This document shows, in pieces, positions 1-64,000 of a stretch of 64,000 nt of DNA (the first letter of the stretch is position 1; each line of letters starts with the position of its first letter). The stretch is taken from contig JAXLWN010000008.1 in the NCBI GenBank assembly GCA_046328475.1, forward strand, positions 46,532 to 110,531. The letters are read 5' to 3'. A model generated the notes under the pieces. The model saw only the letters and a list, made by a program, of their open reading frames with translations. It was not told where the DNA came from and did no database searches. The position numbers and the translations under genes were made by a program. This stretch comes from Chloroflexia bacterium (GTDB lineage Bacteria > Chloroflexota > Chloroflexia > Thermomicrobiales > CADCWN01).

Positions 1-1
1 G

Positions 2-748
2 TCGACCGGGCTGCTGAAGGTCGTGAGCCGCCTGCGCGGCCGGGGAAAGGCGGCGAGCGCCGCGCCGACGCACGAGGATGGCGTCTCCCGCCGCCAGCGG
101 CAATTGCGCAACCCGGCCATCCGCTTCGCCTGGTCGTGGCTGGTGGCGCTCGATCAGGTCGGCACCTACCTCTGGCGGGTCCACCTCCCCGCCCGCCTTG
201 GGCGCGTCGTCGTCGCCGACCGCTACGCCTACGACACGGCGGCCGAGATGGACGCGACGCTGCCGCGCGACGACCGCTGGAGCAGGCTGGCGATCCGGGC
301 GATGCTGCGGCTCGTCCCGCGCCCGCAGGCGGCCTTTGTCCTCGCCGTGCCGCAGGCGCTCACGGAGCAGCGGCGGCGCGACGAGGTCTGGGGAGCCGAG
401 CCGGAGATCGAGCGCGAGCGCTATCGCGCACTGGCGGAGGCCCACGGGCTGCGCGTCGTGCCGAACGACGGCACCTTCGCCGACTGCAACGACACCATCT
501 TCCGCGTGATCATGGCGACCTACATGGTCGACTTCGGCACGCCGCTGAACGGCCTCTTCGGCTGCAACCCGGACCAGAAGAATCGCCCCGACACGGTCTG
601 GCGCTGCGCGGAGACACGGCGGGCGCTGATCGAGCTGCAAGTTGCAGGTTTGCAAGTTTCAAGTTTCTCCATTAGCGATGTCCTGGAACTCGATAACCTG
701 GAACCTGCCAACCTGCAACCTGCAACCATCGTTGAGGTAGCCCGATGA
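2..748 (+). CDS. 5'-truncated ORF, thymidylate-kinase-like (P-loop nucleotide kinase) C-terminal part; tail is translated through a repeat hairpin
   Basis: Open from the window edge in the frame of ORF 23..748. '...VVVADRYAYDT...' resembles dTMP-kinase-like kinases. The stop TGA overlaps the ATG of the next gene (ATGA 745-748). The last ~35 codons are encoded by repeat tract 635-727. Confidence 0.4.
   Translation, partial: STGLLKVVSRLRGRGKAASAAPTHEDGVSRRQRQLRNPAIRFAWSWLVALDQVGTYLWRVHLPARLGRVVVADRYAYDTAAEMDATLPRDDRWSRLAIRAMLRLVPRPQAAFVLAVPQALTEQRRRDEVWGAEPEIERERYRALAEAHGLRVVPNDGTFADCNDTIFRVIMATYMVDFGTPLNGLFGCNPDQKNRPDTVWRCAETRRALIELQVAGLQVSSFSISDVLELDNLEPANLQPATIVEVAR
635..727. repeat. Inverted heptamer-repeat tract (GCAGGTT-like arm / AACCTGC-like arm)
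   Basis: Left arm 635-667 'ctgcaagttgcaggtttgcaagtttcaagtttc'. Right arm 695-727 'aacctggaacctgccaacctgcaacctgcaacc'. The arms are imperfectly complementary. Confidence 0.8.
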
Positions 749-1731
749 AGGTACTGATCGTCACCAACATGTACCCGACGAAGGAGCGGCCCTCGTTCGG
801 CACCTTCGTGAAGGATCAGGTCAACGCGCTGCGCGCGGCCGGGGTCGAGATCGACGTCTTCTTCTTCAACGGTCGCCGCAGCAAGATCGAATACCTGACG
901 GCACTGCCCCACCTCTGGTGGCACTTGCTGCGGCACCGCTACGACCTGATCCACGCGCACTACGTCCTGGCCGGGGTCATCGCTCGCGGGCAGATCGGCC
1001 ACAAGGTGGTCCTGACCCACCACGGCGGCGAGGCGCTGGGGCACCAGCCCTTCCAGGCCAAGCTCTGCCGCTGGCTGACGCCGCTCTGCGACGAGACGAT
1101 CCACGTCACCGAGCAGATCCGCCGGGTGATCGGCGACGACGATGGCTGGGTGATCCCCTGCGGCGTCGATATCGACCGCTTCACACCCCAGCCGCGCGAC
1201 GAGGCTCGCGAGCAACTCGGGCTGCCGCTCGACAAGCCGCTGGTCCTCTTCGCGGGCGAGCACTGGCGACCGGAGAAGCAGTTCTGGCTCGTCAAGGCGG
1301 CGATGGCGCGGGTGCAGGAGAGCCTGCCCGAGGCCGAGCTGGTCCTGCTGACCGGGAAGCCGCACGCGACCGTCCCGACCTACATGGCCGCCTGCGACGC
1401 GCTGATCCTCACCTCCAGCTTCGAGGGTTCGCCGATGGTGGTGAAGGAAGCGATGGCGATGAATCTGCCGATCGTCGCGGTGCAGGTTGGCGACGTGCCG
1501 GAGGTGATCGGGGAGACGCCCGGCTGCGCCATCGCCAGGCGCGACCCGGCCGATGTTGCGAACAAATTGGTCGCGGTGCTGCGCCGACCACGGCGCACCG
1601 ACGGGCGGATGCGGATCGAGCACCTGCGCCACGACCGGATCGCCCAGCGGATCATCGAGGTCTACCACAAGGCGCTGCAGCCGCGCCGCAAGGTGCGCCA
1701 GCGGGCGGTCGAGCAGGGAGAGGGGCGATGA
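745..1731 (+). CDS. Glycosyltransferase family 4 (group 1 GT)
   Basis: 328-aa ORF 'MKVLIVTNMYPTKERPSFGTFVKDQ...' with a C-terminal 'FEGSPMVVKEAMAMNLPIVA' E-x7-E type motif. Start and stop overlap the neighbouring genes. Confidence 0.9.
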   Translation: MKVLIVTNMYPTKERPSFGTFVKDQVNALRAAGVEIDVFFFNGRRSKIEYLTALPHLWWHLLRHRYDLIHAHYVLAGVIARGQIGHKVVLTHHGGEALGHQPFQAKLCRWLTPLCDETIHVTEQIRRVIGDDDGWVIPCGVDIDRFTPQPRDEAREQLGLPLDKPLVLFAGEHWRPEKQFWLVKAAMARVQESLPEAELVLLTGKPHATVPTYMAACDALILTSSFEGSPMVVKEAMAMNLPIVAVQVGDVPEVIGETPGCAIARRDPADVANKLVAVLRRPRRTDGRMRIEHLRHDRIAQRIIEVYHKALQPRRKVRQRAVEQGEGR

Positions 1732-2552
1732 CGACGCTGGCCCAGCAGGCGTTCCACGTTGTCTGCGCGAAGGACTCGCGGCAGGCACCCACGCGCTACG
1801 AGGCGGAGTTTCTGGCGCGCTTCCGCTCGATGGAGACCTTCATCGCGCGCTACGACGGTCGGCTCGACTTCACCGGGAAGCGGATCCTCGACGTCGGCTC
1901 GGGGCTGGGCAGCCCGGCGATCTTGATGGCGGGACGCGGCGCGGCGCATGTCGTGGGCGCGGATATCATCCCGCGCGATGTCGATTTCGCCCGGCGCAAG
2001 CTGGCGAGCGAGTACGTCCACCTGGCCGACAAGGTCGAGTTCCGGCTGATTCGCGACTTCGCGGACCTGGGCGACGAGAAGTTCGACCTGATCATCTCCA
2101 AGGATAGCTTCGAGCACTACGCCGACCCGGAGGGGTTTGTCCCGGCGATGCTCAAGCTCCTGGCCCCCGGCGGCGAGCTGGCGATCGGCTTCGGGCCGCT
2201 CTGGAAGTCGCCCTACGGCGGCCACATCAAGTACATGACGCGCCTCCCCTGGGCGCACCTCCTCTTCTCGGAGGCGGTCATCCTGCGCGAGCGCGAACGC
2301 TTCTTCCCGGACCAGCGCGTGAAGTCCTACGGCGAGATTGTCGGCGGCCTGAATCAGATGACCCTGGCGCGCTTCGAGTCGATCATCGCGGCAAACCACC
2401 TGGAGCAGGTCTACTTCCGCGCCAACGCCAGCCGCCACCCCGCCGCCCGCTTCGCCTCCCTCGCCTCCCGCCTCCCCTTCGCCCGGGAGTATCTGACGTT
2501 CAACGTGTATGGGCTGTGGCGAGCGAAGTCGGGCAGTCGGGCAGTCGGATAG
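1728..2552 (+). CDS. Class I SAM-dependent methyltransferase
   Basis: The ATG at 1728 overlaps the upstream stop (ATGA). Contains the motif-I SAM-binding sequence 'ILDVGSGLGSPAILMA'. This is the 3' part of the long ORF 918..2552; the upstream part of that ORF is shadow. The stop TAG lies inside an octamer repeat array. Confidence 0.85.
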   Translation: MTTLAQQAFHVVCAKDSRQAPTRYEAEFLARFRSMETFIARYDGRLDFTGKRILDVGSGLGSPAILMAGRGAAHVVGADIIPRDVDFARRKLASEYVHLADKVEFRLIRDFADLGDEKFDLIISKDSFEHYADPEGFVPAMLKLLAPGGELAIGFGPLWKSPYGGHIKYMTRLPWAHLLFSEAVILRERERFFPDQRVKSYGEIVGGLNQMTLARFESIIAANHLEQVYFRANASRHPAARFASLASRLPFAREYLTFNVYGLWRAKSGSRAVG

Positions 2553-2628
2553 TCGGGTAGTCGGATAGAGGAATCCCCTCGTTACTCGTCACTCACTCAG
2601 CACTCAGCACTCAGCACTCAGCACTCGG
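2525..2628. repeat. Octamer array (NNAGTCGG)x5 followed by heptamer arrays (GTTACTC-like, CACTCAG x4-5)
   Basis: AGTCGG recurs at 2527, 2535, 2543, 2551 and 2559 (period 8). CACTCAG recurs at 2594, 2601, 2608 and 2615, with a degenerate copy at 2622. Confidence 0.9.
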
Positions 2629-2635
2629 AGGTACG

Positions 2636-3847
2636 ATGGCCGCAAAGCGCAACGCAAATCCCGCAGTCTGCATCATCCGGCACAACTACTATCCCGACAG
2701 CCATGTGCGGCGGGATGCCGAGGCGCTGGAGCGGACGGGGCACGATGTGCATGTGATCGCGCTGCGCCGTCCGGGACAGGCGGCGCGAGAGGTTGTGCAG
2801 GGCGTGACGGTCCACCGCCTGCCGGTGGAGCATCACCGGGGCACGGTGCTGCGCTACGCCTGGGAGTACCTGTCATTCGCCATCCTGGCCTGCCTGACCG
2901 TGGCGCGGCTGCACCTGCGGCGGCGCTTCCGGGTGGTCGAGGTGGACAGCATGCCCGACGTGCTGGTCTTCAGCGCGATCATCCCGAAGCTGCTCGGCGC
3001 GAAGGTGATTCTCTACATCTTCGACAACATGCCCGAACTGCTGCAAGTGATCTGGAAGGTGAAGCCGAGCCACCCGCTGGTGCGCATCCTGGCCTGGATG
3101 GAGCGGCTGAGCGCCGGGTTCGCTGACCGGGTGATCGTCAGCCAGGAGACGGCGCGGCAGGTCGTGATCGCGCGCGGCGTGCCCGAGGCGAAGGTGTCGG
3201 TGGTGCTGAACAGCGCCGACGAGGCGATCTTCCACCAGCGCCCGCGCCTGGTCGAGTCGCGGGCCACCGGGGCATTTGAGATCGTCACGCACGGCGCGAT
3301 CCTGGAACGCTACGGCGTGCAAACACTGATCGACGCGGTGCCGCTGCTGGTCAAGCAGGGCCTGGACGTGTGTGTGCAAGTCTTCGGCGAGGGGGAATAC
3401 GGCAAGTCGCTGCAAGACCTGGCGCGGCGCAAGGGCGTGGCCGACCGGGTCATCTTCCGGGGCTTCGTGCCGCAGGACGAGTTGCTGGCGACGCTCGCGC
3501 GCGCCGATCTCGGCTACGTCGGGATGCTCTGCGACCTGATGCTCTCCAACAAGCTGGTCGAGTACGTCTCGCTCGGCATCCCCGCCGTCGTCCCGCGCTG
3601 GCCCACGTTCGAGCACTACTTCCCCGACGACACCGTGACCTACTACGACGCGGGCGATGCCAAATCCCTCGCAGCGGCCATCGTCGCGGTCGCCGAGAAC
3701 CCCGAAGCAGCCCGCATCCGCGCCGCCCGCGCGACGGCCATCTACCAGGGCTACCGCTGGTCGGTGCAGCAACAGGCCTACGTCGGGATCTTCGAGGAGT
3801 TGATGACTGGCCCCCGCATGGCGCAGTCGAGCCAGCCAGCGGATTGA
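2636..3847 (+). CDS. Glycosyltransferase family 4
   Basis: 403-aa ORF preceded by the RBS GGAGG. The pattern 'ICIIRHNYYPDSHVRRDAEAL...GHDVHVIAL' is typical of WbuB-like GT4 enzymes. Confidence 0.9.
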   Translation: MAAKRNANPAVCIIRHNYYPDSHVRRDAEALERTGHDVHVIALRRPGQAAREVVQGVTVHRLPVEHHRGTVLRYAWEYLSFAILACLTVARLHLRRRFRVVEVDSMPDVLVFSAIIPKLLGAKVILYIFDNMPELLQVIWKVKPSHPLVRILAWMERLSAGFADRVIVSQETARQVVIARGVPEAKVSVVLNSADEAIFHQRPRLVESRATGAFEIVTHGAILERYGVQTLIDAVPLLVKQGLDVCVQVFGEGEYGKSLQDLARRKGVADRVIFRGFVPQDELLATLARADLGYVGMLCDLMLSNKLVEYVSLGIPAVVPRWPTFEHYFPDDTVTYYDAGDAKSLAAAIVAVAENPEAARIRAARATAIYQGYRWSVQQQAYVGIFEELMTGPRMAQSSQPAD

Positions 3848-3850
3848 GAG

Positions 3851-4041
3851 ACCTCACCCCCCGGCCCCCTCTCCCGCGAGGAGAGGGGGTGACGTGTTCC
3901 CCAGGCAGTAGCATGAATGGGGGTGAGTGCCACCCTACGGCGTATCCAGCCCCTACCGTGGTTCGTGACCTTCCCCTCTCCTCGCGGGCGGGTACCCCCC
4001 GAAGGGAGGGTGCGGTGCCGCCCGCAGGCGGCGGGGTGAGG
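3851..4041. repeat. Composite of REP-like family A modules in inverted orientation
   Basis: 3851-3890 'cctcaccccccggccccctctcccgcgaggagaggggg'. 3973-4041 'cccctctcctcgcgggcgggtaccccccgaagggagggtgcggtgccgcccgcaggcggcggggtgagg'. Confidence 0.8.
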
Positions 4042-4047
4042 TCTCCC

Positions 4048-6497
4048 CTACGGCGCTTCCCGCGCCCCGAGGTCGGGCGCAGCGCCGCGATAGTCGATCC
4101 CCGCACGGTCGGCAATATTCGGAACAGGAGTGCCAGCATCGATTTGCGGCGAACCGGCAGCAAGCGTGAGATTACCATTCGTGGGATCGGCGAGGCCGGG
4201 TTCGGTGCGGAAGGCACCGCCCTGATCGCCGCGATTGCTGTTGGCCCCCTGGCCGCTCGCTGTGCGGTAGGCCCCGACCGAGCCGCGATTGCCGCCGTAG
4301 CTGATGCCGCGATCGGTCGCGGCGGTGGCGAAGAAGTCGAAATCCTCGTCCCAGTGGTCGGCGGTGCCGGGGGTGTTGGACGGCGCGGCGAAGCCGTAGC
4401 GGGTCATGCGGAAGATGTTGTTCCGCAGGTAGAACCGCTCGCTGTTCGGCCCGCCCCCGGCGTACTGATTGCCGCCATCGGCCCCGGCGTCGCTGGTCCA
4501 GAAAGTATTGTTGATCACGAAGATGCGCGCGGCGGGCGCGCTATTGCCCGAATACTTGAAGCCGACGACCCCCACGCCCTTGTTGCCGCGCCCGTCGGCC
4601 CCGACGCCCATCGCGCCGAGTTGCCAGATTTCGTTGCGGAAGAAGTAGACCGGGCCATAGGCGAGCGGGCCGGTCGAGAGCGCGGTCGAGACATATTCGA
4701 GCCGGTTGTTCCAGATGCGCCAGTTGATCCCCTGCTGCTCCGGTTCGAACGAGTCGTCGGCGATGTGGCGCAGGAGATTGTCGTGCATGTCGTTGTCTTG
4801 CTGCGCGTAGCGGTCGAAATCCTGGTTGTAGCCACCGACACCATTGAAGAAACCGTCGATCGTGTTGTAGCGCACGACGAGGCGGTGCGCCCCACCCCGC
4901 CCGCCGACCGCGCCGGTCTCGGCCTCCGCGCCGACGCGGCTCCAACTCGTCGCCTGGCCGTTGATGCGGAGGTCGCTCTTCACGAAGTTCCAGGGAATCG
5001 CGGGCCAGGCCGGGTCGATGGACCAGGTGCCGGTATCGACGAAGCGGTTCCGCTCCACCAGTTGGTCGGAGCTGTAGGTGGACGGCTTGCCGTCGCCGCC
5101 ACTATCGGCGCGGTGCGACAGGCTGGCGAGCAAGAAGAGGTTGTGATCGACAACGCCCCCCGAGGAATCCGGCTGGTACCAGAGATCGATCGAGCGGAGT
5201 TCGAAGCCGCTGATCCGCACCTGCTCGCCGTAGACATTCCAGCGATTCGCCTTCAGCCCATCCGGCTCGGCGTAGACGGCGGCGAAGAAGCTGTTCGGGT
5301 CGCGGTCGCCGGGGAGGCGGGCGTAGAGGTCGTTGCCGAACGCGGTGAAGCCGAAGTTGTAGGTCTCGTTGCGATAGAGGACTTCGGCCCAGCCCTCCGG
5401 CGTCTCCAGCGTGTAGCCGTTCGACTGGCCCTTCTTCAGCGCCCAGTAGGCGATGCGCTGCGGCACCGCCCCCCGGTCAGTCGCCACCGACAGGCGCGTG
5501 GCGTCGGCCACCGGGCTGTTCGCCCACTTCCAGACCGTGTAATCCTGGCCCGTCGCCGGACCTTTCAGCGTCACTTTCACCCAGGAGCCCTCACCCGGCG
5601 AGGAGAAGGTCTGCGGTTCGACCACCGAGCGCGTCCCGGCGTTGATCGGCTCGCGATTGTCGTCTACGGCGGGATGCTCGGCGATCAGGGTGAGCGGTGC
5701 CTCGCGCGGGACCGCCGGGGGCGCGTACGAGCCGGGGGCGACGCGCACCACCGCGCCCGCCGGGGCATCTTTCAGCGCCTTGTCGAGCGTGAGCCAGGGA
5801 TGGTCCGCGCTGCCATCCGCCTCGTCGTCGCCGGTAGGGCTGACGAAGTGGGTCGGCTTCAGCGCGGAGACGGCGGGCAGCTTGTCGGCGCGGGTCTGCG
5901 TCGTGCCGGTGATGACCGGCTCGCCGCGCACGCCGTCGGGGTCATCCAGCGTGATCCGCAGGTCGTACTTCTTCCCCGCATCGAGCAGCAAGATGGAACC
6001 GTAGAACGCGCGCCGCTTGTCGTCGTCGGTGGGGCCGGTGCGCCAGAGGGCGAGGCCGGCGCGCCACTCGGTCGCGCCGGACGGCCCTTGAACTCGACAT
6101 TGGCGGTGGCGTTGCCGTTGTCATCGCCGTTGAAGAAGAGTTCGATCCCGATGTTGGCGTAGGTCGCGGAGAGGTTCAGGTTCCCGGCGGCGACGGCGTT
6201 CGGCGTATTGAGCACGGTCGGCACGCGCGTCGCGGCGGGCGGCGTGGCGGTCGCGCGCGGCGAGGGCGTAGCAACGGAGGCCGGGGACGAGCCGACGGCG
6301 GCGGTGGGTGGTGCCGACGACGGTGGTGGAGTCGTTACGGCAGCAGTCGGTTCGGGCGAGATGGCCGCGACAACCGGCGTGGGCGTCGGGCTCGCCTCGG
6401 TCAGCTTGCCACCGACGAAGGCGCCGCACCCGGCGGCGACCAGCATACAGACCACGATCAACCCGAGTGCGAGCAGGCGCGGGATCGGGCGCATCAT
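4048..6497 (-). pseudogene. Secreted lipoprotein with a right-handed parallel beta-helix (DUF1565/pectate-lyase-like) domain, interrupted by one frameshift as sequenced
   Basis: ATG at 6497 gives 'MMRPIPRLLALGLIVVCMLVAAGCG' (lipobox), then a Pro/Thr/Ala linker and '...NATANVEFKG'. The frame changes near 6084-6089. The protein continues as 'SGATEWRAGLALWRTGPTDDDKRRAFYGSILLLDAGKKYDLRITL...' in the frame of ORF 4048..5991. 'HFVSPTGDDEADGSADHPWLTLDKAL' is the classic beta-helix N-cap. Confidence 0.75.
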
Positions 6498-6560
6498 CGC
6501 CTCCGCGTCGCGGCGGTCGCCGGGATTAAGATCGCGGAGCGGAGCGGACAACGGTAAACC

Positions 6561-7265
6561 ATGCGAACCATGATACGCGGCGGGGGGTCGTTCTCCAAGC
6601 ACAATCCGGCGCAATTGGCTGGGCTATTGCTCCTACTTTTCGTCGGACTAACCGGGCTAGTCCTCGCGGGCGCGACCGATACCCTCGATATGGCCGTGTC
6701 GCGCGCGGTCATCGGCGCGGATCCCCACTGGCTCACCACGCTGCTCGGCCGGGCCACAACAGCGGCGGTCCCGCTGATCGCGCTGCTGGTGGTGCCGGTC
6801 GGCTGGTCGCTGCTGCGCCGCCGCGAGCGATTCGCGCTCCTGATCGTTGGCAGCAGCCTGGGTAGCTCCGCGCTCAACCTCGCGCTCAAGCTCGCGCTGC
6901 GCCACAACCCGCCGGATGGCGGCGGCATCGGGCGACCGATCGACTGGCGCAGCTCACCCCTCGCCGTCGCGCAGCAAATCAGCGACAGCTACAGCTACCC
7001 CAGCGGCCACGTCGCCTCGGCAATCGTGGCGCTGGGACTCTGGCTCCTCTGGCTCTGGCCGGTCCTGCCGCGCGCAGCCCGAATCGCCCTGCTCGTCGTC
7101 GCGGCGGGATACGTAGCCTTGCTGGCCTACAGCCGGATCTACCTCGGCCATCACGTCCTGACCGATATCCTGGGTGGCCTGCTGATCAGCGGGGCATGGC
7201 TGGCGGGAACACTCTGGCTTAACCAGAGAATCGAGAGGACGGATTCTTCGCGGTGCTCAGAATGA
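6561..7265 (+). CDS. PAP2-family membrane phosphatase
   Basis: Several TM segments plus the PAP2 motifs 'SYPSGH' and 'SRIYLGHHVLTD'. Confidence 0.85.
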   Translation: MRTMIRGGGSFSKHNPAQLAGLLLLLFVGLTGLVLAGATDTLDMAVSRAVIGADPHWLTTLLGRATTAAVPLIALLVVPVGWSLLRRRERFALLIVGSSLGSSALNLALKLALRHNPPDGGGIGRPIDWRSSPLAVAQQISDSYSYPSGHVASAIVALGLWLLWLWPVLPRAARIALLVVAAGYVALLAYSRIYLGHHVLTDILGGLLISGAWLAGTLWLNQRIERTDSSRCSE

Positions 7266-7295
7266 CAGGAGAAAGCTCTACCTCTCCCTGCCATG

Positions 7296-7394
7296 CTGAG
7301 CGCAGCGAAGCATCCGTCCCCACTCTCATCTCTCTTCTCTCCTCTCTCTTCTCTCCTCGTCCCTCTCACGACTCACGACTCACGACTCACGACT
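7296..7394. repeat. CT-rich tract plus (CACGACT)x4
   Basis: 'ctctcttctctcctctctcttctctcc' followed by CACGACT at 7367, 7374, 7381 and 7388. Confidence 0.9.
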
Positions 7395-8644
7395 CGTCCC
7401 GGCCGCAAGAACCAGGTCCCGGTCGCGAGGAGCGCGCCACCGAGCCCGGCGGCGGCAGTGAAGAAGCCGAGGCCATTGAAGCCACTGCTGATGATCAGCG
7501 GGCCGCCAACCGTGGTGGCGACGAGCCAGCCGACACTGGAGCCGGTGATGTTGAGCCCCATCACCGCGCCGCGCGCCTCGCCCGAGACCTCGCTGAGCGA
7601 GGTGAGCAGCAAGAGTCGCCCGACCGCGTTCACCAGGGTGTAGACAAAGCCGAGCGCGACCGAGAAGACGACCGAGTGGTGCCACATCAGCGCCGGGAAC
7701 GCCAGCAGGCCGGTGATCGTGGAGGTGACAGCGAAGACGAGCGGCCGGGCGCGGAAGCGATCCGCAAGGCGACCACCGACCAGATTGCCGCCCAAGTTGC
7801 CGGCCGCGACGACCGACAGCCCGATCGCCAGCGCCCCGAGCGTCACGCCGTAGGTCGTTTGCAGGTACGTCGGGAAGAAGACGACCACCCCGGAATAGCA
7901 GAGGCGCTCGGTGATGCCGCAGAGCAGGAGCGCGATCGTCGGGTAGTTGAGCAGCCGCACCATCTCCCGGAAGGGCAGCGGCTTGGTCCGCTGCTGCGAA
8001 CCGCCGCGCGGCACCACCAGCCAGACCAACGCCGCCGCGACGATCATCGCGATGCCGTAGGAGAGGAACGCGCCGCGCCAGCCGAGCAACCCACCCGCGC
8101 TGGTGATCAGCGGCACCCCGACGACGAGCGAGAGCGATTGCCCGGTGGAGAGCCAGCCGAGTGCCCGCCCGCGTTCGGTCGCGGGGAAGCGGTCGGCGAC
8201 GGTGGCGAAGACCGCCCCCATGTACGACCCGCCGCCCAGCCCACCGATCACGCGCCAGGCCGCGACGCCGAAGTAGGTGGAGGACCAGGCCACGCCGAGC
8301 GGCGAGAGGACCAGGATACAGAGCCCGCCGAGCAGGATCGGCTTGCGCCCCAACCGGTCGGACGCCGTCCCGGCGACGAGGGAGGCGAAGCCCCAGGTGA
8401 TGCTCGACAGTGCGACGAGATTGGCGACCGCCGCGAGGTCGGTGCCGAGGTCGCGCGACATGTCGATCAGGAACGGGGAGACGGCGACGCCATTGCCCGT
8501 GACCAGAAACGTGGCGAAGCAGAGCGCCAGCAGCATCAGCAACCGCTCGCGCGAGGCGCGCGTGGTGCCGAGATCGGCGTTGGGCAGCGCACTGGAGACT
8601 GGGGCAGACGTCGGCTCGTCGAGGACAGCTGGCGCTCGCGACAT
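7373..8644 (-). CDS. MFS transporter
   Basis: Polytopic membrane protein with MFS motif A 'GTASDRLGRKPILLGG'. Start taken at 'MSRAPAV' (alternative 8671). The C-terminal 'VVSRES*' and the stop codon are encoded by the heptamer array. Confidence 0.85.
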   Translation of the reverse strand: MSRAPAVLDEPTSAPVSSALPNADLGTTRASRERLLMLLALCFATFLVTGNGVAVSPFLIDMSRDLGTDLAAVANLVALSSITWGFASLVAGTASDRLGRKPILLGGLCILVLSPLGVAWSSTYFGVAAWRVIGGLGGGSYMGAVFATVADRFPATERGRALGWLSTGQSLSLVVGVPLITSAGGLLGWRGAFLSYGIAMIVAAALVWLVVPRGGSQQRTKPLPFREMVRLLNYPTIALLLCGITERLCYSGVVVFFPTYLQTTYGVTLGALAIGLSVVAAGNLGGNLVGGRLADRFRARPLVFAVTSTITGLLAFPALMWHHSVVFSVALGFVYTLVNAVGRLLLLTSLSEVSGEARGAVMGLNITGSSVGWLVATTVGGPLIISSGFNGLGFFTAAAGLGGALLATGTWFLRPGRVVSRES

Positions 8645-8749
8645 CGGCAATCCTGTTTCGAAACAGTGCAATGGTCCAGATTACGCGTCGCGTGCAGGGT
8701 AGCACGTTCCGCCATCACGCACCAACTGACATTGAGGGCGTTGCGGGCA

Positions 8750-8820
8750 GTTTGAAGGTTCGAAGGTTCGAAAGTTCAAGCCCAGAACCTTCGAACCCTC
8801 GAACCTTGAACTTTGAACCC
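8750..8820. repeat. GGTTCGAA-type inverted tandem tract
   Basis: 'gtttgaaggttcgaaggttcgaaagttcaag' (8750-8780) faces 'gaaccttcgaaccctcgaaccttgaactttgaaccc' (8785-8820). Confidence 0.85.
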
Positions 8821-8896
8821 ACAAAGTGGTACGCCACTTGCCACCACAGCCATAGGTCATTGCGTCGCCGATGACGCTCGTGGCAAGGAGGTTATC

Positions 8897-9541
8897 ATGG
8901 CGAAAGGACAGCGCGATTTGCGCGAATACCTGACCGCATACGACGCTCGCGAGCACCTGCCGGAACTGGCCGGTTGGATGGACGACGATCTGCTGAAACA
9001 GCTCACGCTCTGGAAAGGCAGCCGCTTTGCGAGCGAGGATACCTACTTCGACCTCGACAATCCGCAACGTGGGGCGTTCGTGGCGACGGGCGACGAGCGT
9101 CCGATTGTGGACCACACCTACGTCGCCCACAGCCAGGCGGGGGAGCGGGCCTGGATCGTGCTGACCACCTGGCAGCAGCCGATCGACCAGTCGCAGGGCG
9201 AGGCCCTGGCGCGGCAGATCGACGAGGTTGCCCCCGGCCCGACCCAGAGTGCGGCGGGGGATGCGCGCCCGCGCCCTGAGCCAACGGCAGAGGAAGACGG
9301 CAGGCGTCACCACGGTCTCGTCGACCGGTTGGTCCCGGAGCGCGGCTTCGGCTTCATCACGGACGACGACGGGAGCGAGTACTTCTTCCATCGCACCGCG
9401 CTGCAGGCCACGGTGTTGGACGAACTCGCCCCCGGCACGGCGGTGACCTTCGCCGTCGGCTCGGACCCGGGCGATCAGCCCGACGAGCATCTGCGCGCGG
9501 TCAGCGTGCGGCTGGCCGATGCCGAGGTACCGGCGGTGTAG
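8897..9541 (+). CDS. Protein with an unknown N-terminal domain fused to a C-terminal cold-shock (CSD/OB) domain
   Basis: RBS AAGGAGG lies 7 nt before the ATG at 8897. The C-terminus 'RGFGFITDDDGSEYFFHRTAL' is an RNP1/RNP2-like CSD signature. I do not recognise the N-terminal ~130 aa. Confidence 0.7.
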   Translation: MAKGQRDLREYLTAYDAREHLPELAGWMDDDLLKQLTLWKGSRFASEDTYFDLDNPQRGAFVATGDERPIVDHTYVAHSQAGERAWIVLTTWQQPIDQSQGEALARQIDEVAPGPTQSAAGDARPRPEPTAEEDGRRHHGLVDRLVPERGFGFITDDDGSEYFFHRTALQATVLDELAPGTAVTFAVGSDPGDQPDEHLRAVSVRLADAEVPAV

Positions 9542-9550
9542 GTAGACGCG

Positions 9551-9573
9551 AGTCGTGAGTCGTGAGTCGTGAG
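9551..9573 (+). repeat. (AGTCGTG)x3
   Basis: Copies at 9551, 9558 and 9565. The array begins 9 nt after the stop codon of the CSD fusion gene. Confidence 0.9.
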
Positions 9574-9779
9574 TAGAGACGTTACGCAGGGACTCGGCAT
9601 AGACACTGCATGGCGACACTTAAGGAACGGCGGCGCGGTGGCTCTCCACCGCGCCGCCGCTGCGTGCGGGGCGGGGGAGACAATCGTACGGGACGGAAGC
9701 ACCGAACGTGTTAACCGAATGGGGCAGGGCAAGTTGGTCATTGTGACGGTACTTCGCGCACCCGTACACTCCTAAAGTA

Positions 9780-12119
<2,340 letters not shown>

Positions 12120-12164
12120 CCTCTGCCCCTCTCCCTTCGCCCTTCTCCCCTCGTCCCCAACGCA

Positions 12165-12779
12165 CTAGTCGAAGTCGATGCGAGCGCCGTGGCTGCGGGC
12201 GAGGGCGACCGCCTGGGCGAGGTCGAGGCGGGTGTTGTTGAGGGTGAGCGCCTTGAAGTCAACGCCATCGAGGATGGCACCGCGCAGGTCGGTGCGGTCG
12301 AGGTTGGCCTTGGCGAGATTCGCATGGGTCAAATCGGCGTCGCGCAGATCGGTGCGGGTCAGGTCGCACTCGTAGAGGTCGGCCTCGGCGAAGCGCACGC
12401 GGCGAAGATCGCGCCTGGCGAGCTTCTGGAAGCGGAGATGCGTGTAGGACCAGTCGCCGCCCACGATGCGGAGCGCGTCGAGGTTCGCCTCGTTGAAGCG
12501 CGAGCCGGTCAGCTTGCAGGCGTGGAACTCGGCCGCGAAGAGATTCGCCTTGCGAAAAGTGCAATTGAGGAACGCCGAGCCGCGATGCACGCTGGCATTG
12601 AGCTGCGCCCCGGAGAAGTCGCAGCGGTCGAAGACGCACCCCTCGGTCGTCGCCTGCGAGAAATCGGCATCGCGAAAGCTGCACTCGGTGAACTTGCAGG
12701 CGTGCAGCGTCTCGTCGGCGAACACCGCATCGGAGAAATCGTCGCCATCGTGTTCGCGGTCGGTCCAAGGTTCGCTCAT
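12165..12779 (-). CDS. Pentapeptide-repeat protein (Qnr/MfpA/McbG-like size and architecture)
   Basis: 204 aa made almost entirely of A(D/N)LxX-type pentapeptides ('ADLYECDLTRTDLRDADLTHANLAKANLDRTDLRGA'). Confidence 0.85.
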   Translation of the reverse strand: MSEPWTDREHDGDDFSDAVFADETLHACKFTECSFRDADFSQATTEGCVFDRCDFSGAQLNASVHRGSAFLNCTFRKANLFAAEFHACKLTGSRFNEANLDALRIVGGDWSYTHLRFQKLARRDLRRVRFAEADLYECDLTRTDLRDADLTHANLAKANLDRTDLRGAILDGVDFKALTLNNTRLDLAQAVALARSHGARIDFD

Positions 12780-12784
12780 CGCGC

Positions 12785-12900
12785 CTCAGTCGTCAGTCGT
12801 CGTCGTCAGTGATGAGTGATGGGTGATGAGTGATGAGTACGTCCGAGCCGGCCGGACGTTACTCATCACTCATCACCCGATCCTCGTTACTCGTTACTCG
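12785..12900. repeat. Composite of heptamer arrays arranged as a long palindrome
   Basis: (CAGTCGT)-like 12785-12810 and (GATGAGT)x4 12811-12838. A stem forms between 12823-12845 and 12853-12876 (23 bp, one bulge) around GCCGGC. (GTTACTC) follows at 12885-12900. Confidence 0.9.
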
Positions 12901-14035
12901 TCTCCCTCATCGCCAACGCCCGCTCCAGCTGCTCCGTGACCGCCGCCACGCTCAGCCCGGCCATGCAGGGGTGGCCGGTGACGAGGCAGGCGCTATTCTT
13001 GAAGCGGTTTTCCGCGCAGACGAGGCACTTGGTCGTGCTGCGGGCGACGAGCAGGTTGGGGACGCGCGGTTGCCAGAGTCGCCAGGGACTCGCGCCGTCG
13101 TTGTCGGCATCCACGCCGACGACCGCGACCGTGGGGCAGCCGACGGCGGCGGCGACGTGGAGCGGCCCCGCATCCACGCAGGCGGCGGCGCGGGCGCGGG
13201 CGAAGGCTCCGGCCAGCTCCGGCAGCGTCGTCTGGCCGCGCAGATCGATGACCGGGGCGTTCGCCACCAGCCAATCCTCGTCCCCGGCGGCGGCGTAGAG
13301 TTGCCGGGCAACCTCGCGGCGGTGGCCGAGCAGGCCGACCGTCAGGCCGCGCGACTCGCACCAGCGCGCGACCTCGGCCCAGCGCGCGACGGGCCACTCC
13401 TTCGCGCCCCGGCTGCCGTTGATGTTGAGCACAACGTCGGGCACGGCGAACGGGGGCGGCGCGGTCGGCACCTCCGTGCGGAAGGGATCGGTGTGCTCCT
13501 CGCTCAGGCGGGCGAGCGCGCAGAAAATCTCGCCGATGTAGTTGGTGAAGACAACCGGCTCGTGCCGCGCGACGAAGTCGGGGCTGTTCCACTCCGCATC
13601 CGCGAGCAGGCTGTCGTAGGGATCGTCGCGGCGCGGCAGGCGGCGGCGGAAATCGCTGGTGAGCGCTCCGCCGGTGATGTAGCGCGGTGCGATGGCGGTC
13701 ACCACGACGACATTCAACTCGCTGAACTCGTCGCAGTTGATCGCGAGGGCATACGGCCCGGCGGCGGCGCGGCGCTCGCGGACGAACGCCACCAGGCGCT
13801 CCAGAAAGTCCTCCTCGGCCCCGCCGTAGAGCGAGAACCGGGCGTCGATGTGCGGCGACTGCTCCTCGAACGCGCGCGTGATCTCCCCACCGAAAACGTC
13901 GATCGTCGAGCCGGGATACTTGCGCCGCAGGCCGCGCAGCAACGGCGTCACGACGACGAAGTTGCCGGGCTTGTCGGCGGTAAAGACAGCGATGTGGGGA
14001 TTCGGCCCCAGGGATTGGTCATCGAAGCGTTCCAT
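12887..14035 (-). CDS. Glycosyltransferase family 9 (heptosyltransferase-like)
   Basis: 382 aa with the GT9 signature 'DAGPLHVAAAVGCPTVAVVG'. The last codons 'ETSNE*' and the TAA stop lie in the (GAGTAAC) heptamer array. Confidence 0.85.
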   Translation of the reverse strand: MERFDDQSLGPNPHIAVFTADKPGNFVVVTPLLRGLRRKYPGSTIDVFGGEITRAFEEQSPHIDARFSLYGGAEEDFLERLVAFVRERRAAAGPYALAINCDEFSELNVVVVTAIAPRYITGGALTSDFRRRLPRRDDPYDSLLADAEWNSPDFVARHEPVVFTNYIGEIFCALARLSEEHTDPFRTEVPTAPPPFAVPDVVLNINGSRGAKEWPVARWAEVARWCESRGLTVGLLGHRREVARQLYAAAGDEDWLVANAPVIDLRGQTTLPELAGAFARARAAACVDAGPLHVAAAVGCPTVAVVGVDADNDGASPWRLWQPRVPNLLVARSTTKCLVCAENRFKNSACLVTGHPCMAGLSVAAVTEQLERALAMRETSNE

Positions 14036-14087
14036 CTCCCTCTCGGCTCCTCGCGGTGCAACAGTGGGGGATTATAGAGGGTACGGC

Positions 14088-14206
14088 CCTCACCCCGCCG
14101 CCTGCGGGCGGCACCTCCTCGGAGAATGCGGAGTGCGGAGTGCGGAATAAGAGTGACCCCTCCCCGCCACTTCGCGGCGACCCTCCCCCTGAAGGGAGAG
14201 GGTGAG
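14088..14206. repeat. REP-like family A copy with embedded (TGCGGAG)x3 and a second hairpin module
   Basis: 14088-14115 'cctcaccccgccgcctgcgggcggcacc'. TGCGGAG at 14127, 14134 and 14141. 14181-14206 'ccctccccctgaagggagagggtgag'. Confidence 0.8.
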
Positions 14207-14457
14207 ATAGGTTTGTTTTTGCATTTTTGCTTTTTTCTTCCGCTCCACACTCTGGATCGGATCGGTGCACAGGGAGCGAAGCGTGCGCGCAGGTGGCCTC
14301 CTGGTGGCAAATCGAGTGCCGCTGCTGTATCGAACCCGTCGAGGAGGGCAGATCGTGCCACCTGGGTAGAACGATGATTGCGAGGGAGGGGTGCGCGACG
14401 GGGAGGAATTGTGCGCTGCGCACTTGTGAGCACTTTCTGCCGCAGGAGGCCCCCTAC

Positions 14458-15421
14458 TCAGTGCTCTCGTTCTTCTGCGAGCCTCGTAAGCCGCGCGCCA
14501 AGTTCGTGCAGCACAGCCCGCAGCTCGGCGGGTTCGTGGATGGTGAAGTCGCAGCCGACCCCGGCGATCAGCGCCGCGATCCAGGGCAGGCTGTCGGTGG
14601 TGCAGCGCAGCAGCACGCCGTCGGCGGTCTCTTCCATGGTTACGAGCGAGGCGGGCAGGCGACGCCGGGCAATCTCCAGCGACGTGTAGAGCGTGACGGC
14701 GACGCTGTAGGGGCGCGGGACGGTGGCGAGCGAGCGCGTCACGTAATCGAGCGCGTCGAAGTCGGTCGGCGGGGTGAAGGTAGCCGCGTCATCGCACCAC
14801 TCGGCCGCGAGCACCCGGTCGAGCCGAAAGACGCGGAGTCCTTCGCGCAGGTGACAATACCCCACCAGATACCAGAGCGCCGCGTGGTAGACGACGCCGT
14901 AGGGGTCGAGGAGGCGCTCGGTCTCCTCGCGGTCGCGCGAGCGGTAGCGCAGGCGCACTCGCCGACCGAGCCGCGCCGCCGCGCCGAGGGTCGCGACGAG
15001 CGCGCCCATCGGCGGCACGTCCGATTCGCGGAAGTCGAGCGCAATTGTGCCTTGCAACGCGACGAGGTGTTCGCGCAGGTTGGGCGGCAGGATGCGCGAT
15101 CTTCGCCAGCGCGGCCTCGATCGCGGCGGGATCGGCGGCGAAGCCGATCCGCCGCGCGGCGAGCAGGCCGAGCGCCAGCCCCAGCGCCTCGTCCTCGGTG
15201 AACATCAGCGGCGGCAACTTGAAGTTGGGGCGCAGGCGGTAGCCGCCGTGCCGCCCCTGCTCGGCGTCGATCGGGATGCCGAGGTCTTGCAGCATGGTGA
15301 TGTAGCGGCGCACGGTGCGGCGGTCGACTTCGAGGCGCGCGGCGAGTTCCGCGCCGCTGAGGCGACGGTGAACCTGCAAGAGTTCGAGCGCGGCCAGGAC
15401 GCGCGTCGTCGGATGGTACAT
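14458..15421 (-). pseudogene. YafY-type HTH + WYL domain transcriptional regulator, split by a frameshift as sequenced
   Basis: ORF 14789..15421 carries the HTH ('LSGAELAARLEVDRRTVRRYITMLQDLGIPI') up to '...AALAKI'. ORF 14458..15057 carries 'RILPPNLREHLVALQGTIALDF...' and the WYL core 'YGVVYHAALWYLVGYCHLREGLRVFRLDRV'. The frames switch near 15094-15098. Confidence 0.8.
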
Positions 15422-15497
15422 GCCTCTCCATTGCCCAATACTCGCGCGAAACTAGGGCCGATCATGTCCGATTTCGGCGCTAGACTGGAATTGTAGC

Positions 15498-15621
15498 GAG
15501 TCGTGAGTCGTGAGTCGTGAGAGGAGTAACGAGTAACGAGTAACGAGTAACGAGGGACGAGGGACGGACCTCACCCCGCCGCCTGCGGGCGGCACCCCTC
15601 TCCCAACCGCTGGGAGAGGGG
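15498..15621. repeat. (GAGTCGT)x3 + (GAGTAAC)x4 + (GAGGGAC)x2, then a REP-like family A copy
   Basis: Arrays at 15498-15518, 15524-15551 and 15552-15565. Then 15569-15621 'cctcaccccgccgcctgcgggcggcacccctctcccaaccgctgggagagggg'. Confidence 0.9.
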
Positions 15622-15661
15622 AAGGAAGGCAACCGATAGGTGAGAGTGCTTTGGGAGGTGG

Positions 15662-16093
15662 ATGATGGTTGTGGTGCAGCATTTGAATCCGGAGGGGATG
15701 CACAAGAACCCGGCGTTTTCGCAGGCGGTTGTGGTTGAAGGCGCGGCGCGGACGATCTATGTCGGCGGGCAGAATGCGGTCGCGGCCGATGGCACATTCA
15801 TCGGCAAGAACGACCTGGCCGCGCAGACGGAGCGGGCCTTCGCTAATCTCGAACTGGTCCTGCGCGAGGCGGGGGCGACGATTCACGACGTGGTGAAGTG
15901 GACGCTCTACGTGGTGCAGGGGCAGGACCTCCGCACCGGCTTCGCCGCCTACCAGCGGATCTGGGGCCAGCGCCCGAACCCACCGGCGATCAGCTTCAGC
16001 TTCGTGGCGGGCCTGGCGAACCCCGACTTCCTGGTGGAGATCGATGCTATCGCCGTCACCGGCATGGGAGGGATCAATGGCGCAGGGGCCTAG
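15662..16093 (+). CDS. RidA/YjgF-family protein
   Basis: 143 aa with 'AFSQAVVVEGAARTIYVGGQNAV...ERAFANLELVLREAG...VEIDAIAV', typical of the RidA fold. Confidence 0.85.
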   Translation: MMVVVQHLNPEGMHKNPAFSQAVVVEGAARTIYVGGQNAVAADGTFIGKNDLAAQTERAFANLELVLREAGATIHDVVKWTLYVVQGQDLRTGFAAYQRIWGQRPNPPAISFSFVAGLANPDFLVEIDAIAVTGMGGINGAGA

Positions 16094-16499
16094 CGAAGTC
16101 GGCAAGACGGCCGATGTTGGCTACCAGATCGGCGTCAGCCGGACGCTCCCTTTCTCCGAGGAGGCGATCTGGGGACTGCTGCTGTCGCCGGAGGGACTGG
16201 CGATCTGGCTCGGCGGGCCAATCGAGGTGGAGGAAGGCGCACGCTACACGCTGGCTGACGGCGCGTCGGGCGAGGTGCGCGTCTACAAGCCCTGGTCGCA
16301 CCTCCGCCTGACCTGGCAGCCACCCGGCTGGGCGCGGCCGTCGCTGATCCAGATCCGCGTGATCCCGGCGAAGACGGGGACGAGACTCAGCTTCCACCAG
16401 GAACATCTGCGCGATGGCGCGGCACGCGCGGAGATGAAGGGGCGGTGGGAGCGGGTGATCGCGGAATTGTTGGAGAAATTACCGGCGGGGGCAGGATAG
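16077..16499 (+). CDS. SRPBCC / AHSA1-like domain protein
   Basis: The ATG at 16077 overlaps the RidA gene end. '...VRVYKPWSHLRLTWQPPGWARPSLIQIRVIPAKTGTRLSFHQEHL' matches the Activator-of-Hsp90-ATPase-homologue/START-like pattern. Confidence 0.7.
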   Translation: MAQGPSEVGKTADVGYQIGVSRTLPFSEEAIWGLLLSPEGLAIWLGGPIEVEEGARYTLADGASGEVRVYKPWSHLRLTWQPPGWARPSLIQIRVIPAKTGTRLSFHQEHLRDGAARAEMKGRWERVIAELLEKLPAGAG

Positions 16500-16523
16500 A
16501 ACAGAGAGAAGCAACCGCGCACG

Positions 16524-16559
16524 AAAAAGAGGCCCGCCGCACAGTCGCGGCGGGCCTCT
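16524..16559 (-). terminator. Rho-independent terminator of csp
   Basis: A 13-bp GC-rich stem (16528-16540 with 16547-16559) and 6-nt loop, followed on the minus strand by a T-run (A-run 16524-16528 on plus). Confidence 0.6.
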
Positions 16560-16627
16560 CTGTGAAGGCAGAGGTTTGCTCGGGAACGGTGCCTACGAAG
16601 GCACCGGATACATTCGTGGTTCGGAGC

Positions 16628-16849
16628 CTACTCGGCGATGAGCACCTGAACGTGCTCGGCGCGCGAACGGCTGGGATTGCGCGGGTCGCTGCCCTCCATG
16701 AACTGGACGCGCTGGCCCTCGCGCAGCTCGTCGAAGGTGACGCCCTCGACGGCGCTGCTGTGGAAGAAGAGGTCCTGACCGGCACCATCCGGCTTGATGA
16801 AGCCAAAACCCTTGTCGTCGCGGATGGTCTTGATTGTGCCTTGCGTCAT
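16628..16849 (-). CDS. Cold-shock protein (CspA family)
   Basis: 73 aa 'MTQGTIKTIRDDKGFGFIKPDGAGQDLFFHSSAV...' with RNP1 and RNP2 motifs. Confidence 0.95.
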   Translation of the reverse strand: MTQGTIKTIRDDKGFGFIKPDGAGQDLFFHSSAVEGVTFDELREGQRVQFMEGSDPRNPSRSRAEHVQVLIAE

Positions 16850-16919
16850 GGGGAAGGTCCTTTCTGTTGCCTCACAGCGCTAACCATACCACACTTTGCA
16901 AAATCGTCGGCAAAACCCC

Positions 16920-16948
16920 TTGACAACCAGGCAAGCTCATAGTACAGT
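16920..16948 (+). promoter_or_regulatory. Sigma70-like promoter candidate
   Basis: TTGACA at 16920-16925, a 17-nt spacer, and TACAGT at 16943-16948, in an unusually AT-rich patch. Confidence 0.35.
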
Positions 16949-16954
16949 ACGTAC

Positions 16955-17240
16955 ATCAGGGACGCGCGGGTGCTCCCGCCGCCAAAACTCTCTCGGGAGT
17001 GCGGCGAACGGGACACAGGCGAACCAGTCGGGCGGCTCTCTCGGGTGCCGAGCGACGAACTCTCCGGTGCGGTGCCGCAAGGTGCCGGTCACACGAGTGG
17101 ACCTGGGCGAGGGTATGCCGATGGCCTCTAGGGGTTGTCGGCATCGCTCGTTTAAGGCCTGCCCCGGCGACAACCGCCCCACGGTCAGCTCAAATCCAGG
17201 CGAATGCTGAGAAGCACCCGCGCGCCGTCACTTGCGACGG
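16955..17240 (+). ncRNA. Candidate structured RNA of unknown class (alternatively a long leader of csp on the minus strand)
   Basis: Preceded by TTGACA-17nt-TACAGT. A 12-nt perfect complement, 16963-16974 with 17213-17224, closes about 260 nt. Internal helices are possible, e.g. 17133-17140 with 17168-17175. There is no credible ORF. Confidence 0.25.
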
Positions 17241-18676
17241 GCGCGCGAGCGTCGCTTGCGCGGCGACGCGGCGGGCTGCGGTGCCGCACCCGTGGGAGCC
17301 GTGCCGTTGGCCGCGACAGCGGCAGGCGACGGCGCGGAACTACCGCGCGCCACGGCAGCGACCGACCTGCGCTGCCCATTCGCCGCGGGCGCATCGCGTT
17401 GCGGCGAGAGCGCGGCCAGCGCGCCGACGAATCGCGCATCGGCGCTAACTCGCTGCCGGGAAAGCTGCCAGAGCGCGTAGGCCCCGGCGGCGGCGGCGGC
17501 ACCGAGCAGGACGAGGCGCACGGCGACGAGCGGGTGGACCAGGTGCTCCGTCTGCCACTCGACGATGTTCGGCAGATCGAAGAGCGAGGTATAGAGGATC
17601 TGGAAGGAGGCGAAGTAGTAGGCGACATCGAAGAGGGCGAACGCGATCCAGAAGGGGCGCGGCACCGCGAGCAGCGCGAGCGCGAGGTAGACCCAGAGGC
17701 TGTATTGCGGCGAGTAGATCTTGTTGACGAAGAGCCACCAGATCAGCAGCGTGGCCCCGAGCAGTGAGGCCACCGGGACGCGCGAGCGCAGGGCGACCAA
17801 CCCGAGGACCAGCCCACCGAGGGCCAGCAACATCAGGCTGGCGGTATTGATCTCGGGGATCGTCAGCGGCGGCAGCAGGGTCCAGATGCTCGGCTCGGGC
17901 CGGCGCTCGTTGTTGAGCGTGAAGAAGTAGGACCAGTTCTCCGGGTTGGCATTGGCGAGCGGGAGGTTGATCGCCGCGCTGCCGGCCGCGAAGAGCGCGC
18001 CAATCGTGGCGAGCGACCGCCAGCGGCGTTCGCGCAGGCGCTCGACCAGGATCGCGCCGAGGAAGACGATCGGGAAGAGTTTTAGCCAGACGGCGGCGAG
18101 CAGGGCGAGCGTGCCCCACACGTCGCGCCCGCGCGCATAGGCGAGCAGCGCCAGCGCGGTGAGCGCAATCGCGGCGAGGTCCCAGTTGAGGCCGCCGAGC
18201 AGGACCAGACCCGGCGCGGCGGCGACATACCAGCGGTTCGCCCCCGCGATCCCGCCGAGCGCCCCGACCGTGGCGAGGCCGCTCAGCGCCAGGACGGCGT
18301 AGGTCAGCGCGAAGTAGGCCGGGAGGCTGGGCGCGAAGCTGAGCAGATAGGTCAGCCCGCCGGTGAGCGGCGGATATTCGAGCCGGTAATCGAGATAGGG
18401 CCGGGGATGGTCCGCGAGGTGATCGCGGATGTGGAGCCAGATGATATCGGAGTAGTTGAGCGACCCGAAGCTAAAGGCGTGGTAATCGTTGGGGTGCCAG
18501 ACGCCCGGCTCGCGCAGGAGATAGCCGAGCAGGAGCAGCGCCGTGGCGGCGGCGAACGGGGCCAGCCAGCGCCAGATATCGGGCCAGGGGGCGGGGTTGG
18601 AACGCCTGGGACCGGAGCGCACCCGGAAGGTGCCCCCTGTGCGGCGTGGTGATGTATCGTTCGCTTGCGTCATCAA
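17228..18676 (-). CDS. DUF2029 / GT-C-type polytopic membrane glycosyltransferase-like protein
   Basis: 482 aa with about 10 TM segments and the 'NKIYSPQYSLWVYLALALL' motif typical of GT87/DUF2029 proteins. It has a basic Ala/Pro-rich C-terminal tail. Confidence 0.75.
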   Translation of the reverse strand: MMTQANDTSPRRTGGTFRVRSGPRRSNPAPWPDIWRWLAPFAAATALLLLGYLLREPGVWHPNDYHAFSFGSLNYSDIIWLHIRDHLADHPRPYLDYRLEYPPLTGGLTYLLSFAPSLPAYFALTYAVLALSGLATVGALGGIAGANRWYVAAAPGLVLLGGLNWDLAAIALTALALLAYARGRDVWGTLALLAAVWLKLFPIVFLGAILVERLRERRWRSLATIGALFAAGSAAINLPLANANPENWSYFFTLNNERRPEPSIWTLLPPLTIPEINTASLMLLALGGLVLGLVALRSRVPVASLLGATLLIWWLFVNKIYSPQYSLWVYLALALLAVPRPFWIAFALFDVAYYFASFQILYTSLFDLPNIVEWQTEHLVHPLVAVRLVLLGAAAAAGAYALWQLSRQRVSADARFVGALAALSPQRDAPAANGQRRSVAAVARGSSAPSPAAVAANGTAPTGAAPQPAASPRKRRSRARRK

Positions 18677-18797
18677 TCGGCTGCTGGCATCTCGCTAGGC
18701 CGCGCCATCGTGCGGCAGATGGCGTAATGATACCGCCCATCCTGCAATAGTTGTGCCCCGGCCCAGGGCGAAGGAGCGGGCGATGGCCCCAACGCCC

Positions 18798-21536
18798 TTA
18801 CTTCGTGCCGCCCAGCACCGCCCGCAACCGCCGCCCCGGCGCAGGAGGCAGCGGCCAGGGCAAGCGTGCGGCGAACCGCTGCGCGAGCATCGCCGCGCCG
18901 ACCGCCGCCAGCGCCAGGAGTGGGGCGCAGTACGCAACATTCATCGGCAGGCGAGGTTGTCCGGGCCACCACCACTGGAGATAGAGGAATCCGGCCGCGC
19001 CCACCAGCGCGCTCGCCGGGACGAACAGTCGCCAGCCGACGAAGGGGACAAAGGGCAGCACAAAGAGCGTGTACCAGGGATAGCTGGGGCTGGTGAGGAG
19101 GTTGCCGATCGCTTCGATGCCGAGCGCGCGGGCGAAGTAGTAGCCCTGGGCGCTGGTGCAGCCGAGGGCGCGCAAATTCGCCACCCGATCGGCGGTCTCC
19201 ACCCCTCCGCCGTCACCGCCAGCCCCAGCGTGCGCCCCAGGCCGATCATCGCGCCGACGATGGCGGTATCTTCCGGGCTCTCGTGCCGAGCCCGTTGACG
19301 AACGAGCCGGATCCACCTTCAGCACATCCACCGGGAAGCGCTTCAGATAGGCCAGGCTCGAATAGCCGGTGCCGAAGTCGTCGATCGCGACCTGGATCCC
19401 CAGTTCGCGCAACGCCGCGAGCGTGGCGGTGGTCGCCGCCGCGTCGCGCATCGCCAGCCGCTCGGTGATCTCCAGCCGCAGCCGCCCCGCCGGGAGGCGC
19501 GTCCCGGCCAGGATGTGCGCCACGTCGGCGACCAGCGCCGGATCCTGGAACTCGCGCGCCGAGAGGTTGACCGAGACGGTCACCGCATGGCCGTGGCTAT
19601 TCCACTCGCGCGCCTGGCGACAGGCGGTGCGCAGCACCCAGCGCCCGAGCGGGACGATCAGGCCGGTCTCCTCCGCGACGGGGATGAAGCGGTCGGGCGG
19701 GACCGCGCCGCGCACCGGGTGCCGCCAGCGCACCAGCGCCTCCGCCTCGACGATCTCGCCGCTGGCGAGGTCGACGATCGGCTGATAGTGGACCGCGAAC
19801 TCGCTGCGGTCGAGCGCCCCGCGCAGATCGCGCTCCAGCGAGGCGCGCTCCGCGAGTTGGGCCTGCATCGCGGGGTCGAAGAGGGCATAGCCCGCCCCGC
19901 CCGACCCCTTGGCGCGATACATCGCGATGTCGGCGTCGCGCAAGAGGTCGTCCGGGCGCGCGTGCGCCGATGTGCTCAGCACGATCCCGATGCTCGCCGC
20001 GATGCGGTGCGCCTGCCCGTCCAAGACGAGCCCCACCCCCAGCGCGCGGATGATGCGCTTCGCCAGGCTCGCCGCTTCGGTCGGGTCGGCGACATGCTCC
20101 ACCAGCACGGCGAACTCGTCGCCGCCGATCCGGGCGAGTGTGTCCCCGTCGCGCAGGCAGCGCCGCAGCCGGTCGGCCGCCGCCACCAGCAGGCGGTCGC
20201 CGCTGCTGTGCCCGAGCGAGTCGTTGATCTCCTTAAAACGGTCGAGATCGAGGAAAAAGACGGCGCAGGGGACGTTGCTGCGCCGGGAGCGCGCCAGCGC
20301 CTGGTCGAGGCGATCGATCAGCAGCGCGCGGTTCGGCAGGCCGATGAGCGGGTCGTGGGTGGCCTGGTGCTGGAGCCGCGCCTCCAGCTCCCGCTGCTCG
20401 GTGATATCGAGCGCGATCCCCAGCCAGCGGACCGGCCGGTCGCCGCTGTCCCGCACCACTTCGGTCTGCTGGCGCACCGTCCGCACGCTGCCATCCGGCC
20501 GCACGATGCGGTGCTCCAGGTCGTAGGGCTCGCCCCGCTCCAGCGAACCGGTGATCACGCGCCCGATCCGCTCGCGATCGTCGGGGTGAATCGCCGCCAG
20601 TAGTCGTTCGAACGTGGGGAGGAAGGCCTGCGGGGCGTACCCGGCGATGCGGAAGACCTCGTCGGACCAGCGCAGCACCTCGGAGTCGAAATCGTACTCC
20701 CAGCTCCCCAGTTGGGCGATCCGCAGCGCGGCGGCGAGGCTGGCCTCGCTCGCGCGCAGCGCCGCCTCCGCCGCCTTCCGCTCACTGATATCCTCGGCGT
20801 GGAGCAGGACGAGATCGGGCGGGAGGGGGACGCACGTGATGGCCAGATCCTTCTCCTCGCCGGTGGTGGCCAGCCGGACGCGAATCTCTCGCCGCAGCGT
20901 GATCTGTTCGGCGTGGCAGCGTTCGAGGTACTCGGCGTAATCGGGCTGTTCCCGGTAGATTTCGCGAAAGAGCTCGCCGTGGCTCACACCGCGCAGCGAG
21001 GCGACGGCCCCCTTCGTGAAATCGAGCGCGGCGGCATTGTACTCATCGAGGATGAAGGTGTCGCCCGCGCGACGCCAGGTATAGGTCGGCAGCGGGAACG
21101 CCTCGTATTGCGACCGCAGGCGCGCTTCGCTCGCCGCGTGCGCCATCTCGCTCGCGCGGAGGCGCAGGGAGGCCTCGCGCACCCAACCGACCAGCAGCCC
21201 GACCAGGAAGAGCGCGAGCAGCCCCGGCCCGGCGACGCGGAGCAGGACGGCCCAGGAGAGCGCGCCGAACAGGCCGATGACCGCGAGATTGAAGAGGACC
21301 GTCACAACCGCAGCGGCAGCTCCGCCGCGCCGCCCGAAGATCCAGGCGACGACCAGGACCGGGAGGACGCCGAGGGAGCCGAAAGCCGAGCCCATGGTAT
21401 GGGCCAGGAGCGTGAAAATGCCCGCGTAGATCAGGGCGCTGGCGGCCGTGGCCGCGATTCGCGCACGCAGCGTGGTGGGAAACAGCACCGGGAATCGTCC
21501 CGCGAGTGACACCTGGGGGGATGTGGCGGCGGACAT
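18798..21536 (-). CDS. Membrane PAS-PAS-GGDEF-EAL sensor protein (downstream paralogue); EAL domain locally out of frame and 3' end chimeric
   Basis: Start taken at 'MSAATSPQV' (ATG 21536). Contains TM segments, 2 PAS domains, 'ARIGGDEFAVLV' and 'EAEALVRW...DDFGTGYSSLAYLKRFPVDVLKVD'. About 35 codons are then in the wrong frame before 'VETADRVANLRALGCTSAQGYYFARAL'. The last ~100 aa resemble a GT-C membrane protein C-terminus. Confidence 0.8.
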   Translation of the reverse strand: MSAATSPQVSLAGRFPVLFPTTLRARIAATAASALIYAGIFTLLAHTMGSAFGSLGVLPVLVVAWIFGRRGGAAAAVVTVLFNLAVIGLFGALSWAVLLRVAGPGLLALFLVGLLVGWVREASLRLRASEMAHAASEARLRSQYEAFPLPTYTWRRAGDTFILDEYNAAALDFTKGAVASLRGVSHGELFREIYREQPDYAEYLERCHAEQITLRREIRVRLATTGEEKDLAITCVPLPPDLVLLHAEDISERKAAEAALRASEASLAAALRIAQLGSWEYDFDSEVLRWSDEVFRIAGYAPQAFLPTFERLLAAIHPDDRERIGRVITGSLERGEPYDLEHRIVRPDGSVRTVRQQTEVVRDSGDRPVRWLGIALDITEQRELEARLQHQATHDPLIGLPNRALLIDRLDQALARSRRSNVPCAVFFLDLDRFKEINDSLGHSSGDRLLVAAADRLRRCLRDGDTLARIGGDEFAVLVEHVADPTEAASLAKRIIRALGVGLVLDGQAHRIAASIGIVLSTSAHARPDDLLRDADIAMYRAKGSGGAGYALFDPAMQAQLAERASLERDLRGALDRSEFAVHYQPIVDLASGEIVEAEALVRWRHPVRGAVPPDRFIPVAEETGLIVPLGRWVLRTACRQAREWNSHGHAVTVSVNLSAREFQDPALVADVAHILAGTRLPAGRLRLEITERLAMRDAAATTATLAALRELGIQVAIDDFGTGYSSLAYLKRFPVDVLKVDPARSSTGSAREPGRYRHRRRDDRPGAHAGAGGDGGGVETADRVANLRALGCTSAQGYYFARALGIEAIGNLLTSPSYPWYTLFVLPFVPFVGWRLFVPASALVGAAGFLYLQWWWPGQPRLPMNVAYCAPLLALAAVGAAMLAQRFAARLPWPLPPAPGRRLRAVLGGTK

Positions 21537-21775
21537 GCAACCTCGCTCTGCTGGGCATCCCGATGCGCTTCTACACCCCCGGAGGCCCTGCGCAAGCCCC
21601 CTCGAATGTGCGCACGCATCCGCGACAATGCGCGCTGCGACGCCCTTCCAGTGTGCCAGGATGTTGCACAGACCACCATAGGGCAATAGTCCATACCGGT
21701 TGGGTGGGTGTCCTAGTTCGGACGCGGTACGGTCGTACTGTGGCGGGGGATGGACCGGTACTCGCACGCGTCATC

Positions 21776-24700
21776 TCACCGCCGCCCCGGGCCAACGCCC
21801 GCAGCCGGCGGCGCAAGCGGCCCCGTTGCGCGGGCGCTGGCGCGGCGACGCAATTCGCCCGTGGTCGGCACGCGGGGTGGCAGGATGGGTGGCGGCAGGT
21901 CGGGCAGCAGATCGGCGGCGAGGATCGCGCCAAAACCCTCGGCGTCGAGCGCGCGGGCGAAGTAGTAGCCCTGGGCGCTGGTGCAGCCGAGCGCCCGCAG
22001 ATGGGAGATCTGGGCCGCAGTTTCCGCCCCCTCCGCCGTCACCGCCAGCCCCAGCGTGCGCCCCAGGCCAACCGTCGCGCCGACGATCGCCGTATCCTCC
22101 GCGTTCGCGCCCAGCCCGGTGACGAAGGACCGGTCGATCTTGAGGACATCCACCGGGAAGCGCTTGAGGTACGCCAGCGAAGAGTAGCCGGTGCCGAAGT
22201 CGTCGATCGCGACCTGCACCCCCAGCTCGCGCAGCGCGGCGAGCGTGGCGGCGGTCACGGCCACGTCGCGCATCGCCAGCCGCTCGGTGATCTCCAGCCG
22301 CAGGCGGTCGGGGGCGAGACCGGCCCGGTCGAGCGCGGCGGCGACCAGCCCGACCAGATCGGCCTGCCCGAACTCGCGCGCGGAGAGATTGACCGCGACG
22401 ACGAGCTGGTGTCCCCGGTCGCGCCAGATCCGCGCCTGGCGGCAGGCCTCGCCGAGCACCCAGCGCCCCAGCGGCGCGATCAGCCCCGTCTCCTCCGCCA
22501 GCGGGATGAACTCGTCCGGGGGGACGGTGCCCCGCGTGGCGTGTTGCCAGCGCACCAGCGCCTCGGCCTCGACGATGCGCCCGCTGGCGAGATCGACGAT
22601 CGGCTGATAGTGCAAGCGGAGGTCGCCGCGCTCGAGCGCATCGCGCAAATCCTGCTCCAGGGCGAGGTGCGCCACGAGTTGCGCCTGCATCGTCCGGTCG
22701 AAGAGGGCATAGCCCGCCCCGCCCGACCCCTTGGCGCGGTACATCGCGATGTCGGCGTCGCGCAGCAGATCGTCCGGGCGCAGATGCTCCGCCGTGCTCA
22801 GCACAATCCCGATGCTCGCCGCGATGCGGTACACCTGCCCGTCGAGCGAGAACGGCGGCGCGAGGGCACCGGCCAACCGGTCGGCCACTTCGGCCGCCGC
22901 CGAGGGATCGGCGATACCTTCGAGCAACACCGTGAATTCATCGCCGCCGAGCCGCGCGAGCATGTCGGTTTCGCGCAGGACACCGCGCAGCCGCGCGGTG
23001 ACGGCGACCAGGAGCCGGTCGCCCGCCTCGTGGCCGAGGGTGTCGTTGACGACCTTAAAGTTATCCAGGTCGAGGAAGAGGACCGCGCACGGGAAGCCGC
23101 GCCGCGAGTGGGTGAGCGCATGGCCGACGCAATCGAGGAAATAGGCGCGATTGGGCAGGCCGGTCAGCGCGTCGTGCGTGGCCTGGTGCGCCAGCTGCCC
23201 CTCCGCGCGCCGCCGCTCGGTCAACTCCTGCTCCAGCGCGGCGTAGAGGCGGGCGTTCTCCAGGGCGGTGGCGGCCTGGGCGGCGATAGTGGCGAGCAGA
23301 TCGAGGTGGCTGGCCTGATAGACCCCCTCGCGCTCGTAATCTTGCACCGCGATCACGCCGATCACCTGGTCGCCCGTCAGCATCGGCACCGCCAGGAAGC
23401 TGCGGCACGGCGTGCCAACCGCCTTGATGCCGAGCCTCGCGCACTCCGCCTCGACATCGCGCGGGAAGAGCAACGGCTGCCGCGTGCGGATGATGTAGTC
23501 GGTCAGGCCAGCGCCGAGCGGGCGAGTCGCCGGTTCGCGGAGTTCGCCGTTGATGCGATAGATCGGGAAGAGGATTTCTCGCCGCGCCTCGTCGTGCAGG
23601 GCGATGTAGAGATTGCTGTTGTCGAGCACCTGCCCGACGACCTCATCGATCAGGGTGAGGATCGCGGCCGGTTCGGCCAGCCGGGTCAGCGTGCGGCCGA
23701 TCCTGTTGAGCGCCGACAGCTCCTCGTTGCGTCGCCGGAGATCCCGCTCGGCCTGCACGCGCTCGGTCACGTCGCGCGCGTTGACGACGAACCCGGCGAC
23801 GCTCGGTTCGTGGCTGAGGTTGGTGGTAATCGCCTCCCAATCGCGCCAGGAGCCATCCTTGTGGCGAATCCGGAACTCCACCGGCAGATGCGCGCCCGGC
23901 TGGGCGAGCGCTTCCTCGAAATTCGCCCTGCGCTTGGCGAGGTCGTCCGGGTGGATCAGGGCCAGCGGACTGCTCTCGGTGAGATCCGCCGCGTCGTAGC
24001 CAAGGACACGCTTGACCGACGGACTGACGTAGTGCCGCCTACCCTCCCGATCGAGGATGGTGGTGACATCGGAGGCATGCTGCGCGAGGGCGCGGAAGCG
24101 CTCCTCGCTGGCGCGCAGGGCCGCTTCCGCTTCCACCCGGCCCGTCACGTCCTGGGCCACCACCAACCGGGCCACGCGCCCCTGATAGTTGAGCGCCCGC
24201 GAAGCGGTCTCCACCGCGATCTCACGCCCATCCTTGAGGCGGTGATACCACGGCCCCGAGGCTTGCAGGTCGTCGTGGTTGGTCGCCAGGTGCTCCAGCA
24301 GTCGCAGACGCTCCGCGGGGTTGCGAATGTCGCCAACCCCCATCCGCTTGAACTCGGCGGGCGTGTAGCCGTAGCGAGCGACCGCCGCGTCGTTGACTTC
24401 GAGGAAGGCCAGCGTCTCCTGGTCGTAGACCCACATCGGGTGGGGATTGTTGGCGAAGAGATAGCGGAACTGCGCCTCCCGCTCCCGGAGTGCCGCCGCC
24501 GACCGCGCCCGCTCGATCGCCAGCGCCGCCAGGCCAACCGAACGCTCCAGCACCCGCCACTCGGCCTCGCTCGGCCGGCGCGGCGTGGTGGCGTAGACGG
24601 CAAAGGTGCCAAGCAGCCGCCCGCTCCCGCAAGCCCCGTCGGGATGGGTCAGGATCGGCAGCGACCAGCACGCCGCCAGGCCAAAGCTGCGCGCCAGTTC

Positions 24701-26146
24701 GCGATAATCATCCCAGAACGGGTCGGTGGCGATGTCGGCGGCGACGACGGGCGTGCGGCGGAACGCGGAGGTCCCACACGCGCCAACCCCCTCCCCCACC
24801 GGGATGCGCGCAAGTGCGACGGAATAGGCGTCGGGGAGGCTGGGAGCAGACGCGGAGCGCAACGACACGCCATCGTCATTCAGCAGCTGGATCGAGACGA
24901 ACGAACCATCGCCGACCGCCTCGACCGCGCGCGAGAGCAGATCGAGCGTCTCGCCCAGCGGGGCATCCTGGGCGATGCGTTCGAGGATCGTCGCCTGGGC
25001 GGCCAGCAATTGCTCGGCGCGGCGGCGCTCGGTGATGTCGAGCATGACCCCCTGCCAGTAGAGGGGTCGCCCGCCCTCGTCGCGCACCAATACCGCCTCG
25101 TCGCGCAGCCAGACCTCCCGCCCGTCGCGCGTCTGGAAACGATACTCCACCAACACCGGCTGCCCGGTGGCGCGGCCGGCCACAAACGCGGCCAGCACCC
25201 GCTCGCGATCCTCCGGGTGAACGTGATCGGGCCAGAAGTCCGGATCGGTGAGCCAGCAGTCCAGGTCATAGCCGAGCATCGGCAGGGCCTGCGGACTCAT
25301 GAACAGCGTGGCCCCCGACTCGTCGGCCGGCGCGCGATAGATCGTCGCGGGCACTTGCTCGACCAGGGTGCGGAACTCGCTCGCGCTCTGGCGCAAGTCG
25401 GACTCCGCGCGCCGGTGCTCGGTGGTGTCGCGGTAGTTGAGGACCACGCCATCGATCCCCGACTCGCCGAGCAGGTTCGTGCCGCGCACCACCAGCAAAC
25501 GCCAGGAGCCGTCGGCGTGGCGAACGCGCAGCACCGCTTCGCGCCTGCCGCCCGGCTCGCCGAGCAGTTCGGCGAAGAGTCGCCGCCCCGTGGGCGCATC
25601 GTCCGGGTGGAGGCGCGCGAAGACGTCGGTATCTTCCAATTCCTGGGGGGTGTGGCCGACGATCCCCGCCCCGGCCGGATTCTGATAGCGCACCACCCCG
25701 GCGGCATCGACGATCGCGATGCCCTCGGCGGCACCCTGGATCAGGGCGCGGAGACGCTGCTCGCTCGCGCCGAGCGCCGCCGCCGCCCGCCGCTGCTCCG
25801 CATCATTGGCGCGGCGTTGCACGAGCAGCTCGCGCAGCCAGCCGATCAACAACCCGATCGCCAGAAACGCGGGGAAGCCCGGCCGACCGGCTTGCCGGAA
25901 CAGCACGTCCCAGCCGGTCACGCCCGAAAAATAGCAAGAGAGCGTGATGAGTGGCACTATCAGCAGTGCCATCAGGAGGCCGCCGCGACGACCGAAGAGG
26001 GCGGCGGTGACGGCGACGGGGAGCAGTCCGAATGCGGCGACAGTTGGCCCCAGCCAGAGGCAGAGCGGGATGAATGCCAGACTGAAGAAGGCGGCGACGG
26101 CGACGGCGATCGACAGCCGTCTCCGCAGCGTCCAGGCGAGATTCAT
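21776..26146 (-). CDS. Membrane PAS-PAS-GAF-PAS-PAS-GAF-GGDEF-EAL sensor protein (upstream paralogue)
   Basis: Start taken at 'MNLAWTLRRRL' (ATG 26146). It has an intact GGDEF ('ARLGGDEFTVLL', I-site RETD) and an intact EAL ('EALVRW','DDFGTGYSS','KIDRSFV'). Confidence 0.9.
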   Translation of the reverse strand: MNLAWTLRRRLSIAVAVAAFFSLAFIPLCLWLGPTVAAFGLLPVAVTAALFGRRGGLLMALLIVPLITLSCYFSGVTGWDVLFRQAGRPGFPAFLAIGLLIGWLRELLVQRRANDAEQRRAAAALGASEQRLRALIQGAAEGIAIVDAAGVVRYQNPAGAGIVGHTPQELEDTDVFARLHPDDAPTGRRLFAELLGEPGGRREAVLRVRHADGSWRLLVVRGTNLLGESGIDGVVLNYRDTTEHRRAESDLRQSASEFRTLVEQVPATIYRAPADESGATLFMSPQALPMLGYDLDCWLTDPDFWPDHVHPEDRERVLAAFVAGRATGQPVLVEYRFQTRDGREVWLRDEAVLVRDEGGRPLYWQGVMLDITERRRAEQLLAAQATILERIAQDAPLGETLDLLSRAVEAVGDGSFVSIQLLNDDGVSLRSASAPSLPDAYSVALARIPVGEGVGACGTSAFRRTPVVAADIATDPFWDDYRELARSFGLAACWSLPILTHPDGACGSGRLLGTFAVYATTPRRPSEAEWRVLERSVGLAALAIERARSAAALREREAQFRYLFANNPHPMWVYDQETLAFLEVNDAAVARYGYTPAEFKRMGVGDIRNPAERLRLLEHLATNHDDLQASGPWYHRLKDGREIAVETASRALNYQGRVARLVVAQDVTGRVEAEAALRASEERFRALAQHASDVTTILDREGRRHYVSPSVKRVLGYDAADLTESSPLALIHPDDLAKRRANFEEALAQPGAHLPVEFRIRHKDGSWRDWEAITTNLSHEPSVAGFVVNARDVTERVQAERDLRRRNEELSALNRIGRTLTRLAEPAAILTLIDEVVGQVLDNSNLYIALHDEARREILFPIYRINGELREPATRPLGAGLTDYIIRTRQPLLFPRDVEAECARLGIKAVGTPCRSFLAVPMLTGDQVIGVIAVQDYEREGVYQASHLDLLATIAAQAATALENARLYAALEQELTERRRAEGQLAHQATHDALTGLPNRAYFLDCVGHALTHSRRGFPCAVLFLDLDNFKVVNDTLGHEAGDRLLVAVTARLRGVLRETDMLARLGGDEFTVLLEGIADPSAAAEVADRLAGALAPPFSLDGQVYRIAASIGIVLSTAEHLRPDDLLRDADIAMYRAKGSGGAGYALFDRTMQAQLVAHLALEQDLRDALERGDLRLHYQPIVDLASGRIVEAEALVRWQHATRGTVPPDEFIPLAEETGLIAPLGRWVLGEACRQARIWRDRGHQLVVAVNLSAREFGQADLVGLVAAALDRAGLAPDRLRLEITERLAMRDVAVTAATLAALRELGVQVAIDDFGTGYSSLAYLKRFPVDVLKIDRSFVTGLGANAEDTAIVGATVGLGRTLGLAVTAEGAETAAQISHLRALGCTSAQGYYFARALDAEGFGAILAADLLPDLPPPILPPRVPTTGELRRRASARATGPLAPPAAGVGPGRR

Positions 26147-26308
26147 GCGTCCCCAAAGTCCTGCATGACAATGGCAGGTGCCGGGTGGCCTCTCCCCATT
26201 GTCGCAGGGTGTTCGCGAGATGCTATCGCCCATGCGTCCAACCGATGGTCCCCTGCCGGGATAGGACCAGCACTGCCGGGGAGCGGCGAGGGGACTCCTC
26301 GAAACGTG

Positions 26309-26327
26309 TTCACAATTCTTCACAATT
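26309..26327. promoter_or_regulatory. Direct repeat TTCACAATT x2 (period 10) in a divergent promoter region
   Basis: TTCACAATT at 26309-26317 and 26319-26327, between the sensor gene start (26146, -) and the esterase start (26405, +). Confidence 0.3.
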
Positions 26328-26404
26328 GCATCACAGCGCCGCCCTATCGTGCCCGGCAGAGCGCAATTGGAATGGCTATCGGAGACGTGTAGAGGGATAA
26401 GGGG

Positions 26405-27595
26405 ATGACCGTGAGTACACACAAGCGACGCTGGGCACTGCTGCTCGCCGGGTTACTGATCGTCGGCACGCTCGCCGGGTGCGGCATCCAGCGGGTCGAT
26501 GCGATGACTCCCGGGCAGGGTTCCTAAGGGCTCGGGACGCGCGCGGGGCGACTCCCCGGCAACGCCCATGGGAGCATCACCGTCGCTGGGCAGGAACGCA
26601 CCTACTCGCTGCACCTGCCGCCGACGATCAACAGCGCCGGTCCGGTGCCGCTCGTCCTCGCCTTCCACGGCGCGGGCGGCCAGGGGCCGAGCATGGCCGG
26701 GCTGACCGGCTTCAACGCGCTGGCCGACCGGCAGGGCTTCGCCGTCGCCTACCCGGACGGGATCGACCGCCACTGGAACGACGGGCGTCCCGGCAACCGC
26801 CCGGGGCCGGGCACCCAGTACGACGATGTCGCCTTCGTCCGCGCCCTGATCGACCACCTCGCCACCACCCTGCCGATCGACCGGGCGCGCGTCTACGCCA
26901 CCGGCATGTCGAACGGCGCGATCTTCTCGCAACGCCTCGCCTGCGACCTCTCCGACCAGATCGCCGCAATCGGCGCGGTGGCCGGGTCGCTGGCGGAAGC
27001 ACTGGCCCCCGATTGTGCCCCCGGCCGCCCCATCCCGGTGCTGATGATCATGGGCGAGGCCGATCCGTTCGTCCCCTGGGCAGGCGGGCCGGTGCTCGGG
27101 CTCGGCTACGGCCCGGTCCTCTCGGTGGCCGATACGATCGCGCACTGGGTAGGGATGAATAACTGCGGCGCAACCCCAGGTATCACCCAGGAACCCGACC
27201 GCGCCCCGAACGACGGCACCACCGTCCGCCGCGAGTCCTACACCAACTGCCGCGACGGAGCCGACGTCACCCTCTACGCCGTCGTCAACGGCGGCCACGC
27301 CTGGCCCGGCGGCGTGCAATATCTCCCCGAGCGCACCATCGGCAAGACCAGCCGCGACATCGACGCCACCACCACCATCTGGGACTTCTTCGCCACCCAC
27401 CCCCGCCGCCCAACGCCTTTAAACCCTCTCCTCATCAGCCGGGTACCCGCGTGCGGGTGGCGGTCGCCGCCGCAGCGGCGGGGAGGGGTCTGCCTCCGCC
27501 AGCCACCTACCCCGCCATCTCCTCCCCCTCCGGTCAGCTCCCTTCCCCTCTCCCAGACGGTGGGAGAGGGGTGCCACCCGCAGGCGGCGGGGTGA
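26405..27595 (+). pseudogene. LpqC/PHB-depolymerase-family esterase lipoprotein with an in-frame TAA stop after the signal peptide
   Basis: ATG at 26405 gives 'MTVSTHKRRWALLLAGLLIVGTLAGCG' (lipobox). An in-frame TAA lies at 26525-26527. The same frame continues as '...GSITVAGQERTYSLHLPP...PLVLAFHGAGGQG...ATGMSNGA' (GxSxG). The 3' tail runs through a REP-like element. Confidence 0.75.
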
Positions 27596-27597
27596 GG
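27545..27597. repeat. REP-like family A copy (reverse orientation)
   Basis: 'cccctctcccagacggtgggagaggggtgccacccgcaggcggcggggtgagg', overlapping the 3' tail of the esterase ORF. Confidence 0.85.
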
Positions 27598-27604
27598 GCT
27601 ACAC

Positions 27605-27640
27605 AGCGATGCCACCGGAGCATACTCCGGTGGCATCGCT
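27605..27640. terminator. Hairpin between convergent esterase and mdh genes
   Basis: A perfect 16-bp stem: AGCGATGCCACCGGAG, loop CATA, CTCCGGTGGCATCGCT. There is no U-tract. Confidence 0.5.
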
Positions 27641-27676
27641 CGCACACTTCAGATTATGTCGCCCCGCGCCCGCGCC

Positions 27677-28618
27677 CTACGACGCGCTGAGGCGATCCAT
27701 CGCCTCCACCAACTCGCGCACCGCGCCCGCAGACTTCTGCAGCGCCGCGTTCTCCTCGTCGGTCATCGTGATCTCGATCACCTGCTTCATGCCACCCGCG
27801 CCGAGCCTTGATCGGCACGCCGACATAGAGATCGTTGATGCCATACTGGCCGTTCAGGTAGACGCTGCACGGCATGATCCGGTCCGGTCGAGCATGATCG
27901 CCTCGACCATGTCGGCGATCGCCGCGCCCGGCGCGTACCACGCACTCACGCCAATCAGTTGCACCAGTTCGCCGCCGCCATTCGCCGTGCGGTCGCAGAT
28001 CGCCTTGATCCGGTCGGCCGGGATCAGCTCGGTGATCGGGATGCCCGCGACCGTGGAGTAGCGCGGCAGCGGCACCATCGTGTCGCCGTGCCCGCCGAGC
28101 ACGAACGCCGACACATCCTTGATCGAGACGCCCAGTTCCATCGCGATGAAGGTGCGGAAGCGCGCCGAGTCGAGCACACCCGCCTGCCCGATCACGCGCT
28201 CCTTCGGGAAACCGGACGCCTTCAGCGCGACGTGGCACATCGCGTCCAGCGGGTTGGTGAGCACGACGATCACCGCGTTCGGGCTGCGCTGCGCCACCTC
28301 GCGCGTGACCGAGCCGACGATGTTCATGTTGATCTTCAGGAGGTCGTCCCGGCTCATGCCCGGCTTGCGCGGCGAGCCGGAGGTGATCACGACCACGTCC
28401 GACCCCGCCGTCGCGTCGTAGTCGTTCGCGCCCGTGATCTGCGCGTCGTAGCCCGCAATCGGCCCGGTCTGCATCAAATCGAGCGCCTTGCCCTGCGGCA
28501 GATTCGGCACAATGTCCACCAGCACCACGTCGGCATAGCCGCCCTGCGCGACGTACTGGGCCGCTGTCGCCCCGGTCGCGCCCGCACCGACGATCGTCAC
28601 CTTGCCTCGCATCGTCAT
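27677..28618 (-). pseudogene. mdh: Malate dehydrogenase (LDH-like MDH), carrying two compensating frameshifts as sequenced
   Basis: '[20 protein letters not shown]', 'NPLDAM' and '[10 protein letters not shown]' in frame 1 up to '...[10 protein letters not shown]'. '[25 protein letters not shown]' is in a second frame. '[42 protein letters not shown]' returns to frame 1, with the stop at 27677-27679. Confidence 0.85.
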
Positions 28619-28769
28619 CCCCTCCGGTGTCGTCCCACACTACAAAACATCGTTATGTCGATCACAGCGGGCGTTGCCGCGCCGCCGGATCGACGAGATG
28701 GGGCATAATACCATAGGGATCACGGAAGTTAGGGGTTGGTAACGCTGGATGATAGCGATAGAGGTGGGG

Positions 28770-30057
28770 ATGACCTATACGATTCCGTTCGCCGATGGCA
28801 CGCTCTCGTTCGACCTTCCCGCCGGGATGCGCGGCACGGTCGCCACCTCGCACCCGTCGCCGCCGCTGGAAGGCTGGCGCGCGGTGCGCGATGCCCTGCG
28901 CAACCCACTGGGCGTGCCGACGCTCGACAAGCTGGTGAAGTCGGGCGACCGCGTCTGCATCGCGGTGACCGACGCGACGCGCGCCTGCCCCGACAAGCTG
29001 CTGGTGCCGCCGATCTGCACGCAACTCGAACTGGCCGGGGTGGCGAAGGAGGACATCACCATCCTGATCGCGACCGGGCTGCACCGCGATAGCACCCCCG
29101 CCGAGAAGGAGGAGAAGCTCGGCACCGACATCGTGCAGCGCTACAAGGTCATCGACCACGACGCGCGCGACCCCGACTGGCTCGTCGATCTCGGCGAGGG
29201 ACCGGGCGGCTGCCCCCTGGTCGTGAATCGCCGCGCCTACAAATCGGACCTGATCATCGCCACCGGCGTCGTGGAGCCGCACCAGTACGCGGGCTATAGC
29301 GGCGGCGGCAAGACCCTGGCGATCGGCTGCGGCGGCGAGGCCACCATCGGCTTCACCCACGGCCCGGCGATGCTGGAAACACCGGGCGTGCGCCTCGGCC
29401 AGATCGAGGGCAACCCTTCCAGGCGATCTGCCGCGAGTCCGCCCGCCGCGCCGGTCTGCGCTTCGTGATCAACGTCATCCTCGACGACGACGGCACGATC
29501 GTCGCGGTCGCGGCGGGCGATCCCGAAACCGTCCACGACCACCTCGTGGAGGTCGGCAAGGACCACTACCTCGCGCCGATCCCGCACCAGTACGACGCGG
29601 CCATTGCGGGCGTCGGCTGGCCCAAGGATGTCAACCTCTACCAGGCGTCGCGCGCCGCGACCTACCTCCACTTCGCCCCCACCCCCGTCGTGCGCGAGGG
29701 GGCATCATCGTCCTCCCCGCCCCCCTGCCCGAAGGCGCGGGCGAAGGCGAGGGCGAGAAGCGCTTCTACCGCGCCCTGAGCGGCGCCACCTCGCCGCAGG
29801 CGGTGATCGCGGACGCTCGCACCAACGGCTACCCGCCCGGCGGCCAGCGCGCCTTCGTCGTCGCCAAAGTCCTCGAACACTGCGCGATCATCGTCGTCGG
29901 CGCGCAAGACCCCGACCTCGTGCGCGGTGCCCACATGACCCCCGTCGCCACCATGGATGAAGCCCTCGCCCTCGTCGCCGCCCGCCTCGGCCCCGCCGCC
30001 GACGTCCTGATCGTCCCCCACGCCACCCTCACCCTGCCGGTGGTGACCGAGGGCTGA
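28770..30057 (+). pseudogene. larA: LarA-family nickel-pincer 2-hydroxyacid racemase/epimerase (DUF2088), split by two frameshifts as sequenced
   Basis: Three consecutive ORFs in frames 0, 2 and 1 (28749.., 29465.., 29803..) read as one LarA-like protein: '...VVEPHQYAGYSGGGKTL...GNP|FQAICRESARRAGLRFVINVILDDDG...VVREG|GIIVLPAPLPEGAGEGEGEKRFY...'. The frame changes fall at CCC 29414-29416 and G5 29698-29702. Confidence 0.8.
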
Positions 30058-30091
30058 TTGGCTGTTATTCGCTGGAAACCGCAGGAGAGGC

Positions 30092-30347
30092 ATGATGGCG
30101 CAGGTGACATCGATCCAGCTTGATAATGCGATCGTGGCGAGTCGACACGCTGGCGGCTGCCATAGGCCGACCCCGCACCTGGGTGATCGAGCAAGCGATT
30201 GCGCGCTATCTCGATGCGGAGTTGGGGTTCCTCGAAGCCGTTGAAGAGGGAATTCGCGCGGCAGAAGCGGGCGATGTTGTCGAACACCAAGTTGTAATCA
30301 GGGACGTGGAAGACTTCCGGCAACGGAAATCTACACGCGATCAGTAG
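30092..30347 (+). pseudogene. Ribbon-helix-helix (CopG/antitoxin-like) protein, frameshifted near the N-terminus as sequenced
   Basis: RBS AGGAGAGG, then ATG at 30092 giving 'MMAQVTSIQLDNAIVA' (RHH beta-strand). A one-nt frame change near 30134-30138 leads to 'RVDTLAAAIGRPRTWVIEQAIARYLD...' in ORF 30120..30347. Confidence 0.5.
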
Positions 30348-30367
30348 GAAGCTTCCTACTTGAAGGT

Positions 30368-30437
30368 CCCCGAGCCCGCGTAGGCGGCTTGCGGCGGCCC
30401 GCAGGCCGCCTTCAGCCAGAGGCTTCAGCCCTTGGGG
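30368..30437. repeat. REP-like family B copy (triple hairpin)
   Basis: 'ccccgagcccgcgtaggcggcttgcggcggcccgcaggccgccttcagccagaggcttcagcccttgggg'. Confidence 0.8.
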
Positions 30438-30473
30438 CATCCCGCCCTGCGTTGCTTCGCAGATTCCAAGACT

Positions 30474-31199
30474 CTACGCCCCCGGCGTATGCGCCGTCAG
30501 GAACTCTCGCACGCGCCGCACCGTCCCGTCGATCACATCCGGCGTGCGCCACACCGGCAGCACCTCGGCTTGCGGGGCGAGTTCGGCGATTTCGAGCGCC
30601 GTGGCCTCCGGGTGGAAGTTGTCATTGCCGGGCAGCACCAGCAGCGGCACCGGGCAGGTTCGCGCATAGTCCGTCGTGACGCTGAAGACGAAGTCGCCGC
30701 CGAAGAGCCGCTCGCGGAACGCCGCGAACGTCGCCGCGTCGGCCTCCGGATGCTGCGGCGCGACCTCAAGCGCCCACTCGTCGAACATCTTGCGGAACTC
30801 TTCCCGGTTGTCGGCGCTCAAGCCGATCGGATTCTGCAACACCGCCGCCGTGATCCGCCCCGGCGCCGCCTCGCAGATCCCCAGGCAATACGACGACCCG
30901 ATGCAGCCTCCCATCACATGCGCACGCTCGATCCCGAGATGGTCAAGCAGCGCCACATGATCGGCCGTGTACGTCTTCCAGCCATCGTCCCGGATCGGCC
31001 CGCGCGACTGCCCGGCGTTGCGCTGGTCCATCGCGATCACTCGGAACTGGTCGGAAAGCGCCGCCGTCGGATCGAAGGGGCTCCTGCGCCAGAAATTAAT
31101 CGTTGAGCGCATCCCGCCCGGCGCGAAGAGCAGCAGCGGATACCCCGAGCCATACTCCTCGTAGTAGAGCGTCGCATCACCGCGCGTAAAGGTCGGCAT
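30474..31199 (-). CDS. Alpha/beta-fold hydrolase
   Basis: Start 'MPTFTRGDATLYYEEYGSGYPLLLFAPGG' is preceded by GGGAGG. The nucleophile elbow is 'HVMGGCIGSSY'. Confidence 0.8.
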   Translation of the reverse strand: MPTFTRGDATLYYEEYGSGYPLLLFAPGGMRSTINFWRRSPFDPTAALSDQFRVIAMDQRNAGQSRGPIRDDGWKTYTADHVALLDHLGIERAHVMGGCIGSSYCLGICEAAPGRITAAVLQNPIGLSADNREEFRKMFDEWALEVAPQHPEADAATFAAFRERLFGGDFVFSVTTDYARTCPVPLLVLPGNDNFHPEATALEIAELAPQAEVLPVWRTPDVIDGTVRRVREFLTAHTPGA

Positions 31200-31427
31200 C
31201 GTGACACCTCCCATGCCCGCACCGCCCCGGTGCAGGTAAGGCCGCGTACGCAAGCGGGCACCACGATCCTGGCGTCCCCTTGCCCACGAACTCCCAGGCA
31301 GATTGCCTACCCATCGGGGGCATCCACCCCGCGCCCATTCTACCCTTCCAGCATCGCCCGCGTTGCCATCCCCAGCACCGGGGCGTTGCAACTGATAGCA
31401 GCAGTCTGCGTAGCGAGGAGGTGACCG

Positions 31428-32936
31428 GTGGCCGATCGCTTCGACAAGTTCACCGAGCGCGCCCGGCGCGTGCTCTCACTGGCCGGGCAGGCGGCGGGCG
31501 AATTCGATCAACCCGGCATTGATGCGGAGCACATCCTGCTCGCCCTGATCGACGAAGGCAACGGCATCGCCGCGCGCGTCATGGTCGATCTCGGCGGCCA
31601 GCTCCCGCCGATCCGCAGATCCCTCGTCGCCAGGCTCGAACAACAGCGCGGCGTCTCCACCGGCGAGATCGGCCTGACCCCGCGCGCCAAGCGGACCATC
31701 GAACTCGCCGTGGACGAGGCGCGGCGACTGAACCACCACTACATCGGCACCGAACACCTCCTGCTCGCCCTGACGCGCATCGAGTCGAGCATCGCCGCCG
31801 ACGTCCTGCGCGAATTCGGCATCGACCACAACCGTGCGGTCGCGCGCGTGGTCGCGATCCTGTCAACCCACGGACCCGACGTTCCCGCAGGAAACCCGCC
31901 ACCCCCATTCGCCCAAAGTTCCAGGGCACCGCGCTGGATACGCTCCCTTTGGGAACAGCGCCAACGTCGCGATAGCCAGCAGCAACCACCAGACATGGCA
32001 ACTATCGACTTCACCCGCTTCACCGAGCGCGCCAGGCGCGTGCTGGTCTTCTCCCAGGAGGAAGCGCAACGCTTCAACCACAACTATATCGGCACCGAGC
32101 ACCTGCTCATTGGCCTCATCCGCGAAGAGGAGGGGGTCGCGGCGCGGGTCCTTCGCGAATTCGGGCTGGAGGTGGCCGGGGTGCGCGCGGCCGTCGAGTT
32201 CATCGTCGGGCGCGGCGAGACGATGATCATGGGCGAAATCGGCCTCACCCCGCGCGTCAAGACGGTGCTAGCGCTGGCGGTCGATGAAGCGCGTCGGTTG
32301 CACCATCACTACATCGGCACCGAGCACCTGCTGCTCGGGATCGTGCGCGAGGGCGAAGGCATCGCCGTCGGGGTGATGGAAAGCAAGGGCGTCCAGTTGG
32401 AGGCGCTACGAGCGCGCGTGATCCAGGTCCTCACCGCAGGCCCCGCCGCCGAGCCAGCACCCCGTCCTTCGCCGACCACGACCCCACCTCCCCCACTCCC
32501 ACGCACGCCGGAAGAGATCGCCCAGTTGCGAACGCCGCGCGGTCGCCTGCGGCAAGTCATCCCGATCGTGCAGGAGCAGACGCAGGGCAACAGCACCTTC
32601 GTCGGCGTCGCCATCGAGCGCTACGAGAACATCTTCGTCGCCAGCTGGAACCTGACGATCCGGCGCGTGGGTCGCCACCCCTATCCGCACTTCGCGATGA
32701 CCGCCGAGGACGATCGCGGCAACCACTATCGCAGCTTCTCCGATGGCGGCAGCGGCGGCAGCGCCCCCGGACAGGCCTTCGAGGGGCGTTTCGCCTACCG
32801 CTTCTTCCCCGCGCTCGCCCCGGAAGCCCGCACACTGACCATCACCATCGCGCCAACCCCCGGTCGCGACTCGCCCGACCTCGCCCCCGCGACCTGGCAA
32901 TTCACCGTCGCCATCCCGCCCTTGCCAGAAGCCTGA
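31428..32936 (+). CDS. Protein with two Clp_N (Clp R) repeat domains, a Pro-rich linker and an unassigned C-terminal domain
   Basis: GTG start after AGGAGG. 'FTERARRVL...HHYIGTEHLLLAL' occurs twice per domain, in two domains. The C-terminal ~140 aa is unrecognised. Confidence 0.8.
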   Translation: MADRFDKFTERARRVLSLAGQAAGEFDQPGIDAEHILLALIDEGNGIAARVMVDLGGQLPPIRRSLVARLEQQRGVSTGEIGLTPRAKRTIELAVDEARRLNHHYIGTEHLLLALTRIESSIAADVLREFGIDHNRAVARVVAILSTHGPDVPAGNPPPPFAQSSRAPRWIRSLWEQRQRRDSQQQPPDMATIDFTRFTERARRVLVFSQEEAQRFNHNYIGTEHLLIGLIREEEGVAARVLREFGLEVAGVRAAVEFIVGRGETMIMGEIGLTPRVKTVLALAVDEARRLHHHYIGTEHLLLGIVREGEGIAVGVMESKGVQLEALRARVIQVLTAGPAAEPAPRPSPTTTPPPPLPRTPEEIAQLRTPRGRLRQVIPIVQEQTQGNSTFVGVAIERYENIFVASWNLTIRRVGRHPYPHFAMTAEDDRGNHYRSFSDGGSGGSAPGQAFEGRFAYRFFPALAPEARTLTITIAPTPGRDSPDLAPATWQFTVAIPPLPEA

Positions 32937-33027
32937 GCAGCCGCTAGAGTCCCCGCCATCGCGATACCGCGCCTGGCCTGCTGTGGCTGCATGGTGTCGT
33001 GCCCATTCGCTCGCAAGAGGAGGCTGC

Positions 33028-33861
33028 ATGGCGCTCACGATCACCGATGGCCAGCAATACATGGTCCGCTTCCTCCACTACGAGAAAGCGCTGGCGCTGA
33101 TGCCGGGGCTGAGCGAGGAATTGCTGGCGACGCTGGTTGGCCTCTCGCTCGACGATTATCGCGCCGCCCGTGCCGCATGTGCCGCCGAGGCGCGCGAGGC
33201 GGCACAAGAACTGCTCGCCGACGCCGCATTCGCCGCCAGCGCGGACCGCCTCCCCTTCGCGCCGGGCGCGGTCGTCGTCGGGTTGGGCGACAGCATCACC
33301 GACGACCTCCTCTCCTGGTTCGAGATCCTGCGCCAGCTCTGCGATCTGCGCCGCCCCGACGACAAAATCCAGTTCATCAACGCCGGCATCTACGGCGAGA
33401 CGACCACCCAGCTGATCTCCCGCTTCTTCGCCGTCGCCGACCGCCAGCCCGATTGGATCATCTGCTTCGCCGGGACCAACGACGCCCGCCGCCACGGCCA
33501 TCAACCGCTCAAGACCCTGGTGAGCCCGGCTGAGACGGAGCAAAACCTCGCCGCACTCCGCCAGTTTGGTGCCACCCAGACGAACGCCCAATGGCTCTGG
33601 GTCACCCCCGCCACCGTCGTGGAGGAGCAAATCGCCGCCTCCCCCTTCCTCTCCGGCCGCCAGGTGATGTGGCGCAACGACGACCTCCGCGCCGCCGCCG
33701 ACGCCGTCCGCCGCCAATCCGGCCCCATCGTCGACCTGCAACCCCTCTTCGGCACCCCCGCCAACCCCGGCTACCTCATCTCCGACGGCCTCCACCCCAA
33801 CCTCACCGGCCAAAAAATCATCGCCCGCGCCGTCATCGAGAAACTGAGCGAGCTAGGCTAG
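33028..33861 (+). CDS. SGNH/GDSL-family hydrolase
   Basis: RBS GAGGAGG. Contains 'VVVGLGDSITDD' (block I GDS) and 'SDGLHPN' (block V). Confidence 0.85.
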   Translation: MALTITDGQQYMVRFLHYEKALALMPGLSEELLATLVGLSLDDYRAARAACAAEAREAAQELLADAAFAASADRLPFAPGAVVVGLGDSITDDLLSWFEILRQLCDLRRPDDKIQFINAGIYGETTTQLISRFFAVADRQPDWIICFAGTNDARRHGHQPLKTLVSPAETEQNLAALRQFGATQTNAQWLWVTPATVVEEQIAASPFLSGRQVMWRNDDLRAAADAVRRQSGPIVDLQPLFGTPANPGYLISDGLHPNLTGQKIIARAVIEKLSELG

Positions 33862-33862
33862 C

Positions 33863-33913
33863 CCTCACCCCGCCGCCTGCGGGCTTGCCCCTCTCCCAAT
33901 CCTGGGAGAGGGG
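33863..33913. repeat. REP-like family A copy
   Basis: 'cctcaccccgccgcctgcgggcttgcccctctcccaatcctgggagagggg', starting 2 nt after the SGNH hydrolase stop. Confidence 0.85.
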
Positions 33914-33942
33914 CAAGCCTCAATCATCGCCAAACGCAAACA

Positions 33943-33971
33943 CGCGCCGCTGTCCATAGCACAGCGGCGCG
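33943..33971. terminator. Hairpin between convergent SGNH hydrolase and MFS genes
   Basis: An 11-bp stem, CGCGCCGCTGT with ACAGCGGCGCG, and a 7-nt loop. It is flanked by an inverted pair of REP-like elements. Confidence 0.5.
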
Positions 33972-34001
33972 CATTCACCTCGGATTATCGGGACGTTCCA
34001 T

Positions 34002-34092
34002 CCCCTCTCCCAACGGTTGGGAGAGGGGTGCCGCCGCAGCGGCGGGGTGCGGGCCGTCCCCACTCACGACTCACGACTCACGACTCACGACT
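34002..34092. repeat. REP-like family A copy (reverse orientation) followed by (CACGACT)x4
   Basis: 34002-34053 'cccctctcccaacggttgggagaggggtgccgccgcagcggcggggtgcggg'. CACGACT at 34065, 34072, 34079 and 34086. Confidence 0.9.
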
Positions 34093-35395
34093 AATCCCCC
34101 GCCGCCAACTCCGGCTTCACCATCGGCAACCCGATCCCCGCCGGCTTCCGCCCGATCCGAATCGCCATGCTCGCCGCCACCAGGCAGATCGCCCCCGACG
34201 TCAGGAACGCCGCCTGGTAATTCCCGAACCAGTCGTGCATCGCCCCGGCCGCATACGACACCGACGCCGCCCCGAGCTGATGCGCCACGAAGATCCAGGC
34301 GAAAACCCGCCCCGCGTTCTGCTTGCCGAAAATATCGGCCGTCAGCCGCACCGTCGGCGGCACCGTCGCGACCCAGTCGAGGCCATAGAAGACCACGAAG
34401 AGCGCGATCCCGAAGAAGCCGGTCCCGTAGGCGTAGGGCAGGAAGAGCAGCGCCAGCCCGCGCAGGCCGTAATACCAGACCAGCAGCCAGCGATTGTCGA
34501 AGCGGTCCGAGAGCCAGCCCGAGGCGATCGTCCCCACGATATCGAACGCCCCGATCGTCGCCAGCAGCCCCGCCGCCATCACCTCGGTCATGCCATGCTC
34601 GACCGAGTGCGGGATCAGGTGCGTGCCGATCAGCCCATTCGTGCTCGCCCCGCAGATGAAGAAGGTCCCCGCCAGCAGCCGGAAATCCCGGTTGCGCAGC
34701 CCCATCAAGAGCGTCTGAATCGCCGCCGCGAACGGATTGCCGGTTGTGATGCGCAGCGGCGACGCGGGCGCGTCACTTGGCTGCGCGCCGTATGGTTGCA
34801 GGCCAAGCTGCTGCGGCGAGTCGCGCATCACGAAGAGCACCAGCGGCACCAGCGCCAGCGCCAGCGCCGAGACGATCAGCACCGCCAGCCGCCAGCCCAC
34901 CGACTCGATCGCCTTCGCCAGGATCGGCAGGAAGATCAGCTGCCCGGTCGCCCCGGCCGCCGTCAGCACCCCCACCACCAGGCCGCGCCGCTCCACGAAC
35001 CAGCGATTCGCCACCGTCGCCGCCACCCAGCCCGAGAGCGCCCCCGCCCCGAACCCGACCACCACGCCCCAGAGCAGTTGCAACTGCCAGGCGGCGCGGA
35101 TCTGCGTCGTCAGGATCACCGCGATGCCCATGACGACCAGCGCCAGGATCATCATCGCGCGCATCCCGACCCGCTCCATCACCGCCGCCGCGAACGGGCC
35201 GCAGAGTCCGAACAGGAAGAGGTTAATGGATACCGCCAGCGCCACCGTCGAGCGCGTCCAGCCAAACTCATGCTCCAGCGGCAAAATCAGCACCCCCGGC
35301 ACCGCGCGCACGCCCGACGCCGCCAGCATCGTCAGGAAGGTCACCCCAACAATCAGCCAACCATAGTAGAGTCGCCCGCGAAAGAGTGCCGCCAT
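34091..35395 (-). CDS. MFS transporter
   Basis: Start 'MAALFRGRLYYGWLIVGV'. It has 12-TM-like hydrophobicity. It is divergent from a TetR gene, and its stop TAG abuts the (AGTCGTG)4 array. Confidence 0.85.
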   Translation of the reverse strand: MAALFRGRLYYGWLIVGVTFLTMLAASGVRAVPGVLILPLEHEFGWTRSTVALAVSINLFLFGLCGPFAAAVMERVGMRAMMILALVVMGIAVILTTQIRAAWQLQLLWGVVVGFGAGALSGWVAATVANRWFVERRGLVVGVLTAAGATGQLIFLPILAKAIESVGWRLAVLIVSALALALVPLVLFVMRDSPQQLGLQPYGAQPSDAPASPLRITTGNPFAAAIQTLLMGLRNRDFRLLAGTFFICGASTNGLIGTHLIPHSVEHGMTEVMAAGLLATIGAFDIVGTIASGWLSDRFDNRWLLVWYYGLRGLALLFLPYAYGTGFFGIALFVVFYGLDWVATVPPTVRLTADIFGKQNAGRVFAWIFVAHQLGAASVSYAAGAMHDWFGNYQAAFLTSGAICLVAASMAIRIGRKPAGIGLPMVKPELAAGD

Positions 35396-35493
35396 CTTCC
35401 CCACCTTCTGCCATTCGAGTCCAACCAACCCCGGACACACCCCAGGCGTGTTATGCCGATGGTGAATCCCTGCCCCCGCCTGGGGCAAAACCT

Positions 35494-35552
35494 AACCGAC
35501 GCAGGTCGGTTTCGTGGCCCGCAGGCCCTCAGGCGCGGTTTCAACCGCCAGG
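35494..35552. repeat. REP-like family B copy (divergent)
   Basis: 'aaccgacgcaggtcggtttcgtggcccgcaggccctcaggcgcggtttcaaccgccagg'. It shares the GCAG-loop hairpins and the GGTTTCAACC hairpin with the other copies. Confidence 0.6.
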
Positions 35553-35576
35553 CCCAATCATCGTGGCCCCGATTGT

Positions 35577-35616
35577 ATGATATCCATCATTCCATTGTCA
35601 ATATGATGGATATCAT
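35577..35616. promoter_or_regulatory. Probable TetR operator
   Basis: ATGATATCCATCAT (35577-35590), a 12-nt spacer, then ATGATGGATATCAT (35603-35616). This is a perfect 14-nt inverted repeat, AT-rich, lying between the divergent MFS and TetR genes. Confidence 0.6.
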
Positions 35617-35671
35617 CTATCATTGCAGCAACAAACGCCGCGACCGGCGCAGGATATTCCGAGAGGGACCG

Positions 35672-36283
35672 ATGGCACGCTACCCGAAAGAGCAGAAGGC
35701 GCAGACGCGCGAGCAGATCCTCACCGCCGCCTCGCAGGCGTTCCGCGAGCAGGGCATCGCCGAGGTCAGCATCCCCGCGCTGATGGGCAAGCTTGGCCTG
35801 ACCCACGGCGGCTTCTACGCCCACTTCCCCAGCAAGGACGCCCTCGCCGCCGAGGCCTCCATCCGCCCGCTCCAAAAACGCAGCGCCGAACTGGCGCAGA
35901 TGACGCCCGGCCCCGAGGCGGTGCAGCAGGTCATCGCCGCCTACATCAGCCCCCAGAAGCGCGACAACCCCGCCGATAGCTGCCCGCTCCCCTCCCTCTC
36001 CGGCGAGCTCTCCCGCGCCAACCCCGAGGTCCGCCACACCTACACCGAGGCCCTGCGCACCTACCTCGACCGCATCGGCGACCTCCTCCCGCCCGCCGTC
36101 GCCGAGCGCGCCCCCGACCAGGAACTCGCCCTCGTCGCCAGCATGGTCGGTGCCGTCCTCCTCGCTCGCGCCGTCGACGACCCCGACCTCAGCGACCGCA
36201 TCCTCGCCGCCACCCGGGAGTTCGCCACCAGCGCCTTCGCGAACGCAGAAAATACGGCAACCCCCGTCACCTGCGAGGGGTGA
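35672..36283 (+). CDS. TetR/AcrR-family transcriptional regulator
   Basis: 'REQILTAASQAFREQGIAEVSIPALMGKLGLTHGGFYAHFPSKDAL' is the TetR HTH. Only the last 203 codons of ORF 34028..36283 are genuine. Confidence 0.9.
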   Translation: MARYPKEQKAQTREQILTAASQAFREQGIAEVSIPALMGKLGLTHGGFYAHFPSKDALAAEASIRPLQKRSAELAQMTPGPEAVQQVIAAYISPQKRDNPADSCPLPSLSGELSRANPEVRHTYTEALRTYLDRIGDLLPPAVAERAPDQELALVASMVGAVLLARAVDDPDLSDRILAATREFATSAFANAENTATPVTCEG

Positions 36284-36355
36284 CTCGGTCAGGCGCAACG
36301 AAGGCGAGGCTGTTCGATGCGCCCCGCCTTCGCCTTCATTCACCTGTGGAAGCCC

Positions 36356-38947
36356 TCAACCACCGATCTCGCGCAGCCCGCCCCGGAAGATCGCGTTGAA
36401 GAGCACGCGGTAGGTGCCGCGCGCCTGCGCCCGGAACTGGGCACGAAAGCCGATCAGGATGACGCGACCGGCGGCGAGCGGGATTTCGAGGAGCGCACCC
36501 TTGTTGGCGAGATGCTGCTCGCCCAGGATCCAGCCGCTCAGGTTCGGGTTGCTGAGCGGGTAGCGCGCGACGATCGTGCCCTCCCCGGAGAGCTCGAAGG
36601 CGGGGCTATTGATGAAGACGGCGGTCTCGTCGCGGTGCAGCCCCCAGCCGAGCGGGTGCGCCGGGTCCACGATGATCCGCAGCAGCGAGCCGGGGCAGTA
36701 GAACTCCTTGCGGTCCAGCCCTTCCAGGACATTGCGAACCGGCAACCAGAAGCCCTTCACGACCGCCTCGCAGGCGGCGTCGAGCGCGACGAGGGTACCG
36801 CCCTCCTCCACGAAGGCACGCAGGGCGGCGATGCCAACCTCGCCGAGACCGCCGACGAATTCGGGCGGATACGGCTCCTTGTACTCGTTCTTCTCCTTGT
36901 TCCCTTCCAGGATCTCCTCGCGGCTCTGGTGCGGCAGGACGATCGTATCGAAGCGGGCGCGCAGGTTGCCGTTGCGGATGTCGGCGTCGTGGAGGGTGGT
37001 GTGGGGGAACGCGAACTCCTCCAGGATGAAGCGCGTCCAGCCCTCGTCGATCGCCGGTTTCCAGCTCTGGTAGACGCCGAGGCGCGGCGCGACCTGGTCG
37101 TAGTACGCCGCTTCGTCCAGCGGCACCTCCAGCCCCCGCGCCTCCAGCCCGAGGTCGGCGGCGAGCGCGGCGATGGTGGCGTCCAGCTCCCCGGCCCCAT
37201 CGGTGCGCGGGACGAGGATCGCGCCGGGCGGCAGGCCCAGTTCGGCCAGGCGACCGCGCGAGCGGAAGACGCGCAGCCCGGCGGCGAGCAGGCGATTGAT
37301 CGCGGTCGCTGCGCGATTGGTGGTGGGGGCGAACGCGTACCCGTGCTGCCCGGCCCCCTCGACCGCGCCCGCCAGCCTCCCGCCGCCCGCGAGCGGTCGC
37401 GTCTCCACCTCGAACGGACTCTTCACCTCGACCCAGGCCACGCCCATCTGCAACGGCAGGGTGTGCCCGGCGATGTCGTACGGCGGTTGCGGCGGGCCGT
37501 CGGGCCAGCGGCGCAGGTCGGGGTAGCGCTGGATTTCGAGCAACGTCTTGGCGAAGTTGCCGGCCGGTTGCCGCAGCAGGACGACGCGCGTCCCGGCGTC
37601 ATAGTTGACGCCGTCCGCGACGAAGGGCGCGGTCGCCTCGCCCACCTCGACCGCGCCGCGCACCAGCGTCTCCAGCAGTTCCGCCAGCGCGGCCGGGTCA
37701 TCCTGGCGGGTCGGGAAGAGGTACGCGCAGGGCGGCTCCGCACGCTCAACAGTGCGCCGCATCAGCCCGGCGAACGAGCGCAGCCAGCCCTCGCGGTCGC
37801 GCGCGGCGTGCTCCAGGAAGGCGAAGGCGGCGATCTTGTCGTACTCCACGATGTCGCGCAGCGTCCAGAGCCCGCCCTTCCAGGGGAGCGGCTGGTTCCA
37901 GGTCCGCTTGCGCGGGTCGTAACCATCCCGCACCTTCAGCTCGTCCTCCTTGATCTCCACCGGGGTGGCGAACTTACAGGAGGCGGCCTCGCTGAGCAGA
38001 TCGACGCTGCCGTGATAATTGCCGTAGGCGAGCGAGGGCGAGTAATTGTCGAAGATGATGTGGGTGGCGACGCCCGGCTTGCCCGCCGCCGTCAATTTCG
38101 CCGCAATCGTCGTGCCGACATCGGCGAAACCGGACTGGATGACCGGATCCTGGTTCGGGTCGAGCGGGTCGATGAAGGGCGGCACCATGAAGCGCGCCCC
38201 GTCGCGCATCATCTGGTGCATGTCGAAGACCAGCTGGGGATGCTCGCGATTGTGCAGCGCGGCGACCAGGCGCGTCTCGGCCTGGGTCAGCATGAACCAG
38301 TCGCGGTTGTTGTCGTGGCCGACGTAGCGGTGGTAGAGCTTCGGCATCGGCTGGCCCTCGTAGGGCGTGCCGAGCCAGCGCTCGTACCACTCGACGATCA
38401 TCCGGTGCCCATCGGGGTTGGCGCAGGGGACGATCAGCGTGATCGTGTTGTCGAGGATGGTGCGGGTCGCCGCATCGTCGCGCGTGGCGAGGTCGTGCGC
38501 CAGTTCGAGCGTCATCAGCGCCGCGCCCAGCTCGTTGGAGTGCTGGGTGCAGAGCAGCATCGCCACGCTGCGCCCGGCCGCGATCAGCCCCTCCACCTCC
38601 TCCGGCGGCGTGGCGCGCGGGTCGTAGAGCCGGGCATTGATCGCCCGCAACTCCTCGCGCCGCGCCAGGTTCTCCGGCGCGGCGATCGTCACCAGGATTA
38701 GCGGATTGTCGTCGGTCGTCCGCCCCAGTTCCTCCACCTCGACCCGGTCGGACGCCGCCGCCAGCCGCTGGAAATAGTCCACCATCAGCGGCCAGTCGGG
38801 AATCTTCCGCTCCGCGCCGACCGGATACCCGAACACCTCCTCCGGCGAAGGAATCCCACCCGCCTCCTGCTCCGCCACAACCTGCTCTTCCGCCACCACT
38901 CCCCCCACCCCATCCAACCCACCATCAAGACGGCGCAACGTTACCAC
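36356..38947 (-). CDS. M14-family zinc carboxypeptidase-like protein with a large C-terminal extension
   Basis: 'LLCTQHSNELGAA' (HxxE zinc site), 'VPCANPDGH' and 'HDNNRDW'. The start is uncertain, with several in-frame GTGs downstream of 38947. Confidence 0.8.
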   Translation of the reverse strand: MVTLRRLDGGLDGVGGVVAEEQVVAEQEAGGIPSPEEVFGYPVGAERKIPDWPLMVDYFQRLAAASDRVEVEELGRTTDDNPLILVTIAAPENLARREELRAINARLYDPRATPPEEVEGLIAAGRSVAMLLCTQHSNELGAALMTLELAHDLATRDDAATRTILDNTITLIVPCANPDGHRMIVEWYERWLGTPYEGQPMPKLYHRYVGHDNNRDWFMLTQAETRLVAALHNREHPQLVFDMHQMMRDGARFMVPPFIDPLDPNQDPVIQSGFADVGTTIAAKLTAAGKPGVATHIIFDNYSPSLAYGNYHGSVDLLSEAASCKFATPVEIKEDELKVRDGYDPRKRTWNQPLPWKGGLWTLRDIVEYDKIAAFAFLEHAARDREGWLRSFAGLMRRTVERAEPPCAYLFPTRQDDPAALAELLETLVRGAVEVGEATAPFVADGVNYDAGTRVVLLRQPAGNFAKTLLEIQRYPDLRRWPDGPPQPPYDIAGHTLPLQMGVAWVEVKSPFEVETRPLAGGGRLAGAVEGAGQHGYAFAPTTNRAATAINRLLAAGLRVFRSRGRLAELGLPPGAILVPRTDGAGELDATIAALAADLGLEARGLEVPLDEAAYYDQVAPRLGVYQSWKPAIDEGWTRFILEEFAFPHTTLHDADIRNGNLRARFDTIVLPHQSREEILEGNKEKNEYKEPYPPEFVGGLGEVGIAALRAFVEEGGTLVALDAACEAVVKGFWLPVRNVLEGLDRKEFYCPGSLLRIIVDPAHPLGWGLHRDETAVFINSPAFELSGEGTIVARYPLSNPNLSGWILGEQHLANKGALLEIPLAAGRVILIGFRAQFRAQARGTYRVLFNAIFRGGLREIGG

Positions 38948-39054
38948 ATCGGGCTACAGCATCGGATCCTGCGCAAATTTCAACCACGAGGTCTTTGCCA
39001 GCGAGGCATACCGCCTGACTGCCCGGCATCTTGACACCCAATCGTTCCCTCTCA

Positions 39055-39209
39055 GCGTCCTCTGCGTCCTCTGCGGCAAAAATCGTCCCTCTTCATCCTC
39101 GTCTCTGCGTCGTTCTCTGCGTCCCCGCGCCTCTGCGGTCTTCGTTCTCCCTTCTCTCTTCTCTCTTCTCTCCTCACCCCTCGTCCTTGGCGTCCTTGGC
39201 GTCTTGGCG
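39055..39209. repeat. Mosaic of short tandem repeats (9-mers and heptamers)
   Basis: (GCGTCCTCT)x2 around 39055-39075, (TTCTCTC)x3 around 39151-39172, and (GTCCTTGGC)x3 at 39183-39209. Confidence 0.8.
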
Positions 39210-39321
39210 GTTCACCCGTCCCTCTCCCCGCTTCGCAAACCGCGCCCCACCCGGCTAAAATTGCGCCAAGAACAGACCGCCGCGACGACAGCGGCGAGAT
39301 TCACCATTGGGGAGGGATGCG

Positions 39322-40497
39322 ATGCGGCTGGCAAGCAGGATGTCACGGCTTGGGACAGAGACCGCCTTCTCGGTACTCGCAAAGGCGCGGGCACTGGAAG
39401 CGCAAGGGCGCGAGATCATCCACCTGCAGATCGGCGAACCCGATTTCGACACCCCCGAGAACGTGATCGCGGCGGGCGTCAAAGCCCTGCAAACCGGGCA
39501 GACCCACTACACCCCCGCAGCGGGCATCCCCCAACTGCGGCAGGCCATCGCCGACGATGTTGCGTCATCGCGCGGCATCAAGGTTGACCCGGGGCAGGTC
39601 GTGGTCACCCCCGGCGGCAAGCCGATCATGTTCTTCGTCATCCTCGCCCTGATCGAGCGCGGCGACGAAGTGCTGATGCCAAACCCCTCCTTCCCGATCT
39701 ACGAATCGATGGTCAACTTCGTCGGCGGCACCCCCGTCTTCGTGCCGCTGCGCCAGGAGAACAACTTCCGCTTCGACCTCGACGAGTTCAAGGCGGGCCT
39801 CTCCGACCGGACGAAGCTCGTCATCCTCAACTCCCCCGCCAACCCGACCGGCGGCGTCCTCACCCCCGAGGACATCGCCGCGCTGGCCAACATCCTCCGC
39901 GACCGCCCCGACATCATGATCCTCAGCGACGAGATCTACTGCCGCCTGCTCTACAGCGGCAAGTTCGCCTCGATCGCCTCCGAGCCCGGCATGGCCGAGC
40001 GCACGATCATCCTCGACGGCTTCTCCAAGACCTACGCCATGACCGGCTGGCGGCTCGGCTACGGCGTCATGCCGAAGGAGCTGGCCGACGTCGTCGCCAC
40101 CTTGCAGGTCAACTCCAACTCCTGCGTCAACGCCGCCACCCAGTGGGCCGGACTGGAAGCGATCACCGGCCCGCAGCAGAGCGTCGCCGACATGCTCACC
40201 GAGTTCCGCGCCCGCCGCGACCTGATCGTCGGCGGCCTCAACGAGCTCCCCGGCGTCGAGTGCGCCACCCCGGAAGGGGCCTTCTACGCCTTCCCCCGCA
40301 TCACCGGCACCGGCTTCGCCTCCGACACCCTCGCCGACCTCCTGCTGAACGAAGCCGGCGTCGCCTGCCTCTCCGGCACCGCCTTCGGCCAGTACGGCGA
40401 AGGCCACCTCCGCTTCTCCTACGCCAACTCCCGCGAGAACATCATGAAAGCCATCGACCGCATGGGCGACGTGCTGACGAAGGCTGGCGCACGCTAG
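39322..40497 (+). CDS. Class I/II PLP-dependent (aspartate-type) aminotransferase
   Basis: RBS GGGGAGGG. Contains 'IHLQIGEPDFDTP' and 'SKTYAMTGWRLGY' (PLP lysine). Confidence 0.9.
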   Translation: MRLASRMSRLGTETAFSVLAKARALEAQGREIIHLQIGEPDFDTPENVIAAGVKALQTGQTHYTPAAGIPQLRQAIADDVASSRGIKVDPGQVVVTPGGKPIMFFVILALIERGDEVLMPNPSFPIYESMVNFVGGTPVFVPLRQENNFRFDLDEFKAGLSDRTKLVILNSPANPTGGVLTPEDIAALANILRDRPDIMILSDEIYCRLLYSGKFASIASEPGMAERTIILDGFSKTYAMTGWRLGYGVMPKELADVVATLQVNSNSCVNAATQWAGLEAITGPQQSVADMLTEFRARRDLIVGGLNELPGVECATPEGAFYAFPRITGTGFASDTLADLLLNEAGVACLSGTAFGQYGEGHLRFSYANSRENIMKAIDRMGDVLTKAGAR

Positions 40498-40532
40498 AAG
40501 TACGAACGACGAAGTACGAAGTACGAACTGAG
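40498..40532 (+). repeat. (GAAGTAC)-type heptamer array
   Basis: 'gaagtacgaacgacgaagtacgaagtacgaactga', starting at the aminotransferase stop codon. Confidence 0.85.
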
Positions 40533-40562
40533 GGGCCGATCACTTGCACAGTGATCGGCCCC
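40532..40562 (+). terminator. Hairpin after the aminotransferase gene
   Basis: A 13-bp stem, GGGGCCGATCACT with AGTGATCGGCCCC, and a 5-nt loop. There is no U-tract. Confidence 0.45.
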
Positions 40563-40606
40563 TCCCTCGCTCACACCTTCAAGGCAACCTGTCGAAGAAC
40601 CACCTG

Positions 40607-40676
40607 CCCGAGCCCGCGCAGGCGGGCTTTGCGGCGACCCGCAGGTCGCCTTCAGCCCAGGGTTTCAACCCTCGGG
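40607..40676. repeat. REP-like family B copy
   Basis: 'cccgagcccgcgcaggcgggctttgcggcgacccgcaggtcgccttcagcccagggtttcaaccctcggg'. Confidence 0.8.
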
Positions 40677-40760
40677 CACCCCCGCCACGGGGCACGCACC
40701 ACATCCCCAGGGCCTCTCACACCCGCCACGGGCCACCCACCTCGGCCCCCACCTCACCAC

Positions 40761-40797
40761 GTCGTCATTCGTCATTCGTACTTCGTACTTCGTACTT
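40761..40797 (-). repeat. (GTCATTC)x2 + (GTACTTC)x2-3, mirror image of the array at 40498
   Basis: 'gtcgtcattcgtcattcgtacttcgtacttcgtactt', abutting the stop of the dehydrogenase gene. It reads GAAGTAC in that gene's sense direction. Confidence 0.85.
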
Positions 40798-41815
40798 ACC
40801 CCTTCGCCTTCGCCCTTACCGCCACGTCCTCCCACACCTCGGGATTCAGAAGATAGGGCGGTCGCTCACCATTCAGCACCTGCAACACCTGCGTCGCCGC
40901 CGAGATCGCCAGCTCCCGCCGCGCCAGCGCCGTCAACCCCGCCGTGTGCGGCGTCACGATTAGATTGTCGAGGTCATAGATCGCGCTATCGGTCGCCGGC
41001 GGCTCCATCTCGTACACATCGAGCGCCGCGCCCCGGATCCAGTGCTCGCTCAGCGCCTTGACCAGCGCCGCCTGCTGCACCACCGGCCCGCGCGACGTAT
41101 TGACGAGGATCGCGTCCGGCTTCATCTGCCGCAATTGCTCCTCGCCGATCATCCCGCGCGACCCCGCGTTCAACTCCGGGTGGCAGGTGACCACATCCGC
41201 CTCGCGCAGCAGATCGGCCAACTCCGGCACCATTGTCACCCCCAGCTCGGCCACCTCCTCCGCCGCAACATAGGGGTCGTACCCGATCACCTTCATGTTG
41301 AACGCCGCGATGCACTTGCGCGCGACCTCCCGCCCGATGCTCCCGAGCCCGATCACCCCGAGCGTGTGCCCCTCCAGCTCGATCCGCCGCGACAGATGCC
41401 GGTCCTCCCAGCCCTCCCGCCGCCGTCGCCGGGCGCGCACATCGTCGCGCGTCACCTCCTTGGCCAGATCGAGGATCAGCGCCAGCGTGTGCTCCGACAC
41501 CGGCACCTTCCCCAGCCCCGGATTATTGACGACCGCGATCCCCTGCTCCGTCGCCTCGTGAATATCGATCGAATCGGTCCCCCGCCCCGACGTGCTGGCG
41601 ATCAGCAGATGCCGCGCCGCGCGCAACACCGGCGCTCGCAGCTTCGCCGGGTAGCGCACGATCGCCGCATCGGCATCCGCGATCGCCGCCATCAACTCCG
41701 ACTCGCTCGCATCGCTGGCGATCACCACCTCCGCGTGCTCGCGCAGCAGCGCCTCGCCATCGGGGTGATACATCGTCTCGATCAGCAACACCTTGGGGCG
41801 GCGGGTATCCGACAT
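40796..41815 (-). CDS. D-isomer-specific 2-hydroxyacid dehydrogenase (PGDH-like)
   Basis: Start 'MSDTRRPKVLLIE'. Contains 'LGVIGLGSIGREVARK' (NAD fold), 'NTSRG' and 'TPHTAG'. Confidence 0.9.
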   Translation of the reverse strand: MSDTRRPKVLLIETMYHPDGEALLREHAEVVIASDASESELMAAIADADAAIVRYPAKLRAPVLRAARHLLIASTSGRGTDSIDIHEATEQGIAVVNNPGLGKVPVSEHTLALILDLAKEVTRDDVRARRRRREGWEDRHLSRRIELEGHTLGVIGLGSIGREVARKCIAAFNMKVIGYDPYVAAEEVAELGVTMVPELADLLREADVVTCHPELNAGSRGMIGEEQLRQMKPDAILVNTSRGPVVQQAALVKALSEHWIRGAALDVYEMEPPATDSAIYDLDNLIVTPHTAGLTALARRELAISAATQVLQVLNGERPPYLLNPEVWEDVAVRAKAKG

Positions 41816-42369
41816 CAGCACAGCTCCTTTCAGCTCTCCCACAAACCGAGTCCCCTGACCCGGTTCACAATGCAACTCTCACAGCATCAGCGCTCGTCAA
41901 GCGAGCCTATCCTATCAGATACCAAGCCCCCACCGACGATCCTTGTCTTCTCCACCTCCAATCTGCCAATTTTCCCCCAACCTGGCATGGTTCGCCCCTC
42001 CCGCCGGGTAGATAGAGGTAGGGGCGACGCGCTACGCCGCCCGCGCAGCCCCGCCACCCGGCATCCCGCTCGCCACCCGTCTCGTAGGGGCGCGTCGCGT
42101 CGCGCCCGCGCGGGAACGGCACCCGCACCGCTTCAACCACACCCGATCCACACCACGGAGGAGGCCCACCATGCCCACCACCGCTCACCTTCGCCACTCG
42201 TCAAAGTCCCCCACATGTGGGGGATGTAGGGGGGCCTTGCCTTTGCCAGCCACCCGCACCAGGCCATAAGGGGAAGAAAGAAAGAAAGTTAAAAACCGCA
42301 AATCAAACCTACTTTTCGCCACGTAAGCGCGCCACCTCGCTTACACCATTACACGCGTACACCCCAACA

Positions 42370-42409
42370 CCCCCACGCCCCCACGCCCTCACGCCCCCAC
42401 GCCCCCACA
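42370..42409. repeat. (CCCCCACG)x5 octamer array
   Basis: Units at 42370, 42378, 42386 (CCCTCACG), 42394 and 42402 (CCCCCACA). Confidence 0.85.
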
Positions 42410-42491
42410 CCCCGCCCCGGTGATAGAATGCCCAGGCGGTTCCCATCGGAATCGCCGAAATGACGGAGCATCACCGAGGTCAGGGGGCAGA

Positions 42492-43526
42492 ATGGGGGCG
42501 ACGCAAGGCGGCACGGTGCGCTTCGGCGTGATCGGGCTCAACCACGACCACATCTACGGCATGGTGCGGACACTGCTCGACGCGGGCGCGGAGATCGTCT
42601 CCTTCCACGCCCCCGAGGACGAGCTCGCCCTCCCCTTCGCCGAGCGCTACCCGCAAGCACGCCGGGTCGATTCGCGCGCCGCCATCTACGAGGACGACTC
42701 GCTGCAGCTGATCGTCAGCGCCGCCATCGCGGACGAGCGCGGCCCGATCGGCGTCGCCGCGATGCAGCACGGCAAGGACTACCTCAGCGACAAGCCCGGC
42801 TTCACCACCCTGCTGCAACTCGACGAGGCGAAGCGCGCCCAGGAGGCGACCGGCCGCATCCACAGCGTCTTCTACGGCGAGCGCTTCGAGAACCGCGCCA
42901 CCGTGCGCGCGGGCGAACTGGTAAAGGCCGGGGCGATCGGGCGACCCTTGCAGACCATCGGCCTGGGGCCGCATCGGCTGCGCGCCCACACCCGGCCCGA
43001 CTGGTTCTTCGACAAGGCCCGCTTCGGCGGCATCATCTGCGACATCGCCTCCCACCAGATGGACCAGTTCCTCTTCTTCACCGGCTCCACCGCCGCCGAG
43101 GTCGCCCTCTCCCAGGTCGGCAACCTCGCCCACCCGCAGTGGCCCGCGTTCGAAGACTTCGGTGACGTGGTCCTGCGCGGCAACGGCGGCACCGGCTACG
43201 TCCGCGTCGATTGGTTCACCCCCGACGGCCTGGAGACCTGGGGCGACACCCGCCTGACCGTGCTCGGCACCGAAGGCTTCATCGAGGTGCGGAAGAACTG
43301 CGACATCGCCGGCCGCCCCGGCTCCAACCACGTCTTCCTGATCGACGGCAAGGAGACGCGCTACATCGAGAGCGCCGACGTCGAGCTCCCGTTCGGCCGC
43401 CTCTTCCTCGCCGACATCCTCAACCGCACCGACACCGCCATGACCCAGGCCCACTGCTTCCTCGCCTCCGAACTCGCCCTGCGCGCCCAGGCCCAGGCAC
43501 GCCCGATCGAGGGCAAGCGCAATTGA
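42492..43526 (+). CDS. Gfo/Idh/MocA-family oxidoreductase
   Basis: N-terminal Rossmann 'VRFGVIGLNHDHIYGM' plus a C-terminal alpha/beta domain. Confidence 0.85.
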   Translation: MGATQGGTVRFGVIGLNHDHIYGMVRTLLDAGAEIVSFHAPEDELALPFAERYPQARRVDSRAAIYEDDSLQLIVSAAIADERGPIGVAAMQHGKDYLSDKPGFTTLLQLDEAKRAQEATGRIHSVFYGERFENRATVRAGELVKAGAIGRPLQTIGLGPHRLRAHTRPDWFFDKARFGGIICDIASHQMDQFLFFTGSTAAEVALSQVGNLAHPQWPAFEDFGDVVLRGNGGTGYVRVDWFTPDGLETWGDTRLTVLGTEGFIEVRKNCDIAGRPGSNHVFLIDGKETRYIESADVELPFGRLFLADILNRTDTAMTQAHCFLASELALRAQAQARPIEGKRN

Positions 43527-43536
43527 GTTCAGGGTT

Positions 43537-43609
43537 ACGGTTCGAAGGTTCGAAGGTTTGAAAGTTCACCGCCCAACCTTCGAACCTTCGAACCTTCGAA
43601 CTTTCGAAC
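43537..43609. repeat. GGTTCGAA-type inverted tandem tract
   Basis: 'acggttcgaaggttcgaaggtttgaaagttcacc' faces 'caaccttcgaaccttcgaaccttcgaactttcgaac'. Confidence 0.85.
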
Positions 43610-43629
43610 AAATCCAGCATGGAGTACCC

Positions 43630-44709
43630 ATGACCACCACCTCCCCCCAGCCATTACGCATCGCGGTCGTCGGCTGCGGCATCGGCCGCTCCCACGTCCG
43701 CGCCTACAAGACCCTCGAAGCGCGCTTCGACCTCACCACCATCTGCGACATCGACGGGCCGAAGGCCGAGGCGCTCGCCGAGGAGTACGGCGTCCCGCAC
43801 GTCATCACCAGCCTCGATGATCTCTGCCGCCGGGACGATATCGACGTGATCGACATCTGCACGCCCCCGCACCTCCACTTCGCGCAGATCAGGCAGGTGC
43901 TGGCGGCGGGCAAGCACGCCATCTGCGAGAAGCCGCTCGTCGGCTCGCTGAAGGACGCCGACGCGCTGATTGCGGATGAAGCCGCCTCCGGTCGCCGCCT
44001 GATGCCGATCTTCCAGTACCGCTTCGGCCACGGCCTCCAGAAATTGAAATTCCTCCAGGCCGAGGGCCTGACCGGCCTCCCCTACCAGGCGACCGTCGAG
44101 ACCGCCTGGCGGCGTCGCCCCGAGTATTACGATGTACCCTGGCGCGGCAAGTGGGCCACCGAGCTCGGCGGCGCGCTGCTCGGCCACGCCATCCACGCCC
44201 ACGATCTCCTCTGCTACATCCTCGGCCCGGTCAAGAGCGTCTTCGCCCGCGCCACCACCCGCGTCAACGCGATCGAGGTGGAGGACACCGCCGCGATCGC
44301 CCTGGAGATGGCGAACGGCGCGCTCGCCTCGCTCAGCGTCACGCTCGGCTCCTCGGCCGAGATCAGCCGCCACCGCTTCACCTTCCAGAACCTCTCCGCC
44401 GAGAGCAACACCCGCCCCTACACCAACAGCGGCGACCCCTGGACCTTCACCGGCGACTCGCCCGAACTCGCCGCCAGGATCGACGACGCCCTGGCCCGCT
44501 TCAACCCGCTCCCCGAGAGCTACGCCGGCCAGTTCTACCGCTTCTACGAGGCCCTGGAGACCGGCGGCGAACTCCCCGTCACCCTCGCCGACGCCCGCGC
44601 CTCGCTCGAACTGATCACCGCCCTCTACCACTCGGCCCAGACCGGCCAGCCGGTCGCACTCCCGATCGGCCCGGACCACCCGAAGTATGCAAGCTGGCTG
44701 CCCGCGTAA
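43630..44709 (+). CDS. Gfo/Idh/MocA-family oxidoreductase
   Basis: 'LRIAVVGCGIGRSHVRAY...AICEKPL'. Confidence 0.85.
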   Translation: MTTTSPQPLRIAVVGCGIGRSHVRAYKTLEARFDLTTICDIDGPKAEALAEEYGVPHVITSLDDLCRRDDIDVIDICTPPHLHFAQIRQVLAAGKHAICEKPLVGSLKDADALIADEAASGRRLMPIFQYRFGHGLQKLKFLQAEGLTGLPYQATVETAWRRRPEYYDVPWRGKWATELGGALLGHAIHAHDLLCYILGPVKSVFARATTRVNAIEVEDTAAIALEMANGALASLSVTLGSSAEISRHRFTFQNLSAESNTRPYTNSGDPWTFTGDSPELAARIDDALARFNPLPESYAGQFYRFYEALETGGELPVTLADARASLELITALYHSAQTGQPVALPIGPDHPKYASWLPA

Positions 44710-44736
44710 CGCGCAGCACAACCCGGGAAGGTAAGC

Positions 44737-45129
44737 ATGGCAAGCGAGCCGCAGCCCAAGGCGAGTCCAGTGGTCGATCTCCTGGCGACACTCCAGGCCA
44801 GCGCCGTGCAGGGCGCGATCTGGTCCCACGCGGGCAACGACCTCAACGCCAACCTCGTCCGACTCGACGCGGGCGAGAGCGTGGGCGGCCACGTCAACGG
44901 CGAGGTTGACGTGCTCCTCATCGGGCTGCTCGGCGCGGGCACGGTGGAACTGGATGGACAGTCGCATCGCGTCGGGCCAGGGCAGTTAGTCATCCTGCCG
45001 AAGGGCACGCTCCGCGCGATCGAAGCGGGCGAGGAGGGCTTCGCCTACCTCACCTGCCACCGTCGCCGCCCCGGCCTCTGGCCCGAGAACCGCGCCCGCC
45101 CGGCGTCGGGCAACACATCCATCGGCTGA
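44737..45129 (+). CDS. Cupin-domain protein
   Basis: 130 aa with 'GGHVNGEVDVLLIGLLGAGTVELDGQSHRVGPGQLVILPKG', a cupin beta-barrel pattern. Confidence 0.7.
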   Translation: MASEPQPKASPVVDLLATLQASAVQGAIWSHAGNDLNANLVRLDAGESVGGHVNGEVDVLLIGLLGAGTVELDGQSHRVGPGQLVILPKGTLRAIEAGEEGFAYLTCHRRRPGLWPENRARPASGNTSIG

Positions 45130-45151
45130 TCAGCACCAGCGAGGGGGAAGG

Positions 45152-46351
45152 ATGGCCGCACCGCGACGCGTCCGCATCGGCATCATCGGCGCGGGGTTCG
45201 CCGCGCGGTTGCACCTGGAGAACTACGCGCTTGTCCACGGCGTGGAGGTGGAGATCGCCGGGGTCTACTCGCCCACCGAGGAGCGCAGCCGCCACCTCGC
45301 CGCGCACTTCGGCGACTTCACCATCTACCCGACCGCCGACGACCTGCTCGGCGACCCCACGATCGACCTCGTGGACCTCTGCGTCCCCAACAGCCAGCAC
45401 GTCCCCCTGATCGTCCGCTGCGCCGAAGCCGGCAAGCACGTCGTCTGCGAGAAGCCCCTCACCGGCTTCTTCGGCGACGGCGAGCCAAAGGTCGGCGACC
45501 GCTTCGGCCGCGCCGAGATGCTCTCCGGCGCGCTCGCCAACGCCGACCGCGCGCTCGACGCCCTCGCCCAGGCCGGGAAGCGCCTCCACTACGCCGAGAA
45601 CTGGGTCTACAGCCCCAACATCCGCAAAGCCGCCCGCCTGATCGAGCGGAGCGGCAGCACCATCCTCCGGCTCGTCGGCGAGGAGTCGCACAGCGGCACC
45701 CACTCCCCCTACGCGCGCCAGTGGCGCTTCAGCGGCGGCGGCTCCCTCTTCAACAAGGGCTGCCACCCGCTCGGCGCGGCCCTCGCGCTGAAGTACGCCG
45801 AGGGCGAGCGCCGCCACGGCAAGCCGATCCGCCCCGCCTCCGTCGTCGCCTCCGTCGCCTCCCTCACCAAGCTCTCCGCCTTCGAGGCCGAGGCCGAGAA
45901 GTTCATCCGCACCGGCTGGGAGGACTGCGAGGACTGGGGCTCGCTGCTGCTCACCTTCGACGACGGCACCGTCGCGCAGATCACCGCCGCCGACATCACC
46001 CTCGGCGGCATCCAGAACGTCTTCTCGGTCTACGGCACCCGCGCGGTCGTCCACGCCAACAACGTGCCCAACACCACCGTCGTCGCCTACACCCCGCGCG
46101 ACGGCATCTTTGGCGACGAGTACATCCGCGAGAAGGTCGAGACGACCGGCGGCTGGCAGTTCACCAGCGGCGACGAGCACTGGATGAACGGCTTCCCCGC
46201 CGAACTGCAAGACTTCTGCACCGCCGTCGCCGCCGACCGCGAGCCGGTCAGCGGCGCGATGCTCGCCCGCGACGTGGTGCTGGTCTCCTACGGTGCCTAC
46301 CTCGCCGCCGCCGAGGGGCGCGCGGTCGAGTTGGGGGCGCTGGTGCGATAG
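45152..46351 (+). CDS. Gfo/Idh/MocA-family oxidoreductase
   Basis: 'VRIGIIGAGFAARLHLENY...VVCEKPL'. Confidence 0.85.
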   Translation: MAAPRRVRIGIIGAGFAARLHLENYALVHGVEVEIAGVYSPTEERSRHLAAHFGDFTIYPTADDLLGDPTIDLVDLCVPNSQHVPLIVRCAEAGKHVVCEKPLTGFFGDGEPKVGDRFGRAEMLSGALANADRALDALAQAGKRLHYAENWVYSPNIRKAARLIERSGSTILRLVGEESHSGTHSPYARQWRFSGGGSLFNKGCHPLGAALALKYAEGERRHGKPIRPASVVASVASLTKLSAFEAEAEKFIRTGWEDCEDWGSLLLTFDDGTVAQITAADITLGGIQNVFSVYGTRAVVHANNVPNTTVVAYTPRDGIFGDEYIREKVETTGGWQFTSGDEHWMNGFPAELQDFCTAVAADREPVSGAMLARDVVLVSYGAYLAAAEGRAVELGALVR

Positions 46352-46400
46352 GGTCTCGCCCCGGCCAGGTCTTCCTCGCACGTCGTGCTAAGGAGGGCTC

Positions 46401-47228
46401 ATGGAATGCATGGTGCGCGGTATCCCGATCCGCTATGAGGAACACGGCACCGGTCGCCCGCGGCTGATGCTGCACGGCTGGCCGGGCTTCCACGGCTTCA
46501 TGACGCATCACCTGGAGCCGCTGTTCGCGCAGCGGCCGGGGTGGCGACGCCTCTACCCGAACCTGCCCGGCATGGGCGGGACGCCCGGGGCCGACTGGAT
46601 CACGGGCCAGGACCAGATGCTGGAGGCCACACTCGGCTTCCTCGATGCCGTTGCGCCCGGCGAACGCTTCGCCCTGGCGGGTGCCTCCTACGGCGGCTAC
46701 CTGGGGCGCGGCGTGATCCACGCCCGGCAGGCGCAGCTCGACGGCGCGTTCCTCTGGACGCCGCTGGTGGAGACCGACCCCGCCCGGAAAGGCCTCCCGG
46801 AGCACCAGGTATTCGCGCGCGACCCCGACCTGCTCGCCTCTCTGCCGCCGGACGAGATCCCCTGGACGCGGGTGAGCGTCGCGCAGACCCCGGCGATGCT
46901 GGCGGAGTTCCGGGCGGCGGTGAAGCCCGGCTTCCAGGCCGCCGATCGCGAATTCCTGGGGCGTATAGCACAGCGCTACGCCTTCTCGTTCGACGTGGAC
47001 GCGCTGCCGGAGCCGTGCCCCGCCCCGGTGCTGCTCCTGGCCGGACGGCAGGATGCGCAATGCGGCTATCGCGAGGCCTGGAAATTGCTGGACAACTTCC
47101 CCCGGGCGACCTTCGCGGTGCTGGACCGCGCCGGGCACGGCGTGGCGAGCGAACAGCGCCCCCTCTTCCGCGCCCTGGTCGGCGAGTGGCTGGACCGCGT
47201 GGAGGAGTACATCGCACAACAAGCATAG
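46401..47228 (+). CDS. Alpha/beta-fold hydrolase
   Basis: RBS AAGGAGGG. Contains 'LMLHGWPG' and the GxSxG elbow 'LAGASYGGY'. Confidence 0.8.
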   Translation: MECMVRGIPIRYEEHGTGRPRLMLHGWPGFHGFMTHHLEPLFAQRPGWRRLYPNLPGMGGTPGADWITGQDQMLEATLGFLDAVAPGERFALAGASYGGYLGRGVIHARQAQLDGAFLWTPLVETDPARKGLPEHQVFARDPDLLASLPPDEIPWTRVSVAQTPAMLAEFRAAVKPGFQAADREFLGRIAQRYAFSFDVDALPEPCPAPVLLLAGRQDAQCGYREAWKLLDNFPRATFAVLDRAGHGVASEQRPLFRALVGEWLDRVEEYIAQQA

Positions 47229-47288
47229 CGCGGCGGGATGGGACAGAAATCTGGCCCTCCGTTGCCAGGAAGCGTCCCCTGTGCATTG

Positions 47289-47297
47289 TGCTACAAT
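47289..47297 (+). promoter_or_regulatory. Extended -10 promoter candidate for sdhAB
   Basis: TGcTACAAT lies ~95 nt upstream of the sdhA ATG. Confidence 0.35.
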
Positions 47298-47389
47298 GCT
47301 ACGAATAGCGGGGGGAACGTTCGCGCTCGCGCAGCCTGCGCCACCCTGGACACTGGGCGAAAGCCGCGCCGCCGAGGAGGACTCACATC

Positions 47390-49144
<1,755 letters not shown>

Positions 49145-49153
49145 ACGGGTGGT

Positions 49154-49258
49154 GGGGGGGGGGGAGTCGTGAGAATCTCGCTTCTGGCTGGTGACCTCAG
49201 GTAGCAGGCAACGGCGGAGAGTGAAGAACTGACTACTGACTACTGACTACTGACTACT
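49154..49258. repeat. G11 homopolymer, one AGTCGTG unit, and (GACTACT)x4 in the sdhA-sdhB spacer
   Basis: G-run at 49154-49164. 'agtcgtgag' at 49165-49173. GACTACT at 49231, 49238, 49245 and 49252. Confidence 0.9.
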
Positions 49259-49268
49259 GGAGGACACA

Positions 49269-49967
49269 ATGCGCGTTCATTTCCGCATCAAGCGGTTTGA
49301 CCCGACGGTCGATCAGAAGCCGTACTTCAAGGAGTACGATGTTGACCTCGATCCGATGGATCGCGTGCTCGACGGGCTGAATAAGGTCAAGTGGGAACTG
49401 GATGGGACGCTGACCTACCGACGGTCGTGCGCGCACGGCGTCTGCGGGTCGGACGCGATGCGCGTCAACGGGCGCAACCGGCTCGCCTGCACGCTGCTCG
49501 TCCGCGACGCCGGGACCAAGCTCACGATCGAGCCGCTGCTGGGGCTGAAGGTTATCAAAGACCTCGTCGTGGACATGGATCCCTTCTTCCAGAAGTACCG
49601 CGACATCAAGCCCTACCTGATCAACGACGACCCGCCGCCGCAGACCGAGCGGCGGCAATCGGTGGAGCAGCGCGCGATCTTCGACGACACCACGAAGTGC
49701 ATCCTCTGCGCCGCCTGCACGACCTCCTGCCCGCCCTTCTGGGCGAACAAGGAGTTCGTCGGACCGGCATCGATCGTGAACGCCCACCGCTTCATCTTCG
49801 ATAGCCGCGATCACGGCGCTGCGGAGCGGTTGGCGATCCTGAACCAGCGCGAGGGCGTGTGGCGCTGCCGCACCGTCTTCAACTGCACCGACGCCTGCCC
49901 GCGCCACATCAAGATCACCGAGGCGATCGAGGATGTGAAACGCGCACTGCTGTTCAACCGCTTCTAG
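49269..49967 (+). CDS. sdhB: Succinate dehydrogenase / fumarate reductase iron-sulfur subunit
   Basis: 'SCAHGVCGSDAMRVNG', 'CILCAACTTSCP' and 'CTDACPRHI' Fe-S cluster motifs. Confidence 0.95.
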   Translation: MRVHFRIKRFDPTVDQKPYFKEYDVDLDPMDRVLDGLNKVKWELDGTLTYRRSCAHGVCGSDAMRVNGRNRLACTLLVRDAGTKLTIEPLLGLKVIKDLVVDMDPFFQKYRDIKPYLINDDPPPQTERRQSVEQRAIFDDTTKCILCAACTTSCPPFWANKEFVGPASIVNAHRFIFDSRDHGAAERLAILNQREGVWRCRTVFNCTDACPRHIKITEAIEDVKRALLFNRF

Positions 49968-50277
49968 ACCGGAACGCAACGGCGCAGCACTAGCGTAGTG
50001 GCATGTGCCGAGCGTTGAATACCGAGTCCCGGAGCCCAAGTACGGGCAAGGCCGGGAACATTGCTGGTAGCTGGTCCGCAATCGTGGAACAACAATTGCT
50101 ACCGCCAGCGTAGACACTCGGTACTCGGCGCTCGGCATTCTTGTCACCGGCGAACGTGAAACAATTCACGAACTTTGGGCGTTGTGAAGGGTATCGGCGC
50201 GTAGCGAGGCGGGCACCTGGCCCGCAAATGGTGGGGATAGAGACGCTGCGCGAAGGCTGATCGTGGGGGGTACGACT

Positions 50278-51912
<1,635 letters not shown>

Positions 51913-51966
51913 CGCTCTGCCCCCCGACATCGGTTCGGATGGGCAGGCCGAGCAACGCGAGCGGAT

Positions 51967-52020
51967 GTGCGAACAGAGGGCGGCCCCGGCGATGATCGCC
52001 GGGGCCGCCCCTGTTCGCAC
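51967..52020. terminator. Long near-perfect palindrome between convergent pckA and phnE
   Basis: GTGCGAACAGAGGGCGGCCCCGGCGAT | G | ATCGCCGGGGCCGCCCCTGTTCGCAC, about 26 bp with one bulge. Confidence 0.55.
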
Positions 52021-52036
52021 AACGACGCTCGGCGGA

Positions 52037-52864
52037 CTACAAGATCTTCGAGCGCAGATAGGCGCTGCCGTAGTCGATCGCCAGCGTCATCACGAGCGTA
52101 ACGAGCAGGACCATGCCGGTCTTGCGGAAGGCAAACTGGTTGATGTACTCCAGGGCAACGAAACCGAGACCACCCGCGCCGACCGCGCCGAGGATGGTGG
52201 CCGAGTGGACGTTGACCTCCCAGGAATACAGTGTGTGCGCCACGAAATAGGGGAAGAATTGGGGCATAATCGCGAAGAGTAACACTTGCCAGGGGTTCGC
52301 CCCGGTCGCCGTTACCGCCTCAATCTGCCCCCAATCGATCCCCTCGATCGCTTCCGAATAGAGCTTCGCGAGGAGACCACCGGAGAAGACGGTGATCGCC
52401 AGCACGCCCGGAAATTGCCCGATGCCCACCGCCGCAACGAAGAGGAGGCCCCAGAAGAGCGTCGGCATGGCACGCACGGTGCTCATCAGGAAACGCACGA
52501 CGAAGTAGAGCACGCGCGTAATCGGGTTGCGTGCCATCAGGTTCCGCGCGCCGAGGAAGCTGATCGGCAGGGCCAGCGCCGCGCCGAGGATGGTGCCGAG
52601 GATCGACATCTCGATCGTCTCGCGCGCGTAGCGCACCAGCGTGGAGAAGACCGACCAGTCGGGATCGAAGATCCCTTCGAGCAGCCTGCCCATGTAGGGC
52701 AGTCCCGACACCAGGTTGACCAGGTCGAATTCGGTGTCCTGCCCGATCCGGCGCAGGATGATCCCGCCCGCTATCAGCCCGAGCACCCAGGCGAGGGGGC
52801 GCAGCCGGGCGCGCACCGGCGGGCGCAGCTCAGTCCTTGCGGATGTAGATGAGATCGTAGACAT
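52037..52864 (-). CDS. phnE: Phosphonate-type ABC transporter permease
   Basis: 275-aa polytopic permease downstream of phnC. It overlaps the phnC end by 35 nt. Confidence 0.85.
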   Translation of the reverse strand: MSTISSTSARTELRPPVRARLRPLAWVLGLIAGGIILRRIGQDTEFDLVNLVSGLPYMGRLLEGIFDPDWSVFSTLVRYARETIEMSILGTILGAALALPISFLGARNLMARNPITRVLYFVVRFLMSTVRAMPTLFWGLLFVAAVGIGQFPGVLAITVFSGGLLAKLYSEAIEGIDWGQIEAVTATGANPWQVLLFAIMPQFFPYFVAHTLYSWEVNVHSATILGAVGAGGLGFVALEYINQFAFRKTGMVLLVTLVMTLAIDYGSAYLRSKIL

Positions 52865-53588
52865 CGCTCGTCACCTCGTCTGGCAGGCCGTCGAAGACGA
52901 TCCGGCCGCTGCGGAACCCGACGATCCGGTCGGCATACTCGCGGGCGTAATCGAGCTGGTGCAGATTGACGATGGTGGTGATGCCATCCTCGCGGTTGAT
53001 CTCGCGCAGGTAGCCCAACACCACTTTCGAGGTCTCCGGGTCGAGGCTCGCCACCGGCTCGTCGGCGAGCATGATCTCCGGATTCTGCGCCAGCGCGCGG
53101 GCGATCGCCACGCGCTGCTGCTGACCACCGCTGAGCGCGTCGGCTCGCGTGTAGGCACGATCGGCCAGCCCGACCCGCTCCAGGGCGCGAAAGGCGACCG
53201 CGCGGTCCTCGGCGCTGAAGAGCGGCAGCGCCGCGCGCCAGCCGGTGTGGTAGCCCAGCCGCCCGGTCAGGACATTCTGCTCGACCGTCAAGCGGCGCAC
53301 CAGATTGAACTGCTGGAAGATGATCCCGATCGTGCGACGGACTCGCCGCAACTGTCGACCGCGCGCCGCCGTCACGTCGATCCCGTTAACGTGAATCGTC
53401 CCGCTCGTCGGATCGACCAGACGGTTGAGCGAGCGAAGAAAGGTGGACTTGCCCGCCCCCGACAGGCCGATCACGGCTACAAACTGGCCGCGCGGCACAT
53501 CGAGTGTCACGTCTTGCATTGCGAGCGGACCCTTGGGGTACTGCTTCGTGAGCTTGCGGACGCTGATCGTCGCTGCTTCGGTCGCCAT
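52830..53588 (-). CDS. phnC: Phosphonate-type ABC transporter ATP-binding protein
   Basis: 'MATEAATISVRKL...GLSGAGKST...LSGGQQQRVAIARAL'. It is in the same open frame as phnD upstream. Confidence 0.9.
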   Translation of the reverse strand: MATEAATISVRKLTKQYPKGPLAMQDVTLDVPRGQFVAVIGLSGAGKSTFLRSLNRLVDPTSGTIHVNGIDVTAARGRQLRRVRRTIGIIFQQFNLVRRLTVEQNVLTGRLGYHTGWRAALPLFSAEDRAVAFRALERVGLADRAYTRADALSGGQQQRVAIARALAQNPEIMLADEPVASLDPETSKVVLGYLREINREDGITTIVNLHQLDYAREYADRIVGFRSGRIVFDGLPDEVTSDVYDLIYIRKD

Positions 53589-54647
53589 GTAACCTCGCGG
53601 GATGAAGAAGGGCGGAGTCGGGGCTGCGCGGCGGCATTCGCGATACGAATGCCGCCGCGCAGCCCCAGCTCCATCGATTGCGGATGGGGTTGCGGTAGGC
53701 AGCTTCAAGAGGCTGGGATCGACCGCCTTGACAACGTCGCGCAGCACATCGTAGTCACCATCGACGGCCTCCTGAAGCGAGTCGATGGTGAAGAGATCCT
53801 TGATGAACTGTTTCCCTTCCGGGTCGCTGCTCAACTTCAGAAGCGCGGCCTTCAGCTTGGCGACCTGGCCCTTGTTGAGATCCGCGCGAACCACCTGCGG
53901 ATCGGCGGGGATAAGTTCCGAGGTCCAGATGATCCGCGTCTTGTCCAGGATGTCGGGGAACTTGTCGATCACTTCCTTATTCTTGCGCGCATCGTCGTAG
54001 AATGCGCCCGCATCGACCTGCCCCTGGTAGACAGCGATTGCCAGCGAGCTGGCGCTGCTGATGTTCTGGGCTTTCAAGTCGTTGTCGACATTGAGCCCGG
54101 CCTTGATCATCGCCGCCTTGGGATAGAGCGTGCTGGAGGCCGACAGCGGATCCCCAAAAGCGTAGCGCTTCCCTTTCAGATCCTTAATCTCCTTGATGTC
54201 ACTGTCGGACTTGACGACCATGAAGGCCTTGTAGCCCTTCGTGCCGTTGCGAATCGACGCCGTGATCGGGTAGCAGTTATTCTGGTCGCGCGCCTGCACA
54301 TAGCTCAACGGACTCATCCAGGCGAGGTCGGTCTTTTTCGAAGTGATCGACTGCGTGACTGCCGCGTAGCTCGTCGCAGTGGTAGATTTGACTGTGTAAC
54401 CGGTCTCTTTACTCAGGAAATCGGCGATCTTCTGGCCGCTCAGTTGGATCTCGCTGGTATCCCGCGAGGGGACGAAGGCCATGTTGACTTCTTTCTTCTC
54501 GGCTTCTTCTTTCGGCGTTGCGGTCGCTCCACCCATGCCGCAGGCCGCTAGCAGCAGCGCGGCTGTCGCGCCCGCGCTCAGTCCGAGAAAGCGTCGCCGC
54601 GTCAACTCGGCCAGCAGAAGGTTCGCCTTGAATCGTGAATCATCCAT
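53589..54647 (-). CDS. phnD: Phosphonate-type ABC transporter substrate-binding lipoprotein (Tat signal); no in-frame stop before phnC
   Basis: RBS GGAGGAGG, then ATG at 54647. Contains 'TRRRFLGLSAGATAALLLAACG' (twin-Arg plus lipobox) and a PhnD-like body. The true 3' end is undefined because the ORF runs on into phnC. Confidence 0.75.
53620..53666 (-). terminator. Intercistronic stem-loop between phnD and phnC
   Basis: A perfect 21-bp stem (53620-53640 with 53646-53666) and a 5-nt loop. It lies inside the continuous phnD-phnC reading frame. Confidence 0.5.
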
Positions 54648-54983
54648 CGTGGGTTGCCTCCTCCTCGTCACTTCCTGCCCGTCTCCCTCATCCCCGGCAT
54701 TCTGACCTGGCTCCCGCGTGGTCGCTCCTTTCGCACAATGTCGCAGCCGCCACGCTATTCGCTGGGCTGCGGGCTACGCATGCAGTACTCAGGTGCGTGA
54801 AGACAGTCGAATGCCACGCGGGAATGATACGTGTCGATCAGAGGAGGGTGCAATGATAGGATAGCGCTGGCGGCATCCGAGCGGGCGGTGATCACCGTCC
54901 AGAACGATGAGACCGCTGAGGTTGCTGTTGCACGTTGGCGGGCCGTGCACTGAATCTCGACGCACCAGTGAAGGAGGCCAGCG

Positions 54984-56204
54984 GTGCCATTCGTGATCTA
55001 TGTCACCCCATTCTTCTCCGAAAACGCCGCGCGCAACATTGCAGCGGCGATCGAGATGCCCGAGGTGCGGTTGGGGGTAATCAGCCAGGCTCCGCTGGAG
55101 GAGCTGGCGGCGGAGGTGCGTCCGAGGCTGGCGGGGCACTGGCGGGTAGATGATGCGCTGGATACCGAGCAGTTACTCGGGGCGGCGCAGGGTCTCGCAC
55201 GCCAGCACGGGACAATTCACCGGCTGATCAGCGCCCAGGAGCAACTGCAAGTGCAAATCGCGGAGGTGCGCGAGCGGCTGGGTATCGCCGGTATGCTGCC
55301 GGAGGCGGCGCGCAACTTTCGCGATAAGGCCCGGATGAAGGATGTGTTGCGCGCGGCGGGGGTGCCCTGCGCCCGGCATCAACTGGCCGCGAGCGAGGCT
55401 GAGGCGTGGCGCTTCGCCGAGTCTGTCGGCTATCCCCTGGTGCTGAAACCGCCGGCGGGGGCTGGTTCGCAGGCGACCTACCAGATCGAGGGACCGGTGG
55501 CGCTGGCCTCGGCCTTGGCCTCGGCAAACCCGGGGCCGGGGCGCGAGGCGCTGCTGGAAGAGTTCATCACCGGCGAGGAGCATTCATTCGACACAATCTC
55601 GCTCAGGGGCCAACACATCTGGCACTCGCTGACCCACTATTTGCCCGCGCCGCTCGACGCGATGCGGAATCCCTGGATCCAGTGGTCGGTGCTGTTGCCG
55701 CGCGAGATCGATGAGCCACAATACGACGACATCCGCCAGATCGCCTTCCGGGCGCTCGATGCGCTGGGGATGGAGACCGGGCTGAGCCACATGGAGTGGT
55801 TCCGGCGGAAGGATGGCAGCATCGCAATCTCCGAGGTCGCGGCCCGCCCGCCGGGGGCGCAGATCACCACGCTGATGTCGCGCGCCAACGATTTCGACGC
55901 GATCGCCGCCTGGACGCGGCTGATGATCTTCGACACATTCGAGCCGCCGCAGCGACGCTACGCGGTGGGTGCGGCCTTCCTGCGCGGCCAGGGACGGGGC
56001 GTTGTGCGCGCGGTCCACGGCCTGGAGCAGGTGCAGCGCGAGATTGGCCATCTCGTCACCGACGCGAAGCTGCCGACGCCGGGACAAGCGCCATCCCCCA
56101 GCTATGAGGGCGAGGGATACATCATCGTGCGGCACCCCGAAACAGCGGTTGTGCGCGACGCTTTGGCGCAAATCGTGGGGACAGTCCGAGTTGAGTTGGG
56201 ATAG
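54984..56204 (+). CDS. ATP-grasp domain enzyme (carboxylate-amine ligase type)
   Basis: GTG start after AAGGAGG. 'FRDKARMKDVLRAAGVPCA...GYPLVLKPPAGAGSQ...EEFITGEEHSFD' is an ATP-grasp pattern. Confidence 0.8.
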   Translation: MPFVIYVTPFFSENAARNIAAAIEMPEVRLGVISQAPLEELAAEVRPRLAGHWRVDDALDTEQLLGAAQGLARQHGTIHRLISAQEQLQVQIAEVRERLGIAGMLPEAARNFRDKARMKDVLRAAGVPCARHQLAASEAEAWRFAESVGYPLVLKPPAGAGSQATYQIEGPVALASALASANPGPGREALLEEFITGEEHSFDTISLRGQHIWHSLTHYLPAPLDAMRNPWIQWSVLLPREIDEPQYDDIRQIAFRALDALGMETGLSHMEWFRRKDGSIAISEVAARPPGAQITTLMSRANDFDAIAAWTRLMIFDTFEPPQRRYAVGAAFLRGQGRGVVRAVHGLEQVQREIGHLVTDAKLPTPGQAPSPSYEGEGYIIVRHPETAVVRDALAQIVGTVRVELG

Positions 56205-56327
56205 TAACCAATGGCGCGTAATGCGCGACGAGTATCAACGATGGGGACGCAAAGAAACGACGAGAGGGCGGCGAAGTGTTCGCCGCCCTCTCGTCACCGC
56301 TCATCGCTACTCGTTCCTCGTCACTTG

Positions 56328-57224
56328 CTACGGGAACGTCGCCGATCCTTCCCACGAGGATTCGCTGATCAGGCCGTAGTCCTCGCCATCGGCCCAGAGG
56401 TAGACGTTCGTGGCGTTCGACGAATAGATCTCGATCGACGCGCCCTCATAATTGAGGGAATCCCCGGCGTCCATCACGCCGGCAAATTCGACCACGCCGT
56501 CGATCGTCACCGTGACCCAGGCTTCATCTTGCGCCTGGATCGTCACCACGTGTATCGCACCGCGCTTCGGGGTCGGGGTCGGAGGCGCTGCGGTCGGCTG
56601 CTTGGAAGAGACGGGTTGCTGAGAGCTTGCAGCCTGTTGCGGCGGTGCGGCTTGCTGCGACGGCTTCGTCGGCGCGGCCGGTGCCTGGGTCGCGGTCGGC
56701 GGCACGGGCGTTGGCGGAACCGGCGTCTCGGTCGGGGCGGGGGTTCCGGTCGCGGTCGGGGTGAGCGCGCGGATGGCCGAGTTCACGTCGATCACCGTCG
56801 GCGTCGGGATTCCGACGGACGGGGTCGGGATCGAGGTCGGATTGGTGGCGGCGAAGAAGGCCGAGTAGAGCCAGGCGAAGAGAACCGCCGAGATCACCAC
56901 CACGAAGGCGATCAGCGCGAAGTTAGGTGCCCAGTGGGAGGGCATCTCCAGCGGCTTGACCGCCGGGACGACCTTGAACCCGCTCGATATGCCACCGCGC
57001 AGGTCTTCGAAGTAGGAGATGGCGTCGTCGGGATCGAGATTCAGATATTGGGCGTAGTTTCGCACGATGCCGCGCGAATAGACCCCTTCCGGCAAGGAGA
57101 GAAAGTCCTCGTCTTCCAGCGCACGCAGATACTTGCGCGGAATCCGGATCGCTCGCTCTGCCTCCGTCAGGGTGACGCCCTTATTCGCGCGTGCGTGGCG
57201 CAACGCGTCACCGAAACCTGACAT
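56328..57224 (-). CDS. rodZ: RodZ-like cytoskeleton protein (XRE HTH + TM + Pro/Thr linker + DUF4115)
   Basis: 'GDALRHARANKGVTLTEAERAIRIPRKYLRALEDEDF', a single TM, a Pro-rich spacer and a C-terminal beta domain. Confidence 0.8.
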   Translation of the reverse strand: MSGFGDALRHARANKGVTLTEAERAIRIPRKYLRALEDEDFLSLPEGVYSRGIVRNYAQYLNLDPDDAISYFEDLRGGISSGFKVVPAVKPLEMPSHWAPNFALIAFVVVISAVLFAWLYSAFFAATNPTSIPTPSVGIPTPTVIDVNSAIRALTPTATGTPAPTETPVPPTPVPPTATQAPAAPTKPSQQAAPPQQAASSQQPVSSKQPTAAPPTPTPKRGAIHVVTIQAQDEAWVTVTIDGVVEFAGVMDAGDSLNYEGASIEIYSSNATNVYLWADGEDYGLISESSWEGSATFP

Positions 57225-57358
57225 CCTGCTGCCCTATCGTATCCCCCAACCCCGGAGTGCGCGCGGTACCCCCAGCCAACCGGGCCGAGGGTACCATAGA
57301 AAGTCCCCGCCGACCAGGAGATGCCGGTCGGCAGGAGCGCGCGGACAGAACGCGACGA

Positions 57359-59032
57359 CTAGCGCGCCTCGCGGCGTCGCTCGGTGGCGGCCGGTGGTGC
57401 GTCGGGAATCCCCCACTCCTTCAGCAACTGGTCTACCATCGGCGTCGGCTGACGCTGCCCGAGATCGGCCTTCTGGAGCCAACCATCGTCATTGGCGGCC
57501 CACCACGTACCGAAAGAATTGATGCAGCCGAGATCTTGCCGCCCTTGCTGCTGGCGATAGCTGCCGGCGAAGGGGCAGGCGCAGGAGCCCTGACTGGCCC
57601 CATCGTGCGCCTGGAAGTAGCGGCAGGTGCCGCATCGTTGCCCGGCATACGCCGCCAGGGTGCGCTCGCGCCAGTCCTGTTGCAACTGCTGCAACAACTG
57701 CTCGTCGATCTGCCGGGGCGGCAGTGTCGGCATCGCGGGTTCGGTCGGTCGCGCCTCGACCGCCGGGGTAGTGCGCGGGATGCGCGGCGCGGGCTGCGTC
57801 GGCGCGCTCTCCGGATCGGCGGTGAGACTCCCCCCGCGCGGAGAGAGTGACCGAATCGTGCGCTCGGTTGGTGCCGGTGGCGGCGTCTCAACCGGGAGCG
57901 GTTGCTCGGCGCGAACGCGCCCGACATTCGACACCTGCTGCGTGGTCGCTTGCGGCTGCGGCGATTGCACGGGGCGCGACGACGGAATCTCCGTCGGCTC
58001 CGGGCGCATCATGCGCGAGAAGCGACTGCTGGCGTTCGGATCATCCCAGTAGCGCGCGGTGCTCGCCTCGCTCGCCACGTCGCGCGGCGCACGCTCGATC
58101 ACCGGGTCGGGCAGACGAGTGGCGGATGCGGATGTGAGGCCGACCCCCAGGGACGCCGCCGGTGGGAGGTCTGCGGTCAGATCCTGGCGCGGAGGTGCCA
58201 CGGCGGCCTCGACCTGCAACGCCGGGCGCTCGGTGATAATCTGGCGATCCTCGGGTTCGCGCGGCGCGGATGGTGTCGCTGACGCCTGCGGCGCGGTTGT
58301 CTGCGAATACGCGCCATTCGTGCCGCCAACCCCTGTCGCGAGCGAGGGTTGGCGGGTCGGGGGCGCGGCGACTTCGGGCGCGCGGGGTGCCGTCTCGGCA
58401 CCGGCGACGGGCTTGGACGAGGAATAGAGCGAGGCCAACGCGACGGCCTGCTGTTCCTTGCGGCGCCCTTCGACAGTCTCGCGCTCGTTCTCGCGCCGCT
58501 CCAGCGCCTTGCGGTGCGCCTCGGCGACCACCGAGCGACTCGGTCGCCGGAGCACCTCGCCCGACGGCCCCAGTTCGGGATGGTTTTGCAGCGCGGAAGC
58601 GACCACCGAGACCATTTCCTGCCCCTGGCGCGACGCGGCAACCGAGGTCATCACCCCGGCGGCGGCGGGCTGGGGACCGCGGCGGCGGCCAGCGGGAAAC
58701 GCAGAGGGAGTGGGCCTGGCCGCGACGAGCGCAGCCTTGGCGGCCTGCACCCCGGCGTCGGCAGCGGCGAGGCTGCCAATACCCTGACCGATCGGCAACG
58801 TCCCCGACGATTCGCCGGTTGGCGCAGCTGCGGCGACCATCTCGACCAGGGGGCCATTGCCGCTAACTTGCCAGTGGTCCTTTTGCCAACCAGTCCTGCA
58901 CGCCAACTCCTCGGCGCGGAGCAGAACCGTATCGTCGCGACCTTGGTAGTCCGGGTTCCGGCACCAGCCGTGGCCCTGAACCGTGCTCGCCTCAAAGAAG
59001 CGGCACGATCCGCAGCTCTTGCGACCTGTCAC
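57359..59032 (-). CDS. Hypothetical Pro/Ala-rich protein with similar Cys motifs at both ends
   Basis: GTG at 59032 is preceded by AAGGA (the ORF track starts at a TTG at 59110). N-terminus 'CGSCRFFEASTVQGHGWCRNP', C-terminus 'CGTCRYFQAHDGASQGSCACP'. The middle ~400 aa is low complexity. Confidence 0.55.
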   Translation of the reverse strand: MTGRKSCGSCRFFEASTVQGHGWCRNPDYQGRDDTVLLRAEELACRTGWQKDHWQVSGNGPLVEMVAAAAPTGESSGTLPIGQGIGSLAAADAGVQAAKAALVAARPTPSAFPAGRRRGPQPAAAGVMTSVAASRQGQEMVSVVASALQNHPELGPSGEVLRRPSRSVVAEAHRKALERRENERETVEGRRKEQQAVALASLYSSSKPVAGAETAPRAPEVAAPPTRQPSLATGVGGTNGAYSQTTAPQASATPSAPREPEDRQIITERPALQVEAAVAPPRQDLTADLPPAASLGVGLTSASATRLPDPVIERAPRDVASEASTARYWDDPNASSRFSRMMRPEPTEIPSSRPVQSPQPQATTQQVSNVGRVRAEQPLPVETPPPAPTERTIRSLSPRGGSLTADPESAPTQPAPRIPRTTPAVEARPTEPAMPTLPPRQIDEQLLQQLQQDWRERTLAAYAGQRCGTCRYFQAHDGASQGSCACPFAGSYRQQQGRQDLGCINSFGTWWAANDDGWLQKADLGQRQPTPMVDQLLKEWGIPDAPPAATERRREAR

Positions 59033-59345
59033 GGCGCGTATCCTTGATTCATGTTCTGAAGTTCCAGCGGGCTGCGGAACCGGCCAGCAACAGGGCAGAT
59101 TGGGGCTCAACCCCTGGCGGTCTGCACTGTCCGAACAGGTCCCGGCGAACTTGGCCCCTATACTACCACAGCCCTCCCGGCCTGAACAGAGGCTAATTCA
59201 GCGACAGTTGTGCCAGAAAGTCACGACACGCATGACCTATTTCCCACCCCAACAGGGAGAAACGGCCCTGAGGCATCGGGCGAAATTGGTCGAAAATACA
59301 CTCTTTCCGTTCGCAGCCGTACGTACACCCTTGGCGGTACCAGGC

Positions 59346-59373
59346 TTTACAGACCCCTCTGGCATGGCATAAT
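59346..59373 (+). promoter_or_regulatory. Sigma70-like promoter candidate for acs
   Basis: TTTACA at 59346-59351, a 16-nt spacer, and CATAAT at 59368-59373. Confidence 0.45.
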
Positions 59374-59445
59374 GCGGGGCACGAGCACGTCCCGCCCTGG
59401 CGCGGGATCGTGGCTTCCGATGTCCGCAGCGAGGGAGGGATGGGG

Positions 59446-61353
59446 ATGAGTTCGGCAGATCAGCCTGCGTTCGCGCCACTCTTGCAGAGTGACCAACTCG
59501 TGCCGCCGCCCGCCGCGCTCGCCGAGGTGGCGCTGGTGCCCGACCACGACACCCTCTACGCTCGCGCCGCCACCGATTCCGAGGGGTTCTGGGCGGAGGT
59601 GGCGCGCGAGTTGGAGTGGGAGACACCGCCGGGCCGCACCCTCGATTGGGATGGCGTCACGGCGCGCTGGTTCGTCGGCGGGCGCTGCAACATCACCGTG
59701 AATTGCCTGGATCGCCATCTGCACGGGGCGAAACGCGACAAGGCGGCGCTGATCTTCATCGGCGAGGACGGCGCGGAGCGCCGGTTCAGCTACGCCGAGT
59801 TGCACCGCCTCGTCTGCAAGTTCGCCTCCGGCCTGAAAGAGTTGGGCATCGGCAAGGGGGACCGCGTCTGCATCTACATGCCGCTGACGCCCGAGGGGAT
59901 GGCGGCGATGCTCGCCTGCGCGCGGATCGGGGCGATTCACAGCGTCACCTACGCCGGAATCGGCGCGGGGGCGTTGCGAACCAGGATCGCCGACGCTGGG
60001 GCGCGGGCGGTGATCACCGCCGATGTCGGCTACCGGCGCGGGAAGACGGTCGCGCTCAAACCGATCGTGGACGAGGCAATCGACGGCTTGGCACATGTCG
60101 AGCGCGTGATCGTCTGGCGGCGCGAGAAAGATAGCCCGAAAGTACGGGGGCCGCGCGAGGTTGACCTGCACGAATTGCTGACCGGGGCGTCGCCGCGCTG
60201 CGAAGCGACGATCGTGGACGCCGAGGACCCGCTCTTCATCCTCTACACCTCCGGCACGACCGGGCGTCCGAAGGGGCCGATGTATGTCCACGGCGGCTAC
60301 CAGGTCGGCGTCTCGTTCTACACGCGGATCGCCTACGACCTGAAGGACGACGATGTCTACTGGTGTACCAGCGACATCGGCTGGATCGTGGGCCACTCCT
60401 CGATGCTCTACGGCCCGCTCATGAATGGCGTGACGATCGTGGTGCGCGAGGGAGCGCCCGACTTCCCCGATCCGGGCGTCTGCTGGCGCATCATCGAGCA
60501 GCAGCAGGTCACGGTGATGTTCACCGCGCCGACGACGCTGCGCATGTTCATGAAGTTCGGCAGCGAATATCCGGCGGCGGCCGATCTCTCGACGCTGCGG
60601 CTGCTGATCTGCGCAGGCGAGCCGCTGAACCCGGAGGCGTGGTGGTGGGCCTACAAGCACCTGCTCGGGGAGGGTCGCGGGCACCTCTGCGACAACTGGT
60701 GGCAGACCGAGACGGGAGCGCCGACCATCGGCACGCTACCGAGCATGGCCGCGAAGCCGGGCTGGGCCGGGAAGCCGCTCCCCGGCTACCGGGCGGAGGT
60801 GGTGGACCGCGAGGGCAACCCCGCGCCGCCAAACACCGGCGGATTGCTGGTGCTGCGCGGCCCCTGGCCGCAGATGATGCGCACCCTCTGGAACGACCCG
60901 GCGCGCTACGAGGAGTATTGGCGCACAATCGACGGCTGCTACTTCGCGGGCGATGTGGCGGTGCGGGGCGAGGATGGCTACTTCATGATCCTGGGCCGCG
61001 CCGACGACGTGCTGAACGTTGCCGGGCACCGGATCGGCACCGCCGACGTGGAGAGCGCGCTGGTGAGCCACCCTGCAGTTGCCGAAGCCGGGGTGATTGG
61101 CAAGCCCGACCCGATCAAGGGGGAGGCGATCAAGGCCTTCGTGACGCTGCGCGCCGGGCAGCAGGCCACCGACGACCTGATCCCGGCCCTGGTCGCACAT
61201 GTGCGCCACGAACTGGGGCCGATCGCCACGCCGAGCGAGATCGCAATTGTGGATCGCCTGCCGAAGACACGGAGCGGCAAGATCATGCGCCGGGTGCTGA
61301 AAGCGCAGGAGTTGGGGCTCGATCCGGGCGATCTGACGACGATCGAGGAGTGA
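59446..61353 (+). CDS. acs: Acetyl-CoA synthetase (AMP-forming acetate-CoA ligase family)
   Basis: RBS GAGGGAGG. Contains 'YTSGTTGRPKG', 'DNWWQTETG' and 'LPKTRSGKIMRR'. Confidence 0.9.
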   Translation: MSSADQPAFAPLLQSDQLVPPPAALAEVALVPDHDTLYARAATDSEGFWAEVARELEWETPPGRTLDWDGVTARWFVGGRCNITVNCLDRHLHGAKRDKAALIFIGEDGAERRFSYAELHRLVCKFASGLKELGIGKGDRVCIYMPLTPEGMAAMLACARIGAIHSVTYAGIGAGALRTRIADAGARAVITADVGYRRGKTVALKPIVDEAIDGLAHVERVIVWRREKDSPKVRGPREVDLHELLTGASPRCEATIVDAEDPLFILYTSGTTGRPKGPMYVHGGYQVGVSFYTRIAYDLKDDDVYWCTSDIGWIVGHSSMLYGPLMNGVTIVVREGAPDFPDPGVCWRIIEQQQVTVMFTAPTTLRMFMKFGSEYPAAADLSTLRLLICAGEPLNPEAWWWAYKHLLGEGRGHLCDNWWQTETGAPTIGTLPSMAAKPGWAGKPLPGYRAEVVDREGNPAPPNTGGLLVLRGPWPQMMRTLWNDPARYEEYWRTIDGCYFAGDVAVRGEDGYFMILGRADDVLNVAGHRIGTADVESALVSHPAVAEAGVIGKPDPIKGEAIKAFVTLRAGQQATDDLIPALVAHVRHELGPIATPSEIAIVDRLPKTRSGKIMRRVLKAQELGLDPGDLTTIEE

Positions 61354-61378
61354 CGAGCCAGGGAGGGTGAGGTAACCC

Positions 61379-63382
61379 ATGTTCCACACGGCATTTCGCG
61401 CGCTGACCAGCCCCTCAACGGGCTTCTCCGGCACGCGCACTTATGACATCGTCAAGGAGATCATCCGGCACCACCGCATCCAGGCCAGTCCGGGATACCG
61501 GGCGGCGGCGGCGGCGTGCGCGGCGCTGATCCGCGAGGCGGGGGTGGAGACGACGATCCGCAGCTACCCCGCGAACTTCGGGACGCAGTTCTGGGCGAAC
61601 CGGTTGTTCCAGGAGTGGGATTGCCGGGGGGCGACGCTGCGGCTGGTCGCGCCGGAGGGTCAGGCACGGACGCTGGCCGACTACAGCGAGCACAAGCTGT
61701 CACTGGTGCAGCGGAGCAATGGGACGCCGCCGGGTGGCGTCACCGCCGAGGTTGTGCTGCTGGAGAATGGCGAGACCGAGGAGGAGTACGCCAGCCTCGA
61801 TGTGCGCGGGAAGATCGTCTTCACGGGGGGCGACGCGGCGCGCGTCCACACGCTGGCGGTGGAGCGGCACGGGGCACTGGGGCTGATCACCGACCGGATC
61901 GCGGAGGCTCCGCCGATCCGCGAGCGCTACGACTTGCAGGATGCGCTGCAATACACCTCCTTCTGGTGGAGCGGACTGGAGGAGACGCGCGGCTTCGGCT
62001 TCGTCCTGACGCCGCGCGAGGGGGATCGGCTGCGGCGGCAGATCAAGCAGGCCACAGGACCAGTGACCGTCCACGCGACGGTTGACGCGCGGCTCTACGA
62101 CGGCGAGATCGAGGTCGTGGACGCGTTCATCCCCGGCACCGGCGAGACGGGCGAGGAGGTGGTGATCGTCTCGCACCTCTGCCACCCGCAGCCTTCGGCG
62201 AACGACAACGCCTCGGGCGGGGCGACGGCGGTGGAATCGGCGCGCACCCTGGCGCGGCTGATCGAGAGCGGCGTCTTGCCACGCCCGAAGCGCGGCATCC
62301 GCATCCTGCTGCCGCCGGAGATGACCGGGTCGTATGCCTACCTCGCGACGAACGAGGGACAAATCCCGAAGATGGTCGCGGCGCTCAACCTCGACATGGT
62401 CGGGGAGAACCAGGACCTCTGCAAGGGGCCGATGCTGGTGGAGCGCCCCCCGGCAGCCGGGGCGGGTTTCGCGGGCGACCTGCTGGCCGCGATCATGGCC
62501 GAACTGGCGCGGCAGGATACGAGCAACCTGTCGGGGAGCACGCGCTACGCGCTCTTCAAGTGGGCGGTGACCCCCTTCTCGGGCGGCAGCGACCACTACA
62601 TCTTCGCCGATCCGTCGGTCGGCGTGCCCTGCCCGATGCTGATCCAGTGGCCAGACAAGTTCTATCACACCAGCGCCGACACGATCGACAAGGTGGACCC
62701 GGCGATGCTGCGGCGCGCGGGCGTCCTCACCTGCGCCTACGCCTACGCAATCGCCGCCGCCGGGGAGCCGGAGGCGCTCTGGCTGCTGAACGAGTTGAGT
62801 GTCTCCTTCCGGCAGGGGTTGCCGCGCACGCTGGCCGACCGCCCGGCCTCGGCTGCGGCGGCACCGGGGGCCTGGATCGACCGGCAGTCGCGCTTCCTGC
62901 TCGACCGCCACCGCGAGGCGCTCAATTCGGTGAGCCGCCTGGCCGACACCAACCGCATCAACAGCCTGATCGCGACCCTGCGCGACGACGCCGAGCGCGT
63001 CACGCGCGACGAGCGGGACCGGGCGCGCTCGGCCGCGACCTGGGACAAAGCAGCGCCCGTCGGCACACCGATCGCCGCGCCCGCCAGCGAGTGGGACGAG
63101 CAGGCAGCGGTGCTGGTTTATCGGCGCACGGTGCCGGGGCCGCTCGGGATGCACTGGTACGACTATGCGCTGCCCGCCGAGCGCCGCGAGGAATTGCGCA
63201 CCATCGAGGCGCGGCGCGGCGCACGCTCGATGCTGACGCTCGCCCTCTACTGGATCGACGGGCGGCGCAACTTGCGCGATGTCGCCGACCTGGTCGAAGC
63301 CGAGTGCGGCCTGCGCGATGTCGGGACGCTGGTACGCTGGGCAGGCTTGCTCGCGGAAGGCGGCATTCTCGAAGTAGCGTAA
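61379..63382 (+). CDS. DUF4910 / M28-like aminopeptidase-fold protein
   Basis: 'VVIVSHLCHPQPSANDNASGGA' and 'FSGGSDHYIF', with a C-terminal winged-helix-like tail. Confidence 0.8.
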   Translation: MFHTAFRALTSPSTGFSGTRTYDIVKEIIRHHRIQASPGYRAAAAACAALIREAGVETTIRSYPANFGTQFWANRLFQEWDCRGATLRLVAPEGQARTLADYSEHKLSLVQRSNGTPPGGVTAEVVLLENGETEEEYASLDVRGKIVFTGGDAARVHTLAVERHGALGLITDRIAEAPPIRERYDLQDALQYTSFWWSGLEETRGFGFVLTPREGDRLRRQIKQATGPVTVHATVDARLYDGEIEVVDAFIPGTGETGEEVVIVSHLCHPQPSANDNASGGATAVESARTLARLIESGVLPRPKRGIRILLPPEMTGSYAYLATNEGQIPKMVAALNLDMVGENQDLCKGPMLVERPPAAGAGFAGDLLAAIMAELARQDTSNLSGSTRYALFKWAVTPFSGGSDHYIFADPSVGVPCPMLIQWPDKFYHTSADTIDKVDPAMLRRAGVLTCAYAYAIAAAGEPEALWLLNELSVSFRQGLPRTLADRPASAAAAPGAWIDRQSRFLLDRHREALNSVSRLADTNRINSLIATLRDDAERVTRDERDRARSAATWDKAAPVGTPIAAPASEWDEQAAVLVYRRTVPGPLGMHWYDYALPAERREELRTIEARRGARSMLTLALYWIDGRRNLRDVADLVEAECGLRDVGTLVRWAGLLAEGGILEVA

Positions 63383-63388
63383 TGAGGG

Positions 63389-63500
63389 ACGGTTTGAAGG
63401 TTTGAAGGTTCGAAGGTTGGGGTGGTAAACCTGCAAACCTGCGAACTTTCGAACCGTACACCCATCATCGGCGACTGACGACCGACGACTGACGACTCGG
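63389..63500. repeat. GGTTTGAA/GGTTCGAA-type inverted tract followed by (GACTGAC)x4
   Basis: Arm 63389-63418 pairs with arm 63427-63456 (23 of 29 positions complementary). GACTGAC-like units at 63473, 63480, 63487 and 63494. Confidence 0.85.
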
Positions 63501-63513
63501 AACCGGAGGCCCA

Positions 63514-64000
63514 ATGGTTTACGACTTGTACGCGATCAAATATGGGCAGCGAGCAGGGCACCGCGCCGAGCATTTCCAGGGGGGCGACCCGCACGACGGG
63601 CCGATGCCGCTGACTTATTACGTGTGGGCGGCGGTGTCGCCCGAGCGGACCGTAGTGATCGACCTGGGCTTTACCGTCGAGACTGGGGTGCGGCGCGGGC
63701 GCGTGGTGGAACGCACCCCGGCGCAGGGGCTGCAGCTGCTCGGCATTGACGCGGCAACTGTGCAGCATGTCATCGTAACGCATTTCCACTTCGACCATGT
63801 CGGCAACGTGGCGGAGTTCCCCAACGCGACCTTCGTGGTGCAGGATGGCGAGATGGCGTTCTGGACCGGGCGCTATGCGAGCCGGGGAATCTTCCGCAAT
63901 CTGGTCGAACCGGAGGATGTGGTGTCGCTGGTGCGGCACAACTTCGACGGACGGGTTAAATTCGTCGATGGCAGCGAGGAGATCGTGCCAGGAATCGCCG
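63514..64000 (+). CDS. MBL-fold hydrolase (N-acyl-homoserine-lactonase-like), 3' truncated by the window end
   Basis: RBS GGAGG, then ATG at 63514. 'VIVTHFHFDHVGN' is the HxHxDH motif. The frame is open to the window end, so it is absent from the ORF track. Confidence 0.8.
   Translation, partial: MVYDLYAIKYGQRAGHRAEHFQGGDPHDGPMPLTYYVWAAVSPERTVVIDLGFTVETGVRRGRVVERTPAQGLQLLGIDAATVQHVIVTHFHFDHVGNVAEFPNATFVVQDGEMAFWTGRYASRGIFRNLVEPEDVVSLVRHNFDGRVKFVDGSEEIVPGIA

Follow-up and report, generated by a model that had tools for sequence, protein, structure and literature searches.

Heptameric tandem arrays and mirrored hairpin modules in the gene spacers of a Chloroflexia genome

The short tandem repeats in the 64-kb stretch of Chloroflexia DNA analysed here (the window) are, on balance, best regarded as a local sample of genome-wide short tandem arrays, made of three to six copies of 7-nt and less often 8-9-nt units. 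We lean towards reading them as spacer-filling modules rather than as independent slippage accidents, and the most likely explanation is that they are repeat DNA that turns over fast, is kept uniform by slippage and gene conversion, stays out of ORFs and has secondary UTR roles.

Distribution and unit vocabulary of the arrays

Using TRF and direct reading of the sequence across the 64-kb window, we recovered every tract of a first-pass annotation of this DNA, with the units and coordinates given there, as well as three that it did not list, at 7319-7367 (CT-rich heptamers), 12120-12158 (CCTCTCC x5) and 14212-14239. In an independent assembly that is 99.4-99.7% identical (GCA_046328415.1, hereafter the MAG), 22 of the 25 comparable arrays are unchanged. 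A dominant unit length of 7 and a density beyond chance, both proposed in the annotation, were borne out: perfect period-7 arrays of at least 3 copies number 9 against 0.01 expected under an order-3 Markov model, period-7 stretches of at least 17 nt number 15 against 0.35 expected, and above period 3 strong over-representation in the window is confined to period 7. Array copy number is narrow (3.4-4.7 units), and the period-7 count in the window revealed no excess of 2-copy seeds.

Non-coding DNA, which makes up 12.9% of the window, holds 25/32 arrays of period 7-9 (binomial p=7e-17), and these arrays account for 9% of the non-coding DNA and are present in 14/30 spacers of at least 60 nt. The 2433-2478 tract, like a few of the 8-9-mers, is low-complexity coding sequence of the usual sort. 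The proposal that tracts lie exactly at gene boundaries stands in part: six arrays overlap or abut a stop codon, but within their own spacers the arrays were no closer to gene ends than under uniform placement (mean percentile 0.47, Wilcoxon p=0.59), such that the apparent boundary placement arises mostly because the spacers are short. The host, as first suspected, is not cyanobacterial, with a genome GC of 68% and the closest orthologues in Chloroflexia/Thermomicrobiales MAGs (72-73% identity for the GT9 orthologues).

The units are less diverse than was first supposed, a small vocabulary (GAGTCGT/ACGACTC, GAGTAAC, AGTGATG, GAAGTAC, CGACTGA, CTACTGA and GGTTCGAA) being reused at unlinked loci. 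The 21 heptamer arrays fall into 13 unit classes, against 20.8 under the null (P<5e-5), and ACT/AGT occurs in 15 of them (null 4.2). (CACGACT)n is found at six loci without flank homology, and the two MFS genes that carry (CACGACT)n/(GAGTCGT)n encode proteins just 23% identical. Composite order and short flanks are common to distant copies, a GGTTCGAA hairpin family is dispersed in 3-4 copies, and a REP-like palindrome family (CTCACCCCGCCGCCTGCGGGCGGCACC), with six copies in the window, is fused to two arrays, the array-plus-REP composite being found twice. The same units AGTCGTG, CTCACGA and AAGTACG recur at locus L002, which carries 4.7 arrays per 10 kb, and the array architecture is also present in unrelated MAGs. 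The reuse of units and their constant strand polarity suggest that the arrays stem from a generative process specific to the lineage, in keeping with the genome-specific one first envisaged; a punctuation function is possible.

Strand polarity and hairpin modules

Spacers typically carry a G-rich arm at the left gene and a complementary C-rich arm at the right gene, a pattern that reads the same on both strands and yields GAGTNNN-type units after stops and NNNACTC- or NNACTGA-type units just 5' of the Shine-Dalgarno sequence (SD). Post-stop arrays had more G than C in the sense strand in 19/24 cases across loci (p=0.007), and a hand count over the window and the MAG gave G>C in 13/13 post-stop arrays and C>=G in 9/9 pre-start arrays; stop-codon content accounts for only about half of the post-stop unit choice. 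Many arrays, as the first-pass annotation had missed, are the two arms of hairpin modules. Paired arms are predicted to form 25-35 bp hairpins or cruciforms (z -5 to -10; five window hairpins, dG -35 to -57, z -4.9 to -7.2), and a lone arm is unstructured, region 2520-2632 folding worse than 200/200 shuffles (z +2.4). Variant units are mirrored across arms, as GGTGATG/CATCACC in the window and GGTCGTG/CACGACC in L002, where consecutive junctions read stop-(X)n-loop-(rcX)n-SD-ATG and the helices are perfect over 31 bp (z -10.3, -9.4). Sense and antisense folds were equally stable (10 vs 10 modules), leaving no sense-strand (RNA) signature in arm complementarity and indicating that this strand-symmetric complementarity is a DNA-level property.

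The hairpin module at 636..727 (+) was defined by TRF and sequence as (TGCAAGTT-type) x4 at 636-666 and (AACCTGC) x4.6 at 695-727 (dG -37.3, z -5.0). It ends 17 nt before the next ATG (745) and is identical in the MAG, where the ORF is called through the array. The module falls within the final 37 codons of the 637-aa NTP_transf_5 ORF, an exception to the initial claim, correct for most arrays, that tracts occur only in spacers or on the last few codons of genes. In the divergent spacer between an MFS gene and a CSD-domain gene, (GTTCGAAG) x3.5 / (GAACCTTC) x4.6 at 8750..8819 (unstranded; dG -37.7, z -5.7) belongs to the dispersed GGTTCGAA family. The complete junction module at 12786..12901 (-) runs from the GT9 stop (12887) through an (AGTAACG)/(AGTGATG) arm, a GC-rich apical stem and a (CATCACT) arm to (CGACTGA) x3.7, GAGG and the pentapeptide gene ATG (12779), with the variant GGTGATG mirrored by CATCACC (dG -56.9, z -6.0). 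Between two co-directional GFO genes, (GGTTCGAA) x3.6 / (AACCTTCG) x4.4 at 43539..43609 (+) begins 12 nt past the stop, with 20 nt between its end and the ATG (dG -42.8, z -7.2; identical in the MAG). The M28 peptidase/MBL-fold junction at 63391..63497 (+), identical in the MAG, combines a hairpin at 63391-63446, (GGTTTGAA) x3.5 / (AAACCTGC) x2.5, that begins 8 nt past the stop (dG -34.6, z -4.9) with (CGACTGA) x3.7 at 63472-63497, ending 16 nt before ATG 63514. On a larger scale, the convergent spacer 40497..40797 (unstranded) has (GAAGTAC) x4.4 at 40497-40527, beginning in the aminotransferase TAG stop, and (TCGTCAT)/(TTCGTAC) at 40762-40797, ending in the 2-hydroxyacid dehydrogenase stop, mirrored arms whose unit is GAAGTAC in each gene's own sense; the whole spacer (40490-40805) is predicted to be closed by long-range pairing of its two arms (dG -141, z -10.6).

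Other arrays sit directly on stops or next to starts. (AGTCGGGC) x5 at 2527..2568 (+) is G-rich and contains the methyltransferase stop TAG (2550-2552); the perfect, G-poor (CACTCAG) x4.7 at 2594..2626 (+) reaches as far as the SD GGAGG and leaves 9 nt to the GT4 glycosyltransferase ATG (2636). A perfect (ACTGACT = CTACTGA) x4.6 at 49228..49259 (+), in the sdhA-sdhB operon junction, likewise runs up to GGAGG and leaves 9 nt to the sdhB ATG. The first GFO/IDH/MocA gene is preceded by (CCCCCACG) x6.5 at 42362..42413 (+; minus strand (CGTGGGGG)n), which is predicted to be unstructured as RNA. The perfect (GAGTCGT) x3.6 at 9550..9574 (+) begins 8 nt past the CSD-domain gene TAG stop, a stop-array-flank arrangement in common with the reverse complement of 34048-34093. 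In the convergent spacer at 7319..7395 (-), (GAGTCGT) x4.4 at 7365-7395 holds the MFS stop (7373-7375) and is followed by (AAGAGAG)-type purine arrays, a composite order also seen in 15498-15566. The full composite there, 15498..15627 (+), lies in the divergent WYL/RidA spacer and consists of (GAGTCGT) x3.4, (GAGTAAC) x4.4, (GAGGGAC) x2.4, GGAC, the REP-like CTCACCCCGCCGCCTGCGGGCGGCACC and CCTCTCCC..GGGAGAGGG; the composite at 33996..34092 (-) is of the same kind, with the MFS2 stop (34091-34093), (GAGTCGT) x4.4 at 34062-34092, GAGTGGGGACGG and a REP-like pair. The GT9-WYL spacer holds 14127..14239 (+), with (TGCGGAG) x2.9 at 14127-14146, a neighbour of the REP-like element at 14086-14115, and a T-rich stretch of 7/8-mers at 14212-14239. 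(CCTCTCC) x5.3 at 12120..12158 (unstranded) fills the 45-nt spacer that separates the GGDEF-HD stop (12119) from the convergent pentapeptide stop (12165), and the divergent M14 peptidase/aminotransferase spacer carries (CTCTGCGTC) x2.8, (TTCTCTC) x4 and (CGTCCTTGG) x3.2 at 39051..39209 (+).

Turnover between strains and origin of the arrays

Contrary to the expectation of copy-number variation between strains, the 22 arrays showed no +/-7 nt differences at 0.4-0.6% divergence, and two pre-start arrays, in the sdhB and pentapeptide leaders, were replaced wholesale. In the MAG, at 99.4% identity, the sdhB leader has (CACGACT) x4 and another SD in place of (ACTGACT), and the (CGACTGA) part of 12786..12901 is unrelated sequence, the swaps taking in non-repeat flanks and SD. 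SNP-dense tracts without arrays also occur, at 14782-15110 and 54984-55400, and the two replacements could have arisen via ordinary homologous recombination from a divergent donor. At the 15498..15627 site, strains 89-95% identical carry other units (GATAGGC; GGAGAGT) with the same polarity. Arrays are absent from the orthologous sdhA-sdhB junctions of some relatives (L052, L053, L055, L114 and L115) and from 9.4 kb of the MAG, which implies that they are dispensable. The orthologous sdhA leaders of another lineage have an invariant ACTGA core, a 2-nt variable linker and no SD, a core conservation that is partly circular since the regex used for ACTGA arrays enforces the core; metagenomic sdhA relatives carry (NNACTGA)n, including TAACTGA, without an SD.

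In the explanation that we favour, arrays would arise and become uniform through in-register slippage and through gene conversion, which would also act from one inverted arm to the other, and new spacers would be seeded by ectopic recombination or by REP-like mobilisation, as the two arrays fused to the dispersed REP-like palindrome may suggest. With a unit of 7 nt, which is not divisible by 3, such arrays would persist only outside reading frames. As they would be transcribed as parts of UTRs and operon junctions, secondary effects are probable: hairpins could form 3' barriers or stand in for terminators, the canonical hairpin-plus-T-run kind being nearly missing from the genome (1 vs 7.4 expected in 20 kb), and the G-poor unstructured arm 5' of the SD could offer a landing platform to ribosomes or a single-strand-binding protein. 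The constant copy number of the 22 arrays argues against a high slippage rate, weakening slippage as the main short-term engine. A single mobile element is awkward, each locus having its own unit.

Another reading, possible though clearly less probable, holds that the arrays are functionless by-products of neutral slippage with a lineage-specific 7-nt preference, their location and polarity being the residue of purifying selection on ORFs. Random placement within spacers, the arrays missing from relatives' orthologous junctions and from 9.4 kb of the MAG, fast unit turnover, the functional unrelatedness of flanking genes and the lack of sense-strand bias in the hairpins all agree with it, and the hypothesis is already in the literature, PMC4692102 citing both heptamer over-representation and the polymerase-slippage idea. 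However, neither the absence of +/-7 nt polymorphism nor that of surplus 2-copy seeds fits neutral slippage, the same units recur at unlinked loci far above chance, and independent local slippage predicts neither a fixed G-rich-then-C-rich polarity nor mirrored arms with compensated variants. Polarity without function would be accounted for by an inherent arm order if the arrays were small non-autonomous mobile palindromes of a REP/REPIN- or MITE-like kind, with a transposase from another part of the genome moving them as single-strand hairpins and lone arrays being decayed half-elements. We find this doubtful: the palindromic architecture with dispersed members such as the GGTTCGAA family, the composite order and short flanks common to distant copies, the fusion to a six-copy REP-like palindrome and a strand-symmetric complementarity such as DNA hairpins would give are set against (CACGACT)n copies without common extended flanks or ends, a different unit at almost each L002 junction, no evident target-site duplications, no transposase encoded within the window, and strain differences that are replacements instead of clean insertions or deletions.

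It is unlikely, and somewhat more so, that the arrays are primarily cis-regulatory, each 7-nt unit binding a single-strand nucleic-acid-binding protein (e.g. cold-shock-domain or S1-type) that would govern the start of translation or its coupling where cistrons meet. Pre-start arrays do stop precisely at the SD, leaving 6-20 nt to the ATG, and copy number is narrow; the ACTGA-core sdhA leaders match TAACTGA arrays, for which S1, Csp or Csr binding has been proposed (PMC4679880), and in a Nostoc reporter study the removal of heptamer repeats altered promoter activity (bioRxiv 10.1101/2022.06.06.494920). But the several different units in the window make one sequence-specific protein unlikely, the core conservation is the partly circular one noted above, and although one of the two CSD genes in the window is flanked by arrays, such genes are ubiquitous and the closeness could be coincidental. 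That the arrays are phase-variable contingency loci, switching adjoining genes on or off through copy-number changes, is very improbable: SSR-based switching is well known in other bacteria (PMC4692102) and the repeats do lie at promoter, leader and stop-codon regions, yet copy number is the same in 22/22 otherwise comparable arrays of strains 0.4-0.6% apart, the adjoining genes are housekeeping ones (e.g. sdhB, oxidoreductases) and the arrays are short and mostly outside ORFs. Short-read contigs do break at arrays, one MAG contig starting at 42365, inside the 42362..42413 array, and L135, L134 and L001 ending in arrays, but chance low-complexity sequence or an assembly artefact is effectively refuted by the 9 arrays against 0.01 expected, the identical arrays in an independent assembly and the same architecture in unrelated MAGs.

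Comparison with known repeat systems

As the first-pass annotation had recognised, the arrays are like the STRR of heterocystous cyanobacteria in kind, with 7-nt units in short non-coding tandem arrays and many copies per genome, and differ in their units, no STRR1/2/3 unit being tandem in the window, and in a host of another phylum (Chloroflexota, 68% GC). Several STRR units share a CAGT/ACTG core, which is frequent in the window arrays. The mirrored-arm hairpin modules, their fixed polarity and the REP-like fusion are described here and were not found in the searchable STRR literature.

REP/BIME-type elements are intergenic palindromes dispersed among operon junctions and the 3' ends of genes, and they can fold into hairpins as mRNA and as ssDNA. 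The window modules are likewise dispersed, intergenic and hairpin-capable, and a true REP-like family (CTCACCCCGCCGCCTGCGGGCGGCACC) coexists with them and is fused to two arrays; unlike REP/BIME, their arms are tandem heptamers whose unit varies by locus, with no conserved element sequence.

Within the same phylum, the (GATAGRA)n satellites of Chloroflexus aurantiacus (PMC6749651) are also heptamer-derived and genome-scattered, although GATAGRA is not tandem in the window and the survey describes them without gene-boundary context, polarity or hairpin modules. A strain ~95% identical to ours has (GATAGGC)n where the window has GAGTCGT/GAGTAAC. TAACTGA arrays of Beggiatoaceae, cyanobacteria and Bacteroidetes (MacGregor 2015, PMC4679880) consist of 2-6 forward copies ending a few nt upstream of start codons, and the akin NNACTGA variants of the window, CGACTGA (twice) and CTACTGA, are similarly forward, just upstream of starts and associated with unrelated genes. 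In contrast to that study, the window lacks exact TAACTGA, its array is followed by a canonical SD, and many window arrays are post-stop or hairpin-forming, against one indirect repeat among 170 sets (PMC4679880).

Heptameric long SSRs (the class of Mrazek et al. 2007, as cited in PMC4692102), together with the Xanthomonas GGGAATC and Nostoc GGGGAYT repeats (Rehm 2015), resemble our arrays in an intergenic over-representation that is specific to heptamers, in a typical ~4 units, in occasional inverted pairs with stem-loop potential, and in conserved positions at which related genomes vary extensively in length and sequence; for Xanthomonas, PMC4692102 documents both inverted heptamer arrays and differences between species in length and sequence. 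G-quadruplex formation is not a trait of the window units, save perhaps for the (CCCCCACG)n complement at 42362-42413, and near-identical strains differed here by replacement instead of length. Descriptions of the class from other phyla already existed, as did one for Chloroflexus in a survey of satellites, and the first-pass annotation had overlooked them (PMC4692102, PMC4679880, PMC6749651). Taken together, we judge it somewhat probable that the window arrays belong to one class of DNA with the STRR of cyanobacteria, the heptameric long SSRs of many bacteria and the Beggiatoaceae TAACTGA arrays, with a unit vocabulary of their own.

Heptameric arrays in the non-coding DNA of the window

Tandem Repeats Finder recovered all of the tracts listed in the first-pass annotation, with the same units and at nearly the same coordinates, and the array sequences are also legible by direct reading of the window. 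Three tracts had been overlooked, namely CT-rich heptamers at 7319-7367, (CCTCTCC) x5 at 12120-12158 and T-rich units at 14212-14239. The G+C content of the window is 68%, and under an order-3 Markov model of its sequence 0.01 perfect heptamer arrays of at least 3 copies are expected, against 9 observed, which excludes the chance origin that the annotation had already doubted. Period-7 stretches of at least 17 nt are likewise in excess (15 observed versus 0.35 expected), an excess of this order is peculiar to 7 among periods longer than 3, and two-copy "seeds" are scarcely enriched (12 versus 8.3). The arrays thus behave as long SSRs, in which a unit of 5-11 nt is iterated head-to-tail far beyond chance.

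The MAG GCA_046328415.1 was assembled independently and matches the window at 99.4-99.7% identity; in its contigs JAXLWR010000026 and 31, 22 of the 25 comparable arrays are unchanged (the comparison covers the window up to 19.1 kb and from 42.3 kb). The arrays are therefore not assembly artefacts and, taking this together with the excess of perfect arrays, we assign virtually no weight to artefact or chance as an explanation. One MAG contig begins within the (CCCCCACG)n array and three further short-read contigs end in arrays, indicating that arrays break short-read assemblies. A second practical effect is that they lengthen or truncate called ORFs, as at the NTP_transf_5 tail, where the final 37 codons of a 637-aa protein come from the module at 636-727, at the 5' end of a sigma-factor gene in the MAG, and wherever stop codons are supplied by arrays. 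The array at the contig breakpoint, (CCCCCACG) x6.5 at 42362-42413, lies upstream of an oxidoreductase gene and is the sole array with small differences between the assemblies (3 SNPs and a 3-nt indel); its minus-strand complement, (CGTGGGGG)n, is by its sequence a potential G-quadruplex former. Upstream of the window, at 711-760 of the MAG locus L139, a sigma-70 gene has been called from a start that precedes an (ACTCACG) x4.6 array with no stop in sense, and the annotated N-terminus is probably an artefact of this array being open in all frames; a complementary (AGTCGTG) x4.4 array directly follows the stop of the preceding gene.

Genes were mapped from third-position GC content (GC3), Pfam domains and the gene calls of the near-identical MAG. 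By this map 25 of the 32 arrays of period 7-9 are non-coding, in a window of which non-coding DNA makes up 12.9% (p=7e-17), the preference expected of heptameric intergenic SSRs; such arrays cover 9% of the non-coding DNA and occupy 14 of the 30 spacers of at least 60 nt. The annotation had placed them exactly at gene boundaries, a claim that stands for a subset only. Relative to uniform placement within the spacer that holds it, an array's distance to the closest gene end fell on average at the 47th percentile (p=0.59), so that arrays do not hug gene ends beyond random placement, and their boundary position mostly follows from the shortness of the spacers. The subset that touches stop codons includes arrays containing the stops of a methyltransferase gene (2550-2552) and an MFS gene (7373-7375), one overlapping the stop of the GT9 gene (12887-12889), and three that begin in or beside the stops of MFS2 (34091), an aminotransferase gene (40497) and a 2-hydroxyacid dehydrogenase gene (40796). 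Nor are the units as diverse as had been supposed: the 21 heptamer arrays collapse into 13 rotation- and strand-independent classes, versus 20.8 for random units (P<5e-5), and 15 of them contain ACT/AGT, versus 4.2 expected (P<5e-5).

Mirrored-arm modules and strand polarity

The arrays form two structural classes, inverted pairs, in which a forward array and its reverse complement are the arms of one module, and lone direct arrays. Inverted-pair modules have folding energies (dG) of -37.3 kcal/mol at 630-735 (z -5.0), -37.7 kcal/mol at 8742-8826 (z -5.7), -56.9 kcal/mol at 12784-12905 on the minus strand (z -6.0), -42.8 kcal/mol at 43530-43615 (z -7.2) and -34.6 kcal/mol at 63384-63460 (z -4.9), and a convergent spacer at 40490-40805 is closed by two (GAAGTAC)n arrays 250 nt apart (dG -141, z -10.6). 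Lone direct arrays are unstructured, the region 2520-2632 folding worse than 200/200 shuffles (z +2.4). The full module recurs in L002, a locus from a related Chloroflexota MAG, at successive junctions that include both flanks of its GT9 gene, and there runs from the stop codon through (X)n, a loop of 30-70 nt and (reverse complement of X)n to the SD and ATG. Its arms have equal copy numbers and pair perfectly over as many as 31 bp (z -10.3 and -9.4). Variant units are mirrored such that pairing is kept (GGTGATG/CATCACC in the window, GGTCGTG/CACGACC in L002), with a third case shifted by one unit.

When sense and antisense folds were compared for 20 junction modules, 10 were stabler in sense and 10 in antisense, without G-U bias, which speaks against RNA-level selection on the hairpins and implies that arm complementarity is a strand-symmetric property of the DNA. 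Selection on a single transcript would explain this symmetry less well than inverted duplication, gene conversion between arms or mobility as ssDNA hairpins. Canonical hairpin-plus-T-run terminators are depleted in window positions 1-20000 (1 versus 7.4 +/- 3.3 in shuffles), and within this 20-kb scan the single site lies elsewhere than at an array; the array hairpins precede AACAAATCC, CCACAAAG and CGTACACC and not the T/U run that, after a GC-rich hairpin, marks an intrinsic terminator. Curated Rfam covariance models gave no match at the gathering threshold across the 64 kb, and a tRNA scan returned nothing relevant. The GGTTCGAA 8-mer resembles what we take to be the tRNA T-arm consensus, GGTTCGAA(TCC), and GAGTCGT and GAGTAAC resemble what is presumably 16S rRNA sequence, AAGUCGUAAC, these being short matches.

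Two cold-shock-domain genes lie in the window. One, at 8897-9541 (+), encodes a 214-aa protein with a C-terminal CSD and is preceded by a hairpin module and followed, 8 nt past its stop, by a (GAGTCGT)n array; the other, at 16628-16849 (-), encodes a 73-aa Csp that is found unaltered on 21 contigs belonging to several metagenomes.

In every spacer a G-rich array precedes a C-rich array, whichever strand is read, and all six inverted pairs (6/6) have this order, the reverse being seen in 0. Expressed gene by gene, in the sense of the gene post-stop arrays have G>C and pre-start arrays C>=G. The rule holds for 19 of 24 post-stop heptamer arrays over all loci fetched, where genes were called automatically (p=0.007), and a hand count over the window and the MAG-only sequence gave 13/13 post-stop and 9/9 pre-start arrays in agreement. 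A need for stop codons in all frames was rejected as the cause of the polarity, since direct reading finds a stop triplet in only about half of the post-stop units. Separately, an 11-G homopolymer directly follows the sdhA stop (49152-49163), succeeded by a single GAGTCGTGAG, and is identical in the MAG.

The type of unit also goes with position. Post-stop units are of the GAGTNNN/AGTC type: GAGTCGT occurs after stops three times in the window and once more in the MAG, alongside AGTCGGGC, AGTAACG and AGTGCTG, and L002 has AGTCGGC, AGTCCGT and AGTCGTG in the same place. Pre-start units are complements of these or NNACTGA variants (CACTCAG, CACGACT, CGACTGA twice, and CTACTGA), and their arrays terminate exactly at the onset of the SD, 6-20 nt from the ATG.

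Reuse of units and turnover between strains

Six unlinked places carry the array (CACGACT/GAGTCGT)n, in 3.4-4.6 copies, and the flanks of the (CACGACT)n copies show no homology past a few nucleotides. Gene duplication was ruled out as the source of the array common to two MFS gene ends, the proteins being 23% identical. Distant copies nonetheless share a composite order (GTCCCTC-ACGACTC at 7355-7395 and, inverted, at 15498-15566) or short flanks (TAG-array-GAGTrGrGACG at 9543-9588 and 34048-34093). Moreover, GGGGACGG links each of two arrays to a pair of REP-like palindromes, CTCACCCCGCCGCCTGCGGGCGGCACC and CCTCTCCC..GGGAGAGGG. The pair is present six times in the window, in several cases beginning right after a stop codon: 4014-4043 (-), 14086-14115, 15567-15627, 27522-27597 (-), within which an esterase ORF (26645-27595) ends, 33855-33915 and 33996-34050 (-). 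Similar CCCTCTCCCC..GGGGAGAGGG palindromes were seen in unrelated metagenomic sdhA loci.

Differences by multiples of 7 nt were absent from all arrays compared between the window and the MAG, and a change of one unit up or down was found in 0 of 22 arrays at 99.4-99.7% identity, so the copy-number variation between strains that the first-pass annotation had proposed to look for, and that phase-variable SSRs would show, is absent at this distance. Two pre-start arrays were replaced outright. Before sdhB the window carries (ACTGACT) x4.6 then GGAGGACACA-ATG, and the MAG (CACGACT) x4 then ACCCGAAGGGGGAGGG-ATG, both with the same sequence in the upstream half of the sdhA-sdhB spacer; the leader of a pentapeptide gene holds (CGACTGA)n in the window versus an unrelated G-rich leader in the MAG, and the first three codons differ too. 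SNP-dense tracts free of arrays, in the WYL gene (14782-15110) and at 54984-55400, indicate that ordinary recombination with divergent donors is active, and such recombination may account for the two replacements. In strains 89-95% identical (the Logan assemblies L134-L136), the WYL/RidA spacer holds (GATAGGC)n or GGAGAGT-type units versus GAGTCGT/GAGTAAC/GAGGGAC in the window, with strand and flanks unchanged. The strain comparisons thus indicate that array location and polarity persist while the unit turns over; such variation in length or sequence at conserved positions, here as unit swaps and two replacements, is a trait of heptameric SSRs.

Several differences outside the arrays were noted in the same comparisons. 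The WYL/WCX regulator gene (14458-15422, -) is intact in L134 (319 aa with HTH) and seems frameshifted in both the window and the MAG, which are two indels apart from each other; the SNP-dense tract within it suggests a recombination import or a decaying gene. About 6 kb present in the MAG (locus L133, contig 31), encoding GT2, DUF2064, a molybdopterin oxidoreductase, an epimerase and an MptA/GT87-like protein, is missing from the window at 19095-19099. Two paralogous PAS-GGDEF-EAL genes stand here in tandem, with repeats D1/D3/D8/D9 that are 73-89% identical, and the breakpoint falls in the EAL-domain 3' region of the first, which suggests that paralogous EAL segments recombined and a deletion resulted. 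Between a phosphonate-binding/ABC gene and an ATP-grasp gene, the divergent promoter region (54487-54981; 12124-12642 of MAG locus L132) is wholly different in the 99.4% identical MAG, where it includes a 217-nt copy, 93% identical, of the PEPCK gene 3' end (window 51696-51912). The region 52830-54671 (-) is a single 613-aa ORF in the window, with a phosphonate-binding periplasmic domain fused to an ABC ATPase domain, and is split in the MAG by four single-base indels into three separate short genes, probably through homopolymer or consensus errors in one assembly or because the gene is decaying.

The annotation's impression of a non-cyanobacterial host was borne out. The closest GT9 orthologues (72-73% identity) lie in MAGs labelled Thermomicrobiales or Chloroflexia, which places the host in the Chloroflexota, and remoter relatives are found in Roseiflexaceae, Kouleothrix and cyanobacteria. 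The near-identical MAG bears an accession next to that of a Kouleothrix MAG. Synteny with the window is lacking in L002 and in the other GT9 relatives at 73% identity, which makes a comparison of orthologous spacers around GT9 impossible; close strains were obtained by exact-protein look-up. L002 has what we count as the same array density (4.7 per 10 kb versus 3.1 in the window) and shares the units AGTCGTG, CTCACGA and AAGTACG. Other Chloroflexia loci have heptamers of their own, and cyanobacterial loci with GT9 carry at most about 1 array per 10 kb.

Origin, possible function and comparison with known systems

We lean, with modest confidence, towards the arrays being STRR-like heptameric repeat elements of a Chloroflexota lineage, arranged as spacer-filling mirrored-arm modules whose anatomy, polarity, reuse, DNA-level symmetry and strain dynamics are directly observed. 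In-register slippage and gene conversion, also between arms, would generate the arrays and keep them homogeneous, ectopic recombination or a REP-like route would seed new sites, and the frameshift that a 7-nt unit causes in an ORF would keep the arrays to non-coding DNA. Secondary effects on mRNA are probable, hairpins perhaps acting as 3' barriers and pre-start arrays offering a G-poor, structure-free platform just 5' of the SD. We infer these generative steps and all functions of the arrays, and the account covers neither the 7-nt period nor the invariant G-rich-then-C-rich order.

Polymerase slippage has been raised as a possible origin of the over-represented intergenic heptamers of Xanthomonas and Nostoc, in work attributed to Mrazek 2007 (PMC4692102), and slippage that is purely neutral is a possible, if doubtful, explanation of the arrays described here. 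Mobility in the manner of REP or MITE palindromes is unlikely as their source; dispersal is seen for the GGTTCGAA hairpins (3-4 copies, at 8750-8819, 43539-43609 and 63391-63446) and the array-plus-REP composites, but the majority of modules have locus-specific units and no shared flanks, and the window encodes no RAYT/IS200-like transposase. It is rather improbable that the arrays are binding sites for a heptad-periodic single-strand binding protein, a role for which CSD proteins have been suggested in the literature (PMC4679880). Phase variation, which would work through changes in copy number, is very improbable given the constancy of the arrays between near-identical strains.

A long shot, which if true would at last give STRR-type repeats a function, is that the arrays are a conserved, cross-phylum, position-coded punctuation of cistron boundaries, read by a 7-nt-periodic single-strand-binding protein (CSD- or S1-like), with junction hairpins governing translational coupling or mRNA processing. 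GAGTNNN/AGTC-type units would then mark positions after stops and NNNACTC/NNACTGA-type units those directly 5' of starts. Still more speculatively, the invariant polarity could reflect head-to-head healing of a broken spacer, with a G-rich strand synthesised reiteratively at its two 3' ends; on each strand the G-rich arm, followed 5'-to-3', leads to the middle of the spacer.

The cyanobacterial repeats STRR1, STRR2 and STRR3 have the units CCCCAGT, TTGGTCA and CAACAGT, none of which is found in tandem on either strand of the window, and the known heptamer units of other systems are also not tandem there. The arrays further differ from STRR sensu stricto in their host, a member of the Chloroflexota and not a heterocystous cyanobacterium. 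TAACTGA arrays lie, in Beggiatoaceae, cyanobacteria and Bacteroidetes, a few nt from start codons, often replacing the SD, and binding of S1, Csp or Csr proteins has been proposed for them (PMC4679880). The TAACTGA unit itself has zero occurrences in the window, where the variants CGACTGA and CTACTGA are present, and three arrays stand in forward orientation a few nt before a start (49228-49259, ATG 49269; 63472-63497, ATG 63514; 12786-12810 on the minus strand, ATG 12779). In the window, however, GGAGG or GAGG follows each such array, whereas metagenomic relatives of sdhA do show the replacement. These contigs, whose SdhA is 62-66% identical and whose GC is about 58%, represent a second lineage, the best match in the scan being just 70% identical, so that no close strains were obtained. 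In their order (L077, L079, L087, L089, L093, L094, L096, L106, L114, L115, L121 and L131) the stop is followed by (GAGTCGA/GAGTCAA/AAGGCTG)n, often by a complementary arm, and then by (NNACTGA)n, which finishes 1-8 nt before the ATG without an SD, as in the Beggiatoaceae arrays; the ACTGA core is near-invariant while two linker bases vary inside one array, a conservation of the core that is partly circular as the search pattern enforces it.

Heptamer tandem repeats have been known from cyanobacteria since about 1990 and were found over-represented in many bacteria in 2007, their origin and function not being established (PMC4692102, PMC4679880, bioRxiv 10.1101/2022.06.06.494920). Those of Xanthomonas and Nostoc occasionally form inverted pairs and vary in length and sequence between species (PMC4692102), deletion of a heptamer repeat altered promoter activity in a Nostoc reporter study (bioRxiv 10.1101/2022.06.06.494920), and (GATAGRA)n puts Chloroflexus aurantiacus at the top of a bacterial satellite survey (PMC6749651), beyond which the searchable literature held nothing on heptanucleotide repeats in Chloroflexi. 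Neither the mirrored-arm junction module and its strand polarity, nor a position-specific vocabulary conserved between non-syntenic genomes, nor the REP fusion, nor array-for-array replacement between near-identical strains was found in that literature. Our results overturn nothing in these systems. To a 35-year-old unexplained repeat class they add testable regularities, namely a mirrored-arm module spanning cistron junctions, a polarity that holds in unrelated loci and genomes, and a small reused vocabulary of units linked to post-stop or pre-start position, together with natural allele pairs in which one array is exchanged for another before the essential gene sdhB, making origin and function experimentally approachable in Chloroflexota.
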